Shown: in pieces, positions 1 through 64,000 of the stretch
How the letters are laid out: every line of letters starts with the position of its first letter
Position numbering within the stretch: position 1 is the stretch's first letter
Source of the DNA: Desulfatiglandales bacterium
GTDB lineage: Bacteria; Desulfobacterota; DSM-4660; Desulfatiglandales; Desulfatiglandaceae
Direction: 5' to 3'
DNA length: 64,000 nt
Assembly (NCBI GenBank): GCA_963662465.1
Contig: OY759599.1
Span: 4,768,001-4,832,000 of the forward strand
Program-made: the position numbers and the translations under genes
Notes under the pieces: model-generated
Seen by the model: the letters and a program-made list of their open reading frames with translations, nothing else
Database searches by the model: none
What the model was told of the DNA's origin: nothing

Positions 1-164
1 TCCTTTTCAAAAAAAGCTTCCACCGATGCCTGTCGGGTCAGATCCAGTTCCGCATGGGTTCTGAACATAACGTGTTCGTACCCCGCTCCCTTAAGACGCC
101 GCATGATAGCGGATCCCACAAGACCTCGATGCCCCGCAACATAAATTTTAGATTTTTTATCCAT
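1..164 (-). CDS. fcl: GDP-L-fucose synthase, N-terminal part (runs off window start)
   Basis: Manual translation from ATG at 164: [24 protein letters not shown]...[19 protein letters not shown], the characteristic WcaG/Fcl N-terminus. Confidence 0.9.
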
Positions 165-217
165 AATCAAACCTCAAAATCCTCTGATGCCTTAAACGAC
201 TTCCAGCCCATGGCGCT

Positions 218-1996
218 TTATTGGAGAATCAGATACTCAAGAGCAACAGATCCTTTTTCAATGGTCAAGGAGGTCATAGCCGTGTCTGATGTTCGGACGG
301 AAAATTCAGAATTCCATCCCCCCTGGAGGGTAAGCACTTTAGCGGTATTCAGACTCAGCGCTTGAGCATCGGCATCCTGTGAAATTTTTATGGTCTCTCC
401 TGACCCGGCGGCATTGATGGCATCTTGAACTCCGGCATAGCAAGGCGTATTCCCGCCGCATGTTCCAGAAGGTTCCACATAGATGACCTTGTTTACCCCC
501 AATGATGCCACGGCGTTTCCCAAATTCACCCTGGGTTTGGTGATCGCGACTTTCGGGTCCGTAATGCCATCACCCGTACGCATAAGAAGTGATTGTAGCT
601 GATCCGGCGTCAAAAAAGCACCGGTTATGGCCTTGGCGGCATTCTGCAAACAGGCGGCTGCACCGGCGGCATAGGGACAGGCTGCCGAGGTGCCGCCGAA
701 ACCATAGGCCGCATTCCAGTATCCGCCACCCGTATCCGTTGTTGTCGCCCAGTTTGACGGCGCCAACAGCGATAGGAACGGCGAGGTATTCGAATAAACC
801 GCGACGTCATCCGCGTCGGGGGTGCTCGGAGAGTAATATCCGGAAGAACATCCCACTGTCGGATATTTTTCGACACAAGATCCTTCCGCTACACACCAAC
901 CAATGGCAGTTGCACTGAAGGGGGCATCATAAACCGCACCCACGGAAATCACATGGGAAATACAGGCAGGGCCCCCTATGGCATTGCAATAACCATCATT
1001 TCCGGAAGAGACAAACAGGGTCATGCCGGCAGCCTTGGCGTTGGCGGCCGCTGTAGCCATAGCGGTGAAATTCGCATCACAATACCCACTGTACTTACCG
1101 CCCCCAAAGCTGGTGCTGATGATCATGATGGGATTAGCAGGGTCATCATACTGATGGTCAATACACCACTCCCAGCCTTCAATCATGTTTGAAATATAAG
1201 CGCTGCCCCCACTGCCATTGGAAATTTTGAGGGCATAAAGCCTGGCCCCCCAGGCAACGCCGCCGATATAATCTCCATCAAATCCGAGGTCGCCGGCGGC
1301 AATGCCCGCACAGGCCGTGCCATGCCCGTTCAGGTCCATCGGATCATTGTCGCCATCCCCCGTGTCATAACCCCCAATCACCTTGCTGTTGGGAAAACCA
1401 CCGTTTCCCAAACGAATATGGGTATAATCGATGCCCGTGTCGCAGATGGCCACCGCCAACCCTTCACCATTGTAGTGGGTTCTTACGGTTGATGCGTTCA
1501 TGAGGGGAATTCCCTGGGCCAGGTTGGGATAGAGCAGGCGGTCCTTTTCAACCGAAAGGACATCGACGTCCGCAACCAGCGCCTCCAGGCCTTCGAGGGT
1601 AACCTGGGCGGAAAAACCGGCCATATACTTAAACCGACAGGTTGTTTGAACCTGCGCAGGGCTAAAGGTTTGGAGAACTCGCTCCAACAGCTCATGGACA
1701 CGGTTGGCCACCCGTTCCCGATGATCCGGCTGCTTAAAGCGGCTGAGCGCATCAAGTGTTTCGGTCTCCCGCAGATTCACAATTACCCGCGTTGTCAGGG
1801 CGTCCTCTTCCATGAAATCCTTTAAAACGGTTTGAGGCGCTATGATCCTGGAACTCTTAAGCAGACGGTTGATGATCTTTGTTGACAAATCTTCCGGCGC
1901 CATCCCAACTCCATCCGCCCCTTCCGCCGAAAAACCAAGCGCGAATACAAGGGAAAGACAAAAGATGATCCCCGTTAGAGAAAATATCCGTCTCAT
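218..1996 (-). CDS. Secreted S8 (subtilisin-like) serine peptidase with prodomain and C-terminal extension
   Basis: Triad motifs AICDTG, HGTACAGIAA and GTSAACP, oxyanion SGND; signal peptide MRRIFSLTGIIFCLSLVFALG; start placed at ATG 1996. Confidence 0.9.
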   Translation of the reverse strand: MRRIFSLTGIIFCLSLVFALGFSAEGADGVGMAPEDLSTKIINRLLKSSRIIAPQTVLKDFMEEDALTTRVIVNLRETETLDALSRFKQPDHRERVANRVHELLERVLQTFSPAQVQTTCRFKYMAGFSAQVTLEGLEALVADVDVLSVEKDRLLYPNLAQGIPLMNASTVRTHYNGEGLAVAICDTGIDYTHIRLGNGGFPNSKVIGGYDTGDGDNDPMDLNGHGTACAGIAAGDLGFDGDYIGGVAWGARLYALKISNGSGGSAYISNMIEGWEWCIDHQYDDPANPIMIISTSFGGGKYSGYCDANFTAMATAAANAKAAGMTLFVSSGNDGYCNAIGGPACISHVISVGAVYDAPFSATAIGWCVAEGSCVEKYPTVGCSSGYYSPSTPDADDVAVYSNTSPFLSLLAPSNWATTTDTGGGYWNAAYGFGGTSAACPYAAGAAACLQNAAKAITGAFLTPDQLQSLLMRTGDGITDPKVAITKPRVNLGNAVASLGVNKVIYVEPSGTCGGNTPCYAGVQDAINAAGSGETIKISQDADAQALSLNTAKVLTLQGGWNSEFSVRTSDTAMTSLTIEKGSVALEYLILQ

Positions 1997-2035
1997 TCTG
2001 AGCACCTCCCCACGATCTTTCAGCAAAGAAATCCG

Positions 2036-2815
2036 TTATTTTTGTTCAAGCGCCGCCACTTTCCTGGATAATTCCGCAATGGTTTTCTGCTGATCCTGAA
2101 CCACTTTTGTCAGCACAGCCACCACATCCATGGCACTCATTCCTTTTCGGTCCGTTGATGCGACAAGATCCGGGACATCTTCTGCGATAAACCCCACATG
2201 CCTTTCTTTGGGATCCGCCTTGTAAGTGAATTGCACGGGTTGAAGCGCCGTCAACGCCCCCGCGGCTTCGTCCTTTGTGAGGGATTTGATATCCTGTTTA
2301 TATTCCCGACTGGACGCATTGGTCCATACCCCGCCGGTTGTAACATGGGCGCCGCTGGCCATCTGCAGGGGATAAACGGCATCAGCGCCCAAACCCACAT
2401 AACCATTGGGAGCGACAAAAATGGACAGACTCGGGGCATCGATACTGACGAAAACAGGTGATGCTTCATAATCGCCGAACCCCTGCCCCCTCCGCTGTAT
2501 TTGCAACCATCGATTATCCAGAACCAAGAAGGCACTTTTGTTTCCCGAACCCATTTCATCCAGCCAGAGTCCGGGCGTTTCGCTCTGAGACGAATAGAAG
2601 GCCTTTGTATAAACATATCCAACATCTTCAACACGGAATGTTGCGCTTCCCGATGCATCCTTAACCACCAGTCGATCCTCGGCAAATGCTGCGTCCGAAG
2701 CGAAGATATACGGAAGGAGCATAAAAACCAAAGCAATCGATACATGGATAAACAGACAAAAAAGAGTCTGATTCCCTTTTTCCAACATCCTCAAAACAGA
2801 TACGAACGTTTTCAT
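2036..2815 (-). CDS. Exported protein with C-terminal peptidase S74 (tail-fibre intramolecular chaperone) domain and coiled coil
   Basis: SSREYKQDI...LQPVQFTYK...HVGFIAEDVP...DVVAVLTKVVQDQQ; hydrophobic N-terminus ending AFA; RBS GGAGGG. Confidence 0.8.
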   Translation of the reverse strand: MKTFVSVLRMLEKGNQTLFCLFIHVSIALVFMLLPYIFASDAAFAEDRLVVKDASGSATFRVEDVGYVYTKAFYSSQSETPGLWLDEMGSGNKSAFLVLDNRWLQIQRRGQGFGDYEASPVFVSIDAPSLSIFVAPNGYVGLGADAVYPLQMASGAHVTTGGVWTNASSREYKQDIKSLTKDEAAGALTALQPVQFTYKADPKERHVGFIAEDVPDLVASTDRKGMSAMDVVAVLTKVVQDQQKTIAELSRKVAALEQK

Positions 2816-2965
2816 GTTTTTCCCTCCAGTTTATGCCTAAGCAAAAAACGCTTTCACGGTATTAAAAAAACCTCATAGCACAAATACGATGCCATAATCA
2901 ATCAGGATGCCGCTGAATCAGGATTCTCCTTTTTGGAAGGATAACCTTATCTTCGGAAAGGCAAC

Positions 2966-5359
2966 TCATTTACGCGAATTTCTCCACCCGCGCAAAAAGC
3001 TCATGCGCGCCAGGGCGCGGTAGGAACCGATCGGCCACGGCCGGTTTATGTTTTGGTCCAAGGCATTCAGGAGCGGAAGGACCCACGGCAGCAACGCCCC
3101 TCCCAGCATGCTGAACAGCGGGTAATCCTGTTTGGGCATGAAGGGAGAATCCATCATTTCAGGATGAATTTTCAGAAGCATTTCCAGGCTTTCGCCCACC
3201 TGCTCCTGACGTCTGCAAAAAGAAGTTAACGTCATAGGATGGGCATGGGCGGCCCGGGCGCCGGGGCAGTAAACGATCCGCATCCCTTGGCGGGTCATGC
3301 GATATCCGACTTCCGCGTCTTCCCATCCATAGGCGGTAAACAGAGGACTGAAGGGCTCATTGCCCAGTGTTTTCAAAGGCAGCGAAATATGGGAAGTATA
3401 AAAACAGGTGAATGGAACATCATCGCCTTCTTTCAAATGACCATATCCAAATTGAGGGCCATCACTATTGATAAACTCAAGGAATCGGGTCGTTTGAACG
3501 GTCTCCCGATCCCAGTCGGTAAATCCCAGGACCGCCGCATCCCCATGAGCATTCCATTTTTGATGGGCATCCAGATGATGGGCCAGACAGTCCGGCGCCG
3601 GCAAAATGTCGTCGCCAATAAACATAGCCAGTCGGCCGCGCGCCATCTTCAGACCCCTGTTTCGGGCCCTCCCTTGAAGCAGATTGGCCTGTCTTGCCAT
3701 GTCCAATCGAAAGCAGAGATTTGGATTCGCCGCCTTCCACCGGTGCATCGCCTCCCACGTATCGTCAGTGCTGCCGTCATCCACCACAATGACCTGAAAG
3801 CCGCTGATGGTTTGAGCGGCCAAAGCGGACAAGGCCCGAGCAAGGGTCGCCCATCGGTTAAAGGTCGGGATAATCACGGAGATATCCTCGGGTTTCCAGC
3901 CGGGGTCGGATAGATTTGACGATTCTTCAGCATCCTCAAACACAACGCGGTCAACGGCACATCCAAACCATCGATAGTCCGGCCAGTCGTAACGACAGGC
4001 AGGAGACCAGAGGGGAGAATCAAACACTATTTTTAAAACGCCGTCTGCGTCCGCCTGAACCGGCATGGACCATTCTTTCCATTCCCCCACCGCGCCCGTT
4101 TCAACCTGCGTGCGGCTCCGGTTGCAGGCAATCTCAACCCGATAAACGCCATGCCCCTGAAAAGCCTCGGGCAGCAAACATGCACCCGTCAGACGCCCCC
4201 GCCCATGAGGCGCCACTTTTAGAAAACAGACCGCTCGACCGCAAATCAACCTGGACAGCTTACCATGTGCCACCTCCGGTGCATACCACCCCGCACCCAA
4301 ACGCCCCACACTCGACTCTTTCCCCAGCACCAGCTCGGGGGAGCAAACCGTCCAGGACGCCATATCGGCCGGTTGACCGACTTGCGAAACGGGGGGCGGA
4401 GACGGATAATCAGACTTTGCAATCAACCCCCGATCCAGCAACGTTTCGTCGGCAATTTTACGGCGGCGCTGAATATGGCCCCGCTCTTTGAGGGTGACCG
4501 GAAGACGCATGAGGTTCCATGCCAGAACTTCCGCCATTTCAGCAAACGCACGCCGTCTGATCCATAAGGACAGGTGACGATACAGGACCCGCAACACCCG
4601 CCGTTTCCGATAACATTTGATTAAGGCACGGATATTGTGGCGCATCCCCAAACGACTTCGCCATGATTCGTTCTGTTCCCGACGGGTGGTGCCACCGAAC
4701 AGGTGGTAGACCACGGAATGAATGCAAACACGCACTTCTCCCCCGCGAAGCCAGATTCGCCAACCCAGATCCACATCTTCATGATACATGAAAAATGCTG
4801 AATCAAACCCCCCAAGGGCATCAAAATCATCGCGACGCATCAACATGGCCGCCGCCGTGGGAAAAAAGACGGGCAGTGTTTCTCGATTTTTATACCGATC
4901 CAAAAAGGCTTTTTTGGGGCATCTGAAAAACCGGTCATAGCCGTATCCCAAAAAAGACATGCCGCCGCCGCCCGCATTGAGCAGGTGGGGCGTCTCCAGC
5001 AGGCAGAGCAGAGAACATACGGCCATGACGCGAGGTCTTTTCCGCAATACCCGCACCATGGGGGCCAACCAGCTCACCGTAACAACGGTATCGCTGTTCA
5101 GAAATGCGATGTATCGACCCCTCGCTTTTTGTGCGCCCAGTTCGTTGGCCCTTCCGAACCCCACATTGGAAGAAAGGGGATACAAGCGGACCTGGGGATA
5201 ATGTTCGCGTATCCAGGAACAACTCTCGTCCCGACTGCCGTTATCCACAACGATGACCTCAAAGGAATCGTATCGCGTCTTGAACAGCGCCGGCAGACAA
5301 CGCTTCAAATGGTGTATGCCATTGTAATTGACAATAATAATTGAAACCACTGAAAACAC
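2966..5359 (-). CDS. Two-domain GT2 glycosyltransferase
   Basis: N-terminal GT2 (IIIVNYNG, VVDNGS, FLNSD, YHEDVDLGWR) and C-terminal GT2 (VIIPTFNR, VVDDGSTD, YGWED). Confidence 0.9.
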   Translation of the reverse strand: MFSVVSIIIVNYNGIHHLKRCLPALFKTRYDSFEVIVVDNGSRDESCSWIREHYPQVRLYPLSSNVGFGRANELGAQKARGRYIAFLNSDTVVTVSWLAPMVRVLRKRPRVMAVCSLLCLLETPHLLNAGGGGMSFLGYGYDRFFRCPKKAFLDRYKNRETLPVFFPTAAAMLMRRDDFDALGGFDSAFFMYHEDVDLGWRIWLRGGEVRVCIHSVVYHLFGGTTRREQNESWRSRLGMRHNIRALIKCYRKRRVLRVLYRHLSLWIRRRAFAEMAEVLAWNLMRLPVTLKERGHIQRRRKIADETLLDRGLIAKSDYPSPPPVSQVGQPADMASWTVCSPELVLGKESSVGRLGAGWYAPEVAHGKLSRLICGRAVCFLKVAPHGRGRLTGACLLPEAFQGHGVYRVEIACNRSRTQVETGAVGEWKEWSMPVQADADGVLKIVFDSPLWSPACRYDWPDYRWFGCAVDRVVFEDAEESSNLSDPGWKPEDISVIIPTFNRWATLARALSALAAQTISGFQVIVVDDGSTDDTWEAMHRWKAANPNLCFRLDMARQANLLQGRARNRGLKMARGRLAMFIGDDILPAPDCLAHHLDAHQKWNAHGDAAVLGFTDWDRETVQTTRFLEFINSDGPQFGYGHLKEGDDVPFTCFYTSHISLPLKTLGNEPFSPLFTAYGWEDAEVGYRMTRQGMRIVYCPGARAAHAHPMTLTSFCRRQEQVGESLEMLLKIHPEMMDSPFMPKQDYPLFSMLGGALLPWVLPLLNALDQNINRPWPIGSYRALARMSFLRGWRNSRK

Positions 5360-5396
5360 CTTTAAGATAGGGTTTATAGACCGAAAACCAGTTGTT

Positions 5397-6395
5397 TCAG
5401 CCTCTCTTTCCCGACCGGTTATTGCGACGAAACCTTAGACTCAATCGGGGGAAAAAACGTTCTTTGTCCAACAATTGCCATATATAAGCTTCATCCACGA
5501 CACAGCTGCCCTGGATGTTGCGGCGTTTTTGAAGCACCGTTTTCAAGCCTCTAAGGGCGTGATGTTTGGCTTTCACGAATTCCAATATGCGACCGCTCCC
5601 CAAAAAATACAGGCACGCCGCAACATTGTATATCATGTGGGGAATAATGGTTTTCGGAATCAAGCCCGCGGGCATGTTTTTCAAATAGACCCACTCCAGA
5701 TTCCGATGGCTGTAATACACCGAAATCGGCGAATCATGGACAATACTGCTGCTGGCTTTATGGTAAACCTTTGCCTCCGGCACATAGAGACACCTGTAGT
5801 TTCTCAACTGCGCCCTGAAACTCAAATCCACGTCTTCATACAACAAAAAGAAATCTTCATCAAAAAGGCCTATCTCCTTAAGCATGCTGAGACAATACAG
5901 CCCCGCGGCCGCACAAGCGCCGAAAACCCATTCTCTTCTGTCATAGTCGCCCGCAGCCGCTCCCCGGCCACGCAGAAGGCCCGACCCCGCGGTGGTATAA
6001 CTGTCGCCCACACGATCAATAACGCCAGGATCCCCATACAGGAGGATTTTGGATGCCGCAAAACCTGCTTCGGGCGTCGACGCCAGTGCGGCCACAAGAT
6101 TCTTAAGCCAAAGGGGATCAGCGACCGCATCATTGTTTAGCAGGGCCACATACTGACTGTTGACGGACCGTATTGCCATATTGTTGGCAACGGAAAATCC
6201 CGTATTCTCGGGAAGGGCCATAATCCTGACTTCCGGAAAATTTTTTTTGACAAAATCAACAGAGCCGTCCGTTGAGCCATTATCCACCAGGACCGTGGAA
6301 AAATGGGGATATGCCTGCTTTTTCAAACTTCCCAGGCACTCCGAAAGCAATGCCTTTCCATTCCAATTGACAACAATTACGGAAATTTGATCCAA
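5397..6395 (-). CDS. GT2 glycosyltransferase (WbbL/rhamnosyltransferase-like)
   Basis: VIVVNWNG, LVDNGSTDGS, LLNNDA, YEDVDLSFR. Confidence 0.9.
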   Translation of the reverse strand: MDQISVIVVNWNGKALLSECLGSLKKQAYPHFSTVLVDNGSTDGSVDFVKKNFPEVRIMALPENTGFSVANNMAIRSVNSQYVALLNNDAVADPLWLKNLVAALASTPEAGFAASKILLYGDPGVIDRVGDSYTTAGSGLLRGRGAAAGDYDRREWVFGACAAAGLYCLSMLKEIGLFDEDFFLLYEDVDLSFRAQLRNYRCLYVPEAKVYHKASSSIVHDSPISVYYSHRNLEWVYLKNMPAGLIPKTIIPHMIYNVAACLYFLGSGRILEFVKAKHHALRGLKTVLQKRRNIQGSCVVDEAYIWQLLDKERFFPRLSLRFRRNNRSGKRG

Positions 6396-6854
6396 ATACC
6401 ATTCCTTTCAAACACTATTTTTTCCTTGCGTAAAAGAAGCCGGGTCATGACCCTTTGGAAAACATAGGATCCAAAGCAAAAAAAGTACCCGGTTACCTTA
6501 CGTGTAAATATTTTAGAATTTAATTTTCTTTTTAACAACCCAAACTTTGTGAGGAGAGCAACAAAACGATTTTACCTATCAGTTTGAAAACATCAAAAAC
6601 AACCTTGCGCAATTGAATCTTGACACGCCATGGTCCATTTGAAATACTCGACTCCGATTGCCGCTTAAAAAGATGCAAAATCAGCGTCCAATGCCCGGCC
6701 AATCGATTGACATAACAAATCAGTTAAAATCGGCTTTAAAATAAAGACGTTGAATGAAAATAATATCATTGGTGGAGTTTGCTTTGTCGGAGGCATGGTG
6801 TTTCACATAAAAGTACACAACCGGTTGAACTTTTTTTTGGGGAGGATCAGGAAT

Positions 6855-7775
6855 ATGATGAGATCCGCTAAAAATAAAACCAAGGAACACTGGGGAAACG
6901 AAGCCGGAACATGGCAGATCGGACGTGGTCTCCATTGGACGGAGCATATGGCTGTTCAGGAAAGGATAAATACAAAGACATCAAATGACCCACAAAGGGA
7001 CCCTTACCAATTTTTCATAGATTTTCTGAACAAAAGAGGGATTAAACTACCGTTGTCCCGGTGCCTCACTTTGGGGTGTGGTGCAGGAAATTTGGAGCGT
7101 GGGCTTTCACAGTATAATTTTTGTCTGCAACACGATGCTTACGATATAGCCGACGGAGCGATAAGAAGAGCTAAAGAACAGGCGCAGTCAGATGGGCTGG
7201 CCAATATGCTTTATGAGGTAAGGGATTTGAATACTATTTCCCTTCCCCAAGAGGCATATGATGTTGTTTTCGGCGTTCAATCAGTTCATCACTTTACAGA
7301 ACTCGAACACATTTTCTCTGAGGTAAGAAAAACGCTGAAGCCAGGAGGCTTTTTTTTCCTGAACGAATTTGTCGGATCGACAAAGTTTCAGTGGACTGAT
7401 AAACAATTGAATATTGTTAATAGCTTGCTGCAATTACTCCCTGAGAAATACCGGCTGAACAGGGGCGACGGAATTACCGTAAAAAAAACCTATAAGAAGC
7501 CCTCCATTGAGAAAATGAACAGCATTGATCCATCAGAGGCTATCCGCTCAGAAGATATACTGAAGCTGTTACCCACATATTTTGAGATAGTCGAGAAAAA
7601 AGATTTGGGGGGAACTATCCTTCATTTGCTTTTACAGGATATTGCAGGCAATTTTGACTACAATAAGCCACATGATATGAAGCTCCTTAAGATGCTCTTT
7701 GACATAGAAGATGTTTTTATGGAAATCAGAGAAATACAAAGTGATTTTGTGGTAGTTATAGCTCAGAAGGCCTAA
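6855..7775 (+). CDS. Class I SAM-dependent methyltransferase
   Basis: LTLGCGAG motif I, YDVVF, LKPGG; start moved to ATG 6855 after GGAGGA. Confidence 0.85.
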   Translation: MMRSAKNKTKEHWGNEAGTWQIGRGLHWTEHMAVQERINTKTSNDPQRDPYQFFIDFLNKRGIKLPLSRCLTLGCGAGNLERGLSQYNFCLQHDAYDIADGAIRRAKEQAQSDGLANMLYEVRDLNTISLPQEAYDVVFGVQSVHHFTELEHIFSEVRKTLKPGGFFFLNEFVGSTKFQWTDKQLNIVNSLLQLLPEKYRLNRGDGITVKKTYKKPSIEKMNSIDPSEAIRSEDILKLLPTYFEIVEKKDLGGTILHLLLQDIAGNFDYNKPHDMKLLKMLFDIEDVFMEIREIQSDFVVVIAQKA

Positions 7776-7921
7776 AACACAGAAACTGACTCTGCAGGGA
7801 TTGCATTGTCTTCTCCTGCTACAACGAACCCGCGTATAAATGTTGGTTTTTAAACTATCATCTATTAACATATTTTAATGCGTAGTATGAATTTTTATCT
7901 TTATTTTCATTTGGGATAAAA

Positions 7922-8998
7922 ATGCTACTTATCGAAGCTAAAAAAAGCAGAAGAACATTACACTCAATTGAGGGCACTTTTTACAGTATTCAAGCTCTCC
8001 GTGGAGTAGCAGCAATGTTGGTGGTTTTTTTCCATTCAACACAGTTTTTTAATGCTTATTTTCAAGCAACCCCATTCAGGAACTTTTTTTCATTTGGCTT
8101 TTGCGGTGTCCATATTTTTTTCGTTTTGAGTGGCTTTATTATTTTCACAATTCACTTTTTAGACATCAATAAGCCCCAAAAATTTTTTATCTATTTAAAA
8201 AAACGTGCGGTTCGTCTTTATCCAATTTATTGGATCACTCTAATACTTGCAATTTTATTAACAGACAAAACTGTTACACTATATGATTTTTACAAGAACT
8301 TTTTACTTCTGAACATGCCGATAGAATTTATTAATCCAGTGTGTTGGACATTATCATTTGAGGTTTTATTTTATATTCTTTTTTCATTTTTGATCTTAAA
8401 TCGAACTCTGGGAACGCTCCTTATTTCTGTCTGGATGTTTGGGGTATTTGGGTCCATTTTTTTTGATATCAAAACACCTTTTATTTTTCGTCAAATTTTA
8501 CATAATTATACCGTATTATTCATGATGGGCTGCTTATCCGCTTATCTAGTGATCAAATTGAAAAAACTAAAATCCACCGCAAAAGAAAAAATTGCATATA
8601 CAATGTGTTTTTTAGGATGCGTGTTGTTTTCATTAATGGTTTTTTATGTCTTAGACAATAAAATTACAAACTGGGATACATGGAAAATCACATTAGGGTT
8701 TGGGTTGAGCAGTGCAATGCTTATGTTTTCTGTTTTATCGAAAAAAATGAATGAATTTTTTGGAAGACAGAGGATAGTCATTGCACTTGGAAACGCTTCA
8801 TACTCTATCTATTTAATCCACTATCTCTTCTTAAAAAATGTGCTTTTTTATGCTAAAATGCATATAACACTAAATGAAAATATAATTAATATCTTATTAT
8901 TTGCCACTGTTTGTATATTAGCAACCTTCGTAGGTTACTTTATTTATTGGAGCATCGAGCGTCCATTGCTCAAGTATATGAGGACACTTTTACTATAA
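7922..8998 (+). CDS. Acyltransferase 3 (OafA-like) membrane O-acyltransferase, AT-rich
   Basis: IQALRGVAAMLVVFFH, GVHIFFVLSGF, RLYPIY, WTLSFEVLFY, SYSIYLIH, IERP. Confidence 0.9.
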   Translation: MLLIEAKKSRRTLHSIEGTFYSIQALRGVAAMLVVFFHSTQFFNAYFQATPFRNFFSFGFCGVHIFFVLSGFIIFTIHFLDINKPQKFFIYLKKRAVRLYPIYWITLILAILLTDKTVTLYDFYKNFLLLNMPIEFINPVCWTLSFEVLFYILFSFLILNRTLGTLLISVWMFGVFGSIFFDIKTPFIFRQILHNYTVLFMMGCLSAYLVIKLKKLKSTAKEKIAYTMCFLGCVLFSLMVFYVLDNKITNWDTWKITLGFGLSSAMLMFSVLSKKMNEFFGRQRIVIALGNASYSIYLIHYLFLKNVLFYAKMHITLNENIINILLFATVCILATFVGYFIYWSIERPLLKYMRTLLL

Positions 8999-9097
8999 TT
9001 GAAGTTTCAAGCACTTTTTTTATCTGAAGATACTTCAAATGCCATATTTTGAATAACCCCTGACGATAACCCCTTAAATATCGAGGAAATTCACAAC

Positions 9098-10042
9098 GTG
9101 ATTCAAGAAGAAGCACTTATTCCTTACCGAACATCCCCACTGCCGGAAGGCCCCTGGCTGGTATTTGCGCCCCATCCCGATGACGAAACATTCGGGATGG
9201 GAGGCGCCTTGGCCCTGGCTGCGAGAAAAGCGGTGAAAGTAACGCTGGTGGTGCTGACCGACGGTTCAATGGGTGGTAAAGAAGCGGGATCAGGCAATAT
9301 CATTTCAATCCGGGAAAAGGAAGTCCAAGAAATTTCGAAGAGACTGCACCTGGAATCCGTTCTATTTTGGCGACAGCCTGACCGGGGCCTGAGGGTTTCA
9401 CAAGATCTCATAAACCGGGCGGCTGAGCTGATCCGCAAAATAAAACCGGCCAGCGTGTTTTTTCCATCCCCCATGGAATTGCATCCGGACCATAGAGCGA
9501 CCGCAACCCTTGTATGGGAGGGACTCAGAAAATGTCCGGAATTCCGGGGAAAGGCTTACGCTTACGAAATCAGCGGCCAATGCCCGACCAATCAATTGAT
9601 TGACATCACGGCGGTTGCCGATGAAAAGACGACCCTGGCAACCCTTTACCAAAGCCAGATAGCGGAAAGAGACTACCTGACACTCATATTGGCCTTAAAC
9701 AGAACGCGTTCCTACACACTCCCCCCGGAAGTCCATTTCGCGGAAGCTTTTTTTGTCTATGAGAACATCGGCGACACAGACCTCGCGCTGCACACCCTGA
9801 ATCATCTTCGTCCCTATTGGTCTGAAGACGCCGTTTCCCAGGAGGAAAGACATCGCAGAAAAAACCTGCGAATGGCGCTGGATCCGTCTCAAAACGAAAT
9901 AGCCGAGTGGCGTCAACGCTGCGAGGATCTGGAAAACAGCCGCCTCTGGCGTTATGCTGAACCGGTGCGAAATGCCGCAACAAAAATTAAAATCGCAACG
10001 CAACGCATTCGTGAAATAGCTGGCCAATGGAAACACCATTGA
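9098..10042 (+). CDS. PIG-L/LmbE family deacetylase with short C-terminal coiled coil
   Basis: APHPDDE and HPDH motifs, YQSQ. Confidence 0.9.
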   Translation: MIQEEALIPYRTSPLPEGPWLVFAPHPDDETFGMGGALALAARKAVKVTLVVLTDGSMGGKEAGSGNIISIREKEVQEISKRLHLESVLFWRQPDRGLRVSQDLINRAAELIRKIKPASVFFPSPMELHPDHRATATLVWEGLRKCPEFRGKAYAYEISGQCPTNQLIDITAVADEKTTLATLYQSQIAERDYLTLILALNRTRSYTLPPEVHFAEAFFVYENIGDTDLALHTLNHLRPYWSEDAVSQEERHRRKNLRMALDPSQNEIAEWRQRCEDLENSRLWRYAEPVRNAATKIKIATQRIREIAGQWKHH

Positions 10043-10160
10043 TCGAAGAAGCCGGAACATCCACCGTCATCAGGGAGTATCACCCCTGTAGCGGATACGG
10101 TGCATAGATGTCAGTCCGTGGAGGATCAGCAACAAGCTCAAAACCTTAAGGGACAATAAC

Positions 10161-11303
10161 ATGAACGATTTAAGCGTCGCCATCATTGTGAGAACAAAAA
10201 ACCGCCCCAAACAATTGGGGGAGGCACTCAGGAGCATAAACAATGCCCACATCCCGAATCTGGAAGTCATCGTTGTCAATGATGGGGGAATGGATGTGCA
10301 ACAGGTTGTAACAGCTGCCTCGGCCAACGGGACGTCCTATGCCTACTTGTCTTTAGCAACCAATCAGGGGCGATCGGAAGCGGGAAATCTGGGCGCTGAA
10401 GCCTCCCGGGCGCCCCATATCTTCTTCCTGGACGATGACGACCTGCTGGCGCCGGATTTCCCGTCGCTGCTGAAACGCTTTGATGAGCATCATGGTCCCC
10501 AGGACAACCTGGTTTTATACGGAAAGGTCGAAGCGTTTCACTGCAATCCGGATGGTTCAAAGAGGGATACGTATCGCTTTTTTGGAAGAGACTTTGACCC
10601 CGTCGCGCTTCTGTGGGAAAATTATATCCCTTTTAACGCCGCCATCATTCCCCGAGATCTTTTCCTTCAGGTAGGCGGGCTTGACTCGCAGCTGAAAGTT
10701 TTTGAAGACTGGGATCTTTTTCTAAAACTGAGTCAAAAGGCGAAGATCGTATATCATCCCATTCTGGTGGCCTATTACCGGCTTTTCGAGAATGCGTTTA
10801 TCCTCGGCGGCAGTGCAAAACTTCAATCGGACTGTCGCATCAGAATACTGGAAAAACACTGGGAAAAATATACACCCCAATCCCTTGCCGGAATATACGA
10901 CATGGTAAAGCGAGACCTGCGCCATGAATTTCTGCCGGAAGCTGCCCGACTTGAGGCGGAAAGAGAACGCTGGTCGAAAATGGACATGGAGCGCAAAACA
11001 TTCATCGACGAGTTGACGGATCAAATTTCCCAAAAGGATGGCTATATTGCTGAACTAACCAAGGAAATTGAAAGAAAAGGAAATTATATCGATGGGCTGG
11101 CTAAGGAAATTGAGAGAAAAGGAAACTATATCGATGAACTGGCCGTGGAAATCAACCGTAAGGGAAAATACATCGAGACGCTGGAACATGAAAGGATTGA
11201 GTGGCATTCAATGAATTCCGAACGGTCAGTTTTCATTCGAGGTTTGCAGCAGAAAATTAAGGACCTGAAAAATATACTTGAGAAATCCGACGTAAACCCC
11301 TAG
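10161..11303 (+). CDS. GT2 glycosyltransferase with C-terminal coiled-coil repeats
   Basis: IIVRTKNRP, VVNDGG, FLDDDD, EDWDL; 14-aa repeats at C-terminus. Confidence 0.85.
   Translation: MNDLSVAIIVRTKNRPKQLGEALRSINNAHIPNLEVIVVNDGGMDVQQVVTAASANGTSYAYLSLATNQGRSEAGNLGAEASRAPHIFFLDDDDLLAPDFPSLLKRFDEHHGPQDNLVLYGKVEAFHCNPDGSKRDTYRFFGRDFDPVALLWENYIPFNAAIIPRDLFLQVGGLDSQLKVFEDWDLFLKLSQKAKIVYHPILVAYYRLFENAFILGGSAKLQSDCRIRILEKHWEKYTPQSLAGIYDMVKRDLRHEFLPEAARLEAERERWSKMDMERKTFIDELTDQISQKDGYIAELTKEIERKGNYIDGLAKEIERKGNYIDELAVEINRKGKYIETLEHERIEWHSMNSERSVFIRGLQQKIKDLKNILEKSDVNP
11042..11177 (+). repeat. About 3 imperfect 42-bp tandem repeats encoding 14-aa (two-heptad) units
   Basis: YIAELTKEIERKGN / YIDGLAKEIERKGN / YIDELAVEINRKGK; DNA unit contains aaggaaattga.agaaaaggaaa. 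Confidence 0.85.
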
Positions 11304-11373
11304 AAATAAATACTCCAATTTCAAATTTTGATAGCCGCAAAGAAATAAAACCATTATGTCATATTGTTTTTTC

Positions 11374-11528
11374 GGTTCATCGCGGATTAACGTGAAATCG
11401 CGCTTTGCGATTGTTTCGGTTTGGGCTGTAGGTGCGACTTTAGTCGCACAAGGTAGGCTTAATGTGCGACTAAAGTCGCACCTACAATCGGCTTAGAAGC
11501 CAAATCTCACGCGAATCCACGATGAGCT
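11374..11528. mobile_element. 155-bp MITE-like element with 8-bp target duplication and internal REP doublet
   Basis: Imperfect 25-bp TIRs GGTTCATCGCGGATTAACGTGAAAT / ATCTCACGCGAATCCACGATGAGCT; GTTTTTTC at 11366-11373 and 11529-11536. Confidence 0.75.
11427..11486. repeat. GTAG-type REP doublet (REPIN-like)
   Basis: Perfect 24-bp inverted pair TGTAGGTGCGACTTTAGTCGCACA (11427-11450) / TGTGCGACTAAAGTCGCACCTACA (11463-11486), each internally palindromic. Confidence 0.85.
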
Positions 11529-11593
11529 GTTTTTTCTAACTTGGGCACCCCATGCTATAAGAGAAAAAAAGCAAGCTATTCCATCACCTTGAT

Positions 11594-11955
11594 ATGGCCG
11601 TTCGGCGTAGTCTGGGAAACATTTTTCTTTTCCTGAACAATGATATGGAAATCGTTAATGCCGAGTGGCCCACAGCCCTTCTGGAACATTCGCAACGACC
11701 GGAAATCGGCGCCGTTGGCGCTAAACTCGTCTATCCCGACGACCTCATTCAACATACAGGCGTAATTCAGGGTGTTAACGGTTGTGCCGGGCACAACCAT
11801 CAATTTTTTTCTGAAAACAAACACTAGCGTCCCTGCGGAGGCCACCTGGACCAACTGCTCTGCGTACGGGAACGTGCAGCAGTTACCGCAGCATGTATGA
11901 TGGTACGACGTGAAGTATTCAAAAAAGCGGGGGATTTCGATGAGGATTTCGCGGG
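11594..11955 (+). pseudogene. Remnant of a GT2 domain (frameshifted)
   Basis: FLFLNNDMEIVNAEW...GAVGAKLVYPDDLIQHTG then, in another frame, AVTAACMMVRREVFKKAGDFDEDFA; no intact start or end. Confidence 0.75.
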
Positions 11956-12041
11956 GGAAACAGGAAGACGACTTGCCTTTTTATCATATCAACCTCCAAT
12001 TTTAATTTTAAAAAAATTAAAAAAATACCGTTATTAAACTA

Positions 12042-12142
12042 TAGTGCCGGTCAATTGAACTGATACCCGTTTCGCACTGTAAGTGCTTGATTTTAAGGCT
12101 TTAAAAGCTCTAAATTAGTATCAAGTCATGTGACCGGCACTA
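12042..12142. mobile_element. ~100-bp IS630-like MITE with TA ends
   Basis: TATAGTGCCGGTCA (12040-12053) / TGACCGGCACTATA (12131-12144) perfect 14-bp IR, imperfectly extended; internal IHF-like site (AATCAAGCACTTA on minus strand). Confidence 0.75.
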
Positions 12143-12898
12143 TAATTGATTCAACCCGGAAAACAATTTTGACGTAATGACTCTCATTTTGGCCATACGG
12201 AAAACAAATGCCGTTAACAGACACCCGGAACCATATTTTACACTCCTGAAAAAATCAATGGAAGATGCTTCGGGAAAATATTTTGTCGGGCAAGTGATTT
12301 CAGCAACGGCATATCCCATCCAAATGATTTGTGTGAGCATCTGATTGTCAAATAGAAAATCATTCGAATTATTCTCGAGTGGAAGTTTTTCAAGCAATTC
12401 GCGCGAAAAAGCGCGGAACCCAGTGTGGTATTCAGAGAGCTTTGCGCCCGTCAAAACATTTTCCACCAGTGTAAGCAATCGATTTGCCAGATATTTCCAT
12501 GCCGGCATGCCATTTTTTAGAGCATACCCTCCAAGTATCCTGGACCCTAGCACACAATGATATAAATCGTTTCCGATCATTGAAGCCATGGCAGGAATCA
12601 GTTTTGGTGTATATTGGTAGTCCGGGTGAACCATAATGATTATATCGGCCCCTCTCTTTAAAGAGATTTCATAGCATGTTTTCTGGTTGCCGCCATATCC
12701 CAGATTTAAAGAATGAACATGAACGACGGAATTTGGCAATTTTTTCGCAATGTCAACGGTTTCATCCTCGCTTGCGTCATCAACGATGACCACTTCGTCG
12801 ACAATTTCCTGTGCCATTACTTCATCATAGGTCTTCCGCAGTGTTCTGGCCGCATTGAACGTGGGCATTACAACAACGACTCGCTTATCTTTGTACAC
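12140..12898 (-). CDS. GT2, polyprenol-phosphate glycosyltransferase-like (DPM/GtrB-like)
   Basis: VVVMPTFNA, VDDASEDET, NLGYGGNQK, MVHPDYQY, SEYHTGFRAFS. Confidence 0.9.
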   Translation of the reverse strand: MYKDKRVVVVMPTFNAARTLRKTYDEVMAQEIVDEVVIVDDASEDETVDIAKKLPNSVVHVHSLNLGYGGNQKTCYEISLKRGADIIIMVHPDYQYTPKLIPAMASMIGNDLYHCVLGSRILGGYALKNGMPAWKYLANRLLTLVENVLTGAKLSEYHTGFRAFSRELLEKLPLENNSNDFLFDNQMLTQIIWMGYAVAEITCPTKYFPEASSIDFFRSVKYGSGCLLTAFVFRMAKMRVITSKLFSGLNQL

Positions 12899-13040
12899 GG
12901 CCGCCCCTTGAGAATTCTTTCTATCAAATAGATTTAATTTATGCTTTCCTAAAGGTCCATATTATTTGGGTGTGGCTCTTTTGCATTTTTCGATATGACG
13001 ATCCCGTGGTTGCTATCCTATTCATTCGTCTGTTGAGAGC

Positions 13041-13589
13041 TTACTTGATTATTTTAAGATGGCCGGTGTTTTTAGTAGATGACTTTGAGTTTGTTGTGGC
13101 AGGGACTGAGCCGTCAGCATAGAGTGCTTGATGATTTCGTTTGTACTCATAATCCTCATGAAAAGTCCGGTACTCATCGAAATCCTTGCTTGAACGTAAG
13201 GCCCGTAAACGTAATACTGCTTCGGCTCCCTGAAATGAATAAATCTCTGGGGGAAGGTTCAGTTCGGCATCCAGAGGATGAAGACTTTTACATCCTTGCT
13301 TGCCGTATCCGGCACGGTTGAACTCAACCCTGCCGAACACCGTTTCAATCTTTCGATCATGGGTAGGTGTTTCAATTCGTTCGATTCTATCTGTATCTCT
13401 CACAGGTTGATTGCTTGTGCCGGGGCTGCGGTTATTAAGATGTTCCTGAAGCAAAATGCGCATCGACTCACGCCCCCGCTTCTCAATCTCCTGTTCTAAT
13501 TTGCTCATATCCATCGAATTTCCCTCTCCGGAATCAAGGATACTTATGATGCGCTCAAAATAATCATGACTCTGACCATCAGACATCAT
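13041..13589 (-). pseudogene. ISKra4-like transposase with large internal deletion
   Basis: N-terminal part (RKIETVFGRVEFNRAGY...LHPLDAELNLP) fused directly to C-terminal part (GAEAVLRLRALRSSKDFDEY); catalytic core missing. Confidence 0.75.
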
Positions 13590-13662
13590 AGTAAATGACG
13601 TTTTTTCTCAATTCAAATTGTGCATTTAGTTCAACAGCGGCCTTGATCATTGTTTCGGCCAT

Positions 13663-13688
13663 TAGGGCGAAAGATTTTTCGCCCCTAC
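13663..13688 (-). repeat. GTAG-type REP
   Basis: Minus strand GTAGGGGCGAAAAATCTTTCGCCCTA, a hairpin preceded by GTAG. Confidence 0.7.
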
Positions 13689-13742
13689 ATGTGGTCGAAA
13701 CACGATACCCTGCGTAGGATGGCTGAAACGATGAGCAAGGCT

Positions 13743-16010
13743 TTAACAGCAATAACCCACTTGAGGGATTGAGGAGATGCGAAAATAAAGGTCGAACTCC
13801 ATGCGACCTCTCAATTTGGGCGACATAGTGTTTATCAGATGGCAAAATCTTGTTGCTGCCTTCCGATGCTTTTTGTCCTCTATCCAATCTAAAAGCACAA
13901 CAAGTGTTTTCCCGACTAATTTCACATAACCAGGGAGTTTTGTGACCTTTGTCAGGATCTGTTTCACATCCCGCGGATCATCATAACATGAACGGAACAG
14001 GCCAACCAGATGCTCGCGTGAGTGAAAGGCAATCATTTGTATCAGGTCGTAGAGCTTCTTTTTCTCCAGATCTGCCTTGTTCATTGGTCTGCCTTTCAGC
14101 ACTTCAATTATCGATACTTTGTCAGGCATTTCTTTTAAGGCTGCCTGAAAACCGTCAAGCTCTTTGTCGTATTTCTCTATCTCTTCCTGGAGCGTGTTTA
14201 GCTTTTTTTTAAGACGAAGATCTTTTCGTGCTTCTATTTTGGACTCTGTTTGTTGTTTTGCAAGCGCCAATTGCCCCATCTTTTGTTTAATTCCCTTGAT
14301 CGTTTTTTTGATTGTTTTTACCTCAGGATTATCTACAAGAGGCTGTTCTTCAAGTTCTTTAAGATCATAACCGGGATGATAATTGAAGTTGTACAGGGAC
14401 ATCATCTCTTTGAAAAAGTTTTCAGACTCTCCCCATCGTGAAAGCATATATGCGGCAATATCAGGAGCAGGCTTTTGATGATTGCTGGTATATATTGCCA
14501 CAGGTCTATCCTTGTCCAATTCCTTGAAAACAACCATACGTACTTCTGTCGAAGTTGCCTCTGTTCGGCCTTCTTTGGCAGCTGTAGAAATCGATTCACG
14601 AATCAGTTTTGTTTTCTCGGCAATGAGATATCTTTTCCCATTAAACATCAAGCAGCTCGTATATTCCAAGTCTTTCAATTCATCTTTTTTCACATACCTG
14701 GCCCACGTAATAAAGTCAGCCCTTTTCGATAATTGACTGAAAAAGTGAACACCATAACCACCGCGATCAAAAACCACAATGGGGCGGTCGACACCCAGGC
14801 TGATTATCTTGTCGGCCGCTCTTATGATGATCGGCCTGAAATCGATATCACACCCTTCGGTAATTGAAAAGAAAGGCTTCCCGTCAAGGTCGCTGACAAC
14901 ATAAATCTCGTTTCCTTTCATGACAATTCGTCTCACGGTATGGTAGCCTTTGGATAGAACTTTCAGTCCATAATAGGGAAGGAAGTGCCCATCGATAAAA
15001 AACACCTCTGGGTTGATGAACCCCAACGATAGAAACAGGTTTGCGAAATAATCTATCAGGCTCTCTGAGGGCTTGAACTCGGCCATCTGTTTTAAACGCA
15101 ACCGAATAGTGGTCTCATCGGGGGAACTGGTTCGTCCCAGCAAAAGCCCCATGTCCCTACTGTTGACCAGCTTATGGGATTCGATAGATGGCAACCCGAT
15201 GTTCAACCCGAAAAGGACAGTTTCCATCACTTCATAATTATCATACATATTATTGGAATAAGAAGGCAAATCAAAGGCATTTGGGAAGTTGATATGATCT
15301 AAAAACAGATGGTGAAGAAGCATGCCGGCAAAGACATTGCGTTGTCCCTGTTGAAGATAATCCAGGAATACTTTATCTGTATCGGTTTGTGGCTTGGGTG
15401 TATCCTCATCAGCAAATTCATCTACCTTCTTTTTGAACTCAGAATCAGCCTCAAAGTTGAAAGAAAGCTGTCGCTCGTCGTGTTGCTTCAAATCAATACT
15501 ATCCGCAATTTTAGCCAGTTGCTCCAAGTCATGCTTTGTAGGCTTTTCAGTTTCTGCATCTTGGTCCGCGGTTCTGATACGAGCTACAGCACTTCTCGAA
15601 ATAGTCGTTTCAGTTTGCTTTTCCGCGGCATTTGCAATCTGCTGGTCAGTCCAGTCAGGATTCTCGCGGATAAGTTTTTTGATGGTTTTGCGAATGCTGC
15701 CAATATATTTCCAGGGAGCCTTGGGACCACGGTTGTCCTCAAATATGGCCTCAACACCTAAAAGTCTTTTGGTGCGAAGCAGTTTGCCAACCGTATTGCG
15801 GTGAAACCCACAGATTTTACCGGCAACCCGGTTTTTACAATAACCAAGCTCGACAAGTTGTACGGCAGCGAGTCTCCTATCATTTATCTTCCCAGGATCG
15901 AAACTGACGACAGGACGATACTCATGATAAACCGTAACAGTGATTTTTTCCTTCCAATCCCGCTCGGTCCATATGGATAGGTCGCTAATTTTTTCTGTTT
16001 TGACAATCAT
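13743..16010 (-). CDS. Large DDE transposase (755 aa) with N-terminal HTH; family and element ends unresolved
   Basis: FFIDGHF, VVFDRGGY and RWGESENFFKE fit a DDE triad; HTH-like N-terminus; coiled coil after E. Confidence 0.75.
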   Translation of the reverse strand: MIVKTEKISDLSIWTERDWKEKITVTVYHEYRPVVSFDPGKINDRRLAAVQLVELGYCKNRVAGKICGFHRNTVGKLLRTKRLLGVEAIFEDNRGPKAPWKYIGSIRKTIKKLIRENPDWTDQQIANAAEKQTETTISRSAVARIRTADQDAETEKPTKHDLEQLAKIADSIDLKQHDERQLSFNFEADSEFKKKVDEFADEDTPKPQTDTDKVFLDYLQQGQRNVFAGMLLHHLFLDHINFPNAFDLPSYSNNMYDNYEVMETVLFGLNIGLPSIESHKLVNSRDMGLLLGRTSSPDETTIRLRLKQMAEFKPSESLIDYFANLFLSLGFINPEVFFIDGHFLPYYGLKVLSKGYHTVRRIVMKGNEIYVVSDLDGKPFFSITEGCDIDFRPIIIRAADKIISLGVDRPIVVFDRGGYGVHFFSQLSKRADFITWARYVKKDELKDLEYTSCLMFNGKRYLIAEKTKLIRESISTAAKEGRTEATSTEVRMVVFKELDKDRPVAIYTSNHQKPAPDIAAYMLSRWGESENFFKEMMSLYNFNYHPGYDLKELEEQPLVDNPEVKTIKKTIKGIKQKMGQLALAKQQTESKIEARKDLRLKKKLNTLQEEIEKYDKELDGFQAALKEMPDKVSIIEVLKGRPMNKADLEKKKLYDLIQMIAFHSREHLVGLFRSCYDDPRDVKQILTKVTKLPGYVKLVGKTLVVLLDWIEDKKHRKAATRFCHLINTMSPKLRGRMEFDLYFRISSIPQVGYCC

Positions 16011-16241
16011 GGTCTGAAGATAATTTTTCAGTTTTCATTTGTCAATAAAAAAAATATTTTGCCCCACCTAATATTTTCAGCTAGTTACGCTGCACTAAAA
16101 TCTGAAATGCACACGAAATTATGAGAAGCTCCAGTATAACGATTTCAAACAGTTAAGTTGCGTAAAGGTCATTTACCAGGAACTCTGGACCATAAGGATA
16201 TTCCAGGGAAAAAAGTGCTGGAGCTACTCCCATAATAAGTG

Positions 16242-17138
16242 CTATCTCCCCCCTTTGAGCCGGCGGACAGCATTTTTTACCAGTGGGTAAACCAGGATGG
16301 TTTTCACATCTGTTCCGTACCGTTTACCGGCTCTGTCCATTCGTCCGCGACCGCTGGTTCTTCCCAGTTCAATCCAGTTGGCTGCCCGGTAACACCCACC
16401 ATAATAACGCTTCCGGTCCACCAGCGTTTCCACCAACAAGGGATACAACCCATGATGGCCTCGCCAGTCCTCTCGAAGCCGACTCAGGACACACGAAAGC
16501 AGCAAACTGGCAAGATTACGTATCCTGGGCAGGACCAACAATCGACTGTTATTTACGATCTGCTGAAGACCTCGCCCGCGTGTCGCGTCATCCCAGCCAA
16601 TCCATTGATCCCTGGCCTTCATCCGCCAAGCTGGACTGGAGAATTGAACACAGCCGACAACTTGTCGAATGGGACGGGGTTACGTATACCAGATATTGAA
16701 GCTTCGCTCCAAAGGGCATGGCATATCCAAGATAGTGGTAACGGCTTACAAGATCTTTGAAAAGTCGGCGCTGTTGCGCACTTTTGACCAGTTCCATATC
16801 CAGGGGCGAAAACGCCTCTACACTCCCGACAGTCCGGCCCAAGCCGGAGAATCTTTTGCCGGAGCAATGTGCCGTCTCGTACCTTTCCTCGATCCGTTCC
16901 CATGGCTCTCCGGAAGCTTGAAATACCCCTCGCTTTCCAATCGCTCCAAAAAGTTCAGGCACTCCCGACCTTTGATACCCCCATTAGGCCGTCTCCACTC
17001 CAGCAGTTCGCTCACCGTATACGACAATTCTGTTCAGCTGATTCCTGAACAGCTCTCGACCACTTCCTGAATCAAGGAAACGTCTTGGGGGGCAAACTCA
17101 CGCCCACTAAATCGGTGATTGTCTCTTGCTCTGATCAT
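16242..17138 (-). pseudogene. DUF4338 (DruA-like) IS-associated protein, disrupted
   Basis: Pieces RFSGREF..., YHYLGYAMPFGAKLQYLV, SPAWRMKARDQWIGW...VNNSRLLVLP...NLAS...ETLVD...GCYRAANW...GRTSGRGR; in-frame TGA near 17035 plus frameshifts. Confidence 0.75.
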
Positions 17139-17572
17139 GACGTTTCACCATTCGCATATAGCAAGAAACTGAAACAAGCGCCAAAAAAAACTTTCTTCAC
17201 TTTTCCACCATCCACTGTCCACGGACGCAAAAACCCGGACATAGCTTTTTACTGAGATGTTATTCTCGAAAAAAACCTCAGAAACTTGGCCTACAGATCA
17301 CCTAACATGCCATTATTTATCGCTTTTGTGCGTGATTCAAAAGAGCCGCACCCTTTGAGATTAGAGTACGCTGAATGAAGATACATCTCTACGCTCCATT
17401 TTTTTAAGTCCTTTGTTTTATACTTACGTTCGCTATAGTTATGGTGTACGTAACCGGCATGGACCCTATTATTATTTACAGAAGTCGACCCATAGGTTCC
17501 ACACTTATCCATTTGAGGGCTAACTAAACGATCCAACCGTAAAATGATGCTGTAGATAAAAACAGTGAAATT

Positions 17573-17835
17573 TCAGTCAAGATGACAATCTGTTTCTTTT
17601 GCTATCTTCTCACCTCTTTTTACTGCGTAGCTCACCGCCGCAAGCGTCATGTCAAGTCTTTTTGACAAATCTGACATTGGAATCCCAAGCTCAATGGCAC
17701 ACCAATAACAGAGTAAATCCCTGGCCCGGACCCTTCCTTTTGCCTTCCTCTTGCGATTATGTAATCCTTTTCCAGATCGAATACTGAAGAAACCCTCTCA
17801 GCAACCTTTTCAAAATCAAAGCCACGGCTTTTCAC
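17573..17835 (-). pseudogene. C-terminal helical remnant of a REP-associated/IS200-like tyrosine transposase
   Basis: FDFEKVAERVSSVFDLEKDYI then, after a frameshift, ARDLLCYWCAIELGIPMSDLSKRLDMTLAAVSYAVKRGEKIAK. Confidence 0.6.
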
Positions 17836-18943
17836 GTCCCTCCGACCCTCTAAAAATTAATGACTTCTGAAGAAGAAAGCCTATTATAAATAAACTCAAG
17901 TCAACAATGATCTTGATAAAAGTTACATTCCATCCATAAGCAATTGTAATGTTATTTACTGTAAATGCCGAAATTGTTGCGATTGCAGTTGCTAATACAA
18001 TATAATAAACAAATTCCTTAACAATTGTATCTTTTTTATGGGATCGAAATACTACAAATTTATTAAAGATAAAGTTTAGTGATCCAGAGAATATTCTGGC
18101 CAAATAAGTGCTGGATATTATATCTGATGAATAATAATATAATAAAACAAATCCTACAATATCAATTAAAAAAGAAGCAATTGATATAAATACAAACCTC
18201 AAAAATACGATATAAATCATCATGGAATCTATGACAGGCCTGAAATGTGACGATTTATTATTATTTATATAAATTGTTTTTATTGGAATTTGAACGATTT
18301 CGAGGTCCATAATTTTCGCTAACAATAGACATTCAAGTTCAAATGCATATCCATTTGATGATATTTTAAGTGCTTCTCTCAAAAAATTAAAAGGTATACT
18401 ACGTAATCCAGTCTGAGTATCGTCTAAACTAACCTTATTGGTTAGTTTTAGAATAATTTTCGTGAGCTCATTGCCAAATTTACTTCGTAGAGGTATTGAT
18501 CCTGAGAAATCTCTAACACCAAGAACTAAGCTTTTGTCGAAATCATTACTTGCATATGCAATTTTGATGACATCTTCCACTCTATGCTGCCCATCGGCAT
18601 CAAGAGTAATAATCGTTTTTGTTTTATGTGATAGATTCTCAAAAACATATTGAAAACCGCTTTTAAGAGCTGCCCCTTTCCCCAAATTTTTTTTATGGTG
18701 CAATATACAAGTTTCTTTTATCTCACGGATTTTAGTAAAGATGTCAGAATATTTTTGAGCGGAACCATCGTTTATAACGACAATACTATTAAATCCTTGA
18801 ACCGACAAGCGGCTCACTAACTCTACTATACAGTCCTCTGGGTTGTAGGCTGGTATTATAAGAGTTATATTATCAAAAAAAAATTTTCGCCCAAAATTTT
18901 GATTTATCATTTTATGGTTGGCATTGTGACAACAAATTTTCAT
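17816..18943 (-). CDS. Bifunctional GT2-GtrA protein (lipid-sugar synthase plus flippase), AT-rich
   Basis: IIPAYNP, INDGS, GKGAALK, TLDADGQH, DTQTGLR, SHFRP; four TM helices at C-terminus. Confidence 0.88.
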   Translation of the reverse strand: MKICCHNANHKMINQNFGRKFFFDNITLIIPAYNPEDCIVELVSRLSVQGFNSIVVINDGSAQKYSDIFTKIREIKETCILHHKKNLGKGAALKSGFQYVFENLSHKTKTIITLDADGQHRVEDVIKIAYASNDFDKSLVLGVRDFSGSIPLRSKFGNELTKIILKLTNKVSLDDTQTGLRSIPFNFLREALKISSNGYAFELECLLLAKIMDLEIVQIPIKTIYINNNKSSHFRPVIDSMMIYIVFLRFVFISIASFLIDIVGFVLLYYYSSDIISSTYLARIFSGSLNFIFNKFVVFRSHKKDTIVKEFVYYIVLATAIATISAFTVNNITIAYGWNVTFIKIIVDLSLFIIGFLLQKSLIFRGSEGREKPWL

Positions 18944-20819
18944 CTTTTGTTAATCGATAAACAATAAATCCAAACTCATTTTGAGGGCCTGCGACCTTTT
19001 CAAATAGATATGGACACTCTTTCTCTGCTAATTCATATAAAATATCAGACCCTGAACCATAACCAAGTTGGTTTGCATAAAAGAGATAATCAGGTCGATA
19101 TTTTTTAATCTCATACAGAACACTTTTTATTGTATATTTTTGACTAGCTTCAGAAACAATTCCTTTAAAAAATGTTTCATGGTCAGTCATTGACGTATTT
19201 TGTGCAGGTAATACTATATTGTTTTCATTTAAAGTAATTCCAGTTAAATTTGACGTATAATTGGGTCTAACAATATTATTATGCCCAAAAAAAATACCAT
19301 AAATGCTACTACTAGGTATCCATAATATAATGTCGGGATTTTTATATAACGTCTTATATACAAATTCTGAATCTTTACCAAAGAATTTACTTATTGTGTT
19401 TTTACCTCCTACATATAAATCAATTCCATCTTCAATGCATTGTATAGAATTATTAATTTTGAATGCAGAATCGATCGAAACTATTAAGAAAATCGCAGAA
19501 ATGAAAAATATTTTTCTCTTTTTAAATAAACTTCCAATCCGACCCTTAATTCTATAGTCTTCTAAAAATGGTAAACTATAATTAGTTGCAGAAAGTAATA
19601 GGGCTGCTAAGGACACAACATGAATTCCAAGTCTTATACTATATGAACCAAATAAAAACCAAGCGAATAAAGAAGGTACTAATAACAAGAAAAAAATATC
19701 CCAATTTATTTTAGATCTATAAATGCTTATAAAGCTAGCTACTAACAGTATGAAAATCATAGGTTTTTGAATAAAAAAACGATTTATTGAGAATATTAAT
19801 TGTGGACTTAAATTCCTTCCATGTTGTGAAGCGCTGATTACACCATGATTATTATAAAATCCGCTTCCGTCTCCAAGTACCCATAATAAACCAGCTATGA
19901 AAAATATAACTGCAGCAGCAATCGTGATTGATGGTATTTTTTTTCGTGACACAAATACAATAGATGGAAATGTAATGATTATCCATATTAATGCAGGCTG
20001 TTTTGTATATGCCGCCACAATTCCACACACTACTGAAATCCAAAGCAGAGCGGTCTTTTTTGGATCATTTTTATATTCAAGAAATAAGAATACCGATACG
20101 GTCAAAGCTGCGGCCATCATTGTATCAGGTAATCCGCGGTCAAAATAATGATTAATTCCAGTACAAAAGACCAAAACAGGTGCTAAAATAAAATACCGAA
20201 TAGCATTTGTATAACTTGCTTCCTTAGGAGCAATACCAATAACAGTTAACAAACTGAAGGGAAAAATTACGAATAGTGCTTTTATAGGTAATTGAAGTTC
20301 TATACTTCCTAATATCTTGTAGCAATAGGCTATTAGGATTGAGAAGAGTTGTGGATAAGGTGATTGATTATAGTAAAAATCTATAATTTCCCCATTGAAA
20401 TGTTGCACGGCCCACATATTCCAACTATATATTTCATCATCAGTATTAAATGAACGACTACCAAGATTAAAAAAATAACTAATCAAAAGTAGTAAGTTAT
20501 ATACTATAATAAGTTGATGATGTTTTGGCCAGTCAAATTTTGATAAAGATAAATTATATTTAACTCTATATAAAGATATAATAATAAAGACGATGGAAAT
20601 AACTATAACAACAGTCTGTGAAAAAGCTCCTATTCTCACAAGAAATATTTTAATCAAAAAAATAATAAATATACTTATAAATGGAACTGCAAAAACCGTT
20701 CGGGTCGAAAGAATAATCCTGGGATAAATTGCTAAGGCCGGGCTAATATAAACGAATAGGAGGAGAATAATTAGGTAAAATAAATACATAAAATCGGCCC
20801 TTGATATCCTACACTCCAC
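18912..20819 (-). CDS. Polytopic membrane protein, probable GT-C glycosyltransferase, AT-rich (true start probably ATG 20789)
   Basis: Many TM segments, acidic loop TDDEIYSW, YPQL, TKQ motif; adjacent to GT2-GtrA. Confidence 0.6.
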   Translation of the reverse strand: MECRISRADFMYLFYLIILLLFVYISPALAIYPRIILSTRTVFAVPFISIFIIFLIKIFLVRIGAFSQTVVIVISIVFIIISLYRVKYNLSLSKFDWPKHHQLIIVYNLLLLISYFFNLGSRSFNTDDEIYSWNMWAVQHFNGEIIDFYYNQSPYPQLFSILIAYCYKILGSIELQLPIKALFVIFPFSLLTVIGIAPKEASYTNAIRYFILAPVLVFCTGINHYFDRGLPDTMMAAALTVSVFLFLEYKNDPKKTALLWISVVCGIVAAYTKQPALIWIIITFPSIVFVSRKKIPSITIAAAVIFFIAGLLWVLGDGSGFYNNHGVISASQHGRNLSPQLIFSINRFFIQKPMIFILLVASFISIYRSKINWDIFFLLLVPSLFAWFLFGSYSIRLGIHVVSLAALLLSATNYSLPFLEDYRIKGRIGSLFKKRKIFFISAIFLIVSIDSAFKINNSIQCIEDGIDLYVGGKNTISKFFGKDSEFVYKTLYKNPDIILWIPSSSIYGIFFGHNNIVRPNYTSNLTGITLNENNIVLPAQNTSMTDHETFFKGIVSEASQKYTIKSVLYEIKKYRPDYLFYANQLGYGSGSDILYELAEKECPYLFEKVAGPQNEFGFIVYRLTKDENLLSQCQP

Positions 20820-20862
20820 ACCTTTCGAGCGACATTTTTTGAAAAAAAATACATATCAAAAG

Positions 20863-21024
20863 GGGAGCATCCGGAGTTTCTGACAAAGTGATTTCTCAAA
20901 GGGAAAACACAACCCTATAAATTGAATATTCGCTGATTTTGCTTCTGAAAAATGGCCGTTCCTTGCAATCATAAAGATCATATGCCACTTCTTACGATAT
21001 CTGTCAGAAACAGCGTATGCTCCC
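20863..21024. mobile_element. 162-bp MITE-like remnant
   Basis: GGGAGCATCCGGAGTTTCTGACA vs reverse complement of TGTCAGAAACAGCGTATGCTCCC (20/23); no TSD seen. Confidence 0.55.
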
Positions 21025-21627
21025 GTTATTTATAGTTTATGGTTTTCATTTTTGCTAGGACAAAATCGAAGGACATAAAATAGAAAATATACTAGCCCTT
21101 AAATTTTGCCCTCTTATGGTAAAAAGGGATCGTTATCGTTTGATGGGTTTGATGGTTTGATTGGGAGGGGATGAAATTGATCATTCAGTCGCTATAAGGT
21201 TTCCACTTGCCTCAAAGTCAAGGTAAATGGTGGTAATACAAAACCCTTTTTTCAGAATGAGCTCGTATCCCAACATCGTCTTTGGTTATGGTACGTTGGA
21301 GATATTGCCGGTCTTATGTCATCCAAAAAACTGTCAATTCCATGCATCTCTCGACCCTCAGTTCGTCCCTTCCAATGATGATATCACAGTCCTTCCATGA
21401 TCTGACCTTTAACAGCAATCAGCAACCATTGTATTCCGGAGATTTCTTCGTATGCAAAATAATTTGGGTGGGAAGTCAATTCAAGGTTTATATCGGTAAT
21501 CCAACATCAGAGGGTTCTCCCAAATACCGGAAAACCTCGATTATCTTCACTGATTTTTCAAGTATAAAACTGTCATACAGAACAGGATTTTCGTACAGGC
21601 CTCATTCCTCCAGAACTGACATTCCTC

Positions 21628-21888
21628 TCAATTCAAACCAGCCTTGCGCAGGGCGCTGATAAAGCGTACCTTGTTTGCCCCCTGAAAAGTATAATAACCG
21701 TTCTTAGTGATATCCTTCAGGGTGATTTTGGGATTTATTTTAAGAACCTCTGCGGCCTGAATACGAGCATCCTCCTCACGACCTGCCATACTATAAGCTG
21801 CGGAAACCAATGTGCCATACACAAATTCAGGCCAGAGACTGATCACTTTTTTAAATGCTGCGATACCCTTGTCATTTTTGGCTGCCAT
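21628..21888 (-). pseudogene. C-terminal fragment of a TPR-containing (adenylate cyclase/TolB-like) protein
   Basis: AAYSMAGREEDARIQAAEVLKINPK...FISALRKAGL resembles the terminal TPR of such proteins; only 86 aa. Confidence 0.55.
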
Positions 21889-22876
21889 GTTCTCTACGCT
21901 GTAAGTCGCGCAAGGCGCGGTAGCCGATACGGATTACTCCCTGAGAATCCAGAATCTTCCGGATCTCTTCATCTGAAGTGAAAAGACGGTACTCTTTAGC
22001 TCGATCCTTCCACCACTGGCCCATTATATGCTTTGTCTCCTCACTGGGCTGGCTGGCGTGAATGTAAAGCTCAGTAACACCTGGTCTTAGATTGTGGAGC
22101 ACCCGCTTCCAGTACCCTGAGTCGGTTTCCCCCTCCTTTCGCCCCCCGTGAATAAGATGATCAGGGAAGAGAATTCCATCCACCTCAAGCTTGGTCCGCT
22201 GGTCGCCCCAGCCGTGGGCCTCTAGCCAATCTTGCGACGCCATTCGGACGGGAAGGTCGAAGGCCACGGCCAACCGGTGATAAACTTCGAAATATCTCGG
22301 ATCGAGTTGCAGAGTTCCCATATGCGAATCTAAATGCGTCACATCTATGCCGACGGTCAAAGCCTTTCCGATCTGTGCCCGTGCTTCAATCTCAACTTGT
22401 CTCGGTGAGGCGTGAGCGTAAACCTCCTCTATCTTCGACCATAGATACCCCTGACTATCGATCAAGCCGGGAACTAAATCCCTTTCGGCCGTAGTAGCCC
22501 AGCGGTATCCTTTCCATTCGCTCGTGTGCGTAAGATGGACCCCAAAATCTGCTCTCGGATGCGCCTTTGCATATATCGCAATCTCTGGGAACCAGGGGCA
22601 AGGAACCATTATCGAGGCGCTGGTCATCAGTCCGTTTTCAAAAGCGTCAATTGTTGCTGCGTTGGCCGCGTGACACATACCAGCATCATCGCCATTGATA
22701 ATCAACAGCCGGTCCGTCGCCTTATATCCTAGTCGCTCAGCAAGCGAAGGCTGCTTTCCAATCGCAAGGTTATTTTCCGGTCTCAGAATTACCATCGACA
22801 CCACACACAACACGACAGCAATCCATTGGATTATAACCACCCTTCTGTTGTTTAATCTTCTCTTTAAAATTCGCAT
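21872..22876 (-). CDS. YdjC/ChbG-family carbohydrate deacetylase with N-terminal TM/signal
   Basis: LIINGDDAG, SASIMVPCPW, GVHLT, THLDSHMG, GVTELYIH. Confidence 0.88.
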   Translation of the reverse strand: MRILKRRLNNRRVVIIQWIAVVLCVVSMVILRPENNLAIGKQPSLAERLGYKATDRLLIINGDDAGMCHAANAATIDAFENGLMTSASIMVPCPWFPEIAIYAKAHPRADFGVHLTHTSEWKGYRWATTAERDLVPGLIDSQGYLWSKIEEVYAHASPRQVEIEARAQIGKALTVGIDVTHLDSHMGTLQLDPRYFEVYHRLAVAFDLPVRMASQDWLEAHGWGDQRTKLEVDGILFPDHLIHGGRKEGETDSGYWKRVLHNLRPGVTELYIHASQPSEETKHIMGQWWKDRAKEYRLFTSDEEIRKILDSQGVIRIGYRALRDLQRREHGSQK

Positions 22877-23685
22877 AGTTCAAATGATCGATTGTAATAG
22901 TAGAACGAACAAGATTGTATGGGAAGCGAACGGAGTATCACAAAGAAATCATGCCGACGAAACGTTGCGATAGGCCTTATATATCAAATATCTAACCAAT
23001 AATCCTGAAATTTTTTTCTTACCCTCAAAGTCAACCATCTCTTGTCCGGATCTCGTCAGCTTACCATAATCAAAGAAATTGAATTTTTTAATCCCATTTT
23101 TCATTTTTTTAAAAGACACCTATCCAGTTTTGTCAAAATCACCATTTCTATCCTCTATCTGGCCTCAAAGCTTTAAAATTGGCATTATTATGCCTAAATA
23201 CGAATAATTGAAATATATCAGCTAATAGATATATTTTCCAAGAATACAATTAACGCCCTATCTCTCTAAATTTGTTCTGAGAATGTATGATTATCTGATC
23301 CGGCTATTAAGATCAGTTTTATTTAATCTTTTTATTGGTAACAAATTCAGGCTGAACGATTCTTATGCCAATTGAGTTGAAATGTTCTTTTCATGGTTCA
23401 TTACTAAAACGGTTGCTCAATCTGGGAGATAATTTTGGCATATTTTCAAAATCAATTAGGATTTGCTGATAAACCTACTCCAACATCGGATAATCGGTCA
23501 AGAACATAATAATCTCACACAAATAGAGCCAATAAAACAACACAAGCAAAAAGCCTCCGACAATCACTGTACCATACACCTTTGTCATATCAGGTCACAA
23601 GCAAACAACTTTTTCACATTTTCAACGTTTTTTTGTACTCCTTTTGATACGCATTGAAATTGAATAACGATCAAATATTACCGTT

Positions 23686-24792
23686 TCAGAGGGCTTTTGT
23701 AAATACAGAAAGAAGCCTGTCCACCACATCCGAAGTTTGAAATCGACCCGCTTCAATCAGCCCCAACGCTGAAAGGGTGCGTTGCCGATCCACGTCTGTC
23801 AAAAGACATGAAACCCTTTCCGCAAGGGAAAAAATATTCGAACATTGGAAATACTCCGCAGCGGACCTTGCGATGTACCTATGACCGGGAGTATCTGAAA
23901 GGACAGCGGGAAGGCCTGATGAAAGCGCTTCCAATGCCGGAAGGCCGAAACCTTCTTCGGGATGAGAAGGACCGATAAAAAGATCGGCCTGCTGATAAAT
24001 TCGAGACATCTGTTCTGTTGTAATATGGGCGAAATAATTATCAGCCATGAAAAGAGCCTCTTCTTCCGGGGACGGAGGATTTGGCGATACCCGGGTTAAA
24101 CGAAATGTCGCTCCGGATCTCCTGATTCTATCTAGTGCCAACAGTGCTTCTCGAATGCCTTTAACATCGGCTTCAAAAATACCCACCAGGAGAATGGTGG
24201 GCGCAGCTCGTCCGAGGCATCTTTTTTCGGGGGCTGAAAATTCTGAACGGTCAAAGGTTTGTCCGATGTAAGTAACAGGCGCGTAGCCCAGAGTTTGTAG
24301 ACGTTCGGCAATGTGTGGAGACACCGAAAGTTTGTGAGTAGGTTTGGCATAGGCGGCTTCAATTTTCCTTTTAATGGGACGGTAAAAGGAAAAATCCGCC
24401 TCATAACCCTGACAAAGGTGAAAAACAGCGCCTTTATAATTATGCACAGCAAAAGATACAGTACTCCAGAATGTAGCCACACGAATATCTGCTGTTTGAA
24501 GAGCCTTTGAAAATTGAAATGGAGACGCTTCCCAACGAGCTGCATGAAGGACACTCCAGTCCGGCTGAGGTTCGGGGCAAACCACTGACACGGAGTGCCC
24601 CCTTTTTGCCAGTTCTTCCGCCTGCTGGCAAATAACACGCAACCCTCCTGAAAGGGTGTTGGAAGCTGCAAGGTAAGCAATGTGCATCTTTTCCGGTGTA
24701 ACCATTTTTTCCCTTTTCGCGAAAGCGCATATCGTTTTCATAAGCAACCAGACCCGCACAAAAAAATCCCTTATTTTTTTGTTTGCATCCAA
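23686..24792 (-). CDS. GT4 glycosyltransferase (start may be further downstream)
   Basis: SGGLRV, ATFWST, EEGFGLPALEALSSGLPAVLSD. Confidence 0.88.
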   Translation of the reverse strand: MDANKKIRDFFVRVWLLMKTICAFAKREKMVTPEKMHIAYLAASNTLSGGLRVICQQAEELAKRGHSVSVVCPEPQPDWSVLHAARWEASPFQFSKALQTADIRVATFWSTVSFAVHNYKGAVFHLCQGYEADFSFYRPIKRKIEAAYAKPTHKLSVSPHIAERLQTLGYAPVTYIGQTFDRSEFSAPEKRCLGRAAPTILLVGIFEADVKGIREALLALDRIRRSGATFRLTRVSPNPPSPEEEALFMADNYFAHITTEQMSRIYQQADLFIGPSHPEEGFGLPALEALSSGLPAVLSDTPGHRYIARSAAEYFQCSNIFSLAERVSCLLTDVDRQRTLSALGLIEAGRFQTSDVVDRLLSVFTKAL

Positions 24793-26426
24793 TCCCCGGC
24801 CCTGGCCGATTTCGAAACAGCAAAGACCACAATGTCAACATCTTCATAAATGGGATTGCCAAAAAGTCTTTTAAAACTTTTTGCATTCCGGCCTTTTGAG
24901 GGATCGGCGGGCAGGACAATATTGACTTCATCCTGAAGATTTTTGTGGAAAACCAAAAAATCGACGCCCAGGACTCGAAAATCCTCGATAGACCCGACGG
25001 TTTTCAGTCTGATGCCCTGATCAGATTCGAACATGTGTTCTCCGGTTATCCCCATAATGACTCTTTGTCCATGTACTTCCTGATAGAGCAGGAGATGGCT
25101 TGCCTGCCAGGAAAAAGGCGCTTCAACGATAACCATGCTACCGTTTGATTGGAGGGCAAGACACTTGTAGAAATCTGGAACACGTTTAAGTATCCACTGG
25201 TATTTTTGGCCGGCAAGGGCATGGACCAACAGCATAAGACTCGTTCCGTTATTGGGCCGATAGCTCACCGCTAAAAGGGGCCCACCCCATAAAAAAGCGG
25301 CACAAACAGAGATCGGAATTACAACCCTGGCCCATTTTCCAGGCACACGGGGAAATTTTAATGAGGCCGCATGGGTCCCTTTTGAAACTACGAGCAACAA
25401 GCAGGGCAGCGCCGGCAGCAGATACCTCGCAAGGATGTGGGGGGAATCGATGCCGATCGGCTGAACCAGGAAAATCGTGGACATCTGCAACAGGGAGAGC
25501 GTCATAAAAAGAAGGGTAAAAACAAGTGAATCAACCAACATCCTGTTAATACCAAAAAGGGCCAAGAGGGCTATTAATACCACAATGGCCCCTTGGTCCA
25601 TGCCCGTAAGAATTCGAAATGCAACCGCAAGTTGAGGAAACCCAAAGGTTGCCTGGCCTGCTTTTGTTGAGATGGCGCCAAAATCACCGTAGATGGGTGG
25701 GGCCAACAGGATCAAAAGGGGAACAATGACGACAGTACCCAAACCAGCAAGCCGCAAAAGGGCATGGACCGCATTTTTGCGTTTTCCGGCAATAGTCAAA
25801 ACAAAGAAGAAAAGGAATGGACCCAGAACAAACGGTAAATCCACCAGAAGGGCATAGCCCGTTGCAATCGTCGATATGGCATACAATATTGCGTCTTGTT
25901 TTTTGTTTTGCTCCCACCATCTGAAGAAAAAGATACCCGAAAGGAAGGCAAAACATGTTGTCAGTGCGTAGGGTCTTGCGAAACGGCTATAGAAAATCAG
26001 GGTGGGCGACAGCGCCAAAAACCATGCAAAAATATTTGAGACGCTTCGTCCGACCATTGGACGAATCATTATGGGCAGGATTAATACGGTGAGGGTCCCT
26101 CCAATAAAAAATGGCGTTCTGATGCCTATTTCAGAAAGGCCCACAGTATCCATGAGGATCTTGTAGTAGAGGGTTATGGGAATCGAGCGATCCGCGGCTC
26201 CAAAACTGCATATAATTTCGAAGTACCCGGCGTTTGCGGCTGCATGAATAGCATGCCATTCATCTCCAAACAGAATTTGCTTCGGTAATTGGTACAGGCG
26301 CAATGATGCACCGAAAATAATGGCGCAGAAAAGCAGCGACTCTCGCTTTAATAAATCTGTAAACCGAGGGAACAGGCCATGAATATGCGGGGATTGCAGA
26401 GATGAAGGCATGTATGATTGAAGCAC
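24771..26426 (-). CDS. GT-C (ArnT/PMT-like, GT39/83) membrane glycosyltransferase
   Basis: LRLYQL...FGDEWH, LYYK, IRTP, YSRFARPY, RYLLP; multiple TM helices and periplasmic C-terminus. Confidence 0.75.
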   Translation of the reverse strand: MLQSYMPSSLQSPHIHGLFPRFTDLLKRESLLFCAIIFGASLRLYQLPKQILFGDEWHAIHAAANAGYFEIICSFGAADRSIPITLYYKILMDTVGLSEIGIRTPFFIGGTLTVLILPIMIRPMVGRSVSNIFAWFLALSPTLIFYSRFARPYALTTCFAFLSGIFFFRWWEQNKKQDAILYAISTIATGYALLVDLPFVLGPFLFFFVLTIAGKRKNAVHALLRLAGLGTVVIVPLLILLAPPIYGDFGAISTKAGQATFGFPQLAVAFRILTGMDQGAIVVLIALLALFGINRMLVDSLVFTLLFMTLSLLQMSTIFLVQPIGIDSPHILARYLLPALPCLLLVVSKGTHAASLKFPRVPGKWARVVIPISVCAAFLWGGPLLAVSYRPNNGTSLMLLVHALAGQKYQWILKRVPDFYKCLALQSNGSMVIVEAPFSWQASHLLLYQEVHGQRVIMGITGEHMFESDQGIRLKTVGSIEDFRVLGVDFLVFHKNLQDEVNIVLPADPSKGRNAKSFKRLFGNPIYEDVDIVVFAVSKSARAGDWMQTKK

Positions 26427-26498
26427 AAAGAGGCCTTAAACGCCGTATGACAAACGTACAGGCCTCTTACTTAACCACAGAGAGTAGCTTTTTTGGAC

Positions 26499-26535
26499 AT
26501 CAATCGCCCGCACTCTTTTGAATGGGGCGATTGAT
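26499..26535 (-). other. Stem-loop just downstream of the 355-aa gene (mRNA 3' stabiliser or weak terminator)
   Basis: ATCAATCGCCC...GGGCGATTGAT 11-bp stem; no adjacent U-tract. Confidence 0.5.
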
Positions 26536-26552
26536 TGACGATGACCTAAAAA

Positions 26553-27620
26553 TCAGGGAACGATAAAACTTTCAAGGATTGCATCCCAGTTGGCTGACGT
26601 GCCGGAGGATGGTTTTGCGTTGGTTATGGAAAAAGCGTATAGTTGTCGGCCTGATTCCGGATCCGGAATGTCGCGAATGGAAACCCATCCGTTGGTATCG
26701 CCTGCTACATTAATGATATTAACCACCTTGTCGAGCCGGATCATATCATCCACCACGGTGCTCCCCTCTTCGTCGAATTGCTTGTAAGTATAGGTAGAAT
26801 CACAGGCGTGTGTATCGCAATAAATCGAAGGTCCACCCACAAAGTTGGTATCCCAGGCAAAGAGAATAATTCGAGTGCTGGCGTTAAAAGAAGGACTCAG
26901 AAACACCCTGGAATCCACTTTTGCGATAACCGGATTGTCAGGGCAAGGGCCGGCGCCGCCGGAGGCTAAAATCCCAGCACACGCCCTGGCAGCGGCGTCA
27001 ATTGATTCCTGTTCATCGGCTGCGGAAGTCCCATAAAAATTGCTGAGGAACCCATCAACGCCGGGGCCCACCCAGTTTATGGGAATCATGTCAAGGCTGT
27101 TCGATGATCCCTGGGCCAACCGTACATAATAGATGAAGCCTTCGAGAGAGTTGTTGGTAGATCCCGTGGCAAAAGGGTAACCGCTTTCGGTCGGATTTTT
27201 AGTGGTTTCAGCTGTCACCACGTCAAGAGTCACGAACCCACGATAGAAATCACCATCCGTCAATGCGGTTTTCACCGCTGAAGTAGCGCCGTCAATCAGG
27301 GTCCTCATGGATACCGACCATGTTGCAGACCCGTTCAGATCCTCATCGTTGAAAAGGTCCACGGCATTGCCGTTGATATCCCACACGTGATAATGGATCA
27401 TCCGCTGTGATGCCATAACATTGGTTACGGCTAAGAGCGTGTCAATGGGGTCCTGTGCAGAATTGATACCCACTTCAAAAAAAGGGACAATCAACGTCGC
27501 CGCCGGCGTTTTATCGGGTGTACCCGGGATACCGGCAAAAGAAGATGGGGCGGCCGCAAAAGTTAGACCGGTTGCAAAAAATACCAAAAGAAAAATTGCC
27601 AAACAAGTTATCTTTTTCAT
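26553..27620 (-). CDS. Secreted protein of unknown function, paralog of 32060-33214
   Basis: Sec signal MKKITCLAIFLLVFFATGLTFA; RBS AGGAGG; shared blocks with the 384-aa protein. Confidence 0.85.
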   Translation of the reverse strand: MKKITCLAIFLLVFFATGLTFAAAPSSFAGIPGTPDKTPAATLIVPFFEVGINSAQDPIDTLLAVTNVMASQRMIHYHVWDINGNAVDLFNDEDLNGSATWSVSMRTLIDGATSAVKTALTDGDFYRGFVTLDVVTAETTKNPTESGYPFATGSTNNSLEGFIYYVRLAQGSSNSLDMIPINWVGPGVDGFLSNFYGTSAADEQESIDAAARACAGILASGGAGPCPDNPVIAKVDSRVFLSPSFNASTRIILFAWDTNFVGGPSIYCDTHACDSTYTYKQFDEEGSTVVDDMIRLDKVVNIINVAGDTNGWVSIRDIPDPESGRQLYAFSITNAKPSSGTSANWDAILESFIVP

Positions 27621-27889
27621 TTTTTTCCTCCCTTTCTACTGTAAATTGACGTTCGTTAAAAAAAACCAATTCAATTTATACAGCTAAGAAATTTCTAATG
27701 GAAAGTCAATAGAATTTTTTTCCGGCAATTAAAAGATCTTGGCCAAAAATCTGCTGCCGAAATGCGGTTTATCACTCACCCAACAGAAAATGCACGTTGA
27801 CAGGCGTCTCGCAGAGCTTTATATTTTTCGCGAAAGGTCGCTTTTTTAAAAAATTCAGAAGTTCTTTTGCTGATTGTGAGAATTCTATA

Positions 27890-29095
27890 ATGAACCCCCT
27901 GATAACCATTTTATGGCCTGCGTTACCAGCGCCCGCGATTGATGAGATTGCCTTCTCTTATGATTTCTGCAGGAAGATGAGTAAACGATTTTGCGAAGAC
28001 CTGTCTTTTGCAGTTTCATGGAAAAACTATACGCCTGAAACAGCCCTTTGCGAAACGCTTTCAAGCAATCGGAGTCAAATGCTCCTTGTTGTAACGGAAC
28101 CTGAACTTATCCTGCCGCCAAGCGCTATTGCCGCACTGGCTAAATGCATACAGGAAGGGCATATCGCATCAGGCCCGGTTTTCAACCAGACTCTTTTTGA
28201 CGGACAAGCAGCCGCCCTGCCTTCCCCATACCTCGACATTGCATCCCTCCTGGAAGTTGCGGAGTCGATTTTCCATCAGTTTGCCGGAAAATATATACCC
28301 GTCAGCACATTAGACCCGGCATGCATACTGTATCGCACGGAATTTCTTGCAACCTATCATTCCAAACAGCTTATATCGGAGCTTGCGGGGCTACTCCCAA
28401 CGATGCAAAGCAGCAAATCTCAGGCCATTGCGCCCGGCGCACTCGCCCATGCAGGCTTCCAACGAAGCTTTCAGTCAGAGCGAAGCGACCTGGCAAGCCT
28501 TGTTCCGGAGGGAATAAAAAGCGTCCTTGACGTGGGATGCGCCATGGGGGGGTACGCAAAAACGGTGAAAAAATTGCGCCCTGAACTGACCATCACCGGA
28601 ATAGAATTGAATCCACTTATGGCCGAAGAAGCACGCCCCTACTATAATGAAATAATCATTCAGCCTCTTGAAGAGGTTCGCTTAAACAAAAAGTTTGATC
28701 TGGTGAACTGCGGGGATATTTTGGAGCACCTTCAGGACCCATGGGTAATGTTGAAGCGCTTGCACGCCCTGCTTTATCCAGGCGGATACCTGGTCATGAG
28801 CGTTCCCAACGCGGGGCATTGGACCATTGTCAGAGGATTGTTGAAAGGAGAATTTGAGTATGTGCCTTTAGGACTTCTCTGCATCGGACACCTTCGTTGG
28901 TTTACGGAATCGAGCCTTCTTCAGATTCTGTCTGAGACTGGATTTATTCCTGATGAATTCCAGAGGCAACAACTGCCGCCGACCCAGAAAGGAGAAGCCT
29001 TTATCCACGACATGTGCACCGGGAGCTATGGAAATGAGCAATCCCTGCGAACCAATGAGTTTATCGTCCGTGCCCGCAAGATACCCATGTCATAA
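27890..29095 (+). CDS. SAM methyltransferase with degenerate GT2-like N-terminal region
   Basis: VLDVGCAMG, GIELN, FDLVNCGDILEHLQDPW, SVPN, HLRWFT; start at ATG 27890. Confidence 0.8.
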   Translation: MNPLITILWPALPAPAIDEIAFSYDFCRKMSKRFCEDLSFAVSWKNYTPETALCETLSSNRSQMLLVVTEPELILPPSAIAALAKCIQEGHIASGPVFNQTLFDGQAAALPSPYLDIASLLEVAESIFHQFAGKYIPVSTLDPACILYRTEFLATYHSKQLISELAGLLPTMQSSKSQAIAPGALAHAGFQRSFQSERSDLASLVPEGIKSVLDVGCAMGGYAKTVKKLRPELTITGIELNPLMAEEARPYYNEIIIQPLEEVRLNKKFDLVNCGDILEHLQDPWVMLKRLHALLYPGGYLVMSVPNAGHWTIVRGLLKGEFEYVPLGLLCIGHLRWFTESSLLQILSETGFIPDEFQRQQLPPTQKGEAFIHDMCTGSYGNEQSLRTNEFIVRARKIPMS

Positions 29096-29139
29096 TCCCA
29101 AAGGAGACCGCTGTTGAATCTGAAAAGCAAAAACAGATG

Positions 29140-30033
29140 TCACACTGAAGGCATCTCTATGGGTTGGGCTCTCCTTTTGTTTACCGTTCGCACAACGTAT
29201 TGGGAGCAATGCTCAGGCTTAATACTTTGTTTATCATTGGGACGCCAGTCGTCTGGATAGCCGTAGCGCTCGATATATGCGTCAAAAAACGGCTTGAAAA
29301 ATGAGACATCCTCCTCCAAAAACCAGTTTTTCCAGTTGTTATACGTCAGGGTGCGCGGAACATGGTCATGGACGGGGTCGACATGTGGTTCTCCAGTCAA
29401 CGGAAATCCCAGATACTCCTCCAGGCCCTCCAATTTTCCATCCACAAAATCCTCATATTTCACAGGACAATAATCATCCAGTCGGTTTTCAAATTCCACG
29501 AGCCAGCGATACTGAAACCCCAACCATTCTGTCACTTGCCGGAAGGAATGCAGATCACTTTCATCAACAATCCGTTCAAAAAGACGGCACAGAGAAATAC
29601 TTTTGGGATCGGCTTCCTTTTGCCGCAGAAGGTTTAGAATGCGCACCAGCCTCTCGTCATTGTTATAAATACTTGGTTCCTGTTGAATAATAAACAGGAT
29701 GCCGCTGACCATTAAATCCCTTGGGTCCCTGCTGAGATAAATCTTTTTTTCAAATGCGAGAAAATCACTGTACTTTACGTTTTCAGGACCCTCCCCGGCG
29801 CCCAGGATGGTTTTTGACAGAACCCAGGAACCCGCATCGCCATTTTCCCGCAGATACCGCCGGGGTTCAAACAAAGTTCGAACGGTGCCGGACAAGGAGT
29901 TCTTTATTTTATAAAAAAGCCCTGTAGTCCCAGATTTATATGGGCCAAAAATGACAACACGGCATGGCTTGACATCCTCTTGAAATTTTACCATTATTCT
30001 TTGCCTCAAACGGGAAAAAATATCAGTGCGCAC
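29140..30033 (-). CDS. Sulfotransferase-like P-loop protein
   Basis: GPYKSGTT (5'-PSB-like), LSRDPRD...S (3'-PB-like), VKYEDFV, WKNWF. Confidence 0.7.
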   Translation of the reverse strand: MRTDIFSRLRQRIMVKFQEDVKPCRVVIFGPYKSGTTGLFYKIKNSLSGTVRTLFEPRRYLRENGDAGSWVLSKTILGAGEGPENVKYSDFLAFEKKIYLSRDPRDLMVSGILFIIQQEPSIYNNDERLVRILNLLRQKEADPKSISLCRLFERIVDESDLHSFRQVTEWLGFQYRWLVEFENRLDDYCPVKYEDFVDGKLEGLEEYLGFPLTGEPHVDPVHDHVPRTLTYNNWKNWFLEEDVSFFKPFFDAYIERYGYPDDWRPNDKQSIKPEHCSQYVVRTVNKRRAQPIEMPSV

Positions 30034-30123
30034 AAACGCTTTGCACTTTCCGCTAAAAATAAGTGCTTAATGCCGGCAGCAGCCTTCAAAGAGATATATC
30101 AGGGATTTTTCTACCCGTGCCGG

Positions 30124-30582
30124 TTATTTCGGAGAGACGTTTATATTTTTTGAGATGACATGCTTCCACTCATTATCTTTCAGCAGCCATCTGTCAGAAA
30201 AAGAGGAATTCACGGGCTTTGGAATATCTTGCAGCTGGTAAACCACTTCCAGGGTAACAATACCATCTTGTCCTCCTATGTTCACCCCTTTCGTTTTTAC
30301 TGATATATATCCGATTTGCCCCTTGTTTGCCATAAGCATTTTATATTTTTCTAGGGTCATGGCCCCTTGAACCGCCTCCATAGCGTAGGTGGCATTGTAA
30401 TCTTTTTCGAGAAACCGCTTGTTCCAATACGTTTCAGCCATTTTACCAAGAGTTTCCTTGGGGTCCTTTACTTTCTGATTTTCTTTTTGGCACGCGCCAA
30501 GGGCAAAGACCCCTAAGAATACAAACAACAGGCAAACGACGCCATCCCGCGACCATTTCTTGCCCTGGAAAAAAAACATCAT
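30124..30582 (-). CDS. Small lipoprotein of unknown function (NTF2-like fold possible)
   Basis: Lipobox ALGAC; ETYWN...DRW...EWKH pattern. Confidence 0.75.
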   Translation of the reverse strand: MMFFFQGKKWSRDGVVCLLFVFLGVFALGACQKENQKVKDPKETLGKMAETYWNKRFLEKDYNATYAMEAVQGAMTLEKYKMLMANKGQIGYISVKTKGVNIGGQDGIVTLEVVYQLQDIPKPVNSSFSDRWLLKDNEWKHVISKNINVSPK

Positions 30583-30624
30583 TTCTTTATCCTCTCTCTT
30601 TAAAACCGTATTTCCAACTCAAGC

Positions 30625-31917
30625 TCAACTATCACTTCTGGGCACGTTCAAAAAAACTTGGACCCCCCCTTCTTTTGTGCCACTTTTAGCATAGTTAACA
30701 GCAATATCACTATAGCTGTCGCCATTAACGTCAACACAGTAAATACCAGAAATCCTTTCCAGACCTTCTTTCGGCAAACCGTCAACTTTTATTTCAGCCC
30801 ACTTTTGCCCTTTTAGAGAATATATTTTGATTCCGCCCTTTTGGGTGCCACCAATAATTTCAATATTTCTGTCATTATCCAGGTCACACGCGTTTATCGC
30901 TTCAAAAATCTCACTTGTTGGAAGACCTTCCGAAAAATCTTCAAACCCCTCAGGCCCAGCCAGAAAGGCTTTGAGCCCTACAAAACCTTTTTTTCCAAAT
31001 CCTGAAATACTGGCAACCAGATCATCCTTCCCATCCCTGTTCAAATCGGAAAGGGCAACAGACAGATAAATCTTTTCCTTAGGCAACCCATCGTTGAATT
31101 CTCTAAACTCGCCTTTTCCGTCATTAATCCAGATGACCAGGTCCATCTTAGAATTAAGAGAGGCGACTGCAATATCCGGGTTCCCGTCCCCATTCACGTC
31201 GCCAACCGTCAACTGGTCAGCCGCTAAACCGTTCACAGCTTCTTCGTCTGCAATATATCGAAATTTCCACCCATCAGGCGCCAAGGAAATCATCGCAACA
31301 CCATAGGGCGTTGCAAAATCATCAGAAAATTTAAATTCAGACATAGCGGCGATATCGAGACGGCCGTCCCTGTCAAAATCATCCGCTAGCAACGCTCTGG
31401 ATTTAAAATTCCGATCATAGAGTCCCTTTGAAAAATCTTCATATTTTCCATGACCTTTCCCCTTAAGCACTCGCACACCAATCCCATGCATCGCCAGGGC
31501 CATATCTGGAATGCCATCACCATCAAAATCGCGGCCGGAGATACCACCGTAAGTATACTTAATTTTGTCCGCAGGCACTTCAATATCAGCTTGGAACCAT
31601 TCACCCTTGCCGTTGCCATACCAGATAAACGGGATAGACGTACCATTTGGCTGAGGAGTCGTTCGAGGAGGCGGCGCTAAAATATCCAATTGACCATCCT
31701 GGTTCATATCAAAAAAGTCGATGCCTTGACGCCATTGGCCCGTTGTCGGGAGACCGCCGGATGATCCGATAAAGACCAAATCATTTTTCACTTCTTTTAT
31801 TTCAGATGTATGGGATACAACTTTTTTATCCTCACAACCAAGCAATACACAAAAGGATATGAGTACACCGGCCCAAAAAACGTTGGGGATAGCTTTTCTC
31901 TTTTTGTTTGTTATCAC
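30625..31917 (-). CDS. FG-GAP/VCBS repeat (Ca-binding beta-propeller) lipoprotein
   Basis: Lipobox LLGC; seven DxNxDGxxD-type repeats (DMNQDGQLD, DFDGDGIPD, DFDRDGRLD, DVNGDGNPD, DLNRDGKDD, DLDNDRNIE, DVNGDSYSD). Confidence 0.88.
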   Translation of the reverse strand: MITNKKRKAIPNVFWAGVLISFCVLLGCEDKKVVSHTSEIKEVKNDLVFIGSSGGLPTTGQWRQGIDFFDMNQDGQLDILAPPPRTTPQPNGTSIPFIWYGNGKGEWFQADIEVPADKIKYTYGGISGRDFDGDGIPDMALAMHGIGVRVLKGKGHGKYEDFSKGLYDRNFKSRALLADDFDRDGRLDIAAMSEFKFSDDFATPYGVAMISLAPDGWKFRYIADEEAVNGLAADQLTVGDVNGDGNPDIAVASLNSKMDLVIWINDGKGEFREFNDGLPKEKIYLSVALSDLNRDGKDDLVASISGFGKKGFVGLKAFLAGPEGFEDFSEGLPTSEIFEAINACDLDNDRNIEIIGGTQKGGIKIYSLKGQKWAEIKVDGLPKEGLERISGIYCVDVNGDSYSDIAVNYAKSGTKEGGVQVFLNVPRSDS

Positions 31918-31982
31918 TTTTTTATCCTGATTGACTCTCTTAAGGTGCGAAATAAAAATTTCTTTCTGTCACTTTACCAATG

Positions 31983-32014
31983 AAAAAGGTGGGCCCAAAA
32001 GGACCCACCTTTTT
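31983..32014 (-). terminator. Intrinsic terminator after the 384-aa gene (bidirectional form)
   Basis: AAAAAGGTGGGTCC-TTTT-GGGCCCACCTTTTT on minus strand. Confidence 0.85.
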
Positions 32015-32059
32015 CTGATACTTCGTTAACTTTCAATCAACATCTTGTTCTGGCATCAA

Positions 32060-33214
32060 TTAAAAAGGAGAACCTTCAACGAACGTCCCTACATCCCTGT
32101 GCATTTCAAACAGGGCACCCCAGTTCAAAGCCGCAGTGTCCGATGCCGCATACTGGTAGCTGTATCCCAACCATTCTGACGCCAAGGGAACCGCTGAATA
32201 GTACCAGGGATAATCCGCATCAGCAACCGGAGCCTGCTTTGTATCGAAAGACCACCTGACATCAATCCACCCACCAACATTACCCCAGGCAGCAGGCAGA
32301 ATTCTTCTTACGTTGACAAAATTCAACTCATACGGGAGATTAATCTGGCCGGAAAGCCCATTTTCTTCCTCGTCATAAATGTTGACGACCACCAGATTCG
32401 TATCCGGCTCGAACAAACCATTCTGTTCCCATTCACCCCAGTTCCCGCTACTCCAGATAAAGAAAAAGGTCTCTGCGGAGTCGTTCAGCAGAAAATAACG
32501 AGGAAGCAGGCGGAAGTACGCCGGGATGGGGAAATCCATGTCGGCATGCGGATTATAGCCTTGCTCACGCGCTTTACTGGTTGCGTACGAAAAAGCGGTA
32601 AACGCTTCATAGTCGGTAAACTCCGGATAAGGCAGCTGACCAATTGGCGGAAGCCATTCTGTTCCCAAAAAAGAATTCTGCTCAACATGCCAACCTACCA
32701 GCGCATGGGGGCCATTGACCCCTACCGGAGCATATTCCCTTGCGGGCAGGACAACACCAGAAGCCAAACCGTTGGCCAGATTAATGACATACTGGTGTCC
32801 AATCAGGTTATCCGCAGTCGGATTTGAGTTATCATACTCGACATAACCCATATAATGATCATTGTCCCCGTCGAGATCCAGGTCCACTTCGAGCGCCGCC
32901 AGGCCATCCGGACTGACATTTGTCAACAGCGCACTAATGCTGACGGATACCACATCATATGGCGTATACCCGGTGTTTCCGTTCGCACGGTGAATCGACT
33001 TTTTATCACGAATGGTCCAATGAACAGAACCGCTGAAACCTTCCACTTCCGTAATCGTCACGAGTGTGTTCAGCGTCCCGTCAAAGCTCACGAGAAAAAA
33101 CGGCTGCAGGATGTTCGTTCCCGGAACAGCATCCGGCGTCCCCACCAGAGCCATCGACGGCGTCGCAACAAACAGCGCTGCCAAAATTGAAAGTGCAATA
33201 AAAACCTTTTTCAT
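32060..33214 (-). CDS. Secreted protein of unknown function; candidate major surface (S-layer-like) protein
   Basis: Sec signal MKKVFIALSILAALFVATPSMA; no Cys; acidic and aromatic-rich; DLDLDGDND Ca-loop-like motif; AAGGAGG RBS; own promoter and terminator. The S-layer role is an inference. Confidence 0.8.
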   Translation of the reverse strand: MKKVFIALSILAALFVATPSMALVGTPDAVPGTNILQPFFLVSFDGTLNTLVTITEVEGFSGSVHWTIRDKKSIHRANGNTGYTPYDVVSVSISALLTNVSPDGLAALEVDLDLDGDNDHYMGYVEYDNSNPTADNLIGHQYVINLANGLASGVVLPAREYAPVGVNGPHALVGWHVEQNSFLGTEWLPPIGQLPYPEFTDYEAFTAFSYATSKAREQGYNPHADMDFPIPAYFRLLPRYFLLNDSAETFFFIWSSGNWGEWEQNGLFEPDTNLVVVNIYDEEENGLSGQINLPYELNFVNVRRILPAAWGNVGGWIDVRWSFDTKQAPVADADYPWYYSAVPLASEWLGYSYQYAASDTAALNWGALFEMHRDVGTFVEGSPF

Positions 33215-33419
33215 GCTCTTTTCCTCCTTAAAAAATTATATTCTGAAAACTTAGTAATGTTAACACCCAAATCAACATCCCAATCCCGCTCTATTTGCTT
33301 CGTTTACCACCTCCTTAAACTAAAGATTTCGCATTCCCTCTTGATTTCGACTAAAACCCAACCTCTTTCCCTTAACAAAAAACCTCCAAGCATCCTTCAC
33401 ACATCAAATGGTCAAGCTC

Positions 33420-33447
33420 ATTATAGTGAAGCAACCAGGGTTGTCAA
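33420..33447 (-). promoter_or_regulatory. Consensus sigma70 promoter for the 384-aa gene
   Basis: TTGACA-N16-TATAAT on minus strand (plus strand tgtcaa 33442-47, attata 33420-25). Confidence 0.8.
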
Positions 33448-33717
33448 GCCCTTTTTCGCTTGATGTTTATATATTCATATAATTTTCATTTTTTCTGAAT
33501 ATCAACCTTATCACCTTAAACTGAATCGTTAGACCAACCCCCTAAACTAACGCTTGAACAATTGATATGCCACCACAGCAAACCCTATTTAATGCGATTT
33601 TCCCACACGCACGATACCGGCAAACGGGCTCAGGAAAAAACAACACTCGTAAATTAAAATTACTTCCACGACGAATACTGCTATTAGCGTATTGACACAT
33701 GCATGTCAAGACTTTTT

Positions 33718-35727
33718 CTAAAACTCCGATATAAGGATTGAAAAAAAACATATTTTTTTGAAAAAACTTTCAAATTATTGATTTCATGCTCTATTTTCAC
33801 CTTGCCTCGCAAAGGGGGTTTTAAGCCCCTCAAAAGCCTCTTGAGGCAGTAAACACCTGAAGCACCGAGACGGGAGATGCGAGGGGCAACTCAAACGCCT
33901 CCAGACCTATAAAAATTTGTCACGTAACTAGCTGGAATCATTAGTAAAATCAGACATTGCCAACTTGACATCCGCCCCGCTTTATGTTTGAGTTGTCGAC
34001 ATGACTTCGCGGGAACAATTACAAGACACCCTCTGTAGACGACTTTTCTGGCACACCGCCGAGCGGGATGACGGAAAGGTTGCAGACTACCTTTTCCATC
34101 GCCACGAAATGGATGTGGTTTATGCCATGGATGAGGCCACCTTGTTCGATTCCTTCTTCAGATATTTGCAAGACATCGAAGTATTTCCTCTATTAGAACG
34201 TCTTGATCCAAAAAATCAACGAAGAAAAAATGTCCCTTTTTCCCAGATACTCCTTGTCTTCTTAATGAAAGTCGTCGGCTCCATCAAAAAGATGGATCAA
34301 ATGACCGACCTGTTGCTCACCGATGAATTGCTTATGAGCATGTGCGGCTTCAATGCCTATCAGGTAAAAAATGGCAGTTGTAAACGGGGCGAAAAACTCC
34401 GCAAAACATTCATTCCTGAATTCAGAGGCGCTTTGTGCGTCGATACGGTTGCCAACCACATTGTCACCATTTCCCTCAAACGAATTGAGAATTTATTTAA
34501 CCGTTGCATTCAACGATTAGCCGACCAAGGCGTATTCCCAAAAAAAATCCATGCTGCCTGTGATTGCACCTTGTATGAAACCACCCGTCAATTCAAGGGA
34601 TGTGGTTCCGTAACTTATAAACGCAAGGTGAAAGTTCGCGGGCGCCGGAAAAATGCTGAACTCAAAGAAGTCAAAGTCACCCTTTATGGCTGGAAGGTAT
34701 GGGCCATCTATGAAATCAAGACAGGCATCCCTCTAGCCATCAAGATTGATACAATTGAGAAACCAGACAATCGCCATGTTCTTGCCGTGTTGAAACAGGC
34801 TAAAGAAAATGTAAAACCATTCAGCACTATTGACTCTCTGGTGCTTGATCGCGGGTTCCTCGACGGCAAGCTTCTCTTCGACATTGACCTGCAGGGGATT
34901 GAATTTGTCATCCCCTTAAAAAGAAATATGGATGCCGCCAAAGATGCACGGCAGTTAGCGTTAGACTGTGCGGACCTCCCACCGGTGACCCGGGAAGTTC
35001 ACGTGACGCATGGTTATGGCAAAAAAAAGTACACTGAAAAAGTGCTCACCACATTGGTGGCGGTGCCGGATCTTCTGACATGTGATTGGTTTAATCCAGA
35101 GGGCTCCAAAGCCAATACCGCCAAAAAAGATTATGAACCGATCCCTCTGAATGCGGTGGTTGTCAAAAAATGGGACAACAACCTTCCTCCTCCCGAAAAG
35201 CAGGTTGTATTCATAACGAACATCGACGTGAAAGATCCCTTTGTAACTTTTGACCGCTACGATGATCGCAGCCTTATGGAAAATAAACTGTTCCGAGAGG
35301 TCAAGCAAAACTGGCATTTTGAGTACCCACCTAAGAAAACCAAAGAAGGTGTCCATATTCAAGTTTATATGACCATGGCCATGAAAGCGCTTACCACTGC
35401 CTTTTTGAAATGGCAGGAAGATCAATTAAAACTAGAAGCACTCGGTAAGCCAAGTACCTGGCAGATGTATCGACGAAAGCTTAAAGTTCTCAACCGTAAC
35501 AAATTGATTGTCTTTGCAAACGAATACTTCGGCATCTTTCCTTCCCATGAGGTTTTCATGCTCGCCAATGTTCCTGTTCGTGACACGGAAAAAGAACTCA
35601 ATATTACCCGCGACCAAGTCTACGCCAAATATACTGACTGCCAGTTGATCGAAAAATCCTGAAAACCGGGCCCCTGGCTTTCTTCGGACCAACAGTTCCT
35701 CGCTCAATTCTTATATCGGAGTTTTAG
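33718..35727 (+). mobile_element. Complete 2010-bp IS (IS4-like DDE)
   Basis: 24-bp IRs CTAAAACTCCGATATAAG(G/A)ATTGA at 33718-33741 and 35704-35727 (1 mismatch); 9-bp TSD AGACTTTTT at 33709-33717 and 35728-35736. Confidence 0.92.
34001..35662 (+). CDS. DDE transposase (IS4-like)
   Basis: ACDCT, YGWK, VLDRGFLDG, YDDRSLMENKLFREVK (Y-R-E-K-like signature). Confidence 0.9.
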   Translation: MTSREQLQDTLCRRLFWHTAERDDGKVADYLFHRHEMDVVYAMDEATLFDSFFRYLQDIEVFPLLERLDPKNQRRKNVPFSQILLVFLMKVVGSIKKMDQMTDLLLTDELLMSMCGFNAYQVKNGSCKRGEKLRKTFIPEFRGALCVDTVANHIVTISLKRIENLFNRCIQRLADQGVFPKKIHAACDCTLYETTRQFKGCGSVTYKRKVKVRGRRKNAELKEVKVTLYGWKVWAIYEIKTGIPLAIKIDTIEKPDNRHVLAVLKQAKENVKPFSTIDSLVLDRGFLDGKLLFDIDLQGIEFVIPLKRNMDAAKDARQLALDCADLPPVTREVHVTHGYGKKKYTEKVLTTLVAVPDLLTCDWFNPEGSKANTAKKDYEPIPLNAVVVKKWDNNLPPPEKQVVFITNIDVKDPFVTFDRYDDRSLMENKLFREVKQNWHFEYPPKKTKEGVHIQVYMTMAMKALTTAFLKWQEDQLKLEALGKPSTWQMYRRKLKVLNRNKLIVFANEYFGIFPSHEVFMLANVPVRDTEKELNITRDQVYAKYTDCQLIEKS

Positions 35728-35737
35728 AGACTTTTTT

Positions 35738-35912
35738 CACGGTAAATTTGTTCTAACCGGAAAAGGTCTGTCAATTGAAAGGATTTAGCTTTTATCCTTG
35801 AACCAACATGCTGATATTTAACCACTTTTTTTGGCGCGCTTGCCAAGAGATCAAAGTGGCTACTTTTTTCTATTAACTTCAATCAGTTAGGTGGTAGAAC
35901 AAAATCACCGTG
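35738..35912. mobile_element. 175-bp MITE
   Basis: 18-bp IRs CACGGTAAATTTGTTCTA / CACGGTGATTTTGTTCTA (16/18); 10-bp TSD AGACTTTTTT at 35728-35737 and 35913-35922. Confidence 0.85.
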
Positions 35913-35970
35913 AGACTTTTTTATCCGGCGTTATCCCCACAAGGGTTCTATGGAAAGTAAAAAAGTCGCA

Positions 35971-37536
35971 TTAAAAAAGGTCGCTGTCGCCCATGGTATA
36001 ATAGAACTGCTCTTCAACGGACCTCAAAGATACACCAGGCTCGAAGATGGTTACACCCGCCACCAGACCGTTGGGTTCTTTAATAACCTTAAATCCCATG
36101 TTTTCCAGCAAATTCGTCCACCAGGCAGGGTTTTTGGAAAACCATCCTTCAACGCGCTTAACTTCAGAGAATTGCTGTTTAAGGAGCTGTTCAAGGAGCA
36201 TCCCGGCAAACACCGCCTGGGATTTTTCAAACAGGGCATCCCCCCAGATCAACACTGATCCCCGGACCCGAAATACACTCCAGCCGATCAGTTTCCCAAA
36301 GCGTTTCAAAGCAAAAATCCGGTACACGCCATCCGGGCAGTCCAGATAACGCCACCTCAGATACCCTGCGTCCCTTTTCACCAATAGCCCGTAATTTCCG
36401 GCAGCCTTCTGAAACAAAATATCAAACGCAGGGTTGACATCATGAACTTCCTCCACCCTGATCCCCGAAATTATCCGCTTAATCCACGTATCCGGCTTAA
36501 GCGTCGAATGGTTTAAATCCATTACATGGCAGGGAATTTCGGACATGTATTGATATCCGAGAAAACGTTCTCCGAACTTTCGATGATTCCCGGCTACGAA
36601 CCCGTACAGAAATGGGATATGACCCACACAGAATTTTTGATGAAAATAGTCGGTGATACGCCCAAGTACGCTTGTTTTTCCAAGACCCACATGCCTGAAA
36701 CCCAGACGGGTCATGATATCTCCGATCTGAAAGGACAGAAACCGTTCTCCTTTGGCCACGGAGGAATAAAATGGCACTGGATAACCCGAATAATGCCCGG
36801 CCAGAATTCCGTCATAGGAAAAGGCCTGAGCAATTTTGTAGGCGCCAAACGGATTATCTCTGAATTTCCAGTGCCAGTGCGCCATGCTTCTTTCTGCGTT
36901 AAAGACCTCTTTAAACATAGGCAAAATGGCTTCCTCATCTCCCTCTCGATAGGGTCTGAGGAAAATATCGTCCTTTCTACCGAGGATCATATGAAACGGC
37001 ACATCAACCCCTTTTGGGCAGCTGCTTCCAAATGTTCCCAAAAGCCTCGGAGACTCCGACGACCCGGACATATCGTCCCCCCCCTTCACACAGGGGGCCA
37101 GAGAATCCAAACCCTTTTTTATCCGCTGAGGCCATTTTTTATGGATTTTGATACTGAATCCACTTTCATAAAGCGCCGCAATCACTTCTTTCGCGAGATA
37201 AAAGTCCGTTTTGTTAAGACCGTCCTCAAAAATACAAAATTCATCACAGATCACCAATGTGCCATTCGATTTCAAGAAATCCCGAATATGCATCAGAAGG
37301 CCTTCCAAAGGCTGCAATGATTTCAAAGCGCAATGAAGTATAATAACATCGAAAACTTTCCCGTGCAAACCGCGGCGGTTCTTTTCCGGAAATGTCGAAA
37401 TCGCCATATCATAGCCACACGCTGACAATTCACTTCTGTAACAAGTTGCATCTCGGCCTACACCCAGTACAGATGCCGGTGGCTTAGGGAAGTGGGGAAG
37501 CAATTCCCTCAACAAAATCTCAAATAATTTACTCAA
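35971..37536 (-). CDS. GNAT-family acyltransferase with degenerate methyltransferase-like N-terminal domain
   Basis: LRPYREGDEEAI...WHWKFRDNPFG...QIGDIMT...FR, RDAGYLRWRY, YTMGDSD; N-terminal FDVII...LKSNGTLVI. Confidence 0.7.
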   Translation of the reverse strand: MSKLFEILLRELLPHFPKPPASVLGVGRDATCYRSELSACGYDMAISTFPEKNRRGLHGKVFDVIILHCALKSLQPLEGLLMHIRDFLKSNGTLVICDEFCIFEDGLNKTDFYLAKEVIAALYESGFSIKIHKKWPQRIKKGLDSLAPCVKGGDDMSGSSESPRLLGTFGSSCPKGVDVPFHMILGRKDDIFLRPYREGDEEAILPMFKEVFNAERSMAHWHWKFRDNPFGAYKIAQAFSYDGILAGHYSGYPVPFYSSVAKGERFLSFQIGDIMTRLGFRHVGLGKTSVLGRITDYFHQKFCVGHIPFLYGFVAGNHRKFGERFLGYQYMSEIPCHVMDLNHSTLKPDTWIKRIISGIRVEEVHDVNPAFDILFQKAAGNYGLLVKRDAGYLRWRYLDCPDGVYRIFALKRFGKLIGWSVFRVRGSVLIWGDALFEKSQAVFAGMLLEQLLKQQFSEVKRVEGWFSKNPAWWTNLLENMGFKVIKEPNGLVAGVTIFEPGVSLRSVEEQFYYTMGDSDLF

Positions 37537-37605
37537 TTCCTGTGCCCTACCGTGAAAGAAGAAGAAAAACCTTTCATTTTTATTAGAAACACGCTGCCGG
37601 AGCAG

Positions 37606-38703
37606 CTATTCTACCACCCAAGTCATGTTTAGAAAACGCCTCTCAAACCCCTTCGGTCTTCCGATTCGTCCGTAATATTGCCTCTTTGCCAGCATATCCC
37701 AGCAGTGCTTTGAAAATTCAAATTGCCCGCCGGCGCCAAAACGGCCTGCGGCAGGCATGAAATCAGGATTAGGACTCCACTCAAAAAGCCATTCCTTGTG
37801 TAAATAGGCTGGAATTTCAAGTGAAAAAGCGCTCGAAAACCGATGGCGGAAAATAGCATTTTTTTCAGGTTTAGGCGGTACGAAACATGAAACGGCCCTT
37901 GCCAATCCACTCTCCCAGGTTCTGCCATGTTTTTTCAGAAAAAGCGCCATGGACGTAAACATAAGACGCATTTTATGCTCCTGATCCTCTATACCGCACT
38001 GATCATAATAATGAATCGCTCTAGCCCTCGGTTCTATCAGCAAATCAAACCCTGCTCGTCTCAAGCGAAGAAAAAGGTCCGTATCTTCGAAATAAAGGAA
38101 AAATCGGGGATCAAAAAGCCCACCCGCTTTACGCACGCAAGTCCATTTCAGAAGCGACAAACCCCCAGACAAGTTACGGACCCGCAAGGGCCCTCTGGAA
38201 CGCCATACTCTGATAGAATACCTTCGCCAAAACAGATCCAGCAGCTGGGTCAGATAATCAAGGCCCCGTCGGTTCAAAACGGACTGAAATTCAACCAAAC
38301 CAGGCGAACAGGGAGGGGGGAAATGGTATTGAAGCAACTCATCCCAGAATATCTGAGGGGAAACAGCAGCTGTGGCATTGCACGAAAAAAGGGTTTGCTG
38401 AAGACGTTTAAGGCAGCCGGGAAGAACCCTGGCGTCCGGATTAATAAGAAGAATGGCGTCGCCCTGCCACGATTCAGCAGCCTGATTGCAGGCGCGGCCG
38501 AATCCCATATTTTCGGCATTGACCATTAAATTCACTGACGCAGGAAGGCCACGACGCAGTATTTTCACTTCTTCCGGTGTCTCGCTGTTGTCCACAACCA
38601 CAACATCAACCGGTCCCAGAGACTCGGAATCCATCACTGACTGAACCGCCTGAAGGGTCAACGGAGCACTCTTGTAGTTAACAACGACTGCCAGTGTTTT
38701 CAA
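37606..38703 (-). CDS. GT2 glycosyltransferase
   Basis: VVVNYKS, VVDNS, NMGFGRACN, LINPDA, FLYFEDTDL. Confidence 0.9.
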   Translation of the reverse strand: MKTLAVVVNYKSAPLTLQAVQSVMDSESLGPVDVVVVDNSETPEEVKILRRGLPASVNLMVNAENMGFGRACNQAAESWQGDAILLINPDARVLPGCLKRLQQTLFSCNATAAVSPQIFWDELLQYHFPPPCSPGLVEFQSVLNRRGLDYLTQLLDLFWRRYSIRVWRSRGPLRVRNLSGGLSLLKWTCVRKAGGLFDPRFFLYFEDTDLFLRLRRAGFDLLIEPRARAIHYYDQCGIEDQEHKMRLMFTSMALFLKKHGRTWESGLARAVSCFVPPKPEKNAIFRHRFSSAFSLEIPAYLHKEWLFEWSPNPDFMPAAGRFGAGGQFEFSKHCWDMLAKRQYYGRIGRPKGFERRFLNMTWVVE

Positions 38704-38712
38704 ATCAGGACC

Positions 38713-39900
38713 TTACGCAGGAATCTTCCAGGAATGCGCCATCCACATCATGCCAATCTCAGGATGTTCACTTTCGATAACAAACGGGTCGAGGCTCATC
38801 TGGTGGATCGTTCTAAGGGCGTATTCATCCCCCACACGGGCCCTAACCACATAGTTTCCGCCCAAAATCGGAATGGACGGAATGATAAGTTCCACCTCCT
38901 GCTCACCGAAAAACAGAATCGGATCCAAGCCGGACATCTTTGTTGTCGTCTCAAAAACCTGACTGCCATCCGTAAATCCGAAACCCACGGCCAGATGCCC
39001 TCGAATGGGGGGGCCAATTCTTTTTGTTTTAACCTGAACAATAAGCATCTGAAATTGATGGATATCCGCGACCGGTTCTTTCTTTTCGTCCAGAAGGCGC
39101 ACATCTTCAATCAGGATATCGGGCATTTGTGAATCAGACGGCGCCGCTGACGCCCTGGCGGGGGCAAAAATTTCAGGATCTTGTTCAAGATAGGCCAAAT
39201 AAGCTGAAACAACGGAAGATGTTTTCCCAGAACGGCACATTCGGCCGTTTTTCAACCATATAGCCCGGGAACACAATTCGTTGATCATATACATACTGTG
39301 GGTGCAGATAATGATCGTCTTGTTGGCCTTTCTGAAATTCATCATCCGATCCACGCATTTTTGTTGAAATCGCTGATCCCCGACACTGAGTGCCTCATCA
39401 ATAATCAGGACCTGCGGATCCACACTCGTTGCAATAGAGAAAGCAAGACGAACATACATCCCAGATGAATAGGTCTTGACCGGCCGGTCGATTGCATTCT
39501 CCAATTCAGAAAACGCAATAATCGCTTTTTCACGGTCCCTGATCTCTTTTTCTTTCAACCCTAAAAGCGCTGCATTGAGATAGATGTTCTGCCGACCGCT
39601 GAACTCGGGGTGAAATCCCGACCCCAGCTCCAAAAGTGCGGCCATCCTGCCCCTTTTCACCATCCGCCCGGAAGTTGGATGAGCGGTACCAGCCAATATT
39701 TTCAGCAGGGTGGATTTTCCCGCGCCATTTTCGCCGATAATCCCCAGTGTGCCACCCTCAGGCACTTCAAAAGAAACATCCGTCAGGGCTTCTACCAGAT
39801 CATGGCAGGGCTTTCGAAGAATCGCTTCCTTGAGACGGTCAAAGGGTCTTAGATACACCTGGTAATGTTTTGTCAGGCCTTCAGCCTCAATAGCATTCAA
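38713..39900 (-). CDS. wzt: Glycan ABC exporter ATPase with C-terminal carbohydrate-binding domain
   Basis: GENGAGKST, LLELGSGFHPEFSGRQNI, KTYSSGMYVRLAF, IIDEALSVGD. Confidence 0.93.
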   Translation of the reverse strand: MNAIEAEGLTKHYQVYLRPFDRLKEAILRKPCHDLVEALTDVSFEVPEGGTLGIIGENGAGKSTLLKILAGTAHPTSGRMVKRGRMAALLELGSGFHPEFSGRQNIYLNAALLGLKEKEIRDREKAIIAFSELENAIDRPVKTYSSGMYVRLAFSIATSVDPQVLIIDEALSVGDQRFQQKCVDRMMNFRKANKTIIICTHSMYMINELCSRAIWLKNGRMCRSGKTSSVVSAYLAYLEQDPEIFAPARASAAPSDSQMPDILIEDVRLLDEKKEPVADIHQFQMLIVQVKTKRIGPPIRGHLAVGFGFTDGSQVFETTTKMSGLDPILFFGEQEVELIIPSIPILGGNYVVRARVGDEYALRTIHQMSLDPFVIESEHPEIGMMWMAHSWKIPA

Positions 39901-39934
39901 ATATAAAATTCCTTATTTTATTCGTCAGACTTTC

Positions 39935-40753
39935 CTACAAAACGTCCGCAAAGGCATGTTTTGAGCGTTCAAAAAAAAGAACGCTCAAAACAAAACATAA
40001 CAGCGTCAAACCCATGGTATAAGCGAGCATGCCAAAGGAAATGAAATGATGCAGCAACACTTGATGATACAGCTCAATAAAAGGATATATGGGATTTATC
40101 TTGATGACCCACCTCAGTTTTTCCGGCACCATGGACAACGGATAGATGATGGGTGTCAGAAAAAACCACAACGACAGGACCGTTCCGATAAAATGTTTAA
40201 TATCCCTCAGAAACACTGATAAACTGGCAATCAGGCATACCATGCCCAGTGTAAACACCATATGGACGGCCACTACCAGGGGCAACCACATCCACGCCAT
40301 GTGAAAATAGCCTTTGAAAATCAAATACACCAAAAACATTATAAAACCGAGACCGTTAAGACAGAACGGAACTATAACCCCTGCCATGGGCAGAATTTCC
40401 AGGGGAAACGCCACCTTTGTAATGAGGTTGGCCCGACCCAGGAAAGCGTCTGTAGCGCTGCTCAAAGCCTCTGAAAAAGCGGTCCATGGCAGGAGCCCGG
40501 TCAAAAAATATACAGCGAAACTGTCAGTCCCCGTTTCCATGGGTTTCATCCTGATCTTCAAAACCAGGGAGAATACAAAAATATAGATGAGCAAATTGGC
40601 CAAGGGCGTCAGAAGACTCCACAAAAAGCCCCCAATAGATCCAGCAAAACGCCCTTTGATTTCGTTCCGAACGAATCCCCAGAACAGGGTTTGATAATGA
40701 AACGGAATTTGCAGCCAGCGTTTAATTATTATAAAAATATTCATGGATAACAT
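39935..40753 (-). CDS. wzm: Glycan ABC exporter permease
   Basis: IKGRFAGSIGGFLWSLLTP, GLLPWTAFSE, KVAFP, FFLTPIIYP, FADVL. Confidence 0.93.
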   Translation of the reverse strand: MLSMNIFIIIKRWLQIPFHYQTLFWGFVRNEIKGRFAGSIGGFLWSLLTPLANLLIYIFVFSLVLKIRMKPMETGTDSFAVYFLTGLLPWTAFSEALSSATDAFLGRANLITKVAFPLEILPMAGVIVPFCLNGLGFIMFLVYLIFKGYFHMAWMWLPLVVAVHMVFTLGMVCLIASLSVFLRDIKHFIGTVLSLWFFLTPIIYPLSMVPEKLRWVIKINPIYPFIELYHQVLLHHFISFGMLAYTMGLTLLCFVLSVLFFERSKHAFADVL

Positions 40754-40808
40754 TTATAAATGGAAGGGAATTATTCAACATTACAGGGTTGTCATTTTAG
40801 CGGCGTTT

Positions 40809-43079
40809 TTATGGCTGGGGGTAAAACTGCTTCATCACGCTCTGCACTTTTTGTTTAAACTCGTTGGTCACCGCTTCCACATCGTCCATGTCGTCCACCA
40901 CCCGGGGCGTAATCAGAACAATCAGTTCAATTTTCTCCGTTTCTTTTCCCCAACTCCCTGTCAAATACCGTATAACGGGGGTATCAATCAAACAGGGAAG
41001 CCCCGTACTCGTCTCCTTTTCCTTGTCCCTGATCAACCCACCGATGGCAATGGTCTGACCGTGCCCCACGGTGAGGGTGGTTTTGACCACCCGCTTAGAA
41101 AAAACGGGGTATTCATTCCCCTCTTTTCCCACAGCCATATTACCGTCGTAATTGCTCACCTCCTCGCTGATATCCATGGTCACCAGTCCCCGCTCGTTGA
41201 TATGGGGCGTAACAGACAGGATCACGCCTGTGTCCCGGTATTCGATGGTGGTTTCACTGAGGGTCGTACCGCTTGAAACGTTTGTTGTACCGCTTGCCAG
41301 GGGAATTTCCCGGGATACATCGATCTTGGCCTCCTGGTTGTCGGAAGCCAGCACATGGGGAGATGAAATGACGTTCAGCTTTCCCTTTGTTGCCAGGGCG
41401 TTCAGTTCCACAAACCATTTGTCGGTGACGCCAATGGAATATTTGAGCCCTCCCGCTCCCACTGTGGCCATAAAACTGGCATTGCTCAAAGCAGCCCCCT
41501 GCCCCAGGGCATATTCCACCCCGAACGAGGTGGAAGAATCCAGGGTAATTTCGGCGATGGTGGCCTCAATCAGCACCTGGCGAGGCATGATATCGATTTG
41601 TTTCAATATCCCGTTAATAATTCTGTAATCCGCCGGGGTTGCCTCGATAATAAGCGCATTTCTGATCTCGTCCGGCGTGATGGTCACATCACCCATCAGG
41701 GTACCGGACCCTTCCCCGGAGGCGCCGGAAGCTTTTTTCCGCTCCGTGGTTTTCCGGGTGGATTCCCCGGCCTTAGCCGCAGCTTTTTCAGCTTTCTTTT
41801 CCGCCATCTTCGCCATTGAAAAGGGATTTCCTTTGACATCGCTTGAGCCGCCGGCTTTCTTTTCCGCTTGTTTCTGGGTTTCCTTGCCGGTCAGCACGTT
41901 GTTTAATAACGTTGCCAGCTCGTTGGCGGAACCGTTTTTGACAAAATAGACAAAAATTCTGGCGGCGACCGTTTCATCCACAATGTCTATTTGACGTACC
42001 AATTCTTCAATTTTATCGAAAACATCGGGTATCGTACTCACCGCCAGGAGTGTATTCAGGCGCTCCAGCGCAATGAATTTAACGATGCCGGTAGAGTCCT
42101 TGGCGTAGGAAGTGGTAAATTCCTTCATGATTTCAGAAACTTCCTTCGCTTCAAGGTACTCCAGGGGGTAAAAACGATAATACACCCGGTCCAGCACATT
42201 GATATCAAAGGTTCCCACCAGCTGCAGGATTTTCAAGATATTGGCGCCTTTATCCACCACCACCAGGGTATTGGTGGACGCACTCACAACGATGGTTCCA
42301 CCGGAAGAGAGAAAGGGGGTTAGCAGTTTTGTCATCTCCTCCACAGACATATATTTGAGGGGGATAATCTGAATAATAACCCTATCCATGGGAGGAACTC
42401 CTTTTTGCCCCAGCGTAAACAGCGCGTCCATCGGCATTCTGGGAGTGTCTTTCATGGGGATGATTTTATAAATCTTCCCCTCCTTCATAACCGCCAAGCC
42501 GTTAAGTTCCAGAATCTGTGAGAAAACCGGAAAAAGGTCGGTTTTCTTCAGTTTACGAGCCGTGTGAATGGTCACTTTTCCTTGAATTCCGGGGTCAACG
42601 ATATAATTGATTTCGAGAAGCTCAGCCATAGTTTTGATGACTTCATAAAGGTCCGCATCGTCAAAGTTGAAAATAATCTGTCCTTCTTCTTCGGGTCCAC
42701 TCCCTGCATTGGAAAGTGAAGCGGCTCTTGATATGTTCCGCTTTGCAGCGGCCTTTTTTCCGAATACTTTGGTGGACCTATATCGGTCCCTGGAAGATTC
42801 CGTCGACGCTCTTCCAGAGACCGGGGAAGGCGCTTTTCCAATCACTGGCGACGCCGTTTTCGTCTGCTCTTCCGAGGGCGTCGCAGATCCTTTTGCACCC
42901 TGATGCGCGTTTTCATAATTTTTTGCGGCATCCTCGATAATATCTGCTTCAAGGGGCGCCTTACCGGATGCCTTCCCCCGGTCGCCCATCGTCTCGCTGC
43001 CCGCACAACCGGCCAAAAAAACTGCCGCCATGATCATGACGATGATAAACAGGTTCGTTTTGATAAAGCATTTTCGCAT
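40809..43079 (-). CDS. gspD: Type II secretion secretin with lipoprotein signal
   Basis: FNFDDADL (N0), RQVLIEATIAE, YRDTGVILSVTPHI, IAIGGLI, ELIVLITPRVV; lipobox FLAGC after start ATG 43079. Confidence 0.92.
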   Translation of the reverse strand: MRKCFIKTNLFIIVMIMAAVFLAGCAGSETMGDRGKASGKAPLEADIIEDAAKNYENAHQGAKGSATPSEEQTKTASPVIGKAPSPVSGRASTESSRDRYRSTKVFGKKAAAKRNISRAASLSNAGSGPEEEGQIIFNFDDADLYEVIKTMAELLEINYIVDPGIQGKVTIHTARKLKKTDLFPVFSQILELNGLAVMKEGKIYKIIPMKDTPRMPMDALFTLGQKGVPPMDRVIIQIIPLKYMSVEEMTKLLTPFLSSGGTIVVSASTNTLVVVDKGANILKILQLVGTFDINVLDRVYYRFYPLEYLEAKEVSEIMKEFTTSYAKDSTGIVKFIALERLNTLLAVSTIPDVFDKIEELVRQIDIVDETVAARIFVYFVKNGSANELATLLNNVLTGKETQKQAEKKAGGSSDVKGNPFSMAKMAEKKAEKAAAKAGESTRKTTERKKASGASGEGSGTLMGDVTITPDEIRNALIIEATPADYRIINGILKQIDIMPRQVLIEATIAEITLDSSTSFGVEYALGQGAALSNASFMATVGAGGLKYSIGVTDKWFVELNALATKGKLNVISSPHVLASDNQEAKIDVSREIPLASGTTNVSSGTTLSETTIEYRDTGVILSVTPHINERGLVTMDISEEVSNYDGNMAVGKEGNEYPVFSKRVVKTTLTVGHGQTIAIGGLIRDKEKETSTGLPCLIDTPVIRYLTGSWGKETEKIELIVLITPRVVDDMDDVEAVTNEFKQKVQSVMKQFYPQP

Positions 43080-43219
43080 ACGATTACAATACCTTAGCTT
43101 CCTTGGGGCGCATTTGGAAAAAAACGGCCAATTGGATTGCCGGAAGTCTCTATTCCCCAAAAAAAACGCCCTAAATTCAAAAGTCTTTAAGTGTTGAATT
43201 CCCATACCCGTCAAAACCG

Positions 43220-44020
43220 CTACTGAGTCTGAGGAATCCCGAATCCGCCCGTTTGCCGCTTTTTCAGATTCCTTTCAATATTCTCCTGCATCGCCGGAGG
43301 ACGACCACCGCGTGGCGGCGCTGTCGCTTCCGGCGCCTTCTTTGCGGCTGAGGAAGGAACGGTCTTTTTTACGTTGACATTCGCAATCGGTGCGTTAATG
43401 GACGCACCCACCACGGTGGGACCGGGTTTGGGCTTTGCGGCCCCACGGTTTTTTACTTGTTCATTGCCATACAACAGCAGATCATAAGACTGACCGCCGG
43501 CTTCCAGGAGAACCCTGTCGGGTTTGATGGCCACGACCTTAAAATCATCCAGGGCATCGCCGGCTTTAACCCATTTTGTCTGTTTAACGGTTGGGGTCCT
43601 CTTTGGTTTTGTTCCCCGTTTGAAAACAAGCGGAGTCGTCGGGCAGGATACAAGCGCCTCAGCGGAATCATCGGTGATCACCATACCATATAGGGTAAAT
43701 TTGCTGAAATTTTTCTCAATGTTTTTTTGTTCCACAGCGCTCAGTGTTTTTGTTTTTTCATCCGGCGTTGTTTCATCGGGAACTACTTCAGTCCGTTCCG
43801 GTGAAAAAAGGTTCAGGGTCATCAACGCATCATATTCCGATTCAGGGGGAACCTTTCTTTCATGGAACGTTCCCAGGGGTTTTACGACCCGCTGAACCGG
43901 TTTTTCCGCCATCTCAGGGATTCCACTATTTTCCTGGAACCACACCCCGTACGCCTTCAAACCCAAAAAAGCGACCAACAGGGCGAGGATGACGTTAACA
44001 AACCATATCCTTGAAACCAT
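43220..44020 (-). CDS. gspC: GspC-like inner-membrane T2SS protein (no PDZ seen)
   Basis: N-terminal TM, NLFSPER, TLYGMVI, VKAGDALDDFKVVAIKPDRVLL; position in cluster. Confidence 0.7.
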   Translation of the reverse strand: MVSRIWFVNVILALLVAFLGLKAYGVWFQENSGIPEMAEKPVQRVVKPLGTFHERKVPPESEYDALMTLNLFSPERTEVVPDETTPDEKTKTLSAVEQKNIEKNFSKFTLYGMVITDDSAEALVSCPTTPLVFKRGTKPKRTPTVKQTKWVKAGDALDDFKVVAIKPDRVLLEAGGQSYDLLLYGNEQVKNRGAAKPKPGPTVVGASINAPIANVNVKKTVPSSAAKKAPEATAPPRGGRPPAMQENIERNLKKRQTGGFGIPQTQ

Positions 44021-44042
44021 CTAAAAACCCTTCTATTCAGAT

Positions 44043-44624
44043 TTAGTCATCCGACCGCTTTAAAAAACCGTTGATCGTAATATCGGCGTTAACGCTTTCC
44101 GCCGTCTTTGTCGTCCCGCGTCGCAATCGCCTTCGGCTGACAGTAATTCCCAGCTTTTCCACTGTCAAGTATTTTGAAGAGGTCATGATCTGGTACAGAA
44201 ATTCCTTTAGCTGCCGGACGGTGCCGGCGACGGACAATTGAACGGGAATGCTCAGATAGTGGTTTCCGCCCACATCCTCCGGCTTCAGGACCCGGACCGT
44301 TTTGATCCCCATTTGAGATTTATCCGCCATCTCACGCACGACTTTCTGAATATCCGCAGCAGCCAATGCGGGGGTTTTTCCGGTCAAAAGTCCGGACTCC
44401 CCCTGCTTGAGGGTTGCCTTTAAAACTGCAATATCCTTTTCCAGATTGTCGCCGGACTGAAACATCCGACGGTATTTGACAAGCTGTTTTTCCTTAAGTG
44501 CGATATTGCCGTCAGCACCGGAAATATCCTGTATTTGGGGCCATAGCCGGTATACGACCCCTACCATCAGAAGAAAGGCCATCGCTATTAAAAAATATTT
44601 TCTTTTCTTGTCTAGTTTAAACAT
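44043..44624 (-). CDS. gspM: T2SS protein M (PilO-like)
   Basis: TM plus coiled coil, ALAAADIQ, IPVQLSVAGTVRQLKEFLYQI. Confidence 0.8.
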   Translation of the reverse strand: MFKLDKKRKYFLIAMAFLLMVGVVYRLWPQIQDISGADGNIALKEKQLVKYRRMFQSGDNLEKDIAVLKATLKQGESGLLTGKTPALAAADIQKVVREMADKSQMGIKTVRVLKPEDVGGNHYLSIPVQLSVAGTVRQLKEFLYQIMTSSKYLTVEKLGITVSRRRLRRGTTKTAESVNADITINGFLKRSDD

Positions 44625-44631
44625 TTTGTCT

Positions 44632-45996
44632 TCATTTAAGGCTCAGACCCACTCGAAACCTTTCCTTGCCGTCGCGGACCCTGGTAATGGCGGAGAGAAA
44701 AGCCACACCGCCAAACATGGGAGACGCTTCCAGAAGCGGAATGAGTTCCGAAGCCGATGTCGCCTCCCCTTGTATCTGAACACCCTTTTCCGAAAAATCG
44801 AACCGATTGACCCAGGCATCCTCGGGGATTCTTTCAGACAATTCTTTCAACACGCTCAGGACGGACGGACTGCCCCGGCGAAGGGTATTCAGATAATTGA
44901 TGCGATCCTCAATTTCCTTTTTTTCTGTTTTGACCCGCTCAATTTTTTTCAGCTGAGACCCCAACCTTTGGATTTCCCCCTCCAGTCGATCCAGTGCCCA
45001 TTGACGTTGGAGAAAGACGCCTCCCCCCCAGGCAAGCCCCCCCAAAAGGATCAGGAACGACAACCCGAAGATGGCATAAAATTTGAATTTACTGGGTTTT
45101 TTCCGCAGCGCAGACGGCAGCAGATTGATATTGATGGAAGTCTTCCGAATCCCTTTCAAGGCAAGGCCGTAGGCTGTCATCACGGTACCGGAAGGAATTT
45201 GCGCCTTGGAGAGATCCGGCAAACGAATATTGATGCCATCTATCCCGGAAAGAGACTCTAGCAAGGGCACATCCGTTTCCATTCCGGAGAATACCGTATC
45301 GATAGGGTCATCGCCCTCTCCAAAGTCTTGGCACATTCTTGAAAGCGCCGCCGGAATGACCGCCGGCAGGTCGTCGTTTCTTGACAAGCGCCTGGAATAC
45401 CGGAGCATGCCGTCTTTGACAAGCCCCAATTCAAGGTCGCCGCGACGCATATGGATAAATGAGATCACATTGCCTTTTTCGCCACGGCGAAAAAAATAGT
45501 TTGCCAGCGCCGTTGAGCTGATCTCAACACCGGAAATGCCGACGTCCAATCGTCTCGCAAGGGCCAGAATGGGCGACAGGGTCTGTTTTTTCACCACCAC
45601 AAGAAGCAATTGCAAGCGTCCGACGGCTTTATCCTCTGAAATAATCTGGAAATCGAAATATACATCCTCCGGGTTGAACGGCACATGCTTTTCCAATTCA
45701 TAGCCCAGACTTTCTCGGAGATTCTCCTTAACGGCAATGGGAAATTCCAGATATCTCAGGATGGCAGTATTGCGCGGGATGCCTAAAAACATAGAGGTGG
45801 GGGAAATCCGGTTCTCCCGTAGAAACCCTTGGATCAATTCAAAAATGCCCTTGGCCTTTTCCTCATCCACGACACCTTCTTCAAGTGGATAAGCTGCATG
45901 CGCCACCAGTTGAACGTCCCTGGATGAGGCCTTCAGGCAGACCAGGCAAAGCGCCCCTTCCTGAATGTCAACGCCGAGGCTTGTTTGAAAAAGCAT
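44632..45996 (-). CDS. gspL: T2SS protein L (PilM/PilN-like fusion)
   Basis: LGVDI, HVPFNPEDVYFDF, AYGLAL, INLLP, TM, PilN-like C-terminus. Confidence 0.8.
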   Translation of the reverse strand: MLFQTSLGVDIQEGALCLVCLKASSRDVQLVAHAAYPLEEGVVDEEKAKGIFELIQGFLRENRISPTSMFLGIPRNTAILRYLEFPIAVKENLRESLGYELEKHVPFNPEDVYFDFQIISEDKAVGRLQLLLVVVKKQTLSPILALARRLDVGISGVEISSTALANYFFRRGEKGNVISFIHMRRGDLELGLVKDGMLRYSRRLSRNDDLPAVIPAALSRMCQDFGEGDDPIDTVFSGMETDVPLLESLSGIDGINIRLPDLSKAQIPSGTVMTAYGLALKGIRKTSININLLPSALRKKPSKFKFYAIFGLSFLILLGGLAWGGGVFLQRQWALDRLEGEIQRLGSQLKKIERVKTEKKEIEDRINYLNTLRRGSPSVLSVLKELSERIPEDAWVNRFDFSEKGVQIQGEATSASELIPLLEASPMFGGVAFLSAITRVRDGKERFRVGLSLK

Positions 45997-46017
45997 GAAT
46001 AGTCCCTCTGAAAAAGG

Positions 46018-47067
46018 TCATTCGTTTGGTTTTGCGGATGGACCTGCCGGCAATGTCGCACGGTCGTTCCACTGAACCACGCGGTAACCCTTTTTGATGG
46101 TGCGATTGATCTCCACCACGGCCTCTACGCCTTGCCGCGTTCTGCTGTCGGCAATCTTTCCCTCGGACACAATCTGATAATAGGCACTGGGGGTCAGGGT
46201 AATATAGCGAGAGATGGCCCCATATACTTCGGCGCCCAGAAGCGTGGCAACTTCTCCCAAAGATTTGAAATCCGCCTCTTTTCTGAAGACCATAATCGAT
46301 TGGGCCAGGTCGCCGGTCATTTGCGGCAAAGAAAGCAACATGGCCCTGGATGCGGCATTAATGCAGATTTTGGACCCGCCAGCCTTGGTGGACCCCCTTC
46401 TGACTTTCCCCCGCCTGGAACCGCTGTCCTGAAATGCCGTCACCATACGGTTGAGGCCGCCATAAAATATTTCCGGTGTGATCCCCCGGACCATGAGCAG
46501 CTCTTCTATGGCGTCAAAATTACCATTTTTGCAGTCATAGGGCTTCGGAAGAGATTGATAATAGTCATTCTCCGCGCCGTTCAACCCATGAAGATCGTTT
46601 TCGTCCCGCCAGTCGATAATGGAATCAACAATAATGCTTTTTTCCTGTTCCTCAAGGTCAAATCCGTTCAACATCATCTTCAAAAGAGATTCATCCGCGT
46701 CGTTAAGATTGATCTTCCCCGCTTCATTTCCGATGCGCACTAAAAACTGCCCCTGTGCAAAAGGAACCGGCGGGATATCGGTATTCATCCGCCAGCGCGG
46801 CGATGTTTCAGCCGCCGCTTCATCGTCATTTCCAAGCAGTTTATTTTTCTTTGGAGAAAATTCATTTCGGATCAATTCGGTTACGGCACGGTTAAAACCC
46901 GCCAGGGCAATGTAATAGGCCTCGGTTTGTTCCTTGAAATTGCGGACCATATTGACCTCAGTCCGCATGGCAAAACAAAATTCCGTTGCAATGGCAGAGA
47001 GGAGGATCAACACCCACAGCACCATAAAAAGCGCCATCCCCTTCTCATGGGTGAACTCTTTTTTCAT
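46018..47067 (-). CDS. gspK: T2SS minor pseudopilin K
   Basis: G-MALFMVLW N-terminus, GKINLN, IIDWRDEND, GAENDYY, ELLMVRG. Confidence 0.92.
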   Translation of the reverse strand: MKKEFTHEKGMALFMVLWVLILLSAIATEFCFAMRTEVNMVRNFKEQTEAYYIALAGFNRAVTELIRNEFSPKKNKLLGNDDEAAAETSPRWRMNTDIPPVPFAQGQFLVRIGNEAGKINLNDADESLLKMMLNGFDLEEQEKSIIVDSIIDWRDENDLHGLNGAENDYYQSLPKPYDCKNGNFDAIEELLMVRGITPEIFYGGLNRMVTAFQDSGSRRGKVRRGSTKAGGSKICINAASRAMLLSLPQMTGDLAQSIMVFRKEADFKSLGEVATLLGAEVYGAISRYITLTPSAYYQIVSEGKIADSRTRQGVEAVVEINRTIKKGYRVVQWNDRATLPAGPSAKPNE

Positions 47068-47077
47068 GATACGTCGG

Positions 47078-47743
47078 TTACTCTTTCCGGCACCGAATCG
47101 GCACGATCACGTCAATGGGCGCCGCGTCTTTACTTTGCTGGAGAACAATTTTCACCGCAAGCGGCATCCCTTCATCTTCAGGAGAATGCCAAGCGGTTTG
47201 CCAGTTCGTTTTGCTTTCCTCTTGCGTCTCTTTCAGAAATTCAAACTGAAAATCTTGAATGCCTGAAATCAAGGTAACGAAATCTTCGTCTTTCCAACCC
47301 TCAAGGTCTTCCTCTTTCAGGAAACCCGCATCTTTCTCGTAGAGCATGAGCCGCATTTTCCCTTTCCCGCCGGTCTCCTGAACCATGTATTTCACGAAAA
47401 CCACGCCGGTAAGCGCTCCCGGCACAATGGGGTTGCGGGAAACAAATGCCATGGTCTTTTCGGAACCGCTAAAAACCAGGGGTTCATCGCCCACTTTTAT
47501 CTCATGGATGAAGGCGCTTGCAATCTGTTGCGCCATGAGCCCTAAAACGGCCCGCTGCCGCTGCTCGATGTCCGTATCTTTTTCGCCCTTTTCCCACGCC
47601 CGCGTGCCAATCCTGAGAGCGCCGAAAATAATCAGCAGAATGACCCCCAAAATGGTTAGCGACAGCATGAGTTCCAAAAGCGTAAAGCCTGAAGAACCGG
47701 AAGTTAAATATGGGATACGGGATATGAAACGTTGCCGGGCCAT
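47078..47743 (-). CDS. gspJ: T2SS minor pseudopilin J
   Basis: GFTLLELM prepilin motif; MPLAVKI near C-terminus. Confidence 0.85.
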   Translation of the reverse strand: MARQRFISRIPYLTSGSSGFTLLELMLSLTILGVILLIIFGALRIGTRAWEKGEKDTDIEQRQRAVLGLMAQQIASAFIHEIKVGDEPLVFSGSEKTMAFVSRNPIVPGALTGVVFVKYMVQETGGKGKMRLMLYEKDAGFLKEEDLEGWKDEDFVTLISGIQDFQFEFLKETQEESKTNWQTAWHSPEDEGMPLAVKIVLQQSKDAAPIDVIVPIRCRKE

Positions 47744-47761
47744 TGTTTAAAAAAAACCGTT

Positions 47762-48187
47762 CTACCCCTCCTTTTTCTTTTCAACCGCTTTCAGGGTGTT
47801 AATGGTAAAGTTTTTTTCCTTTTCGCCTTCACGCCAGGCAATGTTAACCTTGATGTTCAGCAAATCAAAGGGTAGGTTTTCTTCCGCCTCTTCAGGGACG
47901 ATTCGGGTGATAACGGTTCGCCACTGATAAGCATCCTCAAATTCCCCTTGGGTTTCTCCTTCCAAGTAATCCGGGGAAAGCTGCATTTCCGCCATTTTTT
48001 CCCTGGCATGAAATATGCCCCGCGTGTATTGTTCCGACAATTTGCGTGATTTAAGGCCGCCTGAAAAAAGCTGTAGAATGACGACCAGAGAAATGGCCAG
48101 GACGGAAGTGGCCACAAGAATTTCAATGAGTGCAAACCCTCCGGTTATCCCGGGCGACCTTGTCCCCGCCATCTGATCCGGCTTCAT
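47762..48187 (-). CDS. gspI: T2SS minor pseudopilin I
   Basis: GFALIEILVA motif; size and position. Confidence 0.85.
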   Translation of the reverse strand: MKPDQMAGTRSPGITGGFALIEILVATSVLAISLVVILQLFSGGLKSRKLSEQYTRGIFHAREKMAEMQLSPDYLEGETQGEFEDAYQWRTVITRIVPEEAEENLPFDLLNIKVNIAWREGEKEKNFTINTLKAVEKKKEG

Positions 48188-48684
48188 GAGGCCTCCACAC
48201 GCACCGTGCCGGTAATAAAGTCGATTTTGATAGCGAATTCATGCTTGCGATTATTTTCTAAAAGGACGGTTCCCCCGCTGCTGCAGCCGCTGGGCATAAA
48301 GACAACGGCAAAAAAACGAGAATCGCTTTCACTGCCGTCAAAGGCCCGTGCGTCCTTAAATTTCACATCCCCCGGCAAGGTATAGCGCTTTATCCGATTT
48401 TCGCCCGGTTTCAAAGGGGCGGTTTCATCTTCCTTGTCCGTGGAATTTATATCGGACTTGATGGTCATCCGATTTTGATTGAGATCCAAAAGGGCAACGT
48501 AGGGCACACTTTCCGTTATGGCCCGACTCCTGGCGTATCTCAGGGAGGCCGCCACTCTTTTTGAAGCGGTTTTTAATGCCACATTGCTGAGGGTGCCGGC
48601 CACCTTCGGAACCACAAATGCCGAAAAGACACTGATGATCACCAGCACCACCAACAACTCAATCAGTGAAAATCCCTTTTTCAT
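48184..48684 (-). CDS. gspH: T2SS minor pseudopilin H
   Basis: GFSLIELLVV, LRYARSRAI, FMPSGCSSGG, ITGTV. Confidence 0.85.
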   Translation of the reverse strand: MKKGFSLIELLVVLVIISVFSAFVVPKVAGTLSNVALKTASKRVAASLRYARSRAITESVPYVALLDLNQNRMTIKSDINSTDKEDETAPLKPGENRIKRYTLPGDVKFKDARAFDGSESDSRFFAVVFMPSGCSSGGTVLLENNRKHEFAIKIDFITGTVRVEAS

Positions 48685-48735
48685 CCCAAAGCGGGCGATG
48701 CCCGCAACCCCAAGGTATTTAAAACCCGCAATTCT

Positions 48736-49182
48736 CTAAGAACCGGCGTCTTCCGCATCCCCGTCCCGATTGGAAATATCCTTATCTTCGCCCTCTCCGC
48801 CTTCGGTTCCGTTAGCCCCCAGAGAAATCATCTCAACTTCGCCGTTGTCGGCTCGCCTGTACATATAAGGATGACCCCATGGATCCTTGGGCAATGCCTT
48901 TGACAGATAGGGCCCGTCCCATTTTTCTTCATCGCCGGGGTTGGTTCTGAGGGCCTGAAGACCCTGCTCCGTTGTGGGATATTTGCCCACATCCAGCCGG
49001 TAGGTATCCAGCGCGGTTTCAAAGAGGGCCATCTGCGATCGGGCCGCGTTCTGCTTTGACTTGCCCACCTTTCCAAACATGCGGGGTCCCACCAAGGCCG
49101 CCAGAAGCCCCATAATAACCATGACAATCAATAATTCAATCAGACTGAACCCCATTTCATTTTTTTTTCGCTTCTTCATCAT
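48736..49182 (-). CDS. gspG: T2SS major pseudopilin G
   Basis: GFSLIELLIV, YRLDVGKYPTTEQGLQAL, WDGPYL, PKDPWG, GEGEDKDI. Confidence 0.95.
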   Translation of the reverse strand: MMKKRKKNEMGFSLIELLIVMVIMGLLAALVGPRMFGKVGKSKQNAARSQMALFETALDTYRLDVGKYPTTEQGLQALRTNPGDEEKWDGPYLSKALPKDPWGHPYMYRRADNGEVEMISLGANGTEGGEGEDKDISNRDGDAEDAGS

Positions 49183-49201
49183 AACTCCTTTCGCGTTCCC
49201 G

Positions 49202-50431
49202 TCAAAAAGGCATTTCATTCATACTGAATACGGCCATGAGCATGGAAACCACCACAAACCCCACGACGAGTCCCATGAGCAGGATCATGGTCGGTTCCAA
49301 CAGGCTGATGAGCCGTTTGACCATATTCCGAACCATTTTTTCGTAACTTTCCGCCACTCGCAAAAGCATGCGGTCCAGTTTTCCCGTCTCTTCTCCCACA
49401 GTGATCATCTGAATGGCAAGGGGCGGAAAAATCCCCGTATCCCGCAACGGTTTTGACAAGCGGTCCCCTTCCTTCACCCGGGCATAGACGTTTTCCATTG
49501 CCTCTGAAATGACCCTGTTCCCCACAATGTCTTTGACCAGCATAAGGGCCTGCAAAATAGGAACGCCGCTTTTTGTCAATGTTCCGAGGGTTCTGGCAAA
49601 CCGGGCCACCTCAATTTTCTTGACGAGATCCCCCACCACGGGAAATTTCATTTTTTTGCGGTCGAATTTCAAACGTCCCGCAGGCGTTTTCAGATACTTT
49701 CTCAAGAAAAAATAGGCCGCTCCCAATACGGCCAGAATGGCCCACCAGTAGGATTGCAGCAGCTCGCTAATCCCCAGCAAAAGCTGGGTGCTGAGGGGAA
49801 TGGCTTGGCCCATGTCCGAGAAAATAATCGAGAATTTGGGAATAACAAAGGTCAGGAGTATAATAATGGACAACCCTCCCACGCCCACCAGAAAAATAGG
49901 GTACACCATGGCTGATTTGATATAATCTTTAAGTTCCTGGGAGCTTTCCATGAACTCCCCCAACCGGCTCAGAACCGCCTCCAAAACGCCTCCGGCCTCT
50001 CCGGCCCGCACCATGCTGACGTAAAATGAGGTGAAAGCCTTTGGGTGCTTTGCCAGGGCATCCGATAGATATCCGCCGCCCTGAACAGTTTTAAGGATAT
50101 CGCCCACCACCATTTCGAATGGTTTTTTTTCAGCGGATTCAATCAACAGGGAAAGCGCCCGATCAACCGGCAGGCCGGCTTCCAGCAAGGTGGCAAGATC
50201 CTGGGTGAAAACCATAACGTCTTTGGAAGAGACGCCATTCAGGAGACCGAGAAACTGCTCGCCAAGATTCGATGCCAACCCCTTGCCGTTCCCTTTGGCC
50301 TGAATGATCCGCATGGGAATCAGACCAAGGGCCTGCAGTTGGGCAACCGCCTTCTTTTCTTCATCCGCTTCAAGGGTTCCGGTAACAATTTTGCCGGCGC
50401 TGTCAGCGGCTTTGTATGAGTATGTGGTCAT
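49202..50431 (-). CDS. gspF: T2SS inner membrane platform protein F
   Basis: FTQDLATLLEAGLP, RAGEAGG, AMVYP, VGEETGKL, LLEP. Confidence 0.95.
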   Translation of the reverse strand: MTTYSYKAADSAGKIVTGTLEADEEKKAVAQLQALGLIPMRIIQAKGNGKGLASNLGEQFLGLLNGVSSKDVMVFTQDLATLLEAGLPVDRALSLLIESAEKKPFEMVVGDILKTVQGGGYLSDALAKHPKAFTSFYVSMVRAGEAGGVLEAVLSRLGEFMESSQELKDYIKSAMVYPIFLVGVGGLSIIILLTFVIPKFSIIFSDMGQAIPLSTQLLLGISELLQSYWWAILAVLGAAYFFLRKYLKTPAGRLKFDRKKMKFPVVGDLVKKIEVARFARTLGTLTKSGVPILQALMLVKDIVGNRVISEAMENVYARVKEGDRLSKPLRDTGIFPPLAIQMITVGEETGKLDRMLLRVAESYEKMVRNMVKRLISLLEPTMILLMGLVVGFVVVSMLMAVFSMNEMPF

Positions 50432-50433
50432 GC

Positions 50434-51951
50434 TTAGTTTTCAAGGGTGGCTTTCAATATCTCGGGAATGGTGGTGACCCCCGCCTTCACTTTTCGCCAT
50501 CCGTCCTGCCGGAGCGTCAACATTCCCGATTTTACGGCCACTTCCTTGATTTGCTCGGCGCTCGATTTCCGGATGATCTCTTTTCGAATCCGCCCGGTCA
50601 CGGGCAGGTATTCGAAAATAGCGGTTCTGCCTTTGAACCCTGTGTATCGGCACGCTTCGCAGCCCTTGCCCTCGAAAAACCCTATTTCATTTGCTTCATC
50701 AGAACTTATTTCCATGGCCTTTAGAAGCCTTTCTTCCGGTTCAATCGGTCGTTTGCATTCAGGACAAATGACCCTGACAAGCCGCTGGGCCAGGACCCCC
50801 AGGAGAGTCGAACTCAGGAGGAAACTCTCCACGCCCATGTCCAAAAGCCTTGTAATGGCCCCCGCCGCATCGTTGGTATGGAGCGTACTGAACAGCAAAT
50901 GCCCGGTCAAAGCGGATTGAATGGCAATCTCGGCGGTTTCCCGGTCCCGAATCTCCCCAACCAGGATAATATCCGGATCCTGCCGCACAATGGACCGAAG
51001 TCCACTGGCAAAGGACATGCCGATTTTCTGGTTCACCTGAATCTGGTTCACGCCGTTGAGCTGGTATTCAACCGGCTCCTCCAGGGTTATAATCTTGTTT
51101 TGTGGTGAATTGATTTTGGCAAGGGTGGTGTAGAGGGTGGATGTTTTACCGCTCCCCGTGGGGCCGGTCACCAGAATCATGCCGTAAGGCTGGGTGGTCA
51201 GTTGCTTATACTGCACCAGTACATTGTCGGGAAATCCCAGCTTATCAAGATCCAGGATCAGGGTGTCTCGATCCAGTATCCGCATGACCAGGCTTTCTCC
51301 GAAAAGGGTGGGGATGGTTGAAATCCTGAAATCAATTTCCTTCTCCGAAATCCGCAACTTGATTCTGCCGTCCTGGGGAAGTCTTCTCTCCGCAATATCC
51401 AGCTTGGCCATGATTTTAACCCTGCTGATAATGGCGGCCTGCAGACGATGGGGAGGCGATTCCACATCATGAAGGACCCCATCTATTCGGTATCGCGCTT
51501 TAAATTCATTTTCAAAGGGCTCAAAATGGATATCGCTGGCTTTCTGTTCCACCGCATTAAAAATCAACCGGTTCACCAACCGGATGATGGGGGCTTCCGA
51601 CGCCAGATCCCTTAAGTGATCCTCATCCTCAACATCACCGGCGGAAATGTCGTAAATATCCTTTCCCGCTTCCTCTATGATGGTTTCAAGGGATTGACTG
51701 CCCGCCCCGTACAATCGTTCAACGGTGTCAAGGATGTCGCCTTCTTTTCCCTGACAGACCCGAATGTCCAAACCGTATGTGACCTTCAAAGCGTCAATGG
51801 TATAAAAATCTTCCGGATCGACCATGGCGATTTCAAGAAAGTCATCCCCCATGGCCAGTGGAACGAACAGGGATTCCCGCATCATCTTGTCGGAAAGATT
51901 GTCTAATACCACCGGCTCTTTAGGATAATCTTTAAAAGTGATAGGGGTCAT
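50434..51951 (-). CDS. gspE: T2SS ATPase E
   Basis: ASDIHFEP, GPTGSGKT, RQDPDIILVGEIRD, STLHTN, CPEC/CEAC. Confidence 0.95.
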   Translation of the reverse strand: MTPITFKDYPKEPVVLDNLSDKMMRESLFVPLAMGDDFLEIAMVDPEDFYTIDALKVTYGLDIRVCQGKEGDILDTVERLYGAGSQSLETIIEEAGKDIYDISAGDVEDEDHLRDLASEAPIIRLVNRLIFNAVEQKASDIHFEPFENEFKARYRIDGVLHDVESPPHRLQAAIISRVKIMAKLDIAERRLPQDGRIKLRISEKEIDFRISTIPTLFGESLVMRILDRDTLILDLDKLGFPDNVLVQYKQLTTQPYGMILVTGPTGSGKTSTLYTTLAKINSPQNKIITLEEPVEYQLNGVNQIQVNQKIGMSFASGLRSIVRQDPDIILVGEIRDRETAEIAIQSALTGHLLFSTLHTNDAAGAITRLLDMGVESFLLSSTLLGVLAQRLVRVICPECKRPIEPEERLLKAMEISSDEANEIGFFEGKGCEACRYTGFKGRTAIFEYLPVTGRIRKEIIRKSSAEQIKEVAVKSGMLTLRQDGWRKVKAGVTTIPEILKATLEN

Positions 51952-52030
51952 GCTAATTTCACGTCTTCATCAATGCACATCGAAAAAATCCTTCTCCCTC
52001 CCAGGCCCGGACATCACTGAAAATCCCCTG

Positions 52031-53005
52031 CTATTCCTTAAAATAGTCAATGACGCTCTGGATGATGCTTTCCAGATCATGGGACGGCTCAAACCCGATG
52101 ATGTTTTTCAGTTTGCTGATATTGGGACATCGCCTTTCCATGTCCTCAAAACCAGGACCGTAAGCTTTTTCGTAGGACATATAGTCAATTTCAGACTGAC
52201 TCCCCGTCATCTCTTTGACTTTGAGCGCCAGATCGTTAATGGTCACTTCTTCATTGTTGCCCACATTGAAGACATCGCCTTCCGCCGCGGGTTCATCCAT
52301 CAACCGGGTGATGGCCTCCACCACATCGTTGACATGGGTAAAACTTCGACTCTGGGTTCCATCCCCATAAACGGTGATGGGCTTTCCGAACAAGGCGCTC
52401 TGAACAAAAGTGGGCAAAACCATGCCATACTGTCCGGTTTGCCTGGGACCTACGGTGTTAAACAATCGACCGATCAATATGGGCAGTTTTTTTTCATCAA
52501 AGTAAGCGAGGGCTTGAAATTCATCCAGTGTTTTTGAGCAGGCATAGGCCCATCGACGCTTTTTGACCGTCCCCATGACCCGGTTGTCGTCCTCCGACAA
52601 ATCGTGCGCCACATGCTTGCCGTAAATCTCAGAAGTGGACGCGATAAAGACCTTTTTCTTGAATCGATTGGCCAGTCTCAATACCACTTCAGTCCCTTTG
52701 ACGTTGGTATCCAGCGTCTCCACCGGATGGTCCATGATATTCCTGACACCCACCGCAGCCGCCAGGTGGTATATCTGATCCACCTTAAAAATCAGCTCGT
52801 TCATAACGGATTCATTTAAAATGGTGTCAATGACCAGATGCACCCGATCATGGCCCTGTATCTTCGAGATGTTGGCCAGTTTTCCGGTCCATAAATTGTC
52901 AATAATAAATACCTCGTTCCCATTTTTCAGCAAATGCTCCGCCAAATGCGAACCGATAAAACCGGCGCCCCCTGTGATTAAAATCTTCATATCATCCTCC
53001 GTCAT
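52031..53005 (-). CDS. NAD-dependent nucleotide-sugar epimerase/dehydratase (UDP-glucuronate decarboxylase-like)
   Basis: TGGAGFIGSH, HLAAAVG, STSEIYG, YACSK, RLFNTVGPRQ. Confidence 0.9.
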   Translation of the reverse strand: MTEDDMKILITGGAGFIGSHLAEHLLKNGNEVFIIDNLWTGKLANISKIQGHDRVHLVIDTILNESVMNELIFKVDQIYHLAAAVGVRNIMDHPVETLDTNVKGTEVVLRLANRFKKKVFIASTSEIYGKHVAHDLSEDDNRVMGTVKKRRWAYACSKTLDEFQALAYFDEKKLPILIGRLFNTVGPRQTGQYGMVLPTFVQSALFGKPITVYGDGTQSRSFTHVNDVVEAITRLMDEPAAEGDVFNVGNNEEVTINDLALKVKEMTGSQSEIDYMSYEKAYGPGFEDMERRCPNISKLKNIIGFEPSHDLESIIQSVIDYFKE

Positions 53006-53141
53006 TCCCCGGCCTTAGTTCGGACACACAAAAGCCCGAAACGCCATCCATTACAGCTCCGCCCCTTCGGTCACAGGCGATGAACCGCTTATATGTTTAA
53101 TTTAACTGCAAAAAACATGACCCTAGCCGTCAGGGGATAAG

Positions 53142-53705
53142 CTATTCCGCAATCCTCTCAAGGGACCAGCCTTCAATTTCCACCTCCAGGGATCTATGCA
53201 ACAGTTCAACGGATACCACGACCTGATCGGTTTTGTTCTTGTGTCGAACATAAAAACCTTCCAAACCCTTGAGAGGCCCCTCCATGATCATCACGCGGTC
53301 GCCTTTCCGCATGTAGGTGCGGTTTTGCACTGTTCGGTCAGTGCCGTCCAAGATCATCAAAGAAGAGATCTCGTGATCATCGGCGGGAACGGGTTTTCCT
53401 TTGAAAGCGACCATCCGAACCACACCAACCGTTTGGATAATGCGATAGTATTCCTCGGGTGCAAGGGCCGACCGGACAAAAACATAACCCGGAATCAGGG
53501 GCGCCAATATCTTTTTCCGTCGGTCTTTTCGACGGCTCATCACCTCAATTCGCGGAAGAAAAGCCTCAAGGGATTTTCCGCAAAGCCCGGCATGGACTTT
53601 TTGCTCAAAACGGCTTCGCGTATGCAGCGCCCACCATCTTGCAGACGCCGCAATTGAATCCGTCATGGCTTCAGTTTCTAAAATAACCTTTCCGCTCCTG
53701 TTCAC
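53142..53705 (-). CDS. Specialised NusG-family antiterminator (UpxY/RfaH/LoaP-like)
   Basis: WWALHTRSRFEQKV, PLIPGYVFV (NGN); GDRVMIMEGPLKGLEG (KOW); not in a secE-nusG-rplK context. Confidence 0.9.
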   Translation of the reverse strand: MNRSGKVILETEAMTDSIAASARWWALHTRSRFEQKVHAGLCGKSLEAFLPRIEVMSRRKDRRKKILAPLIPGYVFVRSALAPEEYYRIIQTVGVVRMVAFKGKPVPADDHEISSLMILDGTDRTVQNRTYMRKGDRVMIMEGPLKGLEGFYVRHKNKTDQVVVSVELLHRSLEVEIEGWSLERIAE

Positions 53706-53986
53706 CAGTTATTCTCCATCAATCGTTGAAAACGATTCGTCATCAATTCTTCCGATGGCGGGAATGTTGAGTAATTGATGGATTTTGTCAAGCAAAAATT
53801 GACGCCACCATCTTCCGAACGTATAATGTATCCTATGTTTTTTTTGAAAATACCATGACCTGTTCAAGCGGCGTATACCTGTGATCGCCCCTTTGAACAT
53901 TTCTCACGTCTGGTCCAACAGGGGGAGAAATCTGACGGCAAAAATGATGAGGACCTATCTTTTGAACACTATGGAAAGGGGGGGGG

Positions 53987-54063
53987 TGGTCGGGACGACT
54001 GGATTTGAACCAGCGGCCCCCGCGTCCCGAACGCGGTGCTCTACCAGACTGAGCCACGTCCCG
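53987..54063 (-). tRNA. tRNA-Pro(CGG)
   Basis: CGGGACGTGGCTCAGTCTGGTAGAGCACCGCGTTCGGGACGCGGGGGCCGCTGGTTCAAATCCAGTCGTCCCGACCA; 77 nt, anticodon loop TTCGGGA, CCA end. Confidence 0.97.
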
Positions 54064-54109
54064 ACTGGAAAGGACCATACCTTATTTTTTCCCCTGAAGC
54101 AAGTCTATT

Positions 54110-54922
54110 TTATCCCCGACCATCTCCACAAAATTCTTCATCCTTCAAAATACCGTAGGTATTCAAATAAAGATCAAATTCGGCTTTTGTCGCTTCATCC
54201 ATGGGAAGGCGCTTTCCCCTCACCAGAACCGGAATACCTTCCTCATAAAGATATTGAACCACTTCTCTAATGCCGGCAACGGCAAAAACCTCAATGCCGC
54301 TTTTTAAAACGAAATCGTTAATGGCGCTGCTTCCCTTACATCCCGGAATCACCTTTTTGTCTTTGTCATAAACCGCCGTCGTCTGTTCCCTATCAATTGC
54401 GATGCCGATCCCTTCCACATGAAACGTCATTCCTCTTAATCGTGCTTCCGCTTTGATTTTTTCAAGAAGATCGTATTTGGTGCCCATGGTGGTGGCCACA
54501 TCGTCCACAATAAACAGACGGCAACCATCAAAAAAACTGCCATTGACAAACATGCCCTTTTTCCCGCTGGCCTCTCCATGGGTTTTAGCCTCCTTACGGT
54601 CATATTCAAAAAACATTTCCTTTTGATATTCCTGCCACAGGGCGATACTGGTTGCCAGGGCAATGGCACTTCCCTTATAGGAGGGGCCCAGAATCACATC
54701 CACACGTTCCAGAAGATTCCTGGCCGCCATCATCTCAGCAAAAAAGGATCCCATCAAGAGGCTCAGCTGTCCGGTCTTGAACATGGCCATATTGACGAAA
54801 TAAGGCGTTGGACGTCCGTCCTTGAGTACCAGATCCGCATCAAAAAAAAGTGCCCCGGTTTCAGCCAAGGTCATTGCCAGTCGTTTTACATGATTTTCCA
54901 TAACAATTTTATCCCGATCCAT
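54110..54922 (-). CDS. pyrE: Orotate phosphoribosyltransferase
   Basis: LKDGRPTPYFVN, GPSYKG, DRKEAKTHGE, PRPP motif FIVDDVATTMGT. Confidence 0.85.
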   Translation of the reverse strand: MDRDKIVMENHVKRLAMTLAETGALFFDADLVLKDGRPTPYFVNMAMFKTGQLSLLMGSFFAEMMAARNLLERVDVILGPSYKGSAIALATSIALWQEYQKEMFFEYDRKEAKTHGEASGKKGMFVNGSFFDGCRLFIVDDVATTMGTKYDLLEKIKAEARLRGMTFHVEGIGIAIDREQTTAVYDKDKKVIPGCKGSSAINDFVLKSGIEVFAVAGIREVVQYLYEEGIPVLVRGKRLPMDEATKAEFDLYLNTYGILKDEEFCGDGRG

Positions 54923-55048
54923 TAATTATTGGCTAAAACAACCATTGAGAAGTTACGCTTAACTTATTGAATCACAAAAAAAATCTCGAGTTCAAACGAT
55001 ATTTAAAAATATGGAACCACCCTGAAGAACGAATGACTTCTTTCCAGG

Positions 55049-57157
55049 CTATTTGCGTGGCCCCCAACCACCTTTTGTTTCAAAAGCTTGTTTGAGTCCT
55101 TGCCGGGCTCTACTAAGCTCAGGGTTTAATTTCAGCGCCTTCATGAAGTGCTGCGCGGCTTCATCAGATTTACCCTGCTTCAAAAGTATAAAACCGAGGT
55201 TCGTTTGGGCTTGTGCAAAATCGGGGTTCAGGCGGATTGCCGCCTCAAAATACTTTGATGCTTGCTGATAATTCTCCCGCAGCATGAGGACCTGACCCAA
55301 ATTGTTTTGTATTTCGCTGTTTTCGGGATCAAGACGCGCTGCTTTTTTAAGATGCTTCAAGGCATCCTTCAATTTTCCTTGTTGAGCAAGCGTAATCCCC
55401 AGATTATTTTGGGCTTTCGCATAATCCGGCTTGAGTTTAATCGCCTGGTGGAAATAGCTGGAAGCCTCTTCGAGATGTCCTTGCTTCAATAAAAGCTGAC
55501 CAAAATTGTTCTGAATATCAGCATCCCTAGGCTTAATACGAACGGCCTTTTCCATATGTTCGGAAGCGTCAGAAAGCCTGCCCTTTTTCATCAAAATCAA
55601 CCCGAGGTTGTCGTGCGCAACAGAAAAGTTCGGTTTCAGTTCAATGGCCTTTTCATAGTGGCTCAAGGCATCATCCAACCGTCCTCGAACCTGCAGAGCA
55701 TTTCCCAGGTTATAATAAGCTCGGTGGTTATGCGAACTTTTCAATACCACATCCGACCACAAAGTTAAAGGATCCTGCCAAACCCGATTTCTCAGAAAAG
55801 TCCCAATGCCAAACGCCAGGACAACCACTGTCAAAATCGTCATAGCCCATACCTTTCGACCTCTGAACAGATCAAAGACGCCATAAACCAATAAAACAGC
55901 AAAACCGAACATGGGCAAATAGAGTCGATGTTCAAACATGGCATCGCTTATGGGAAAAATGCTCGATTCAATGGAAAGGGTGATAAAAAACCAGAAAACA
56001 CCAAAACTAATGGCTGACCTTTTCCTGATGTTCCAGAACCCGAATCCAAGGAGGACAAGCATAAAAAGAAAAGCCAGAGGCGTAAATCCATCAAAGAATC
56101 CCGTCTTGAAAGGAAACATGTAATCGATATTTTGCCCGACCGGGAAAAAAAGCAGCCGCACATACAGCACAAAAACCGTGAACTGGGTACAAAGATAGCT
56201 AAAACGGTCAACGGTTCTGGTTTCTCTGGTCAGGATAGAAACATCCTCCAGGAGATTTCCAAATCTCAAGCCACGGGTTGAAGCAAAGAAATACAGGATT
56301 AGAAATACCAGAAGGCAGGTTATGGGTACAAGCCAGATCAACTTCCCCCGCCATCCGGCCCAGGTTCTGTCAAACAGGAAGTACTCAACAAGGAGAACCA
56401 CACCGAACAGAGTCGCCGCATTTTCCTTGCACAACATGGCAAGAACACCAAAAAAAAGGAAGAAAAAAAAGCTGATGAATACCCTGAAGTCAAAGAGGGC
56501 AGAGGGCTTTTCAATCAACTGTGGAGAGATGTTTCCCGCCTTTACCCCTGAATTGGCATCAACTTGTAATTTTCTGGCCTTGATGTAAAACAACACCGAA
56601 ACCAGATAAAACATGGCCGCCATGGAGGTATATCGCTGAACTATGTAGGTAACCGATTGGGTTTGGATGGGATGCGCGACAAAAATGAGGGCCACCAGCA
56701 ACGCCATCAGGTGATTGGATATAGAAGAAAAGCCCCTCTGCTTCCTTCGCGCATCGCATCCATGACCGTTCCTGTTTATGGCAATGGTCTGCCGTTGGAC
56801 CGGAAAAAAGGAGAGTCTTCCAAACACACACAAGGCCATCAAATAGGCAAGAATGCCATTGGCCGTATGAATCAGAATGTTGACTAGATGATATCCAAAA
56901 GGGTTCAGTTTTCCCATTTGGTAATTGACCGCAAAGGAAAACTCCGTAAGGGGCCTGAGGGAAAAAAAACTTTTTAACGACGAATAGTTTTTCAAATCCC
57001 TGATCTTCTCTTTGTCCTCGATCTGAATTTTCCCATCAAAAACAAAAGGACCATCGTAAGCATTACTGTAGATCAAAAGAACCGTCGCGGCGATCAATAT
57101 CAATGCAAACCACGGGTTTGCCAATCCTTTTTCCAGAGACTTAAATTTCATGGACAA
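55049..57157 (-). CDS. TMTC-like GT-C membrane protein with C-terminal TPRs
   Basis: FVFD, RPLT, YHLVNILIH, HPIQTQSVTYIVQR, CKENA, EHRLYLP, RNRVWQD, then several TPR repeats. Confidence 0.88.
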   Translation of the reverse strand: MSMKFKSLEKGLANPWFALILIAATVLLIYSNAYDGPFVFDGKIQIEDKEKIRDLKNYSSLKSFFSLRPLTEFSFAVNYQMGKLNPFGYHLVNILIHTANGILAYLMALCVFGRLSFFPVQRQTIAINRNGHGCDARRKQRGFSSISNHLMALLVALIFVAHPIQTQSVTYIVQRYTSMAAMFYLVSVLFYIKARKLQVDANSGVKAGNISPQLIEKPSALFDFRVFISFFFFLFFGVLAMLCKENAATLFGVVLLVEYFLFDRTWAGWRGKLIWLVPITCLLVFLILYFFASTRGLRFGNLLEDVSILTRETRTVDRFSYLCTQFTVFVLYVRLLFFPVGQNIDYMFPFKTGFFDGFTPLAFLFMLVLLGFGFWNIRKRSAISFGVFWFFITLSIESSIFPISDAMFEHRLYLPMFGFAVLLVYGVFDLFRGRKVWAMTILTVVVLAFGIGTFLRNRVWQDPLTLWSDVVLKSSHNHRAYYNLGNALQVRGRLDDALSHYEKAIELKPNFSVAHDNLGLILMKKGRLSDASEHMEKAVRIKPRDADIQNNFGQLLLKQGHLEEASSYFHQAIKLKPDYAKAQNNLGITLAQQGKLKDALKHLKKAARLDPENSEIQNNLGQVLMLRENYQQASKYFEAAIRLNPDFAQAQTNLGFILLKQGKSDEAAQHFMKALKLNPELSRARQGLKQAFETKGGWGPRK

Positions 57158-57410
57158 CCACCTCTTTCGTTCATTGCCGCCATGACCCTTCCGCTATTCC
57201 AAGGATCACCCCTCCCCCCAATCTACAGACCCGAAGATGAAAGTTTTTCATGTTTTTACAAAACCCATATCCTTCCGGCTCCCTATAGCACATAAGAAAT
57301 ATTGTTTCAAAACAAAACCCTTTGTTTTTCACTCTTTTTCTTGACAGCGCATTCAAAAGCATGAAACAATCCCGCAGATTTTCCGGTTCATATAAATTGT
57401 TGAAGTAAAA

Positions 57411-58082
57411 ATGAAAAACCTAAAATTACTTATCCTGGTACCCGTTTTTAATGAGTGGCCCCATCTTTTGCCGGTTTTACAGAATCTAAGGAAACATTTC
57501 CCCAACATTCTGGTTATTGACGATGGAAGCCACGATAAATCCTACCTGAATCTTCTGAAAAAGGAGGGGTTTGAATATCTGAACCTCCCCTTTAATATGG
57601 GGCACTGGTGCGCCATTCAGACGGGCTTCAAGTACGCCCTGGCCAATGACTTTGATGGCGTTGTCACCTTTGACGGCGACGGGCAACACCTGCCCGAAGG
57701 CGCGATGCGGATCATCCCCTACTTTGGCCAAGGTTACGACGTAATTATCGGAAAGGACAATAACCGCGGCGGGTTATCTAAAAAATTTTGCTGGGGAACC
57801 CTGAACCGATTGTCGGGACTTGACATCAGCGATTTCACTTCAGGGCTGAGAGGATACAGCCGGCCCGCCATGAGCCGGTTGACCCATGGATCCTTTTTGA
57901 ACCTGGATTACCAGGATCTGGGCGTTCTGTTTATTGCCAAAAAAAAGGGGCTCAGATTAATCGAAGTGCCTGTCAGGATGGAAACCCGGCTGATGGAAAA
58001 ATCCAAAGTTTTTCCAAACCTAACGAGCATCGTAAGATACCTCCTTATTACACTGACCTTCATTCTTGCGAGAAAACTATGA
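57411..58082 (+). CDS. GT2 (polyprenol-phosphate glycosyltransferase-like)
   Basis: VPVFNE, IDDGS, AIQTGF, FDGDGQH, DFTSGLR. Confidence 0.88.
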   Translation: MKNLKLLILVPVFNEWPHLLPVLQNLRKHFPNILVIDDGSHDKSYLNLLKKEGFEYLNLPFNMGHWCAIQTGFKYALANDFDGVVTFDGDGQHLPEGAMRIIPYFGQGYDVIIGKDNNRGGLSKKFCWGTLNRLSGLDISDFTSGLRGYSRPAMSRLTHGSFLNLDYQDLGVLFIAKKKGLRLIEVPVRMETRLMEKSKVFPNLTSIVRYLLITLTFILARKL

Positions 58083-58459
58083 TTTCATATAAAATCACCA
58101 CGGGCATTATCGGCGCCGTCATTTTCCTAATCATACTGCTTCTGGTTCGCCGGGGAAAACTACAAGAAAAGTACTCTTTGACCTGGTTCGCCATTGGCAT
58201 CACGGTGGCGGTGCTGGGGATATTCCCAGTAATCCTGGATAAACTCGCCAAATTTACCGGTGTTTCCTACGCCCCGGCGTTACTATTTGTGATTGCCGTC
58301 GGCGTGCTGTTAATCCAGAGCCTGTACCTCTTTATTTTTGCGTCGCAAAACGAGGTGAGGATTAAAGAACTTCTTCAGGACGTGGCGGTGCTGAATAAAC
58401 TGGTCGAAGAATTGCGGAAATCCGCTGATTCAAGCTCTGAATCCAAGACCTCCTCATAA
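58079..58459 (+). CDS. DUF2304-like small membrane protein
   Basis: LVRRGKLQEKYSLTW, three TM helices, IKELLQDVA; coupled to GT2 (ATGA overlap). Confidence 0.8.
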   Translation: MISYKITTGIIGAVIFLIILLLVRRGKLQEKYSLTWFAIGITVAVLGIFPVILDKLAKFTGVSYAPALLFVIAVGVLLIQSLYLFIFASQNEVRIKELLQDVAVLNKLVEELRKSADSSSESKTSS

Positions 58460-59592
58460 ACCCTTTTGGTTTGACGGGCCACGGACTGAATATGAAATTT
58501 CTTCATAAAATTTTTCCGTCCTTTTTCTCCCAAAACCCGACATTGAAGCGGCGCCGCCGCCAAACTCGCCAGACATTTCGCGAGGCTCTTTTCATCCCCG
58601 GGCACAGCCAAAAGCCCGCACTCCCCTTCCCGAACCACCCAACCCGTTCCCGATCCGGGAATATCGCTTACCACAAGGGCTTTGCCATACCGCATGGCCT
58701 CCAGCAACACCACGCCGAATGCCTCGGTCCTTTCCAGGGAAGGCAAACAAAGCACGTCGCAGGTGGCAAGGAGGCTTTGAAGGGTCTTATTGGAAAGACC
58801 TCCCCTTAGCAAAACGCGGTTTTCCAGACCTCTTTGGCAAATTTCCCTTTGCAAGGCCGCCATGAGAACGCCCTCTCCCACAATCTGTACGGCAACACCC
58901 TGAATTTTCCCCGTGGCTCGAATCAGAACATCAAATCCTTTATAGTAGGTCAAACGACCTACGGCCAGAACCCTCAAGCAGTTAGGCTTCCAGCTCTTTT
59001 CCGCCTGCCGTAGCCCCGTCTCCCGGGGCTCTGGAAGACGTTCCGGATCTACGCCCAGAGGAATAACGGCGCATTTTGAAGTCCAGCGTTTTAAAGGCGC
59101 GCTATGGTGGAGATAGGGTTTTGAAGCCACCAAAATCTTTTTCGCCCGCTTAAGCACACGTTGCTCCAATGGTCGATAACATTGATAAGCCGGCTTCAGA
59201 CGGCGGTCAATGGCGGAAGGCGCCACATCGGATTGCCATTGAATCACCCATGGAATATCCCGGGCCTCCGAAAAGGCCAGACTCCAGAACGCGGAAGGGT
59301 TGGGGAAATGCAGATGAAGAAGATGAGGACGAAACGACAAAAGCGCCTGTCTCAAAACCAGCGGGAAGGACAAACTGATGGGCGTATACAGAACCTGCCC
59401 CAAGGTTGATGCTCGAAAAACCTGAACTCCCCCAACGTCTTCCCTGAAAGATTTTTTCCCGGCCAGGTGATTGTGAACCAGACCTGAAACGTCCACGCCT
59501 TCATTTCTGAGGGCCTTCAGGAGATCCCGCAAGAAGTTTTCCATCCCCCCGGCGTAAGGAGGATAATATTTTCCGATGTGAAGAATTCGCAT
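58375..59592 (-). CDS. GT4 glycosyltransferase (mannosyl/rhamnosyltransferase-like)
   Basis: LHIGKYYPPYAGGME, HLHFPNP, VGRLTYYKG, TEAFGVVLLEAM. Confidence 0.9.
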   Translation of the reverse strand: MRILHIGKYYPPYAGGMENFLRDLLKALRNEGVDVSGLVHNHLAGKKSFREDVGGVQVFRASTLGQVLYTPISLSFPLVLRQALLSFRPHLLHLHFPNPSAFWSLAFSEARDIPWVIQWQSDVAPSAIDRRLKPAYQCYRPLEQRVLKRAKKILVASKPYLHHSAPLKRWTSKCAVIPLGVDPERLPEPRETGLRQAEKSWKPNCLRVLAVGRLTYYKGFDVLIRATGKIQGVAVQIVGEGVLMAALQREICQRGLENRVLLRGGLSNKTLQSLLATCDVLCLPSLERTEAFGVVLLEAMRYGKALVVSDIPGSGTGWVVREGECGLLAVPGDEKSLAKCLASLAAAPLQCRVLGEKGRKNFMKKFHIQSVARQTKRVYEEVLDSELESADFRNSSTSLFSTATS

Positions 59593-59607
59593 GTCCGGCG
59601 CCTAAAA

Positions 59608-60954
59608 TCACTGGAGGGTTTCGTCCAGGCGTTTGGAAAGAAAGTCCACCTGATGTTTCATACTGCGGTCCGTTTTCATTTTTTTCTCAACCAGTTCAGT
59701 AGCATACACAACCGTGGAATGGCTGCGCTTGATGGTTTTGCCGATAGCCTCCAGGGTTTCATCCGAATGCCTGCGGCAAAGATAGGCATAGATGTTTCGG
59801 GGATAAGAATACGCTTTTTTTCGAGATTTGGAACTGAGCATCTCGGTGTCCACCTTATAATACTCACACACCAGCGCTCTTATTTTTTCAGTGGTAATGG
59901 AAGTCTCTCCAGATACCAGGGCGCTAACCACCTCTTTGGCCAGATCCATGTCGATTTTCGCTCCCACCAGCTCAGACCTTGCCTTGAGACACTTCAATGC
60001 GCTTTCCATTTGTCGAACATCAGGTTTCAGCCGATCCGCCAGGAAATGAACCACTTCTTTTGAAAGTGAAACGTCGTACGCTGAGGCTTTTTCGGTAAGG
60101 ATTTGCACTCGGGTATGATAGTCGGGTCCTCCAATGGTGGTCACCAGGCCGGACGTCAGACGGGAGGAAAGCTCCTTTGACATCTGGGGGATGTCTTTTG
60201 GCGGAAGAGAGCTGGTAAAAATAATTTTCTTGCGGTCTTGCGCCAGCGCATCCAAGGTGTAACCCAGTTCCGCCTGAATCTTTTCCTTTCCTCCCAGGAA
60301 ATGGATCTCCTCCAGAAGGAGAACATCACATGAACGACGGTACCGAGTTTTAAAGGCGTCTATGCGATGGGTCCGCAATGACGCAATCATTTCATTGGTG
60401 AAGTCCTCAGCGGTCATGTAGAACAGGCGGGTTTGCGGACTCGCCTTCAGAATCGCATGGCCGATGGCCTGGGAAAGGTGGGTCTTTCCCAGGCCGGTAT
60501 TGGACAGCATCAGGAGGGAATGGTAGTTACACGGGTTTCCCATCGCAATATCTTTAGAGGCCGAATAGGCAAATTCATTGGATTGTCCCACGATGAAACG
60601 ATCAAAGGTAAACTGACTGTTCAGCAAAAATGTGGAACGTTTTTTTTCAGGCATACCCGGAAGGGTCAGCTGGTCCGGGTCGGGAGGCAGAGAAACAGGG
60701 GCCGGCATCCTTTCTTGACGCTGTACCTTGAACTGAATATCCGTGGGACCGTCGGCCATGGCATTAAACTTTTCTTCAATCAGATCCAAATAATTTTCGA
60801 CGACCCAATCTTTGGAAAATCGATTCGGGCAACCCAGGACCACAGCGCCCTTCTTGGCCTGCAAACATTCAATCGGCTTTATCCAAAGAGAAAACGTGTT
60901 TTCCGGAACCCGCGTTTTAAGCTGGTTCTTGATTTCACCCCAAGCGGTTTTCAT
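59608..60954 (-). CDS. dnaA: DnaA-family initiator protein, divergent (probable second copy)
   Basis: Domain I (W...WIKP...PNRFSKDWV), FTFDRFIVGQSNEFA, GLGKTHL, LSSRLTSGL, domain IV (KRSHSTVVYA). Confidence 0.88.
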   Translation of the reverse strand: MKTAWGEIKNQLKTRVPENTFSLWIKPIECLQAKKGAVVLGCPNRFSKDWVVENYLDLIEEKFNAMADGPTDIQFKVQRQERMPAPVSLPPDPDQLTLPGMPEKKRSTFLLNSQFTFDRFIVGQSNEFAYSASKDIAMGNPCNYHSLLMLSNTGLGKTHLSQAIGHAILKASPQTRLFYMTAEDFTNEMIASLRTHRIDAFKTRYRRSCDVLLLEEIHFLGGKEKIQAELGYTLDALAQDRKKIIFTSSLPPKDIPQMSKELSSRLTSGLVTTIGGPDYHTRVQILTEKASAYDVSLSKEVVHFLADRLKPDVRQMESALKCLKARSELVGAKIDMDLAKEVVSALVSGETSITTEKIRALVCEYYKVDTEMLSSKSRKKAYSYPRNIYAYLCRRHSDETLEAIGKTIKRSHSTVVYATELVEKKMKTDRSMKHQVDFLSKRLDETLQ

Positions 60955-61214
60955 GCGTTGCTCCCAGCTAAATGAAAAATGAAAATCAATGACTGTGCAA
61001 AAATGAATGTCGAACTTCTACAGCAAAACAAAGGGAGCTGTCAAAGAGGCTTGAGCGTGATCAAGACTTAGGGGTAAAGTGATTTTCGACAATGGATAAC
61101 CTATTCCGTTTACAGGCAAAAAAAAAACTTGGTTTATAAGGTACTGAGAAAGCGGAGCATTTTTGATGATTTAAAAACACAATGATATTAAACGTTTAAA
61201 CAGCATACACTATT

Positions 61215-61234
61215 TGTGGAAAAAACTTTCCACA
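61215..61234. promoter_or_regulatory. Inverted pair of DnaA-box-like sites upstream of dnaA
   Basis: TGTGGAAAA (61215-23) and CTTTCCACA (61226-34), 1-2 mismatches to TTATCCACA. Confidence 0.55.
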
Positions 61235-61412
61235 AGCATATTCCTCCCTTTAATCTTATTTTCGTTCTTTATCTACGATTTTCATTTTTTTATGGGCTTT
61301 TTTTTGGGGAATCGATTTTGTTCAATGTCTAAAAGCCTTTAGGCGCCTTCTCAACCCCTAGCCCTCTAAGCCTTGGGTTTCGGGTGCGAAAAAATGATTT
61401 CAGAAACGCGGA

Positions 61413-62702
61413 TTACCGAACCGGCTGGTTGAAATAACCCAGCTCCAAATCCGGAAAAGCGTTATCAACACGAGCGGCCATTTGCCTCATTCCGATACCT
61501 CCAGCGCCTGTGTCAGGCATTTTGTTCAGGTAAAAGGCCGGGTCAATGCAAAGGTTTTTTAAATGAAGGAAGTTTACGCCGGTTTTGGCAATTAACGCCA
61601 TTAAGGCATCCATCTCCGCTTCCTGGTCCGAAATTCCGGGGAAGACCAAATAGTTCAACATGGTATACAAACCCAGTTCCCGGGACAGGGCCACGGAAGA
61701 AATCACATCATCAAACCCATAGGTTTTGGGTCGATAGTAGGCATGATAAAAATCGGGCCGTGCACTATTCAAACTGATGCGGATGGAATCCAGCCCGCTT
61801 TGTGCGATCAACCGAATCCGTTCAGGAAAACTACCGTTGGTATTCAGGTTAATGGTGCCGTTTTGGGTCTGCCTTCGAATTTCGGCAGTGCTTTCAGCGA
61901 TCAACCGATATTCCGTAAGGGGTTCGCCCTCGCAACCCTGGCCAAAACTCACAATGGCGTCGGGGGCATGGTTCAGGTGCGCCACCGCCAGGGTTACAAT
62001 TTCGTCTTTGGACGGGGTAAATCCGATCCGTTCATGAGACGCTTCAAAGGAAGATCCCGGCTGAAGGGAAAGACACCCCAGACAGGCCGCATTGCACTTC
62101 CGGCTAACCGGCAATGGGGCTTCCCATCTTTCCAGAAAGAGATTTTTGGCGGCAAAACAATGGTTTTCGGTGGCGCAATGGGTTAAATGTTCCACAAGGG
62201 GACCTGCCGGGTACTTCTTCATGTAGTCCGCAATGGCGGGGACCAGTTCCCGGTCGTCATAATTGCGGGGATCCCACCGCTCGTTATACTCCACCTCAAA
62301 CCCCGTGGCCCAGTAATGGTCATCGTCGTACCCCACAGCCCCATAGGCCCATGACGGCAGTACAAATGATTTTCCGCTGTAATCCGCCGCGGGGAGATGG
62401 GTCCTGACAAATCCCGGTTCAAGAAAAGCGGCGACGGCAAAACAGGCTGTCGGCTCGCCGTCCACTTCCATTTCATAAACGGTTTCCACTTGGCCCGTAT
62501 CGGGATCAAGGCCCAAGGGAGGGCAGGAGGGGAGATAAAAGAGCTTGCTGAACTCCGGCATGACAATCAGGTCTTCCGGTTCAATGGCAAAGAGAGTTGA
62601 TCCGGAAAAACCCGCCATCCTGAGGTATGGATGGTCATAAATCCGGCCTTTACCGTCCGCGTAAAGCATAAACGGCAGGTGTCTTAAATCATGGTCTGTC
62701 AT
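61413..62702 (-). CDS. Radical SAM protein of unknown function
   Basis: CNAACLGC motif, SFGQGCEGEP, NLNTNG, DSIRISLNS; start at ATG 62702. Confidence 0.88.
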   Translation of the reverse strand: MTDHDLRHLPFMLYADGKGRIYDHPYLRMAGFSGSTLFAIEPEDLIVMPEFSKLFYLPSCPPLGLDPDTGQVETVYEMEVDGEPTACFAVAAFLEPGFVRTHLPAADYSGKSFVLPSWAYGAVGYDDDHYWATGFEVEYNERWDPRNYDDRELVPAIADYMKKYPAGPLVEHLTHCATENHCFAAKNLFLERWEAPLPVSRKCNAACLGCLSLQPGSSFEASHERIGFTPSKDEIVTLAVAHLNHAPDAIVSFGQGCEGEPLTEYRLIAESTAEIRRQTQNGTINLNTNGSFPERIRLIAQSGLDSIRISLNSARPDFYHAYYRPKTYGFDDVISSVALSRELGLYTMLNYLVFPGISDQEAEMDALMALIAKTGVNFLHLKNLCIDPAFYLNKMPDTGAGGIGMRQMAARVDNAFPDLELGYFNQPVR

Positions 62703-62828
62703 GTCGATTCCTTTTCTAATCCTACGGGTTGACGCCAAGCTGTTTGAGCGCTTAAGATAGCAGAAATTTGACGCTCAGACAAGGACGCGGGCTTACCGCT
62801 AAAACAACCGTTGCAACCCGGTGAAAAA

Positions 62829-64000
62829 ATGTCGCCCTCAAACAAAAGCACGCCAACAAAAGAAAAACAATTCAGGCTCGTAAAGTTTTTTGCCTATGCG
62901 AGTTTTATCGTTCTCATTATCTTCAGCCTCCCCTATTCAATGGTCATCTCCCAAAGGGCCAAGGATATCCTGATGAAAAACCATGAAACTTATGCTCTGT
63001 TGCTGGGCCAAAACCTGAATCACCAGGTATTTCAAAATTTTGTATTGCCTGTCACCCGCCAGTTCGGGAAAATGCGGCTGAGGGAGCAGCAACAGCAGGC
63101 GCTGATGGACCGAATCGTGCGAAATACCACGCACAGCTTCAAAATAGATCTGGTCAACATGTATGACATTAACCAGGGCGTTATCGCCTACAGCACGGAT
63201 CCCCTCCTCATTGGAAAAAAAGTGCGAGAGAGCCTCGGGTACAAGAAAGCGGTGATGGGGCAAAATTCTTCCAGGCTGGTATCCGGAGGAGAGAGTATCC
63301 TGGGAACCGGCATTCAACGAATGGGGGGAGAGAAAAAACTCAGGACTTACATCCCCTTCATGGGGGCAGGGCCTTTCCTGGGGGATACCGGGCATGTGTT
63401 GGGGGTTTTTGAACTGATACAGGACCTCACCGAGGAATATGCATCACTGGTTCGATTTCAATATCTCATCTTTGGGCTGTCAATTCTGATTATGGGCATG
63501 ATTTTTGTGGCGCTTCTCTTCATTGTGCATAAAGCGGAAAAAACTATTTCTGAGAGAGCCAAAGAACAAAGAGAACTGGAAGCCCAACTGAATCAGGCGG
63601 AAAAGCTGGCGACCCTCGGCCAAATGATCGCCGGCGTATCCCATGAAATCAGGAACCCTCTGGGAATCATTCGAAGCACTGCCGAATTGCTGGGCAGCAT
63701 GTCGGGGGCCAACGAAACCCAGGCCAAGCTGTCGGGTCTGATTGTCGAAGAATCCAGTCGGCTCAATAATATTGTTACGGAGTTTCTCGACTTTGCCAGG
63801 CCCCAAGCGCCCCATTTTCAAGACTGTGATTTGAACGAAATTTTAACTAAAAATATGCAGTTTTTGCAACCGGAGCTTGAGATGAAAAAAATTTCCCTGC
63901 AAGACGACTTAACCCATCGCCCCCTGCCCCTCAGAGCGGATCCCCAACTGCTCTACCGGTCTTTTTTAAACATTTTCATGAACGCCATTCAAGCCATTGA
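62829..64000 (+). CDS. Membrane sensor histidine kinase (NtrB-like), runs off window end
   Basis: Manual translation from ATG 62829: two TM segments, H-box EKLATLGQMIAGVSHEIRNPLGII, FLDFARP, N-box NIFMNAIQA; missing from the ORF track because it is open-ended. Confidence 0.9.
   Translation, partial: MSPSNKSTPTKEKQFRLVKFFAYASFIVLIIFSLPYSMVISQRAKDILMKNHETYALLLGQNLNHQVFQNFVLPVTRQFGKMRLREQQQQALMDRIVRNTTHSFKIDLVNMYDINQGVIAYSTDPLLIGKKVRESLGYKKAVMGQNSSRLVSGGESILGTGIQRMGGEKKLRTYIPFMGAGPFLGDTGHVLGVFELIQDLTEEYASLVRFQYLIFGLSILIMGMIFVALLFIVHKAEKTISERAKEQRELEAQLNQAEKLATLGQMIAGVSHEIRNPLGIIRSTAELLGSMSGANETQAKLSGLIVEESSRLNNIVTEFLDFARPQAPHFQDCDLNEILTKNMQFLQPELEMKKISLQDDLTHRPLPLRADPQLLYRSFLNIFMNAIQAI

What the first reader, a model, noticed from the sequence alone, without database searches (positions are those of the whole stretch)
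24771..53705. Candidate dedicated surface-layer export and glycosylation system: antiterminator, T2SS, Wzm/Wzt and a family of unknown secreted proteins
Seen: a NusG paralog heads a closely spaced minus-strand run of epimerase-gspEFGHIJKLMCD-wzm-wzt-GT2-GNAT. It is followed (after an IS) by a strongly signalled secreted 384-aa protein, two lipoproteins, a sulfotransferase-like gene, a paralog of the secreted protein, and GT-C and GT4 genes. Known: Aeromonas exports its S-layer through a dedicated T2SS-like pathway and has a glycan ABC ATPase gene (abcA) beside the S-layer gene, and Bacillaceae S-layer glycosylation clusters use Wzm/Wzt plus methyltransferases. Inference: this T2SS exports the 384/355-aa family to build a glycosylated or glycan-anchored lattice. 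I know of no description of this for the protein family or lineage.
Basis: partly seen in the sequence, partly recalled or inferred. Interest (0 to 1): 0.82.

Follow-up and report, generated by a model that had tools for sequence, protein, structure and literature searches.

The report
Surface-coat locus of anaerobic sediment bacteria
A conserved gene block pairs a second protein-export machine and sugar-chain genes with an unnamed 40-kDa protein that likely forms a crystalline cell coat, a likely compact cousin of the known NpdA coat protein, so the layout is known but the protein family, its small partner lipoprotein and this lineage were not found described.

Summary
The genes are there as described, plus one missed plus-strand gene. 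The genome has a second, separate T2SS. The 384-aa gene lies downstream of this T2SS in 13 of 21 related loci examined. It has its own perfect sigma-70 promoter (1 of 12 in 8.2 Mb), a conserved internal Shine-Dalgarno box and a strong terminator, and is the most divergent gene of the block. These are marks of an S-layer gene.

The layout is published: Aeromonas A-layer, Slr4 and NpdA. A Comamonas NpdA-type locus has the same gsp order, wzm/wzt and the same small lipoprotein (E 4e-15). Similarity of the 384-aa family to NpdA-like proteins is weak but above controls (HHalign 75%). In 105 family genomes the two types never co-occur (22 and 12). Both window paralogs fold as two beta-sandwiches, the first ASRT-like.

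The glycan more likely anchors the lattice as LPS O-chain than decorates it. The 355-aa paralog type is usually solitary. No lattice, export or expression is shown. The scan noted similar layouts on other DNA before. Verdict: new variant of a known kind.

The parts
53987..54063 (-). tRNA-Pro(CGG) directly upstream of the block
53142..53705 (-). UpxY/RfaH-like NusG paralog (antiterminator)
   Evidence: NF033644 over cut-off; 68-94% identical in 4 relatives
53053..53074 (-). Conserved ops-like element (core GGCGGAGCT), likely loading site of the antiterminator
   Evidence: in 8 of 9 upxY-epimerase gaps aligned; function inferred
52031..53005 (-). NAD-dependent sugar epimerase/dehydratase
43220..51951 (-). 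gspE, F, G, H, I, J, K, L, M and a GspC-like gene without PDZ domain
   Evidence: closer to the Comamonas NpdA-type T2SS than the genome's second T2SS is (GspF 35 vs 29%, GspE 49 vs 45%)
40809..43214 (-). GspD secretin; probable start near 43079, followed by a lipobox (LAGC), so likely a lipoprotein secretin
   Evidence: TIGR02517 over cut-off; sequence; 756-aa ortholog in G010
38713..40753 (-). wzm and wzt (with Wzt_C domain), glycan ABC exporter
35971..38703 (-). GT2 glycosyltransferase and methyltransferase-GNAT fusion
   Evidence: fusion domains weak
34001..35662 (+). IS4-family transposase, single copy, upstream of the 384-aa gene's promoter
33420..33447 (-). Perfect sigma-70 consensus promoter (TTGACA-16-TATAAT) of the 384-aa gene
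   Evidence: 1 of 12 perfect sites in the genome; 11-12 of 12 matches in 12 of 16 family loci
33306..33316 (-). Internal Shine-Dalgarno box in the leader, 102 nt before the start, with no conserved start codon behind it; likely an mRNA stabiliser
   Evidence: 15 of 15 leaders aligned; RNase J present
32060..33214 (-). 384-aa secreted protein (mature about 40 kDa, pI 4.2, no Cys), candidate main S-layer subunit, two beta-sandwich domains
31983..32014 (-). Intrinsic terminator-like hairpin after the 384-aa gene
   Evidence: -28 kcal/mol; sequence; not listed by the simple scan
30625..31917 (-). FG-GAP repeat lipoprotein
   Evidence: found in 18 of 105 family genomes, all 18 also carry the 384/355 family
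30124..30582 (-). 152-aa lipoprotein of no known family, conserved partner gene; homologous to the gene just before the Comamonas NpdA-type gene
29140..30033 (-). 297-aa protein, sulfotransferase only by a recalled motif
   Evidence: no library hit
27797..29095 (+).
26553..27620 (-). 355-aa paralog (4 Cys), likely a minor or accessory lattice component; its type is mostly solitary elsewhere
23686..26426 (-). GT-C (PMT_2-like) membrane glycosyltransferase and GT4

Best explanation
The 384-aa protein is likely the main subunit of an S-layer, a likely compact distant relative of NpdA, that would be exported by the T2SS encoded upstream and would be held on the cell by an O-polysaccharide that Wzm/Wzt likely export. 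Steps: (1) Shown in sequence: the gene has its own perfect promoter, a leader of about 200 nt, an internal SD box, a strong RBS and a terminator. Inferred: a very abundant, stable monocistronic mRNA. (2) Shown: a Sec-type signal peptide. Inferred: it folds in the periplasm and exits through this accessory T2SS. (3) Inferred: the UpxY paralog loads at the ops-like site and carries transcription through the 17-kb epimerase-gsp-wzm-wzt-GT operon. (4) Inferred by analogy with Aeromonas and Delftia: the glycan becomes LPS O-chain, which the ASRT-like domain would bind. (5) Inferred: the 152-aa lipoprotein is a dedicated assembly or anchoring factor. The 355-aa paralog is likely a minor component.
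For: Synteny: gsp genes upstream on the same contig in 13 of 21 loci of the 384-aa type (12 seen; G009 from coordinates). A second T2SS with ExeA and PDZ-GspC exists elsewhere. Promoter, SD box and terminator are conserved. It is the most divergent gene of the block: 24-48% identity in 11 relatives, and 37% in G010 whose six gsp genes scored are 91-98% identical. The Comamonas odontotermitis locus reads gspEFGHIJKLM-?-D, lipoprotein, 'cell surface protein', PPIase, wzm, wzt, MTases, GT2; that species is in the NpdA ortholog table. The 152-aa lipoprotein profile hits the gene before it (E 4e-15; HHalign 97%). Signal-trimmed profiles align over domain 1 (75%, 142 columns; reversed control 0.05%). 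In 105 family genomes, 22 carry this family and 12 an NpdA-like protein, none both; 27 of 41 genomes with this GspL type carry one, against 7 of 64 without. Five of 9 distant genomes fetched have the gene beside wzm/wzt. LpxC and O-antigen-ligase-type domains are present, STT3 was not found. NpdA assembly needs LPS (PMC3110197) and wzt loss removes O-antigen in Aeromonas (PMC4483657).
Against: No lattice, export, abundance or binding is shown. Homology to NpdA is weak: with the narrow NpdA profile and signal peptides removed it fell from 90% to 34%; the single Comamonas protein scored 9.6 bits against a shuffled best of 8.6; domain 2 aligns at only 5%. P0415 is taken as NpdA from species, context and size, not by comparison with the published sequence. 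None of 9 distant genomes showed gsp genes in the stretch fetched (60 kb in two of them), and 0 of 45 loci of the 355-aa type did. 14 of 41 genomes with this GspL type gave no hit to either profile. Codon bias was not distinctive (94th percentile, neighbours score as high). No solved S-layer matched the models. Kin are not independent, so the co-occurrence counts overstate.
Confidence: 0.68

Rival explanations
1. Same lattice and export, but the Wzm/Wzt and GT-C genes put glycans on the protein itself (S-layer glycoprotein). Not exclusive of an LPS anchor.
For: GT-C/PMT_2-like gene in the block and a membrane-TPR protein upstream; five Wzy_C-domain genes in the genome, some of which could be protein O-oligosaccharyltransferases; NpdA is called glycosylated in the introduction of PMC3958437.
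Against: No STT3/PglB found; no extended bacterial N-sequon in the 384-aa protein; glycan genes vary between relatives and wzm/wzt were not beside the gene in G026; in Aeromonas the same layout makes O-antigen; an S-layer gene among glycosyltransferase genes showed no glycan in Methylomirabilis.
Confidence: 0.25
2. The protein is abundant and secreted but forms no crystalline coat: a sugar-binding matrix, fibre or adhesin protein.
For: The best fold match is ASRT/TM1070, a predicted sugar-binding fold, not a solved S-layer; the 355-aa type is a solitary, often multi-copy gene in Thermoanaerobaculia.
Against: It shares the partner lipoprotein, gene context and weak domain-1 similarity with NpdA-type proteins and replaces them genome by genome.
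Confidence: 0.15
3. The T2SS is only co-located in an envelope island, or serves other cargo (FG-GAP lipoprotein, the S8 protease at 218-2026), and the 384-aa protein can use either T2SS.
For: Distant carriers lack adjacent gsp genes; 14 of 41 genomes with this T2SS type showed no family hit; several have sensor and TonB-receptor genes after gspD instead.
Against: Order is kept across at least 5 genera of the family; the same T2SS type sits beside NpdA-like genes in G492, G493, G012 and G035 and in Comamonas.
Confidence: 0.14

Closest known systems
NpdA S-layer locus of Delftia acidovorans Cs1-4 and Paracidovorax citrulli (PMC3110197, passages read; PMC10765051, parts 1, 3, 4, 5 of 7 read, supplement unreadable)
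   Same: Sec signal peptide, upstream 12-gene gsp cluster; in the Comamonas locus also the same gsp order, the small lipoprotein, wzm/wzt, methyltransferases and GT2; weak domain-1 profile similarity.
   Different: 40 kDa against about 52 kDa; similarity is at the limit of detection; wzm/wzt lie between T2SS and coat gene; FG-GAP lipoprotein and UpxY paralog added; anaerobic Desulfobacterota-type host, whereas the papers list only Beta- and Gammaproteobacteria. The parts read do not mention the lipoprotein or wzm/wzt.
Aeromonas salmonicida A-layer locus (spsE-L T2SS, vapA, inside the wzm/wzt O-antigen cluster; PMC4483657, passages read)
   Same: Accessory T2SS, S-layer gene, Wzm/Wzt, sulfotransferase-domain gene, epimerase and a JUMPstart/ops element in one block; lattice tethered by LPS.
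   Different: No sequence link to VapA was found (no PDB or family hit); VapA was not compared directly.
Slr4 S-layer of Pseudoalteromonas tunicata (PMC7821379, passages read)
   Same: S-layer gene directly downstream of a conserved T2SS cluster, Sec signal peptide.
   Different: Only faint Atlas feature scores (0.76-0.80, chance range); no PF19526 hit.
ASRAH superfamily (ASRT, TM1070; PMC2739507, parts 1-2 of 3 read)
   Different: 5-6% identity, no sequence hit; none of the three described families; no S-layer role described in the parts read.
STAB-SD mRNA stabiliser of Bacillus thuringiensis cry3A (PMC4113751, passages read)
   Same: SD-like box about 100 nt before the start, no conserved start codon behind it, RNase J in the genome.
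   Different: Described there for Gram-positive bacteria; function here untested.

Membership tests
NpdA S-layer proteins | Sequence ortholog of NpdA (BLASTP over most of the length) | tested here: inconclusive
   The published NpdA sequence could not be fetched. Against the stand-in P0415 there is only profile-level similarity in domain 1 (34-75% after signal trimming). It would not count as a BLASTP ortholog of the stand-in.
NpdA S-layer proteins | Sec signal peptide, no known domain | tested here: met
   sequence; no signal-peptide predictor was run
NpdA S-layer proteins | Upstream cluster of about 12 gsp genes | tested here: met
   11 gsp genes, 7.6 kb upstream
NpdA S-layer proteins | Mature size near 52 kDa | tested here: not met
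   40.2 kDa and 35.5 kDa
NpdA S-layer proteins | Forms a tetragonal, LPS-dependent lattice and SDS-resistant oligomers | not testable with these tools
   needs EM and biochemistry
S-layer loci with a dedicated T2SS (Aeromonas type) | Accessory T2SS beside the coat gene, in addition to another T2SS | tested here: met
S-layer loci with a dedicated T2SS (Aeromonas type) | Wzm/Wzt glycan cluster and ops element with RfaH-like factor | tested here: met
   the element resembles ops by a recalled consensus only
S-layer loci with a dedicated T2SS (Aeromonas type) | Export depends on that T2SS | not testable with these tools
   needs a knockout
ASRAH superfamily | Eight-stranded ASRT-type beta-sandwich | tested here: met
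ASRAH superfamily | Sequence-profile relationship to ASRT; Trp and Asn signature | tested here: inconclusive
   no Pfam or PDB sequence hit; signature not mapped
Slr4 (PF19526) | Match to the Slr4 model | tested here: not met
   0 of 45 members at E<=1
S-layer glycoprotein with Wzm/Wzt (Bacillaceae type) | Covalent glycan on the S-layer protein | not testable with these tools
   needs MS

The most novel reading that the evidence does not exclude
A large unannotated superfamily (1,304 clusters at 50% identity) unites these compact proteins with NpdA as S-layers built from tandem ASRT-like sugar-binding sandwiches. A universal small lipoprotein is their assembly factor. Lineages swap coat types in one genomic slot behind a fixed T2SS, and a Gram-positive-style STAB-SD mRNA stabiliser feeds the coat.
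Probability: 0.35. Interest if true: 0.72.

Novelty: new variant of a known kind. Interest (0 to 1): 0.5.

Why it matters
S-layer proteins are hard to find by sequence, and none was found described for these sediment sulfate reducers. This gives a named candidate, markers to find others (the small lipoprotein, the promoter and SD box), and cultured hosts in which to test it. If the fold link holds, it offers a structural reason why NpdA needs LPS to assemble and names an overlooked lipoprotein that can be deleted in Delftia or Comamonas today. The overall system type is already known, which caps the interest.

Tried and rejected
Family libraries: no hit for the 384/355 family in Pfam (45 members) or NCBIfam (75 proteins, only signal-peptide noise), none for the 152-aa lipoprotein (25 members). 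PDB sequence searches gave nothing. Foldseek gave only TM<0.2 matches. Slr4 lead: chance-level scores, rejected. Methylomirabilis S-layer protein: read as a lead, has a C-terminal sorting domain that this protein lacks; not compared by sequence. No RNA holder listed, so expression is untested. Codon bias inconclusive. Internal repeat between the two domains only 25%. The first HHalign values against NpdA-like proteins (88-90%) were inflated by the signal peptide and were replaced by trimmed runs. Rfam found only the tRNA. The 384-aa plus 152-aa complex prediction was not run because the queue was full, so binding is untested. The NpdA paper's supplement (sequences, neighbourhood figures) could not be read; it may already show the lipoprotein and wzm/wzt. 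Searches for prior description: (open-access library only). Look-ups of earlier scan notes by sequence and by relatives were blank. G248 and G249 (2 of 11 distant genomes with hits) were not fetched; G507 was left out of the leader alignment.
Full report
Observation. The 384-aa and 355-aa proteins have no library match and are paralogs over their whole length. They are the only two family members in the 8.16-Mb genome. A plus-strand methyltransferase-domain gene at 27797-29095 was missed. The IS4 element is single-copy and lies upstream of the 384-aa gene's promoter. The host is likely a Desulfatiglandales-type member of Desulfobacterota: named records with close relatives include NaphS2 (58% identity, same cassette, L050) and a Desulfatiglandales MAG.

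Second T2SS. The genome has another T2SS at C1:6492523-6506733, with PDZ-GspC and ExeA, and another wzm/wzt pair near 7362000. The window's system is thus accessory. Its GspE, F, G and D are closer to the Comamonas NpdA-type T2SS than those of the second system are, though the margins are small.

Neighbourhoods. Of 21 loci of the 384-aa type in the family, 13 have gsp genes upstream on the same contig, 6 have cassette neighbours but the contig ends first, and 2 are extra copies at contig ends with unrelated neighbours. The FG-GAP lipoprotein occurs in 18 of 105 family genomes, all with the family gene. In 9 distant genomes of the phylum that were fetched, the gene lies beside wzm/wzt in 5 and beside the 152-aa lipoprotein in 7, but no gsp gene was seen in any stretch. 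A Thermodesulfovibrio MAG has both paralog types with both lipoproteins (L054). The 355-aa type is different: 0 of 45 loci have gsp genes within 10 kb, 24 of them being 15 kb or longer, and 3 have cassette genes. The family is large: 1,304 representatives at E<=0.001.

Gene anatomy. The 384-aa gene has a perfect TTGACA-16-TATAAT promoter 233 nt upstream, one of 12 in the genome. Twelve of 16 family loci score 11-12 of 12; 13 other window genes scored 9 or less. In 15 aligned leaders the -35 box and an internal A(A/G)GG(A/G)GGTG box are kept in all. That box complements the 16S 3' end, has no conserved start codon behind it, and the genome encodes RNase J. This fits a STAB-SD stabiliser (PMC4113751); it is inferred. 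A -28 kcal/mol hairpin follows the stop. The protein is the most divergent of the block (24-48%). Codon bias gave no clear signal and no RNA run was listed. Between upxY and the epimerase a GGCGGAGCT element is kept in 8 of 9 gaps, likely the antiterminator's loading site for the long operon.

Link to NpdA. A distant family hit (P0419) found a Comamonas odontotermitis 'cell surface protein'. Its locus is rml, gspEFGHIJKLM-?-D, a 122-aa lipoprotein, the 510-aa protein, PPIase, wzm, wzt, methyltransferases, GT2. That species is in the NpdA ortholog table, and npdA has an upstream 12-gene gsp cluster (PMC10765051). I take P0415 as NpdA-type on these grounds, without the published sequence. The 152-aa lipoprotein profile, built without these loci, hits the 122-aa gene (E 4e-15) and both genes in front of Nitratiruptor homologues, the only 3 hits among 231 ORFs. 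Direct similarity of the coat proteins is weak. With signal peptides removed, HHalign gave 34% with an 8-sequence profile and 75% over 142 columns with a 15-sequence profile, reversed control 0.05%; 9 of 123 members scored over 10 bits, no reversed one did. In the family, 22 genomes carry the 384/355 family and 12 an NpdA-like protein, none both. Of 41 genomes with this GspL type (my count at E<1e-40), 18 have the first, 9 the second and 14 neither; of 64 others, 4 and 3. Many genomes are incomplete and kin are not independent.

Mechanism. Most likely the 384-aa protein is made in bulk from its own mRNA, crosses the inner membrane by Sec, leaves through the accessory T2SS and tiles the surface. 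The glycan more likely anchors than decorates it: LpxC and five Wzy_C-domain genes are present, STT3 was not found, NpdA reassembly needs LPS (PMC3110197) and Aeromonas wzt mutants lose O-antigen (PMC4483657). Protein glycosylation by the GT-C gene stays possible; NpdA is called glycosylated in PMC3958437. The small lipoprotein follows the coat gene even where no T2SS is near, and GspD has its own lipobox, so a role in lattice assembly is likelier than a pilotin role. Binding was not tested.

Comparison and verdict. The system works like the Aeromonas, Slr4 and NpdA loci. It is not a BLAST-level member of NpdA and fails the size feature. No paper describing this family, the lipoprotein or an S-layer in this lineage was found (PMC13343851 mentions S-layer only for archaea; PMC13721041 passages cover Aeromonas). 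Earlier scan notes report similar layouts in other genomes. Rating: new variant of a known kind, interest 0.5.

Noticed in passing
G000:C1 near 47139, 6998287, 7011310, 8104087: Near-copies of the ops-like element; two lie behind a MarR-like HTH gene and before what look like nucleotide-sugar genes (read by eye), suggesting a regulon of the antiterminator.
   Followed up: partly
G012, G017, G035, G485, G486, G507 upstream of upxY (e.g. L088:1880-2458): A winged-helix-like gene sits before upxY in many relatives but not in this window.
   Followed up: no
L089:2925-10402 (G507) and G456, G457, G459, G028, G012, G016, G032, G484-G486: A recurring module of ABC substrate-binding protein, sensor, response regulator, TonB-dependent receptor and often a CAP-domain protein lies between the T2SS and the coat gene in relatives; absent here.
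   Followed up: partly
L128 (Nitratiruptor plasmid NZ_AP023064): A 35-kb plasmid carries two NpdA-like genes, each behind a PPIase and the small lipoprotein, with an S8 protease and a glycosyltransferase: a mobile coat cassette in Campylobacterota.
   Followed up: partly
L100:8842-10776 (G401): Family domain fused behind a long N-terminal domain and a Pro/Thr linker, beside two near-identical tandem family genes and wzm/wzt: possible cargo display on the coat.
   Followed up: no
window 218-2815: Secreted S8 protease with I9 inhibitor and an S74-domain protein at the far end of the glycan island; S8 protease genes also occur in G010 and G026 islands.
   Followed up: no
window 13041-16962: Transposase genes and a DruA fragment interrupt the glycan island.
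   Followed up: no
window 55049-60954: Membrane-TPR protein, GT2, GT4 and a dnaA homolog flank the block; the order is kept in G004 and G010.
   Followed up: no
L084:9602-10825 (G004) and L142 (G486): A 355-type gene and an NpdA-like gene are each split into pieces; pseudogenes or assembly errors.
   Followed up: no
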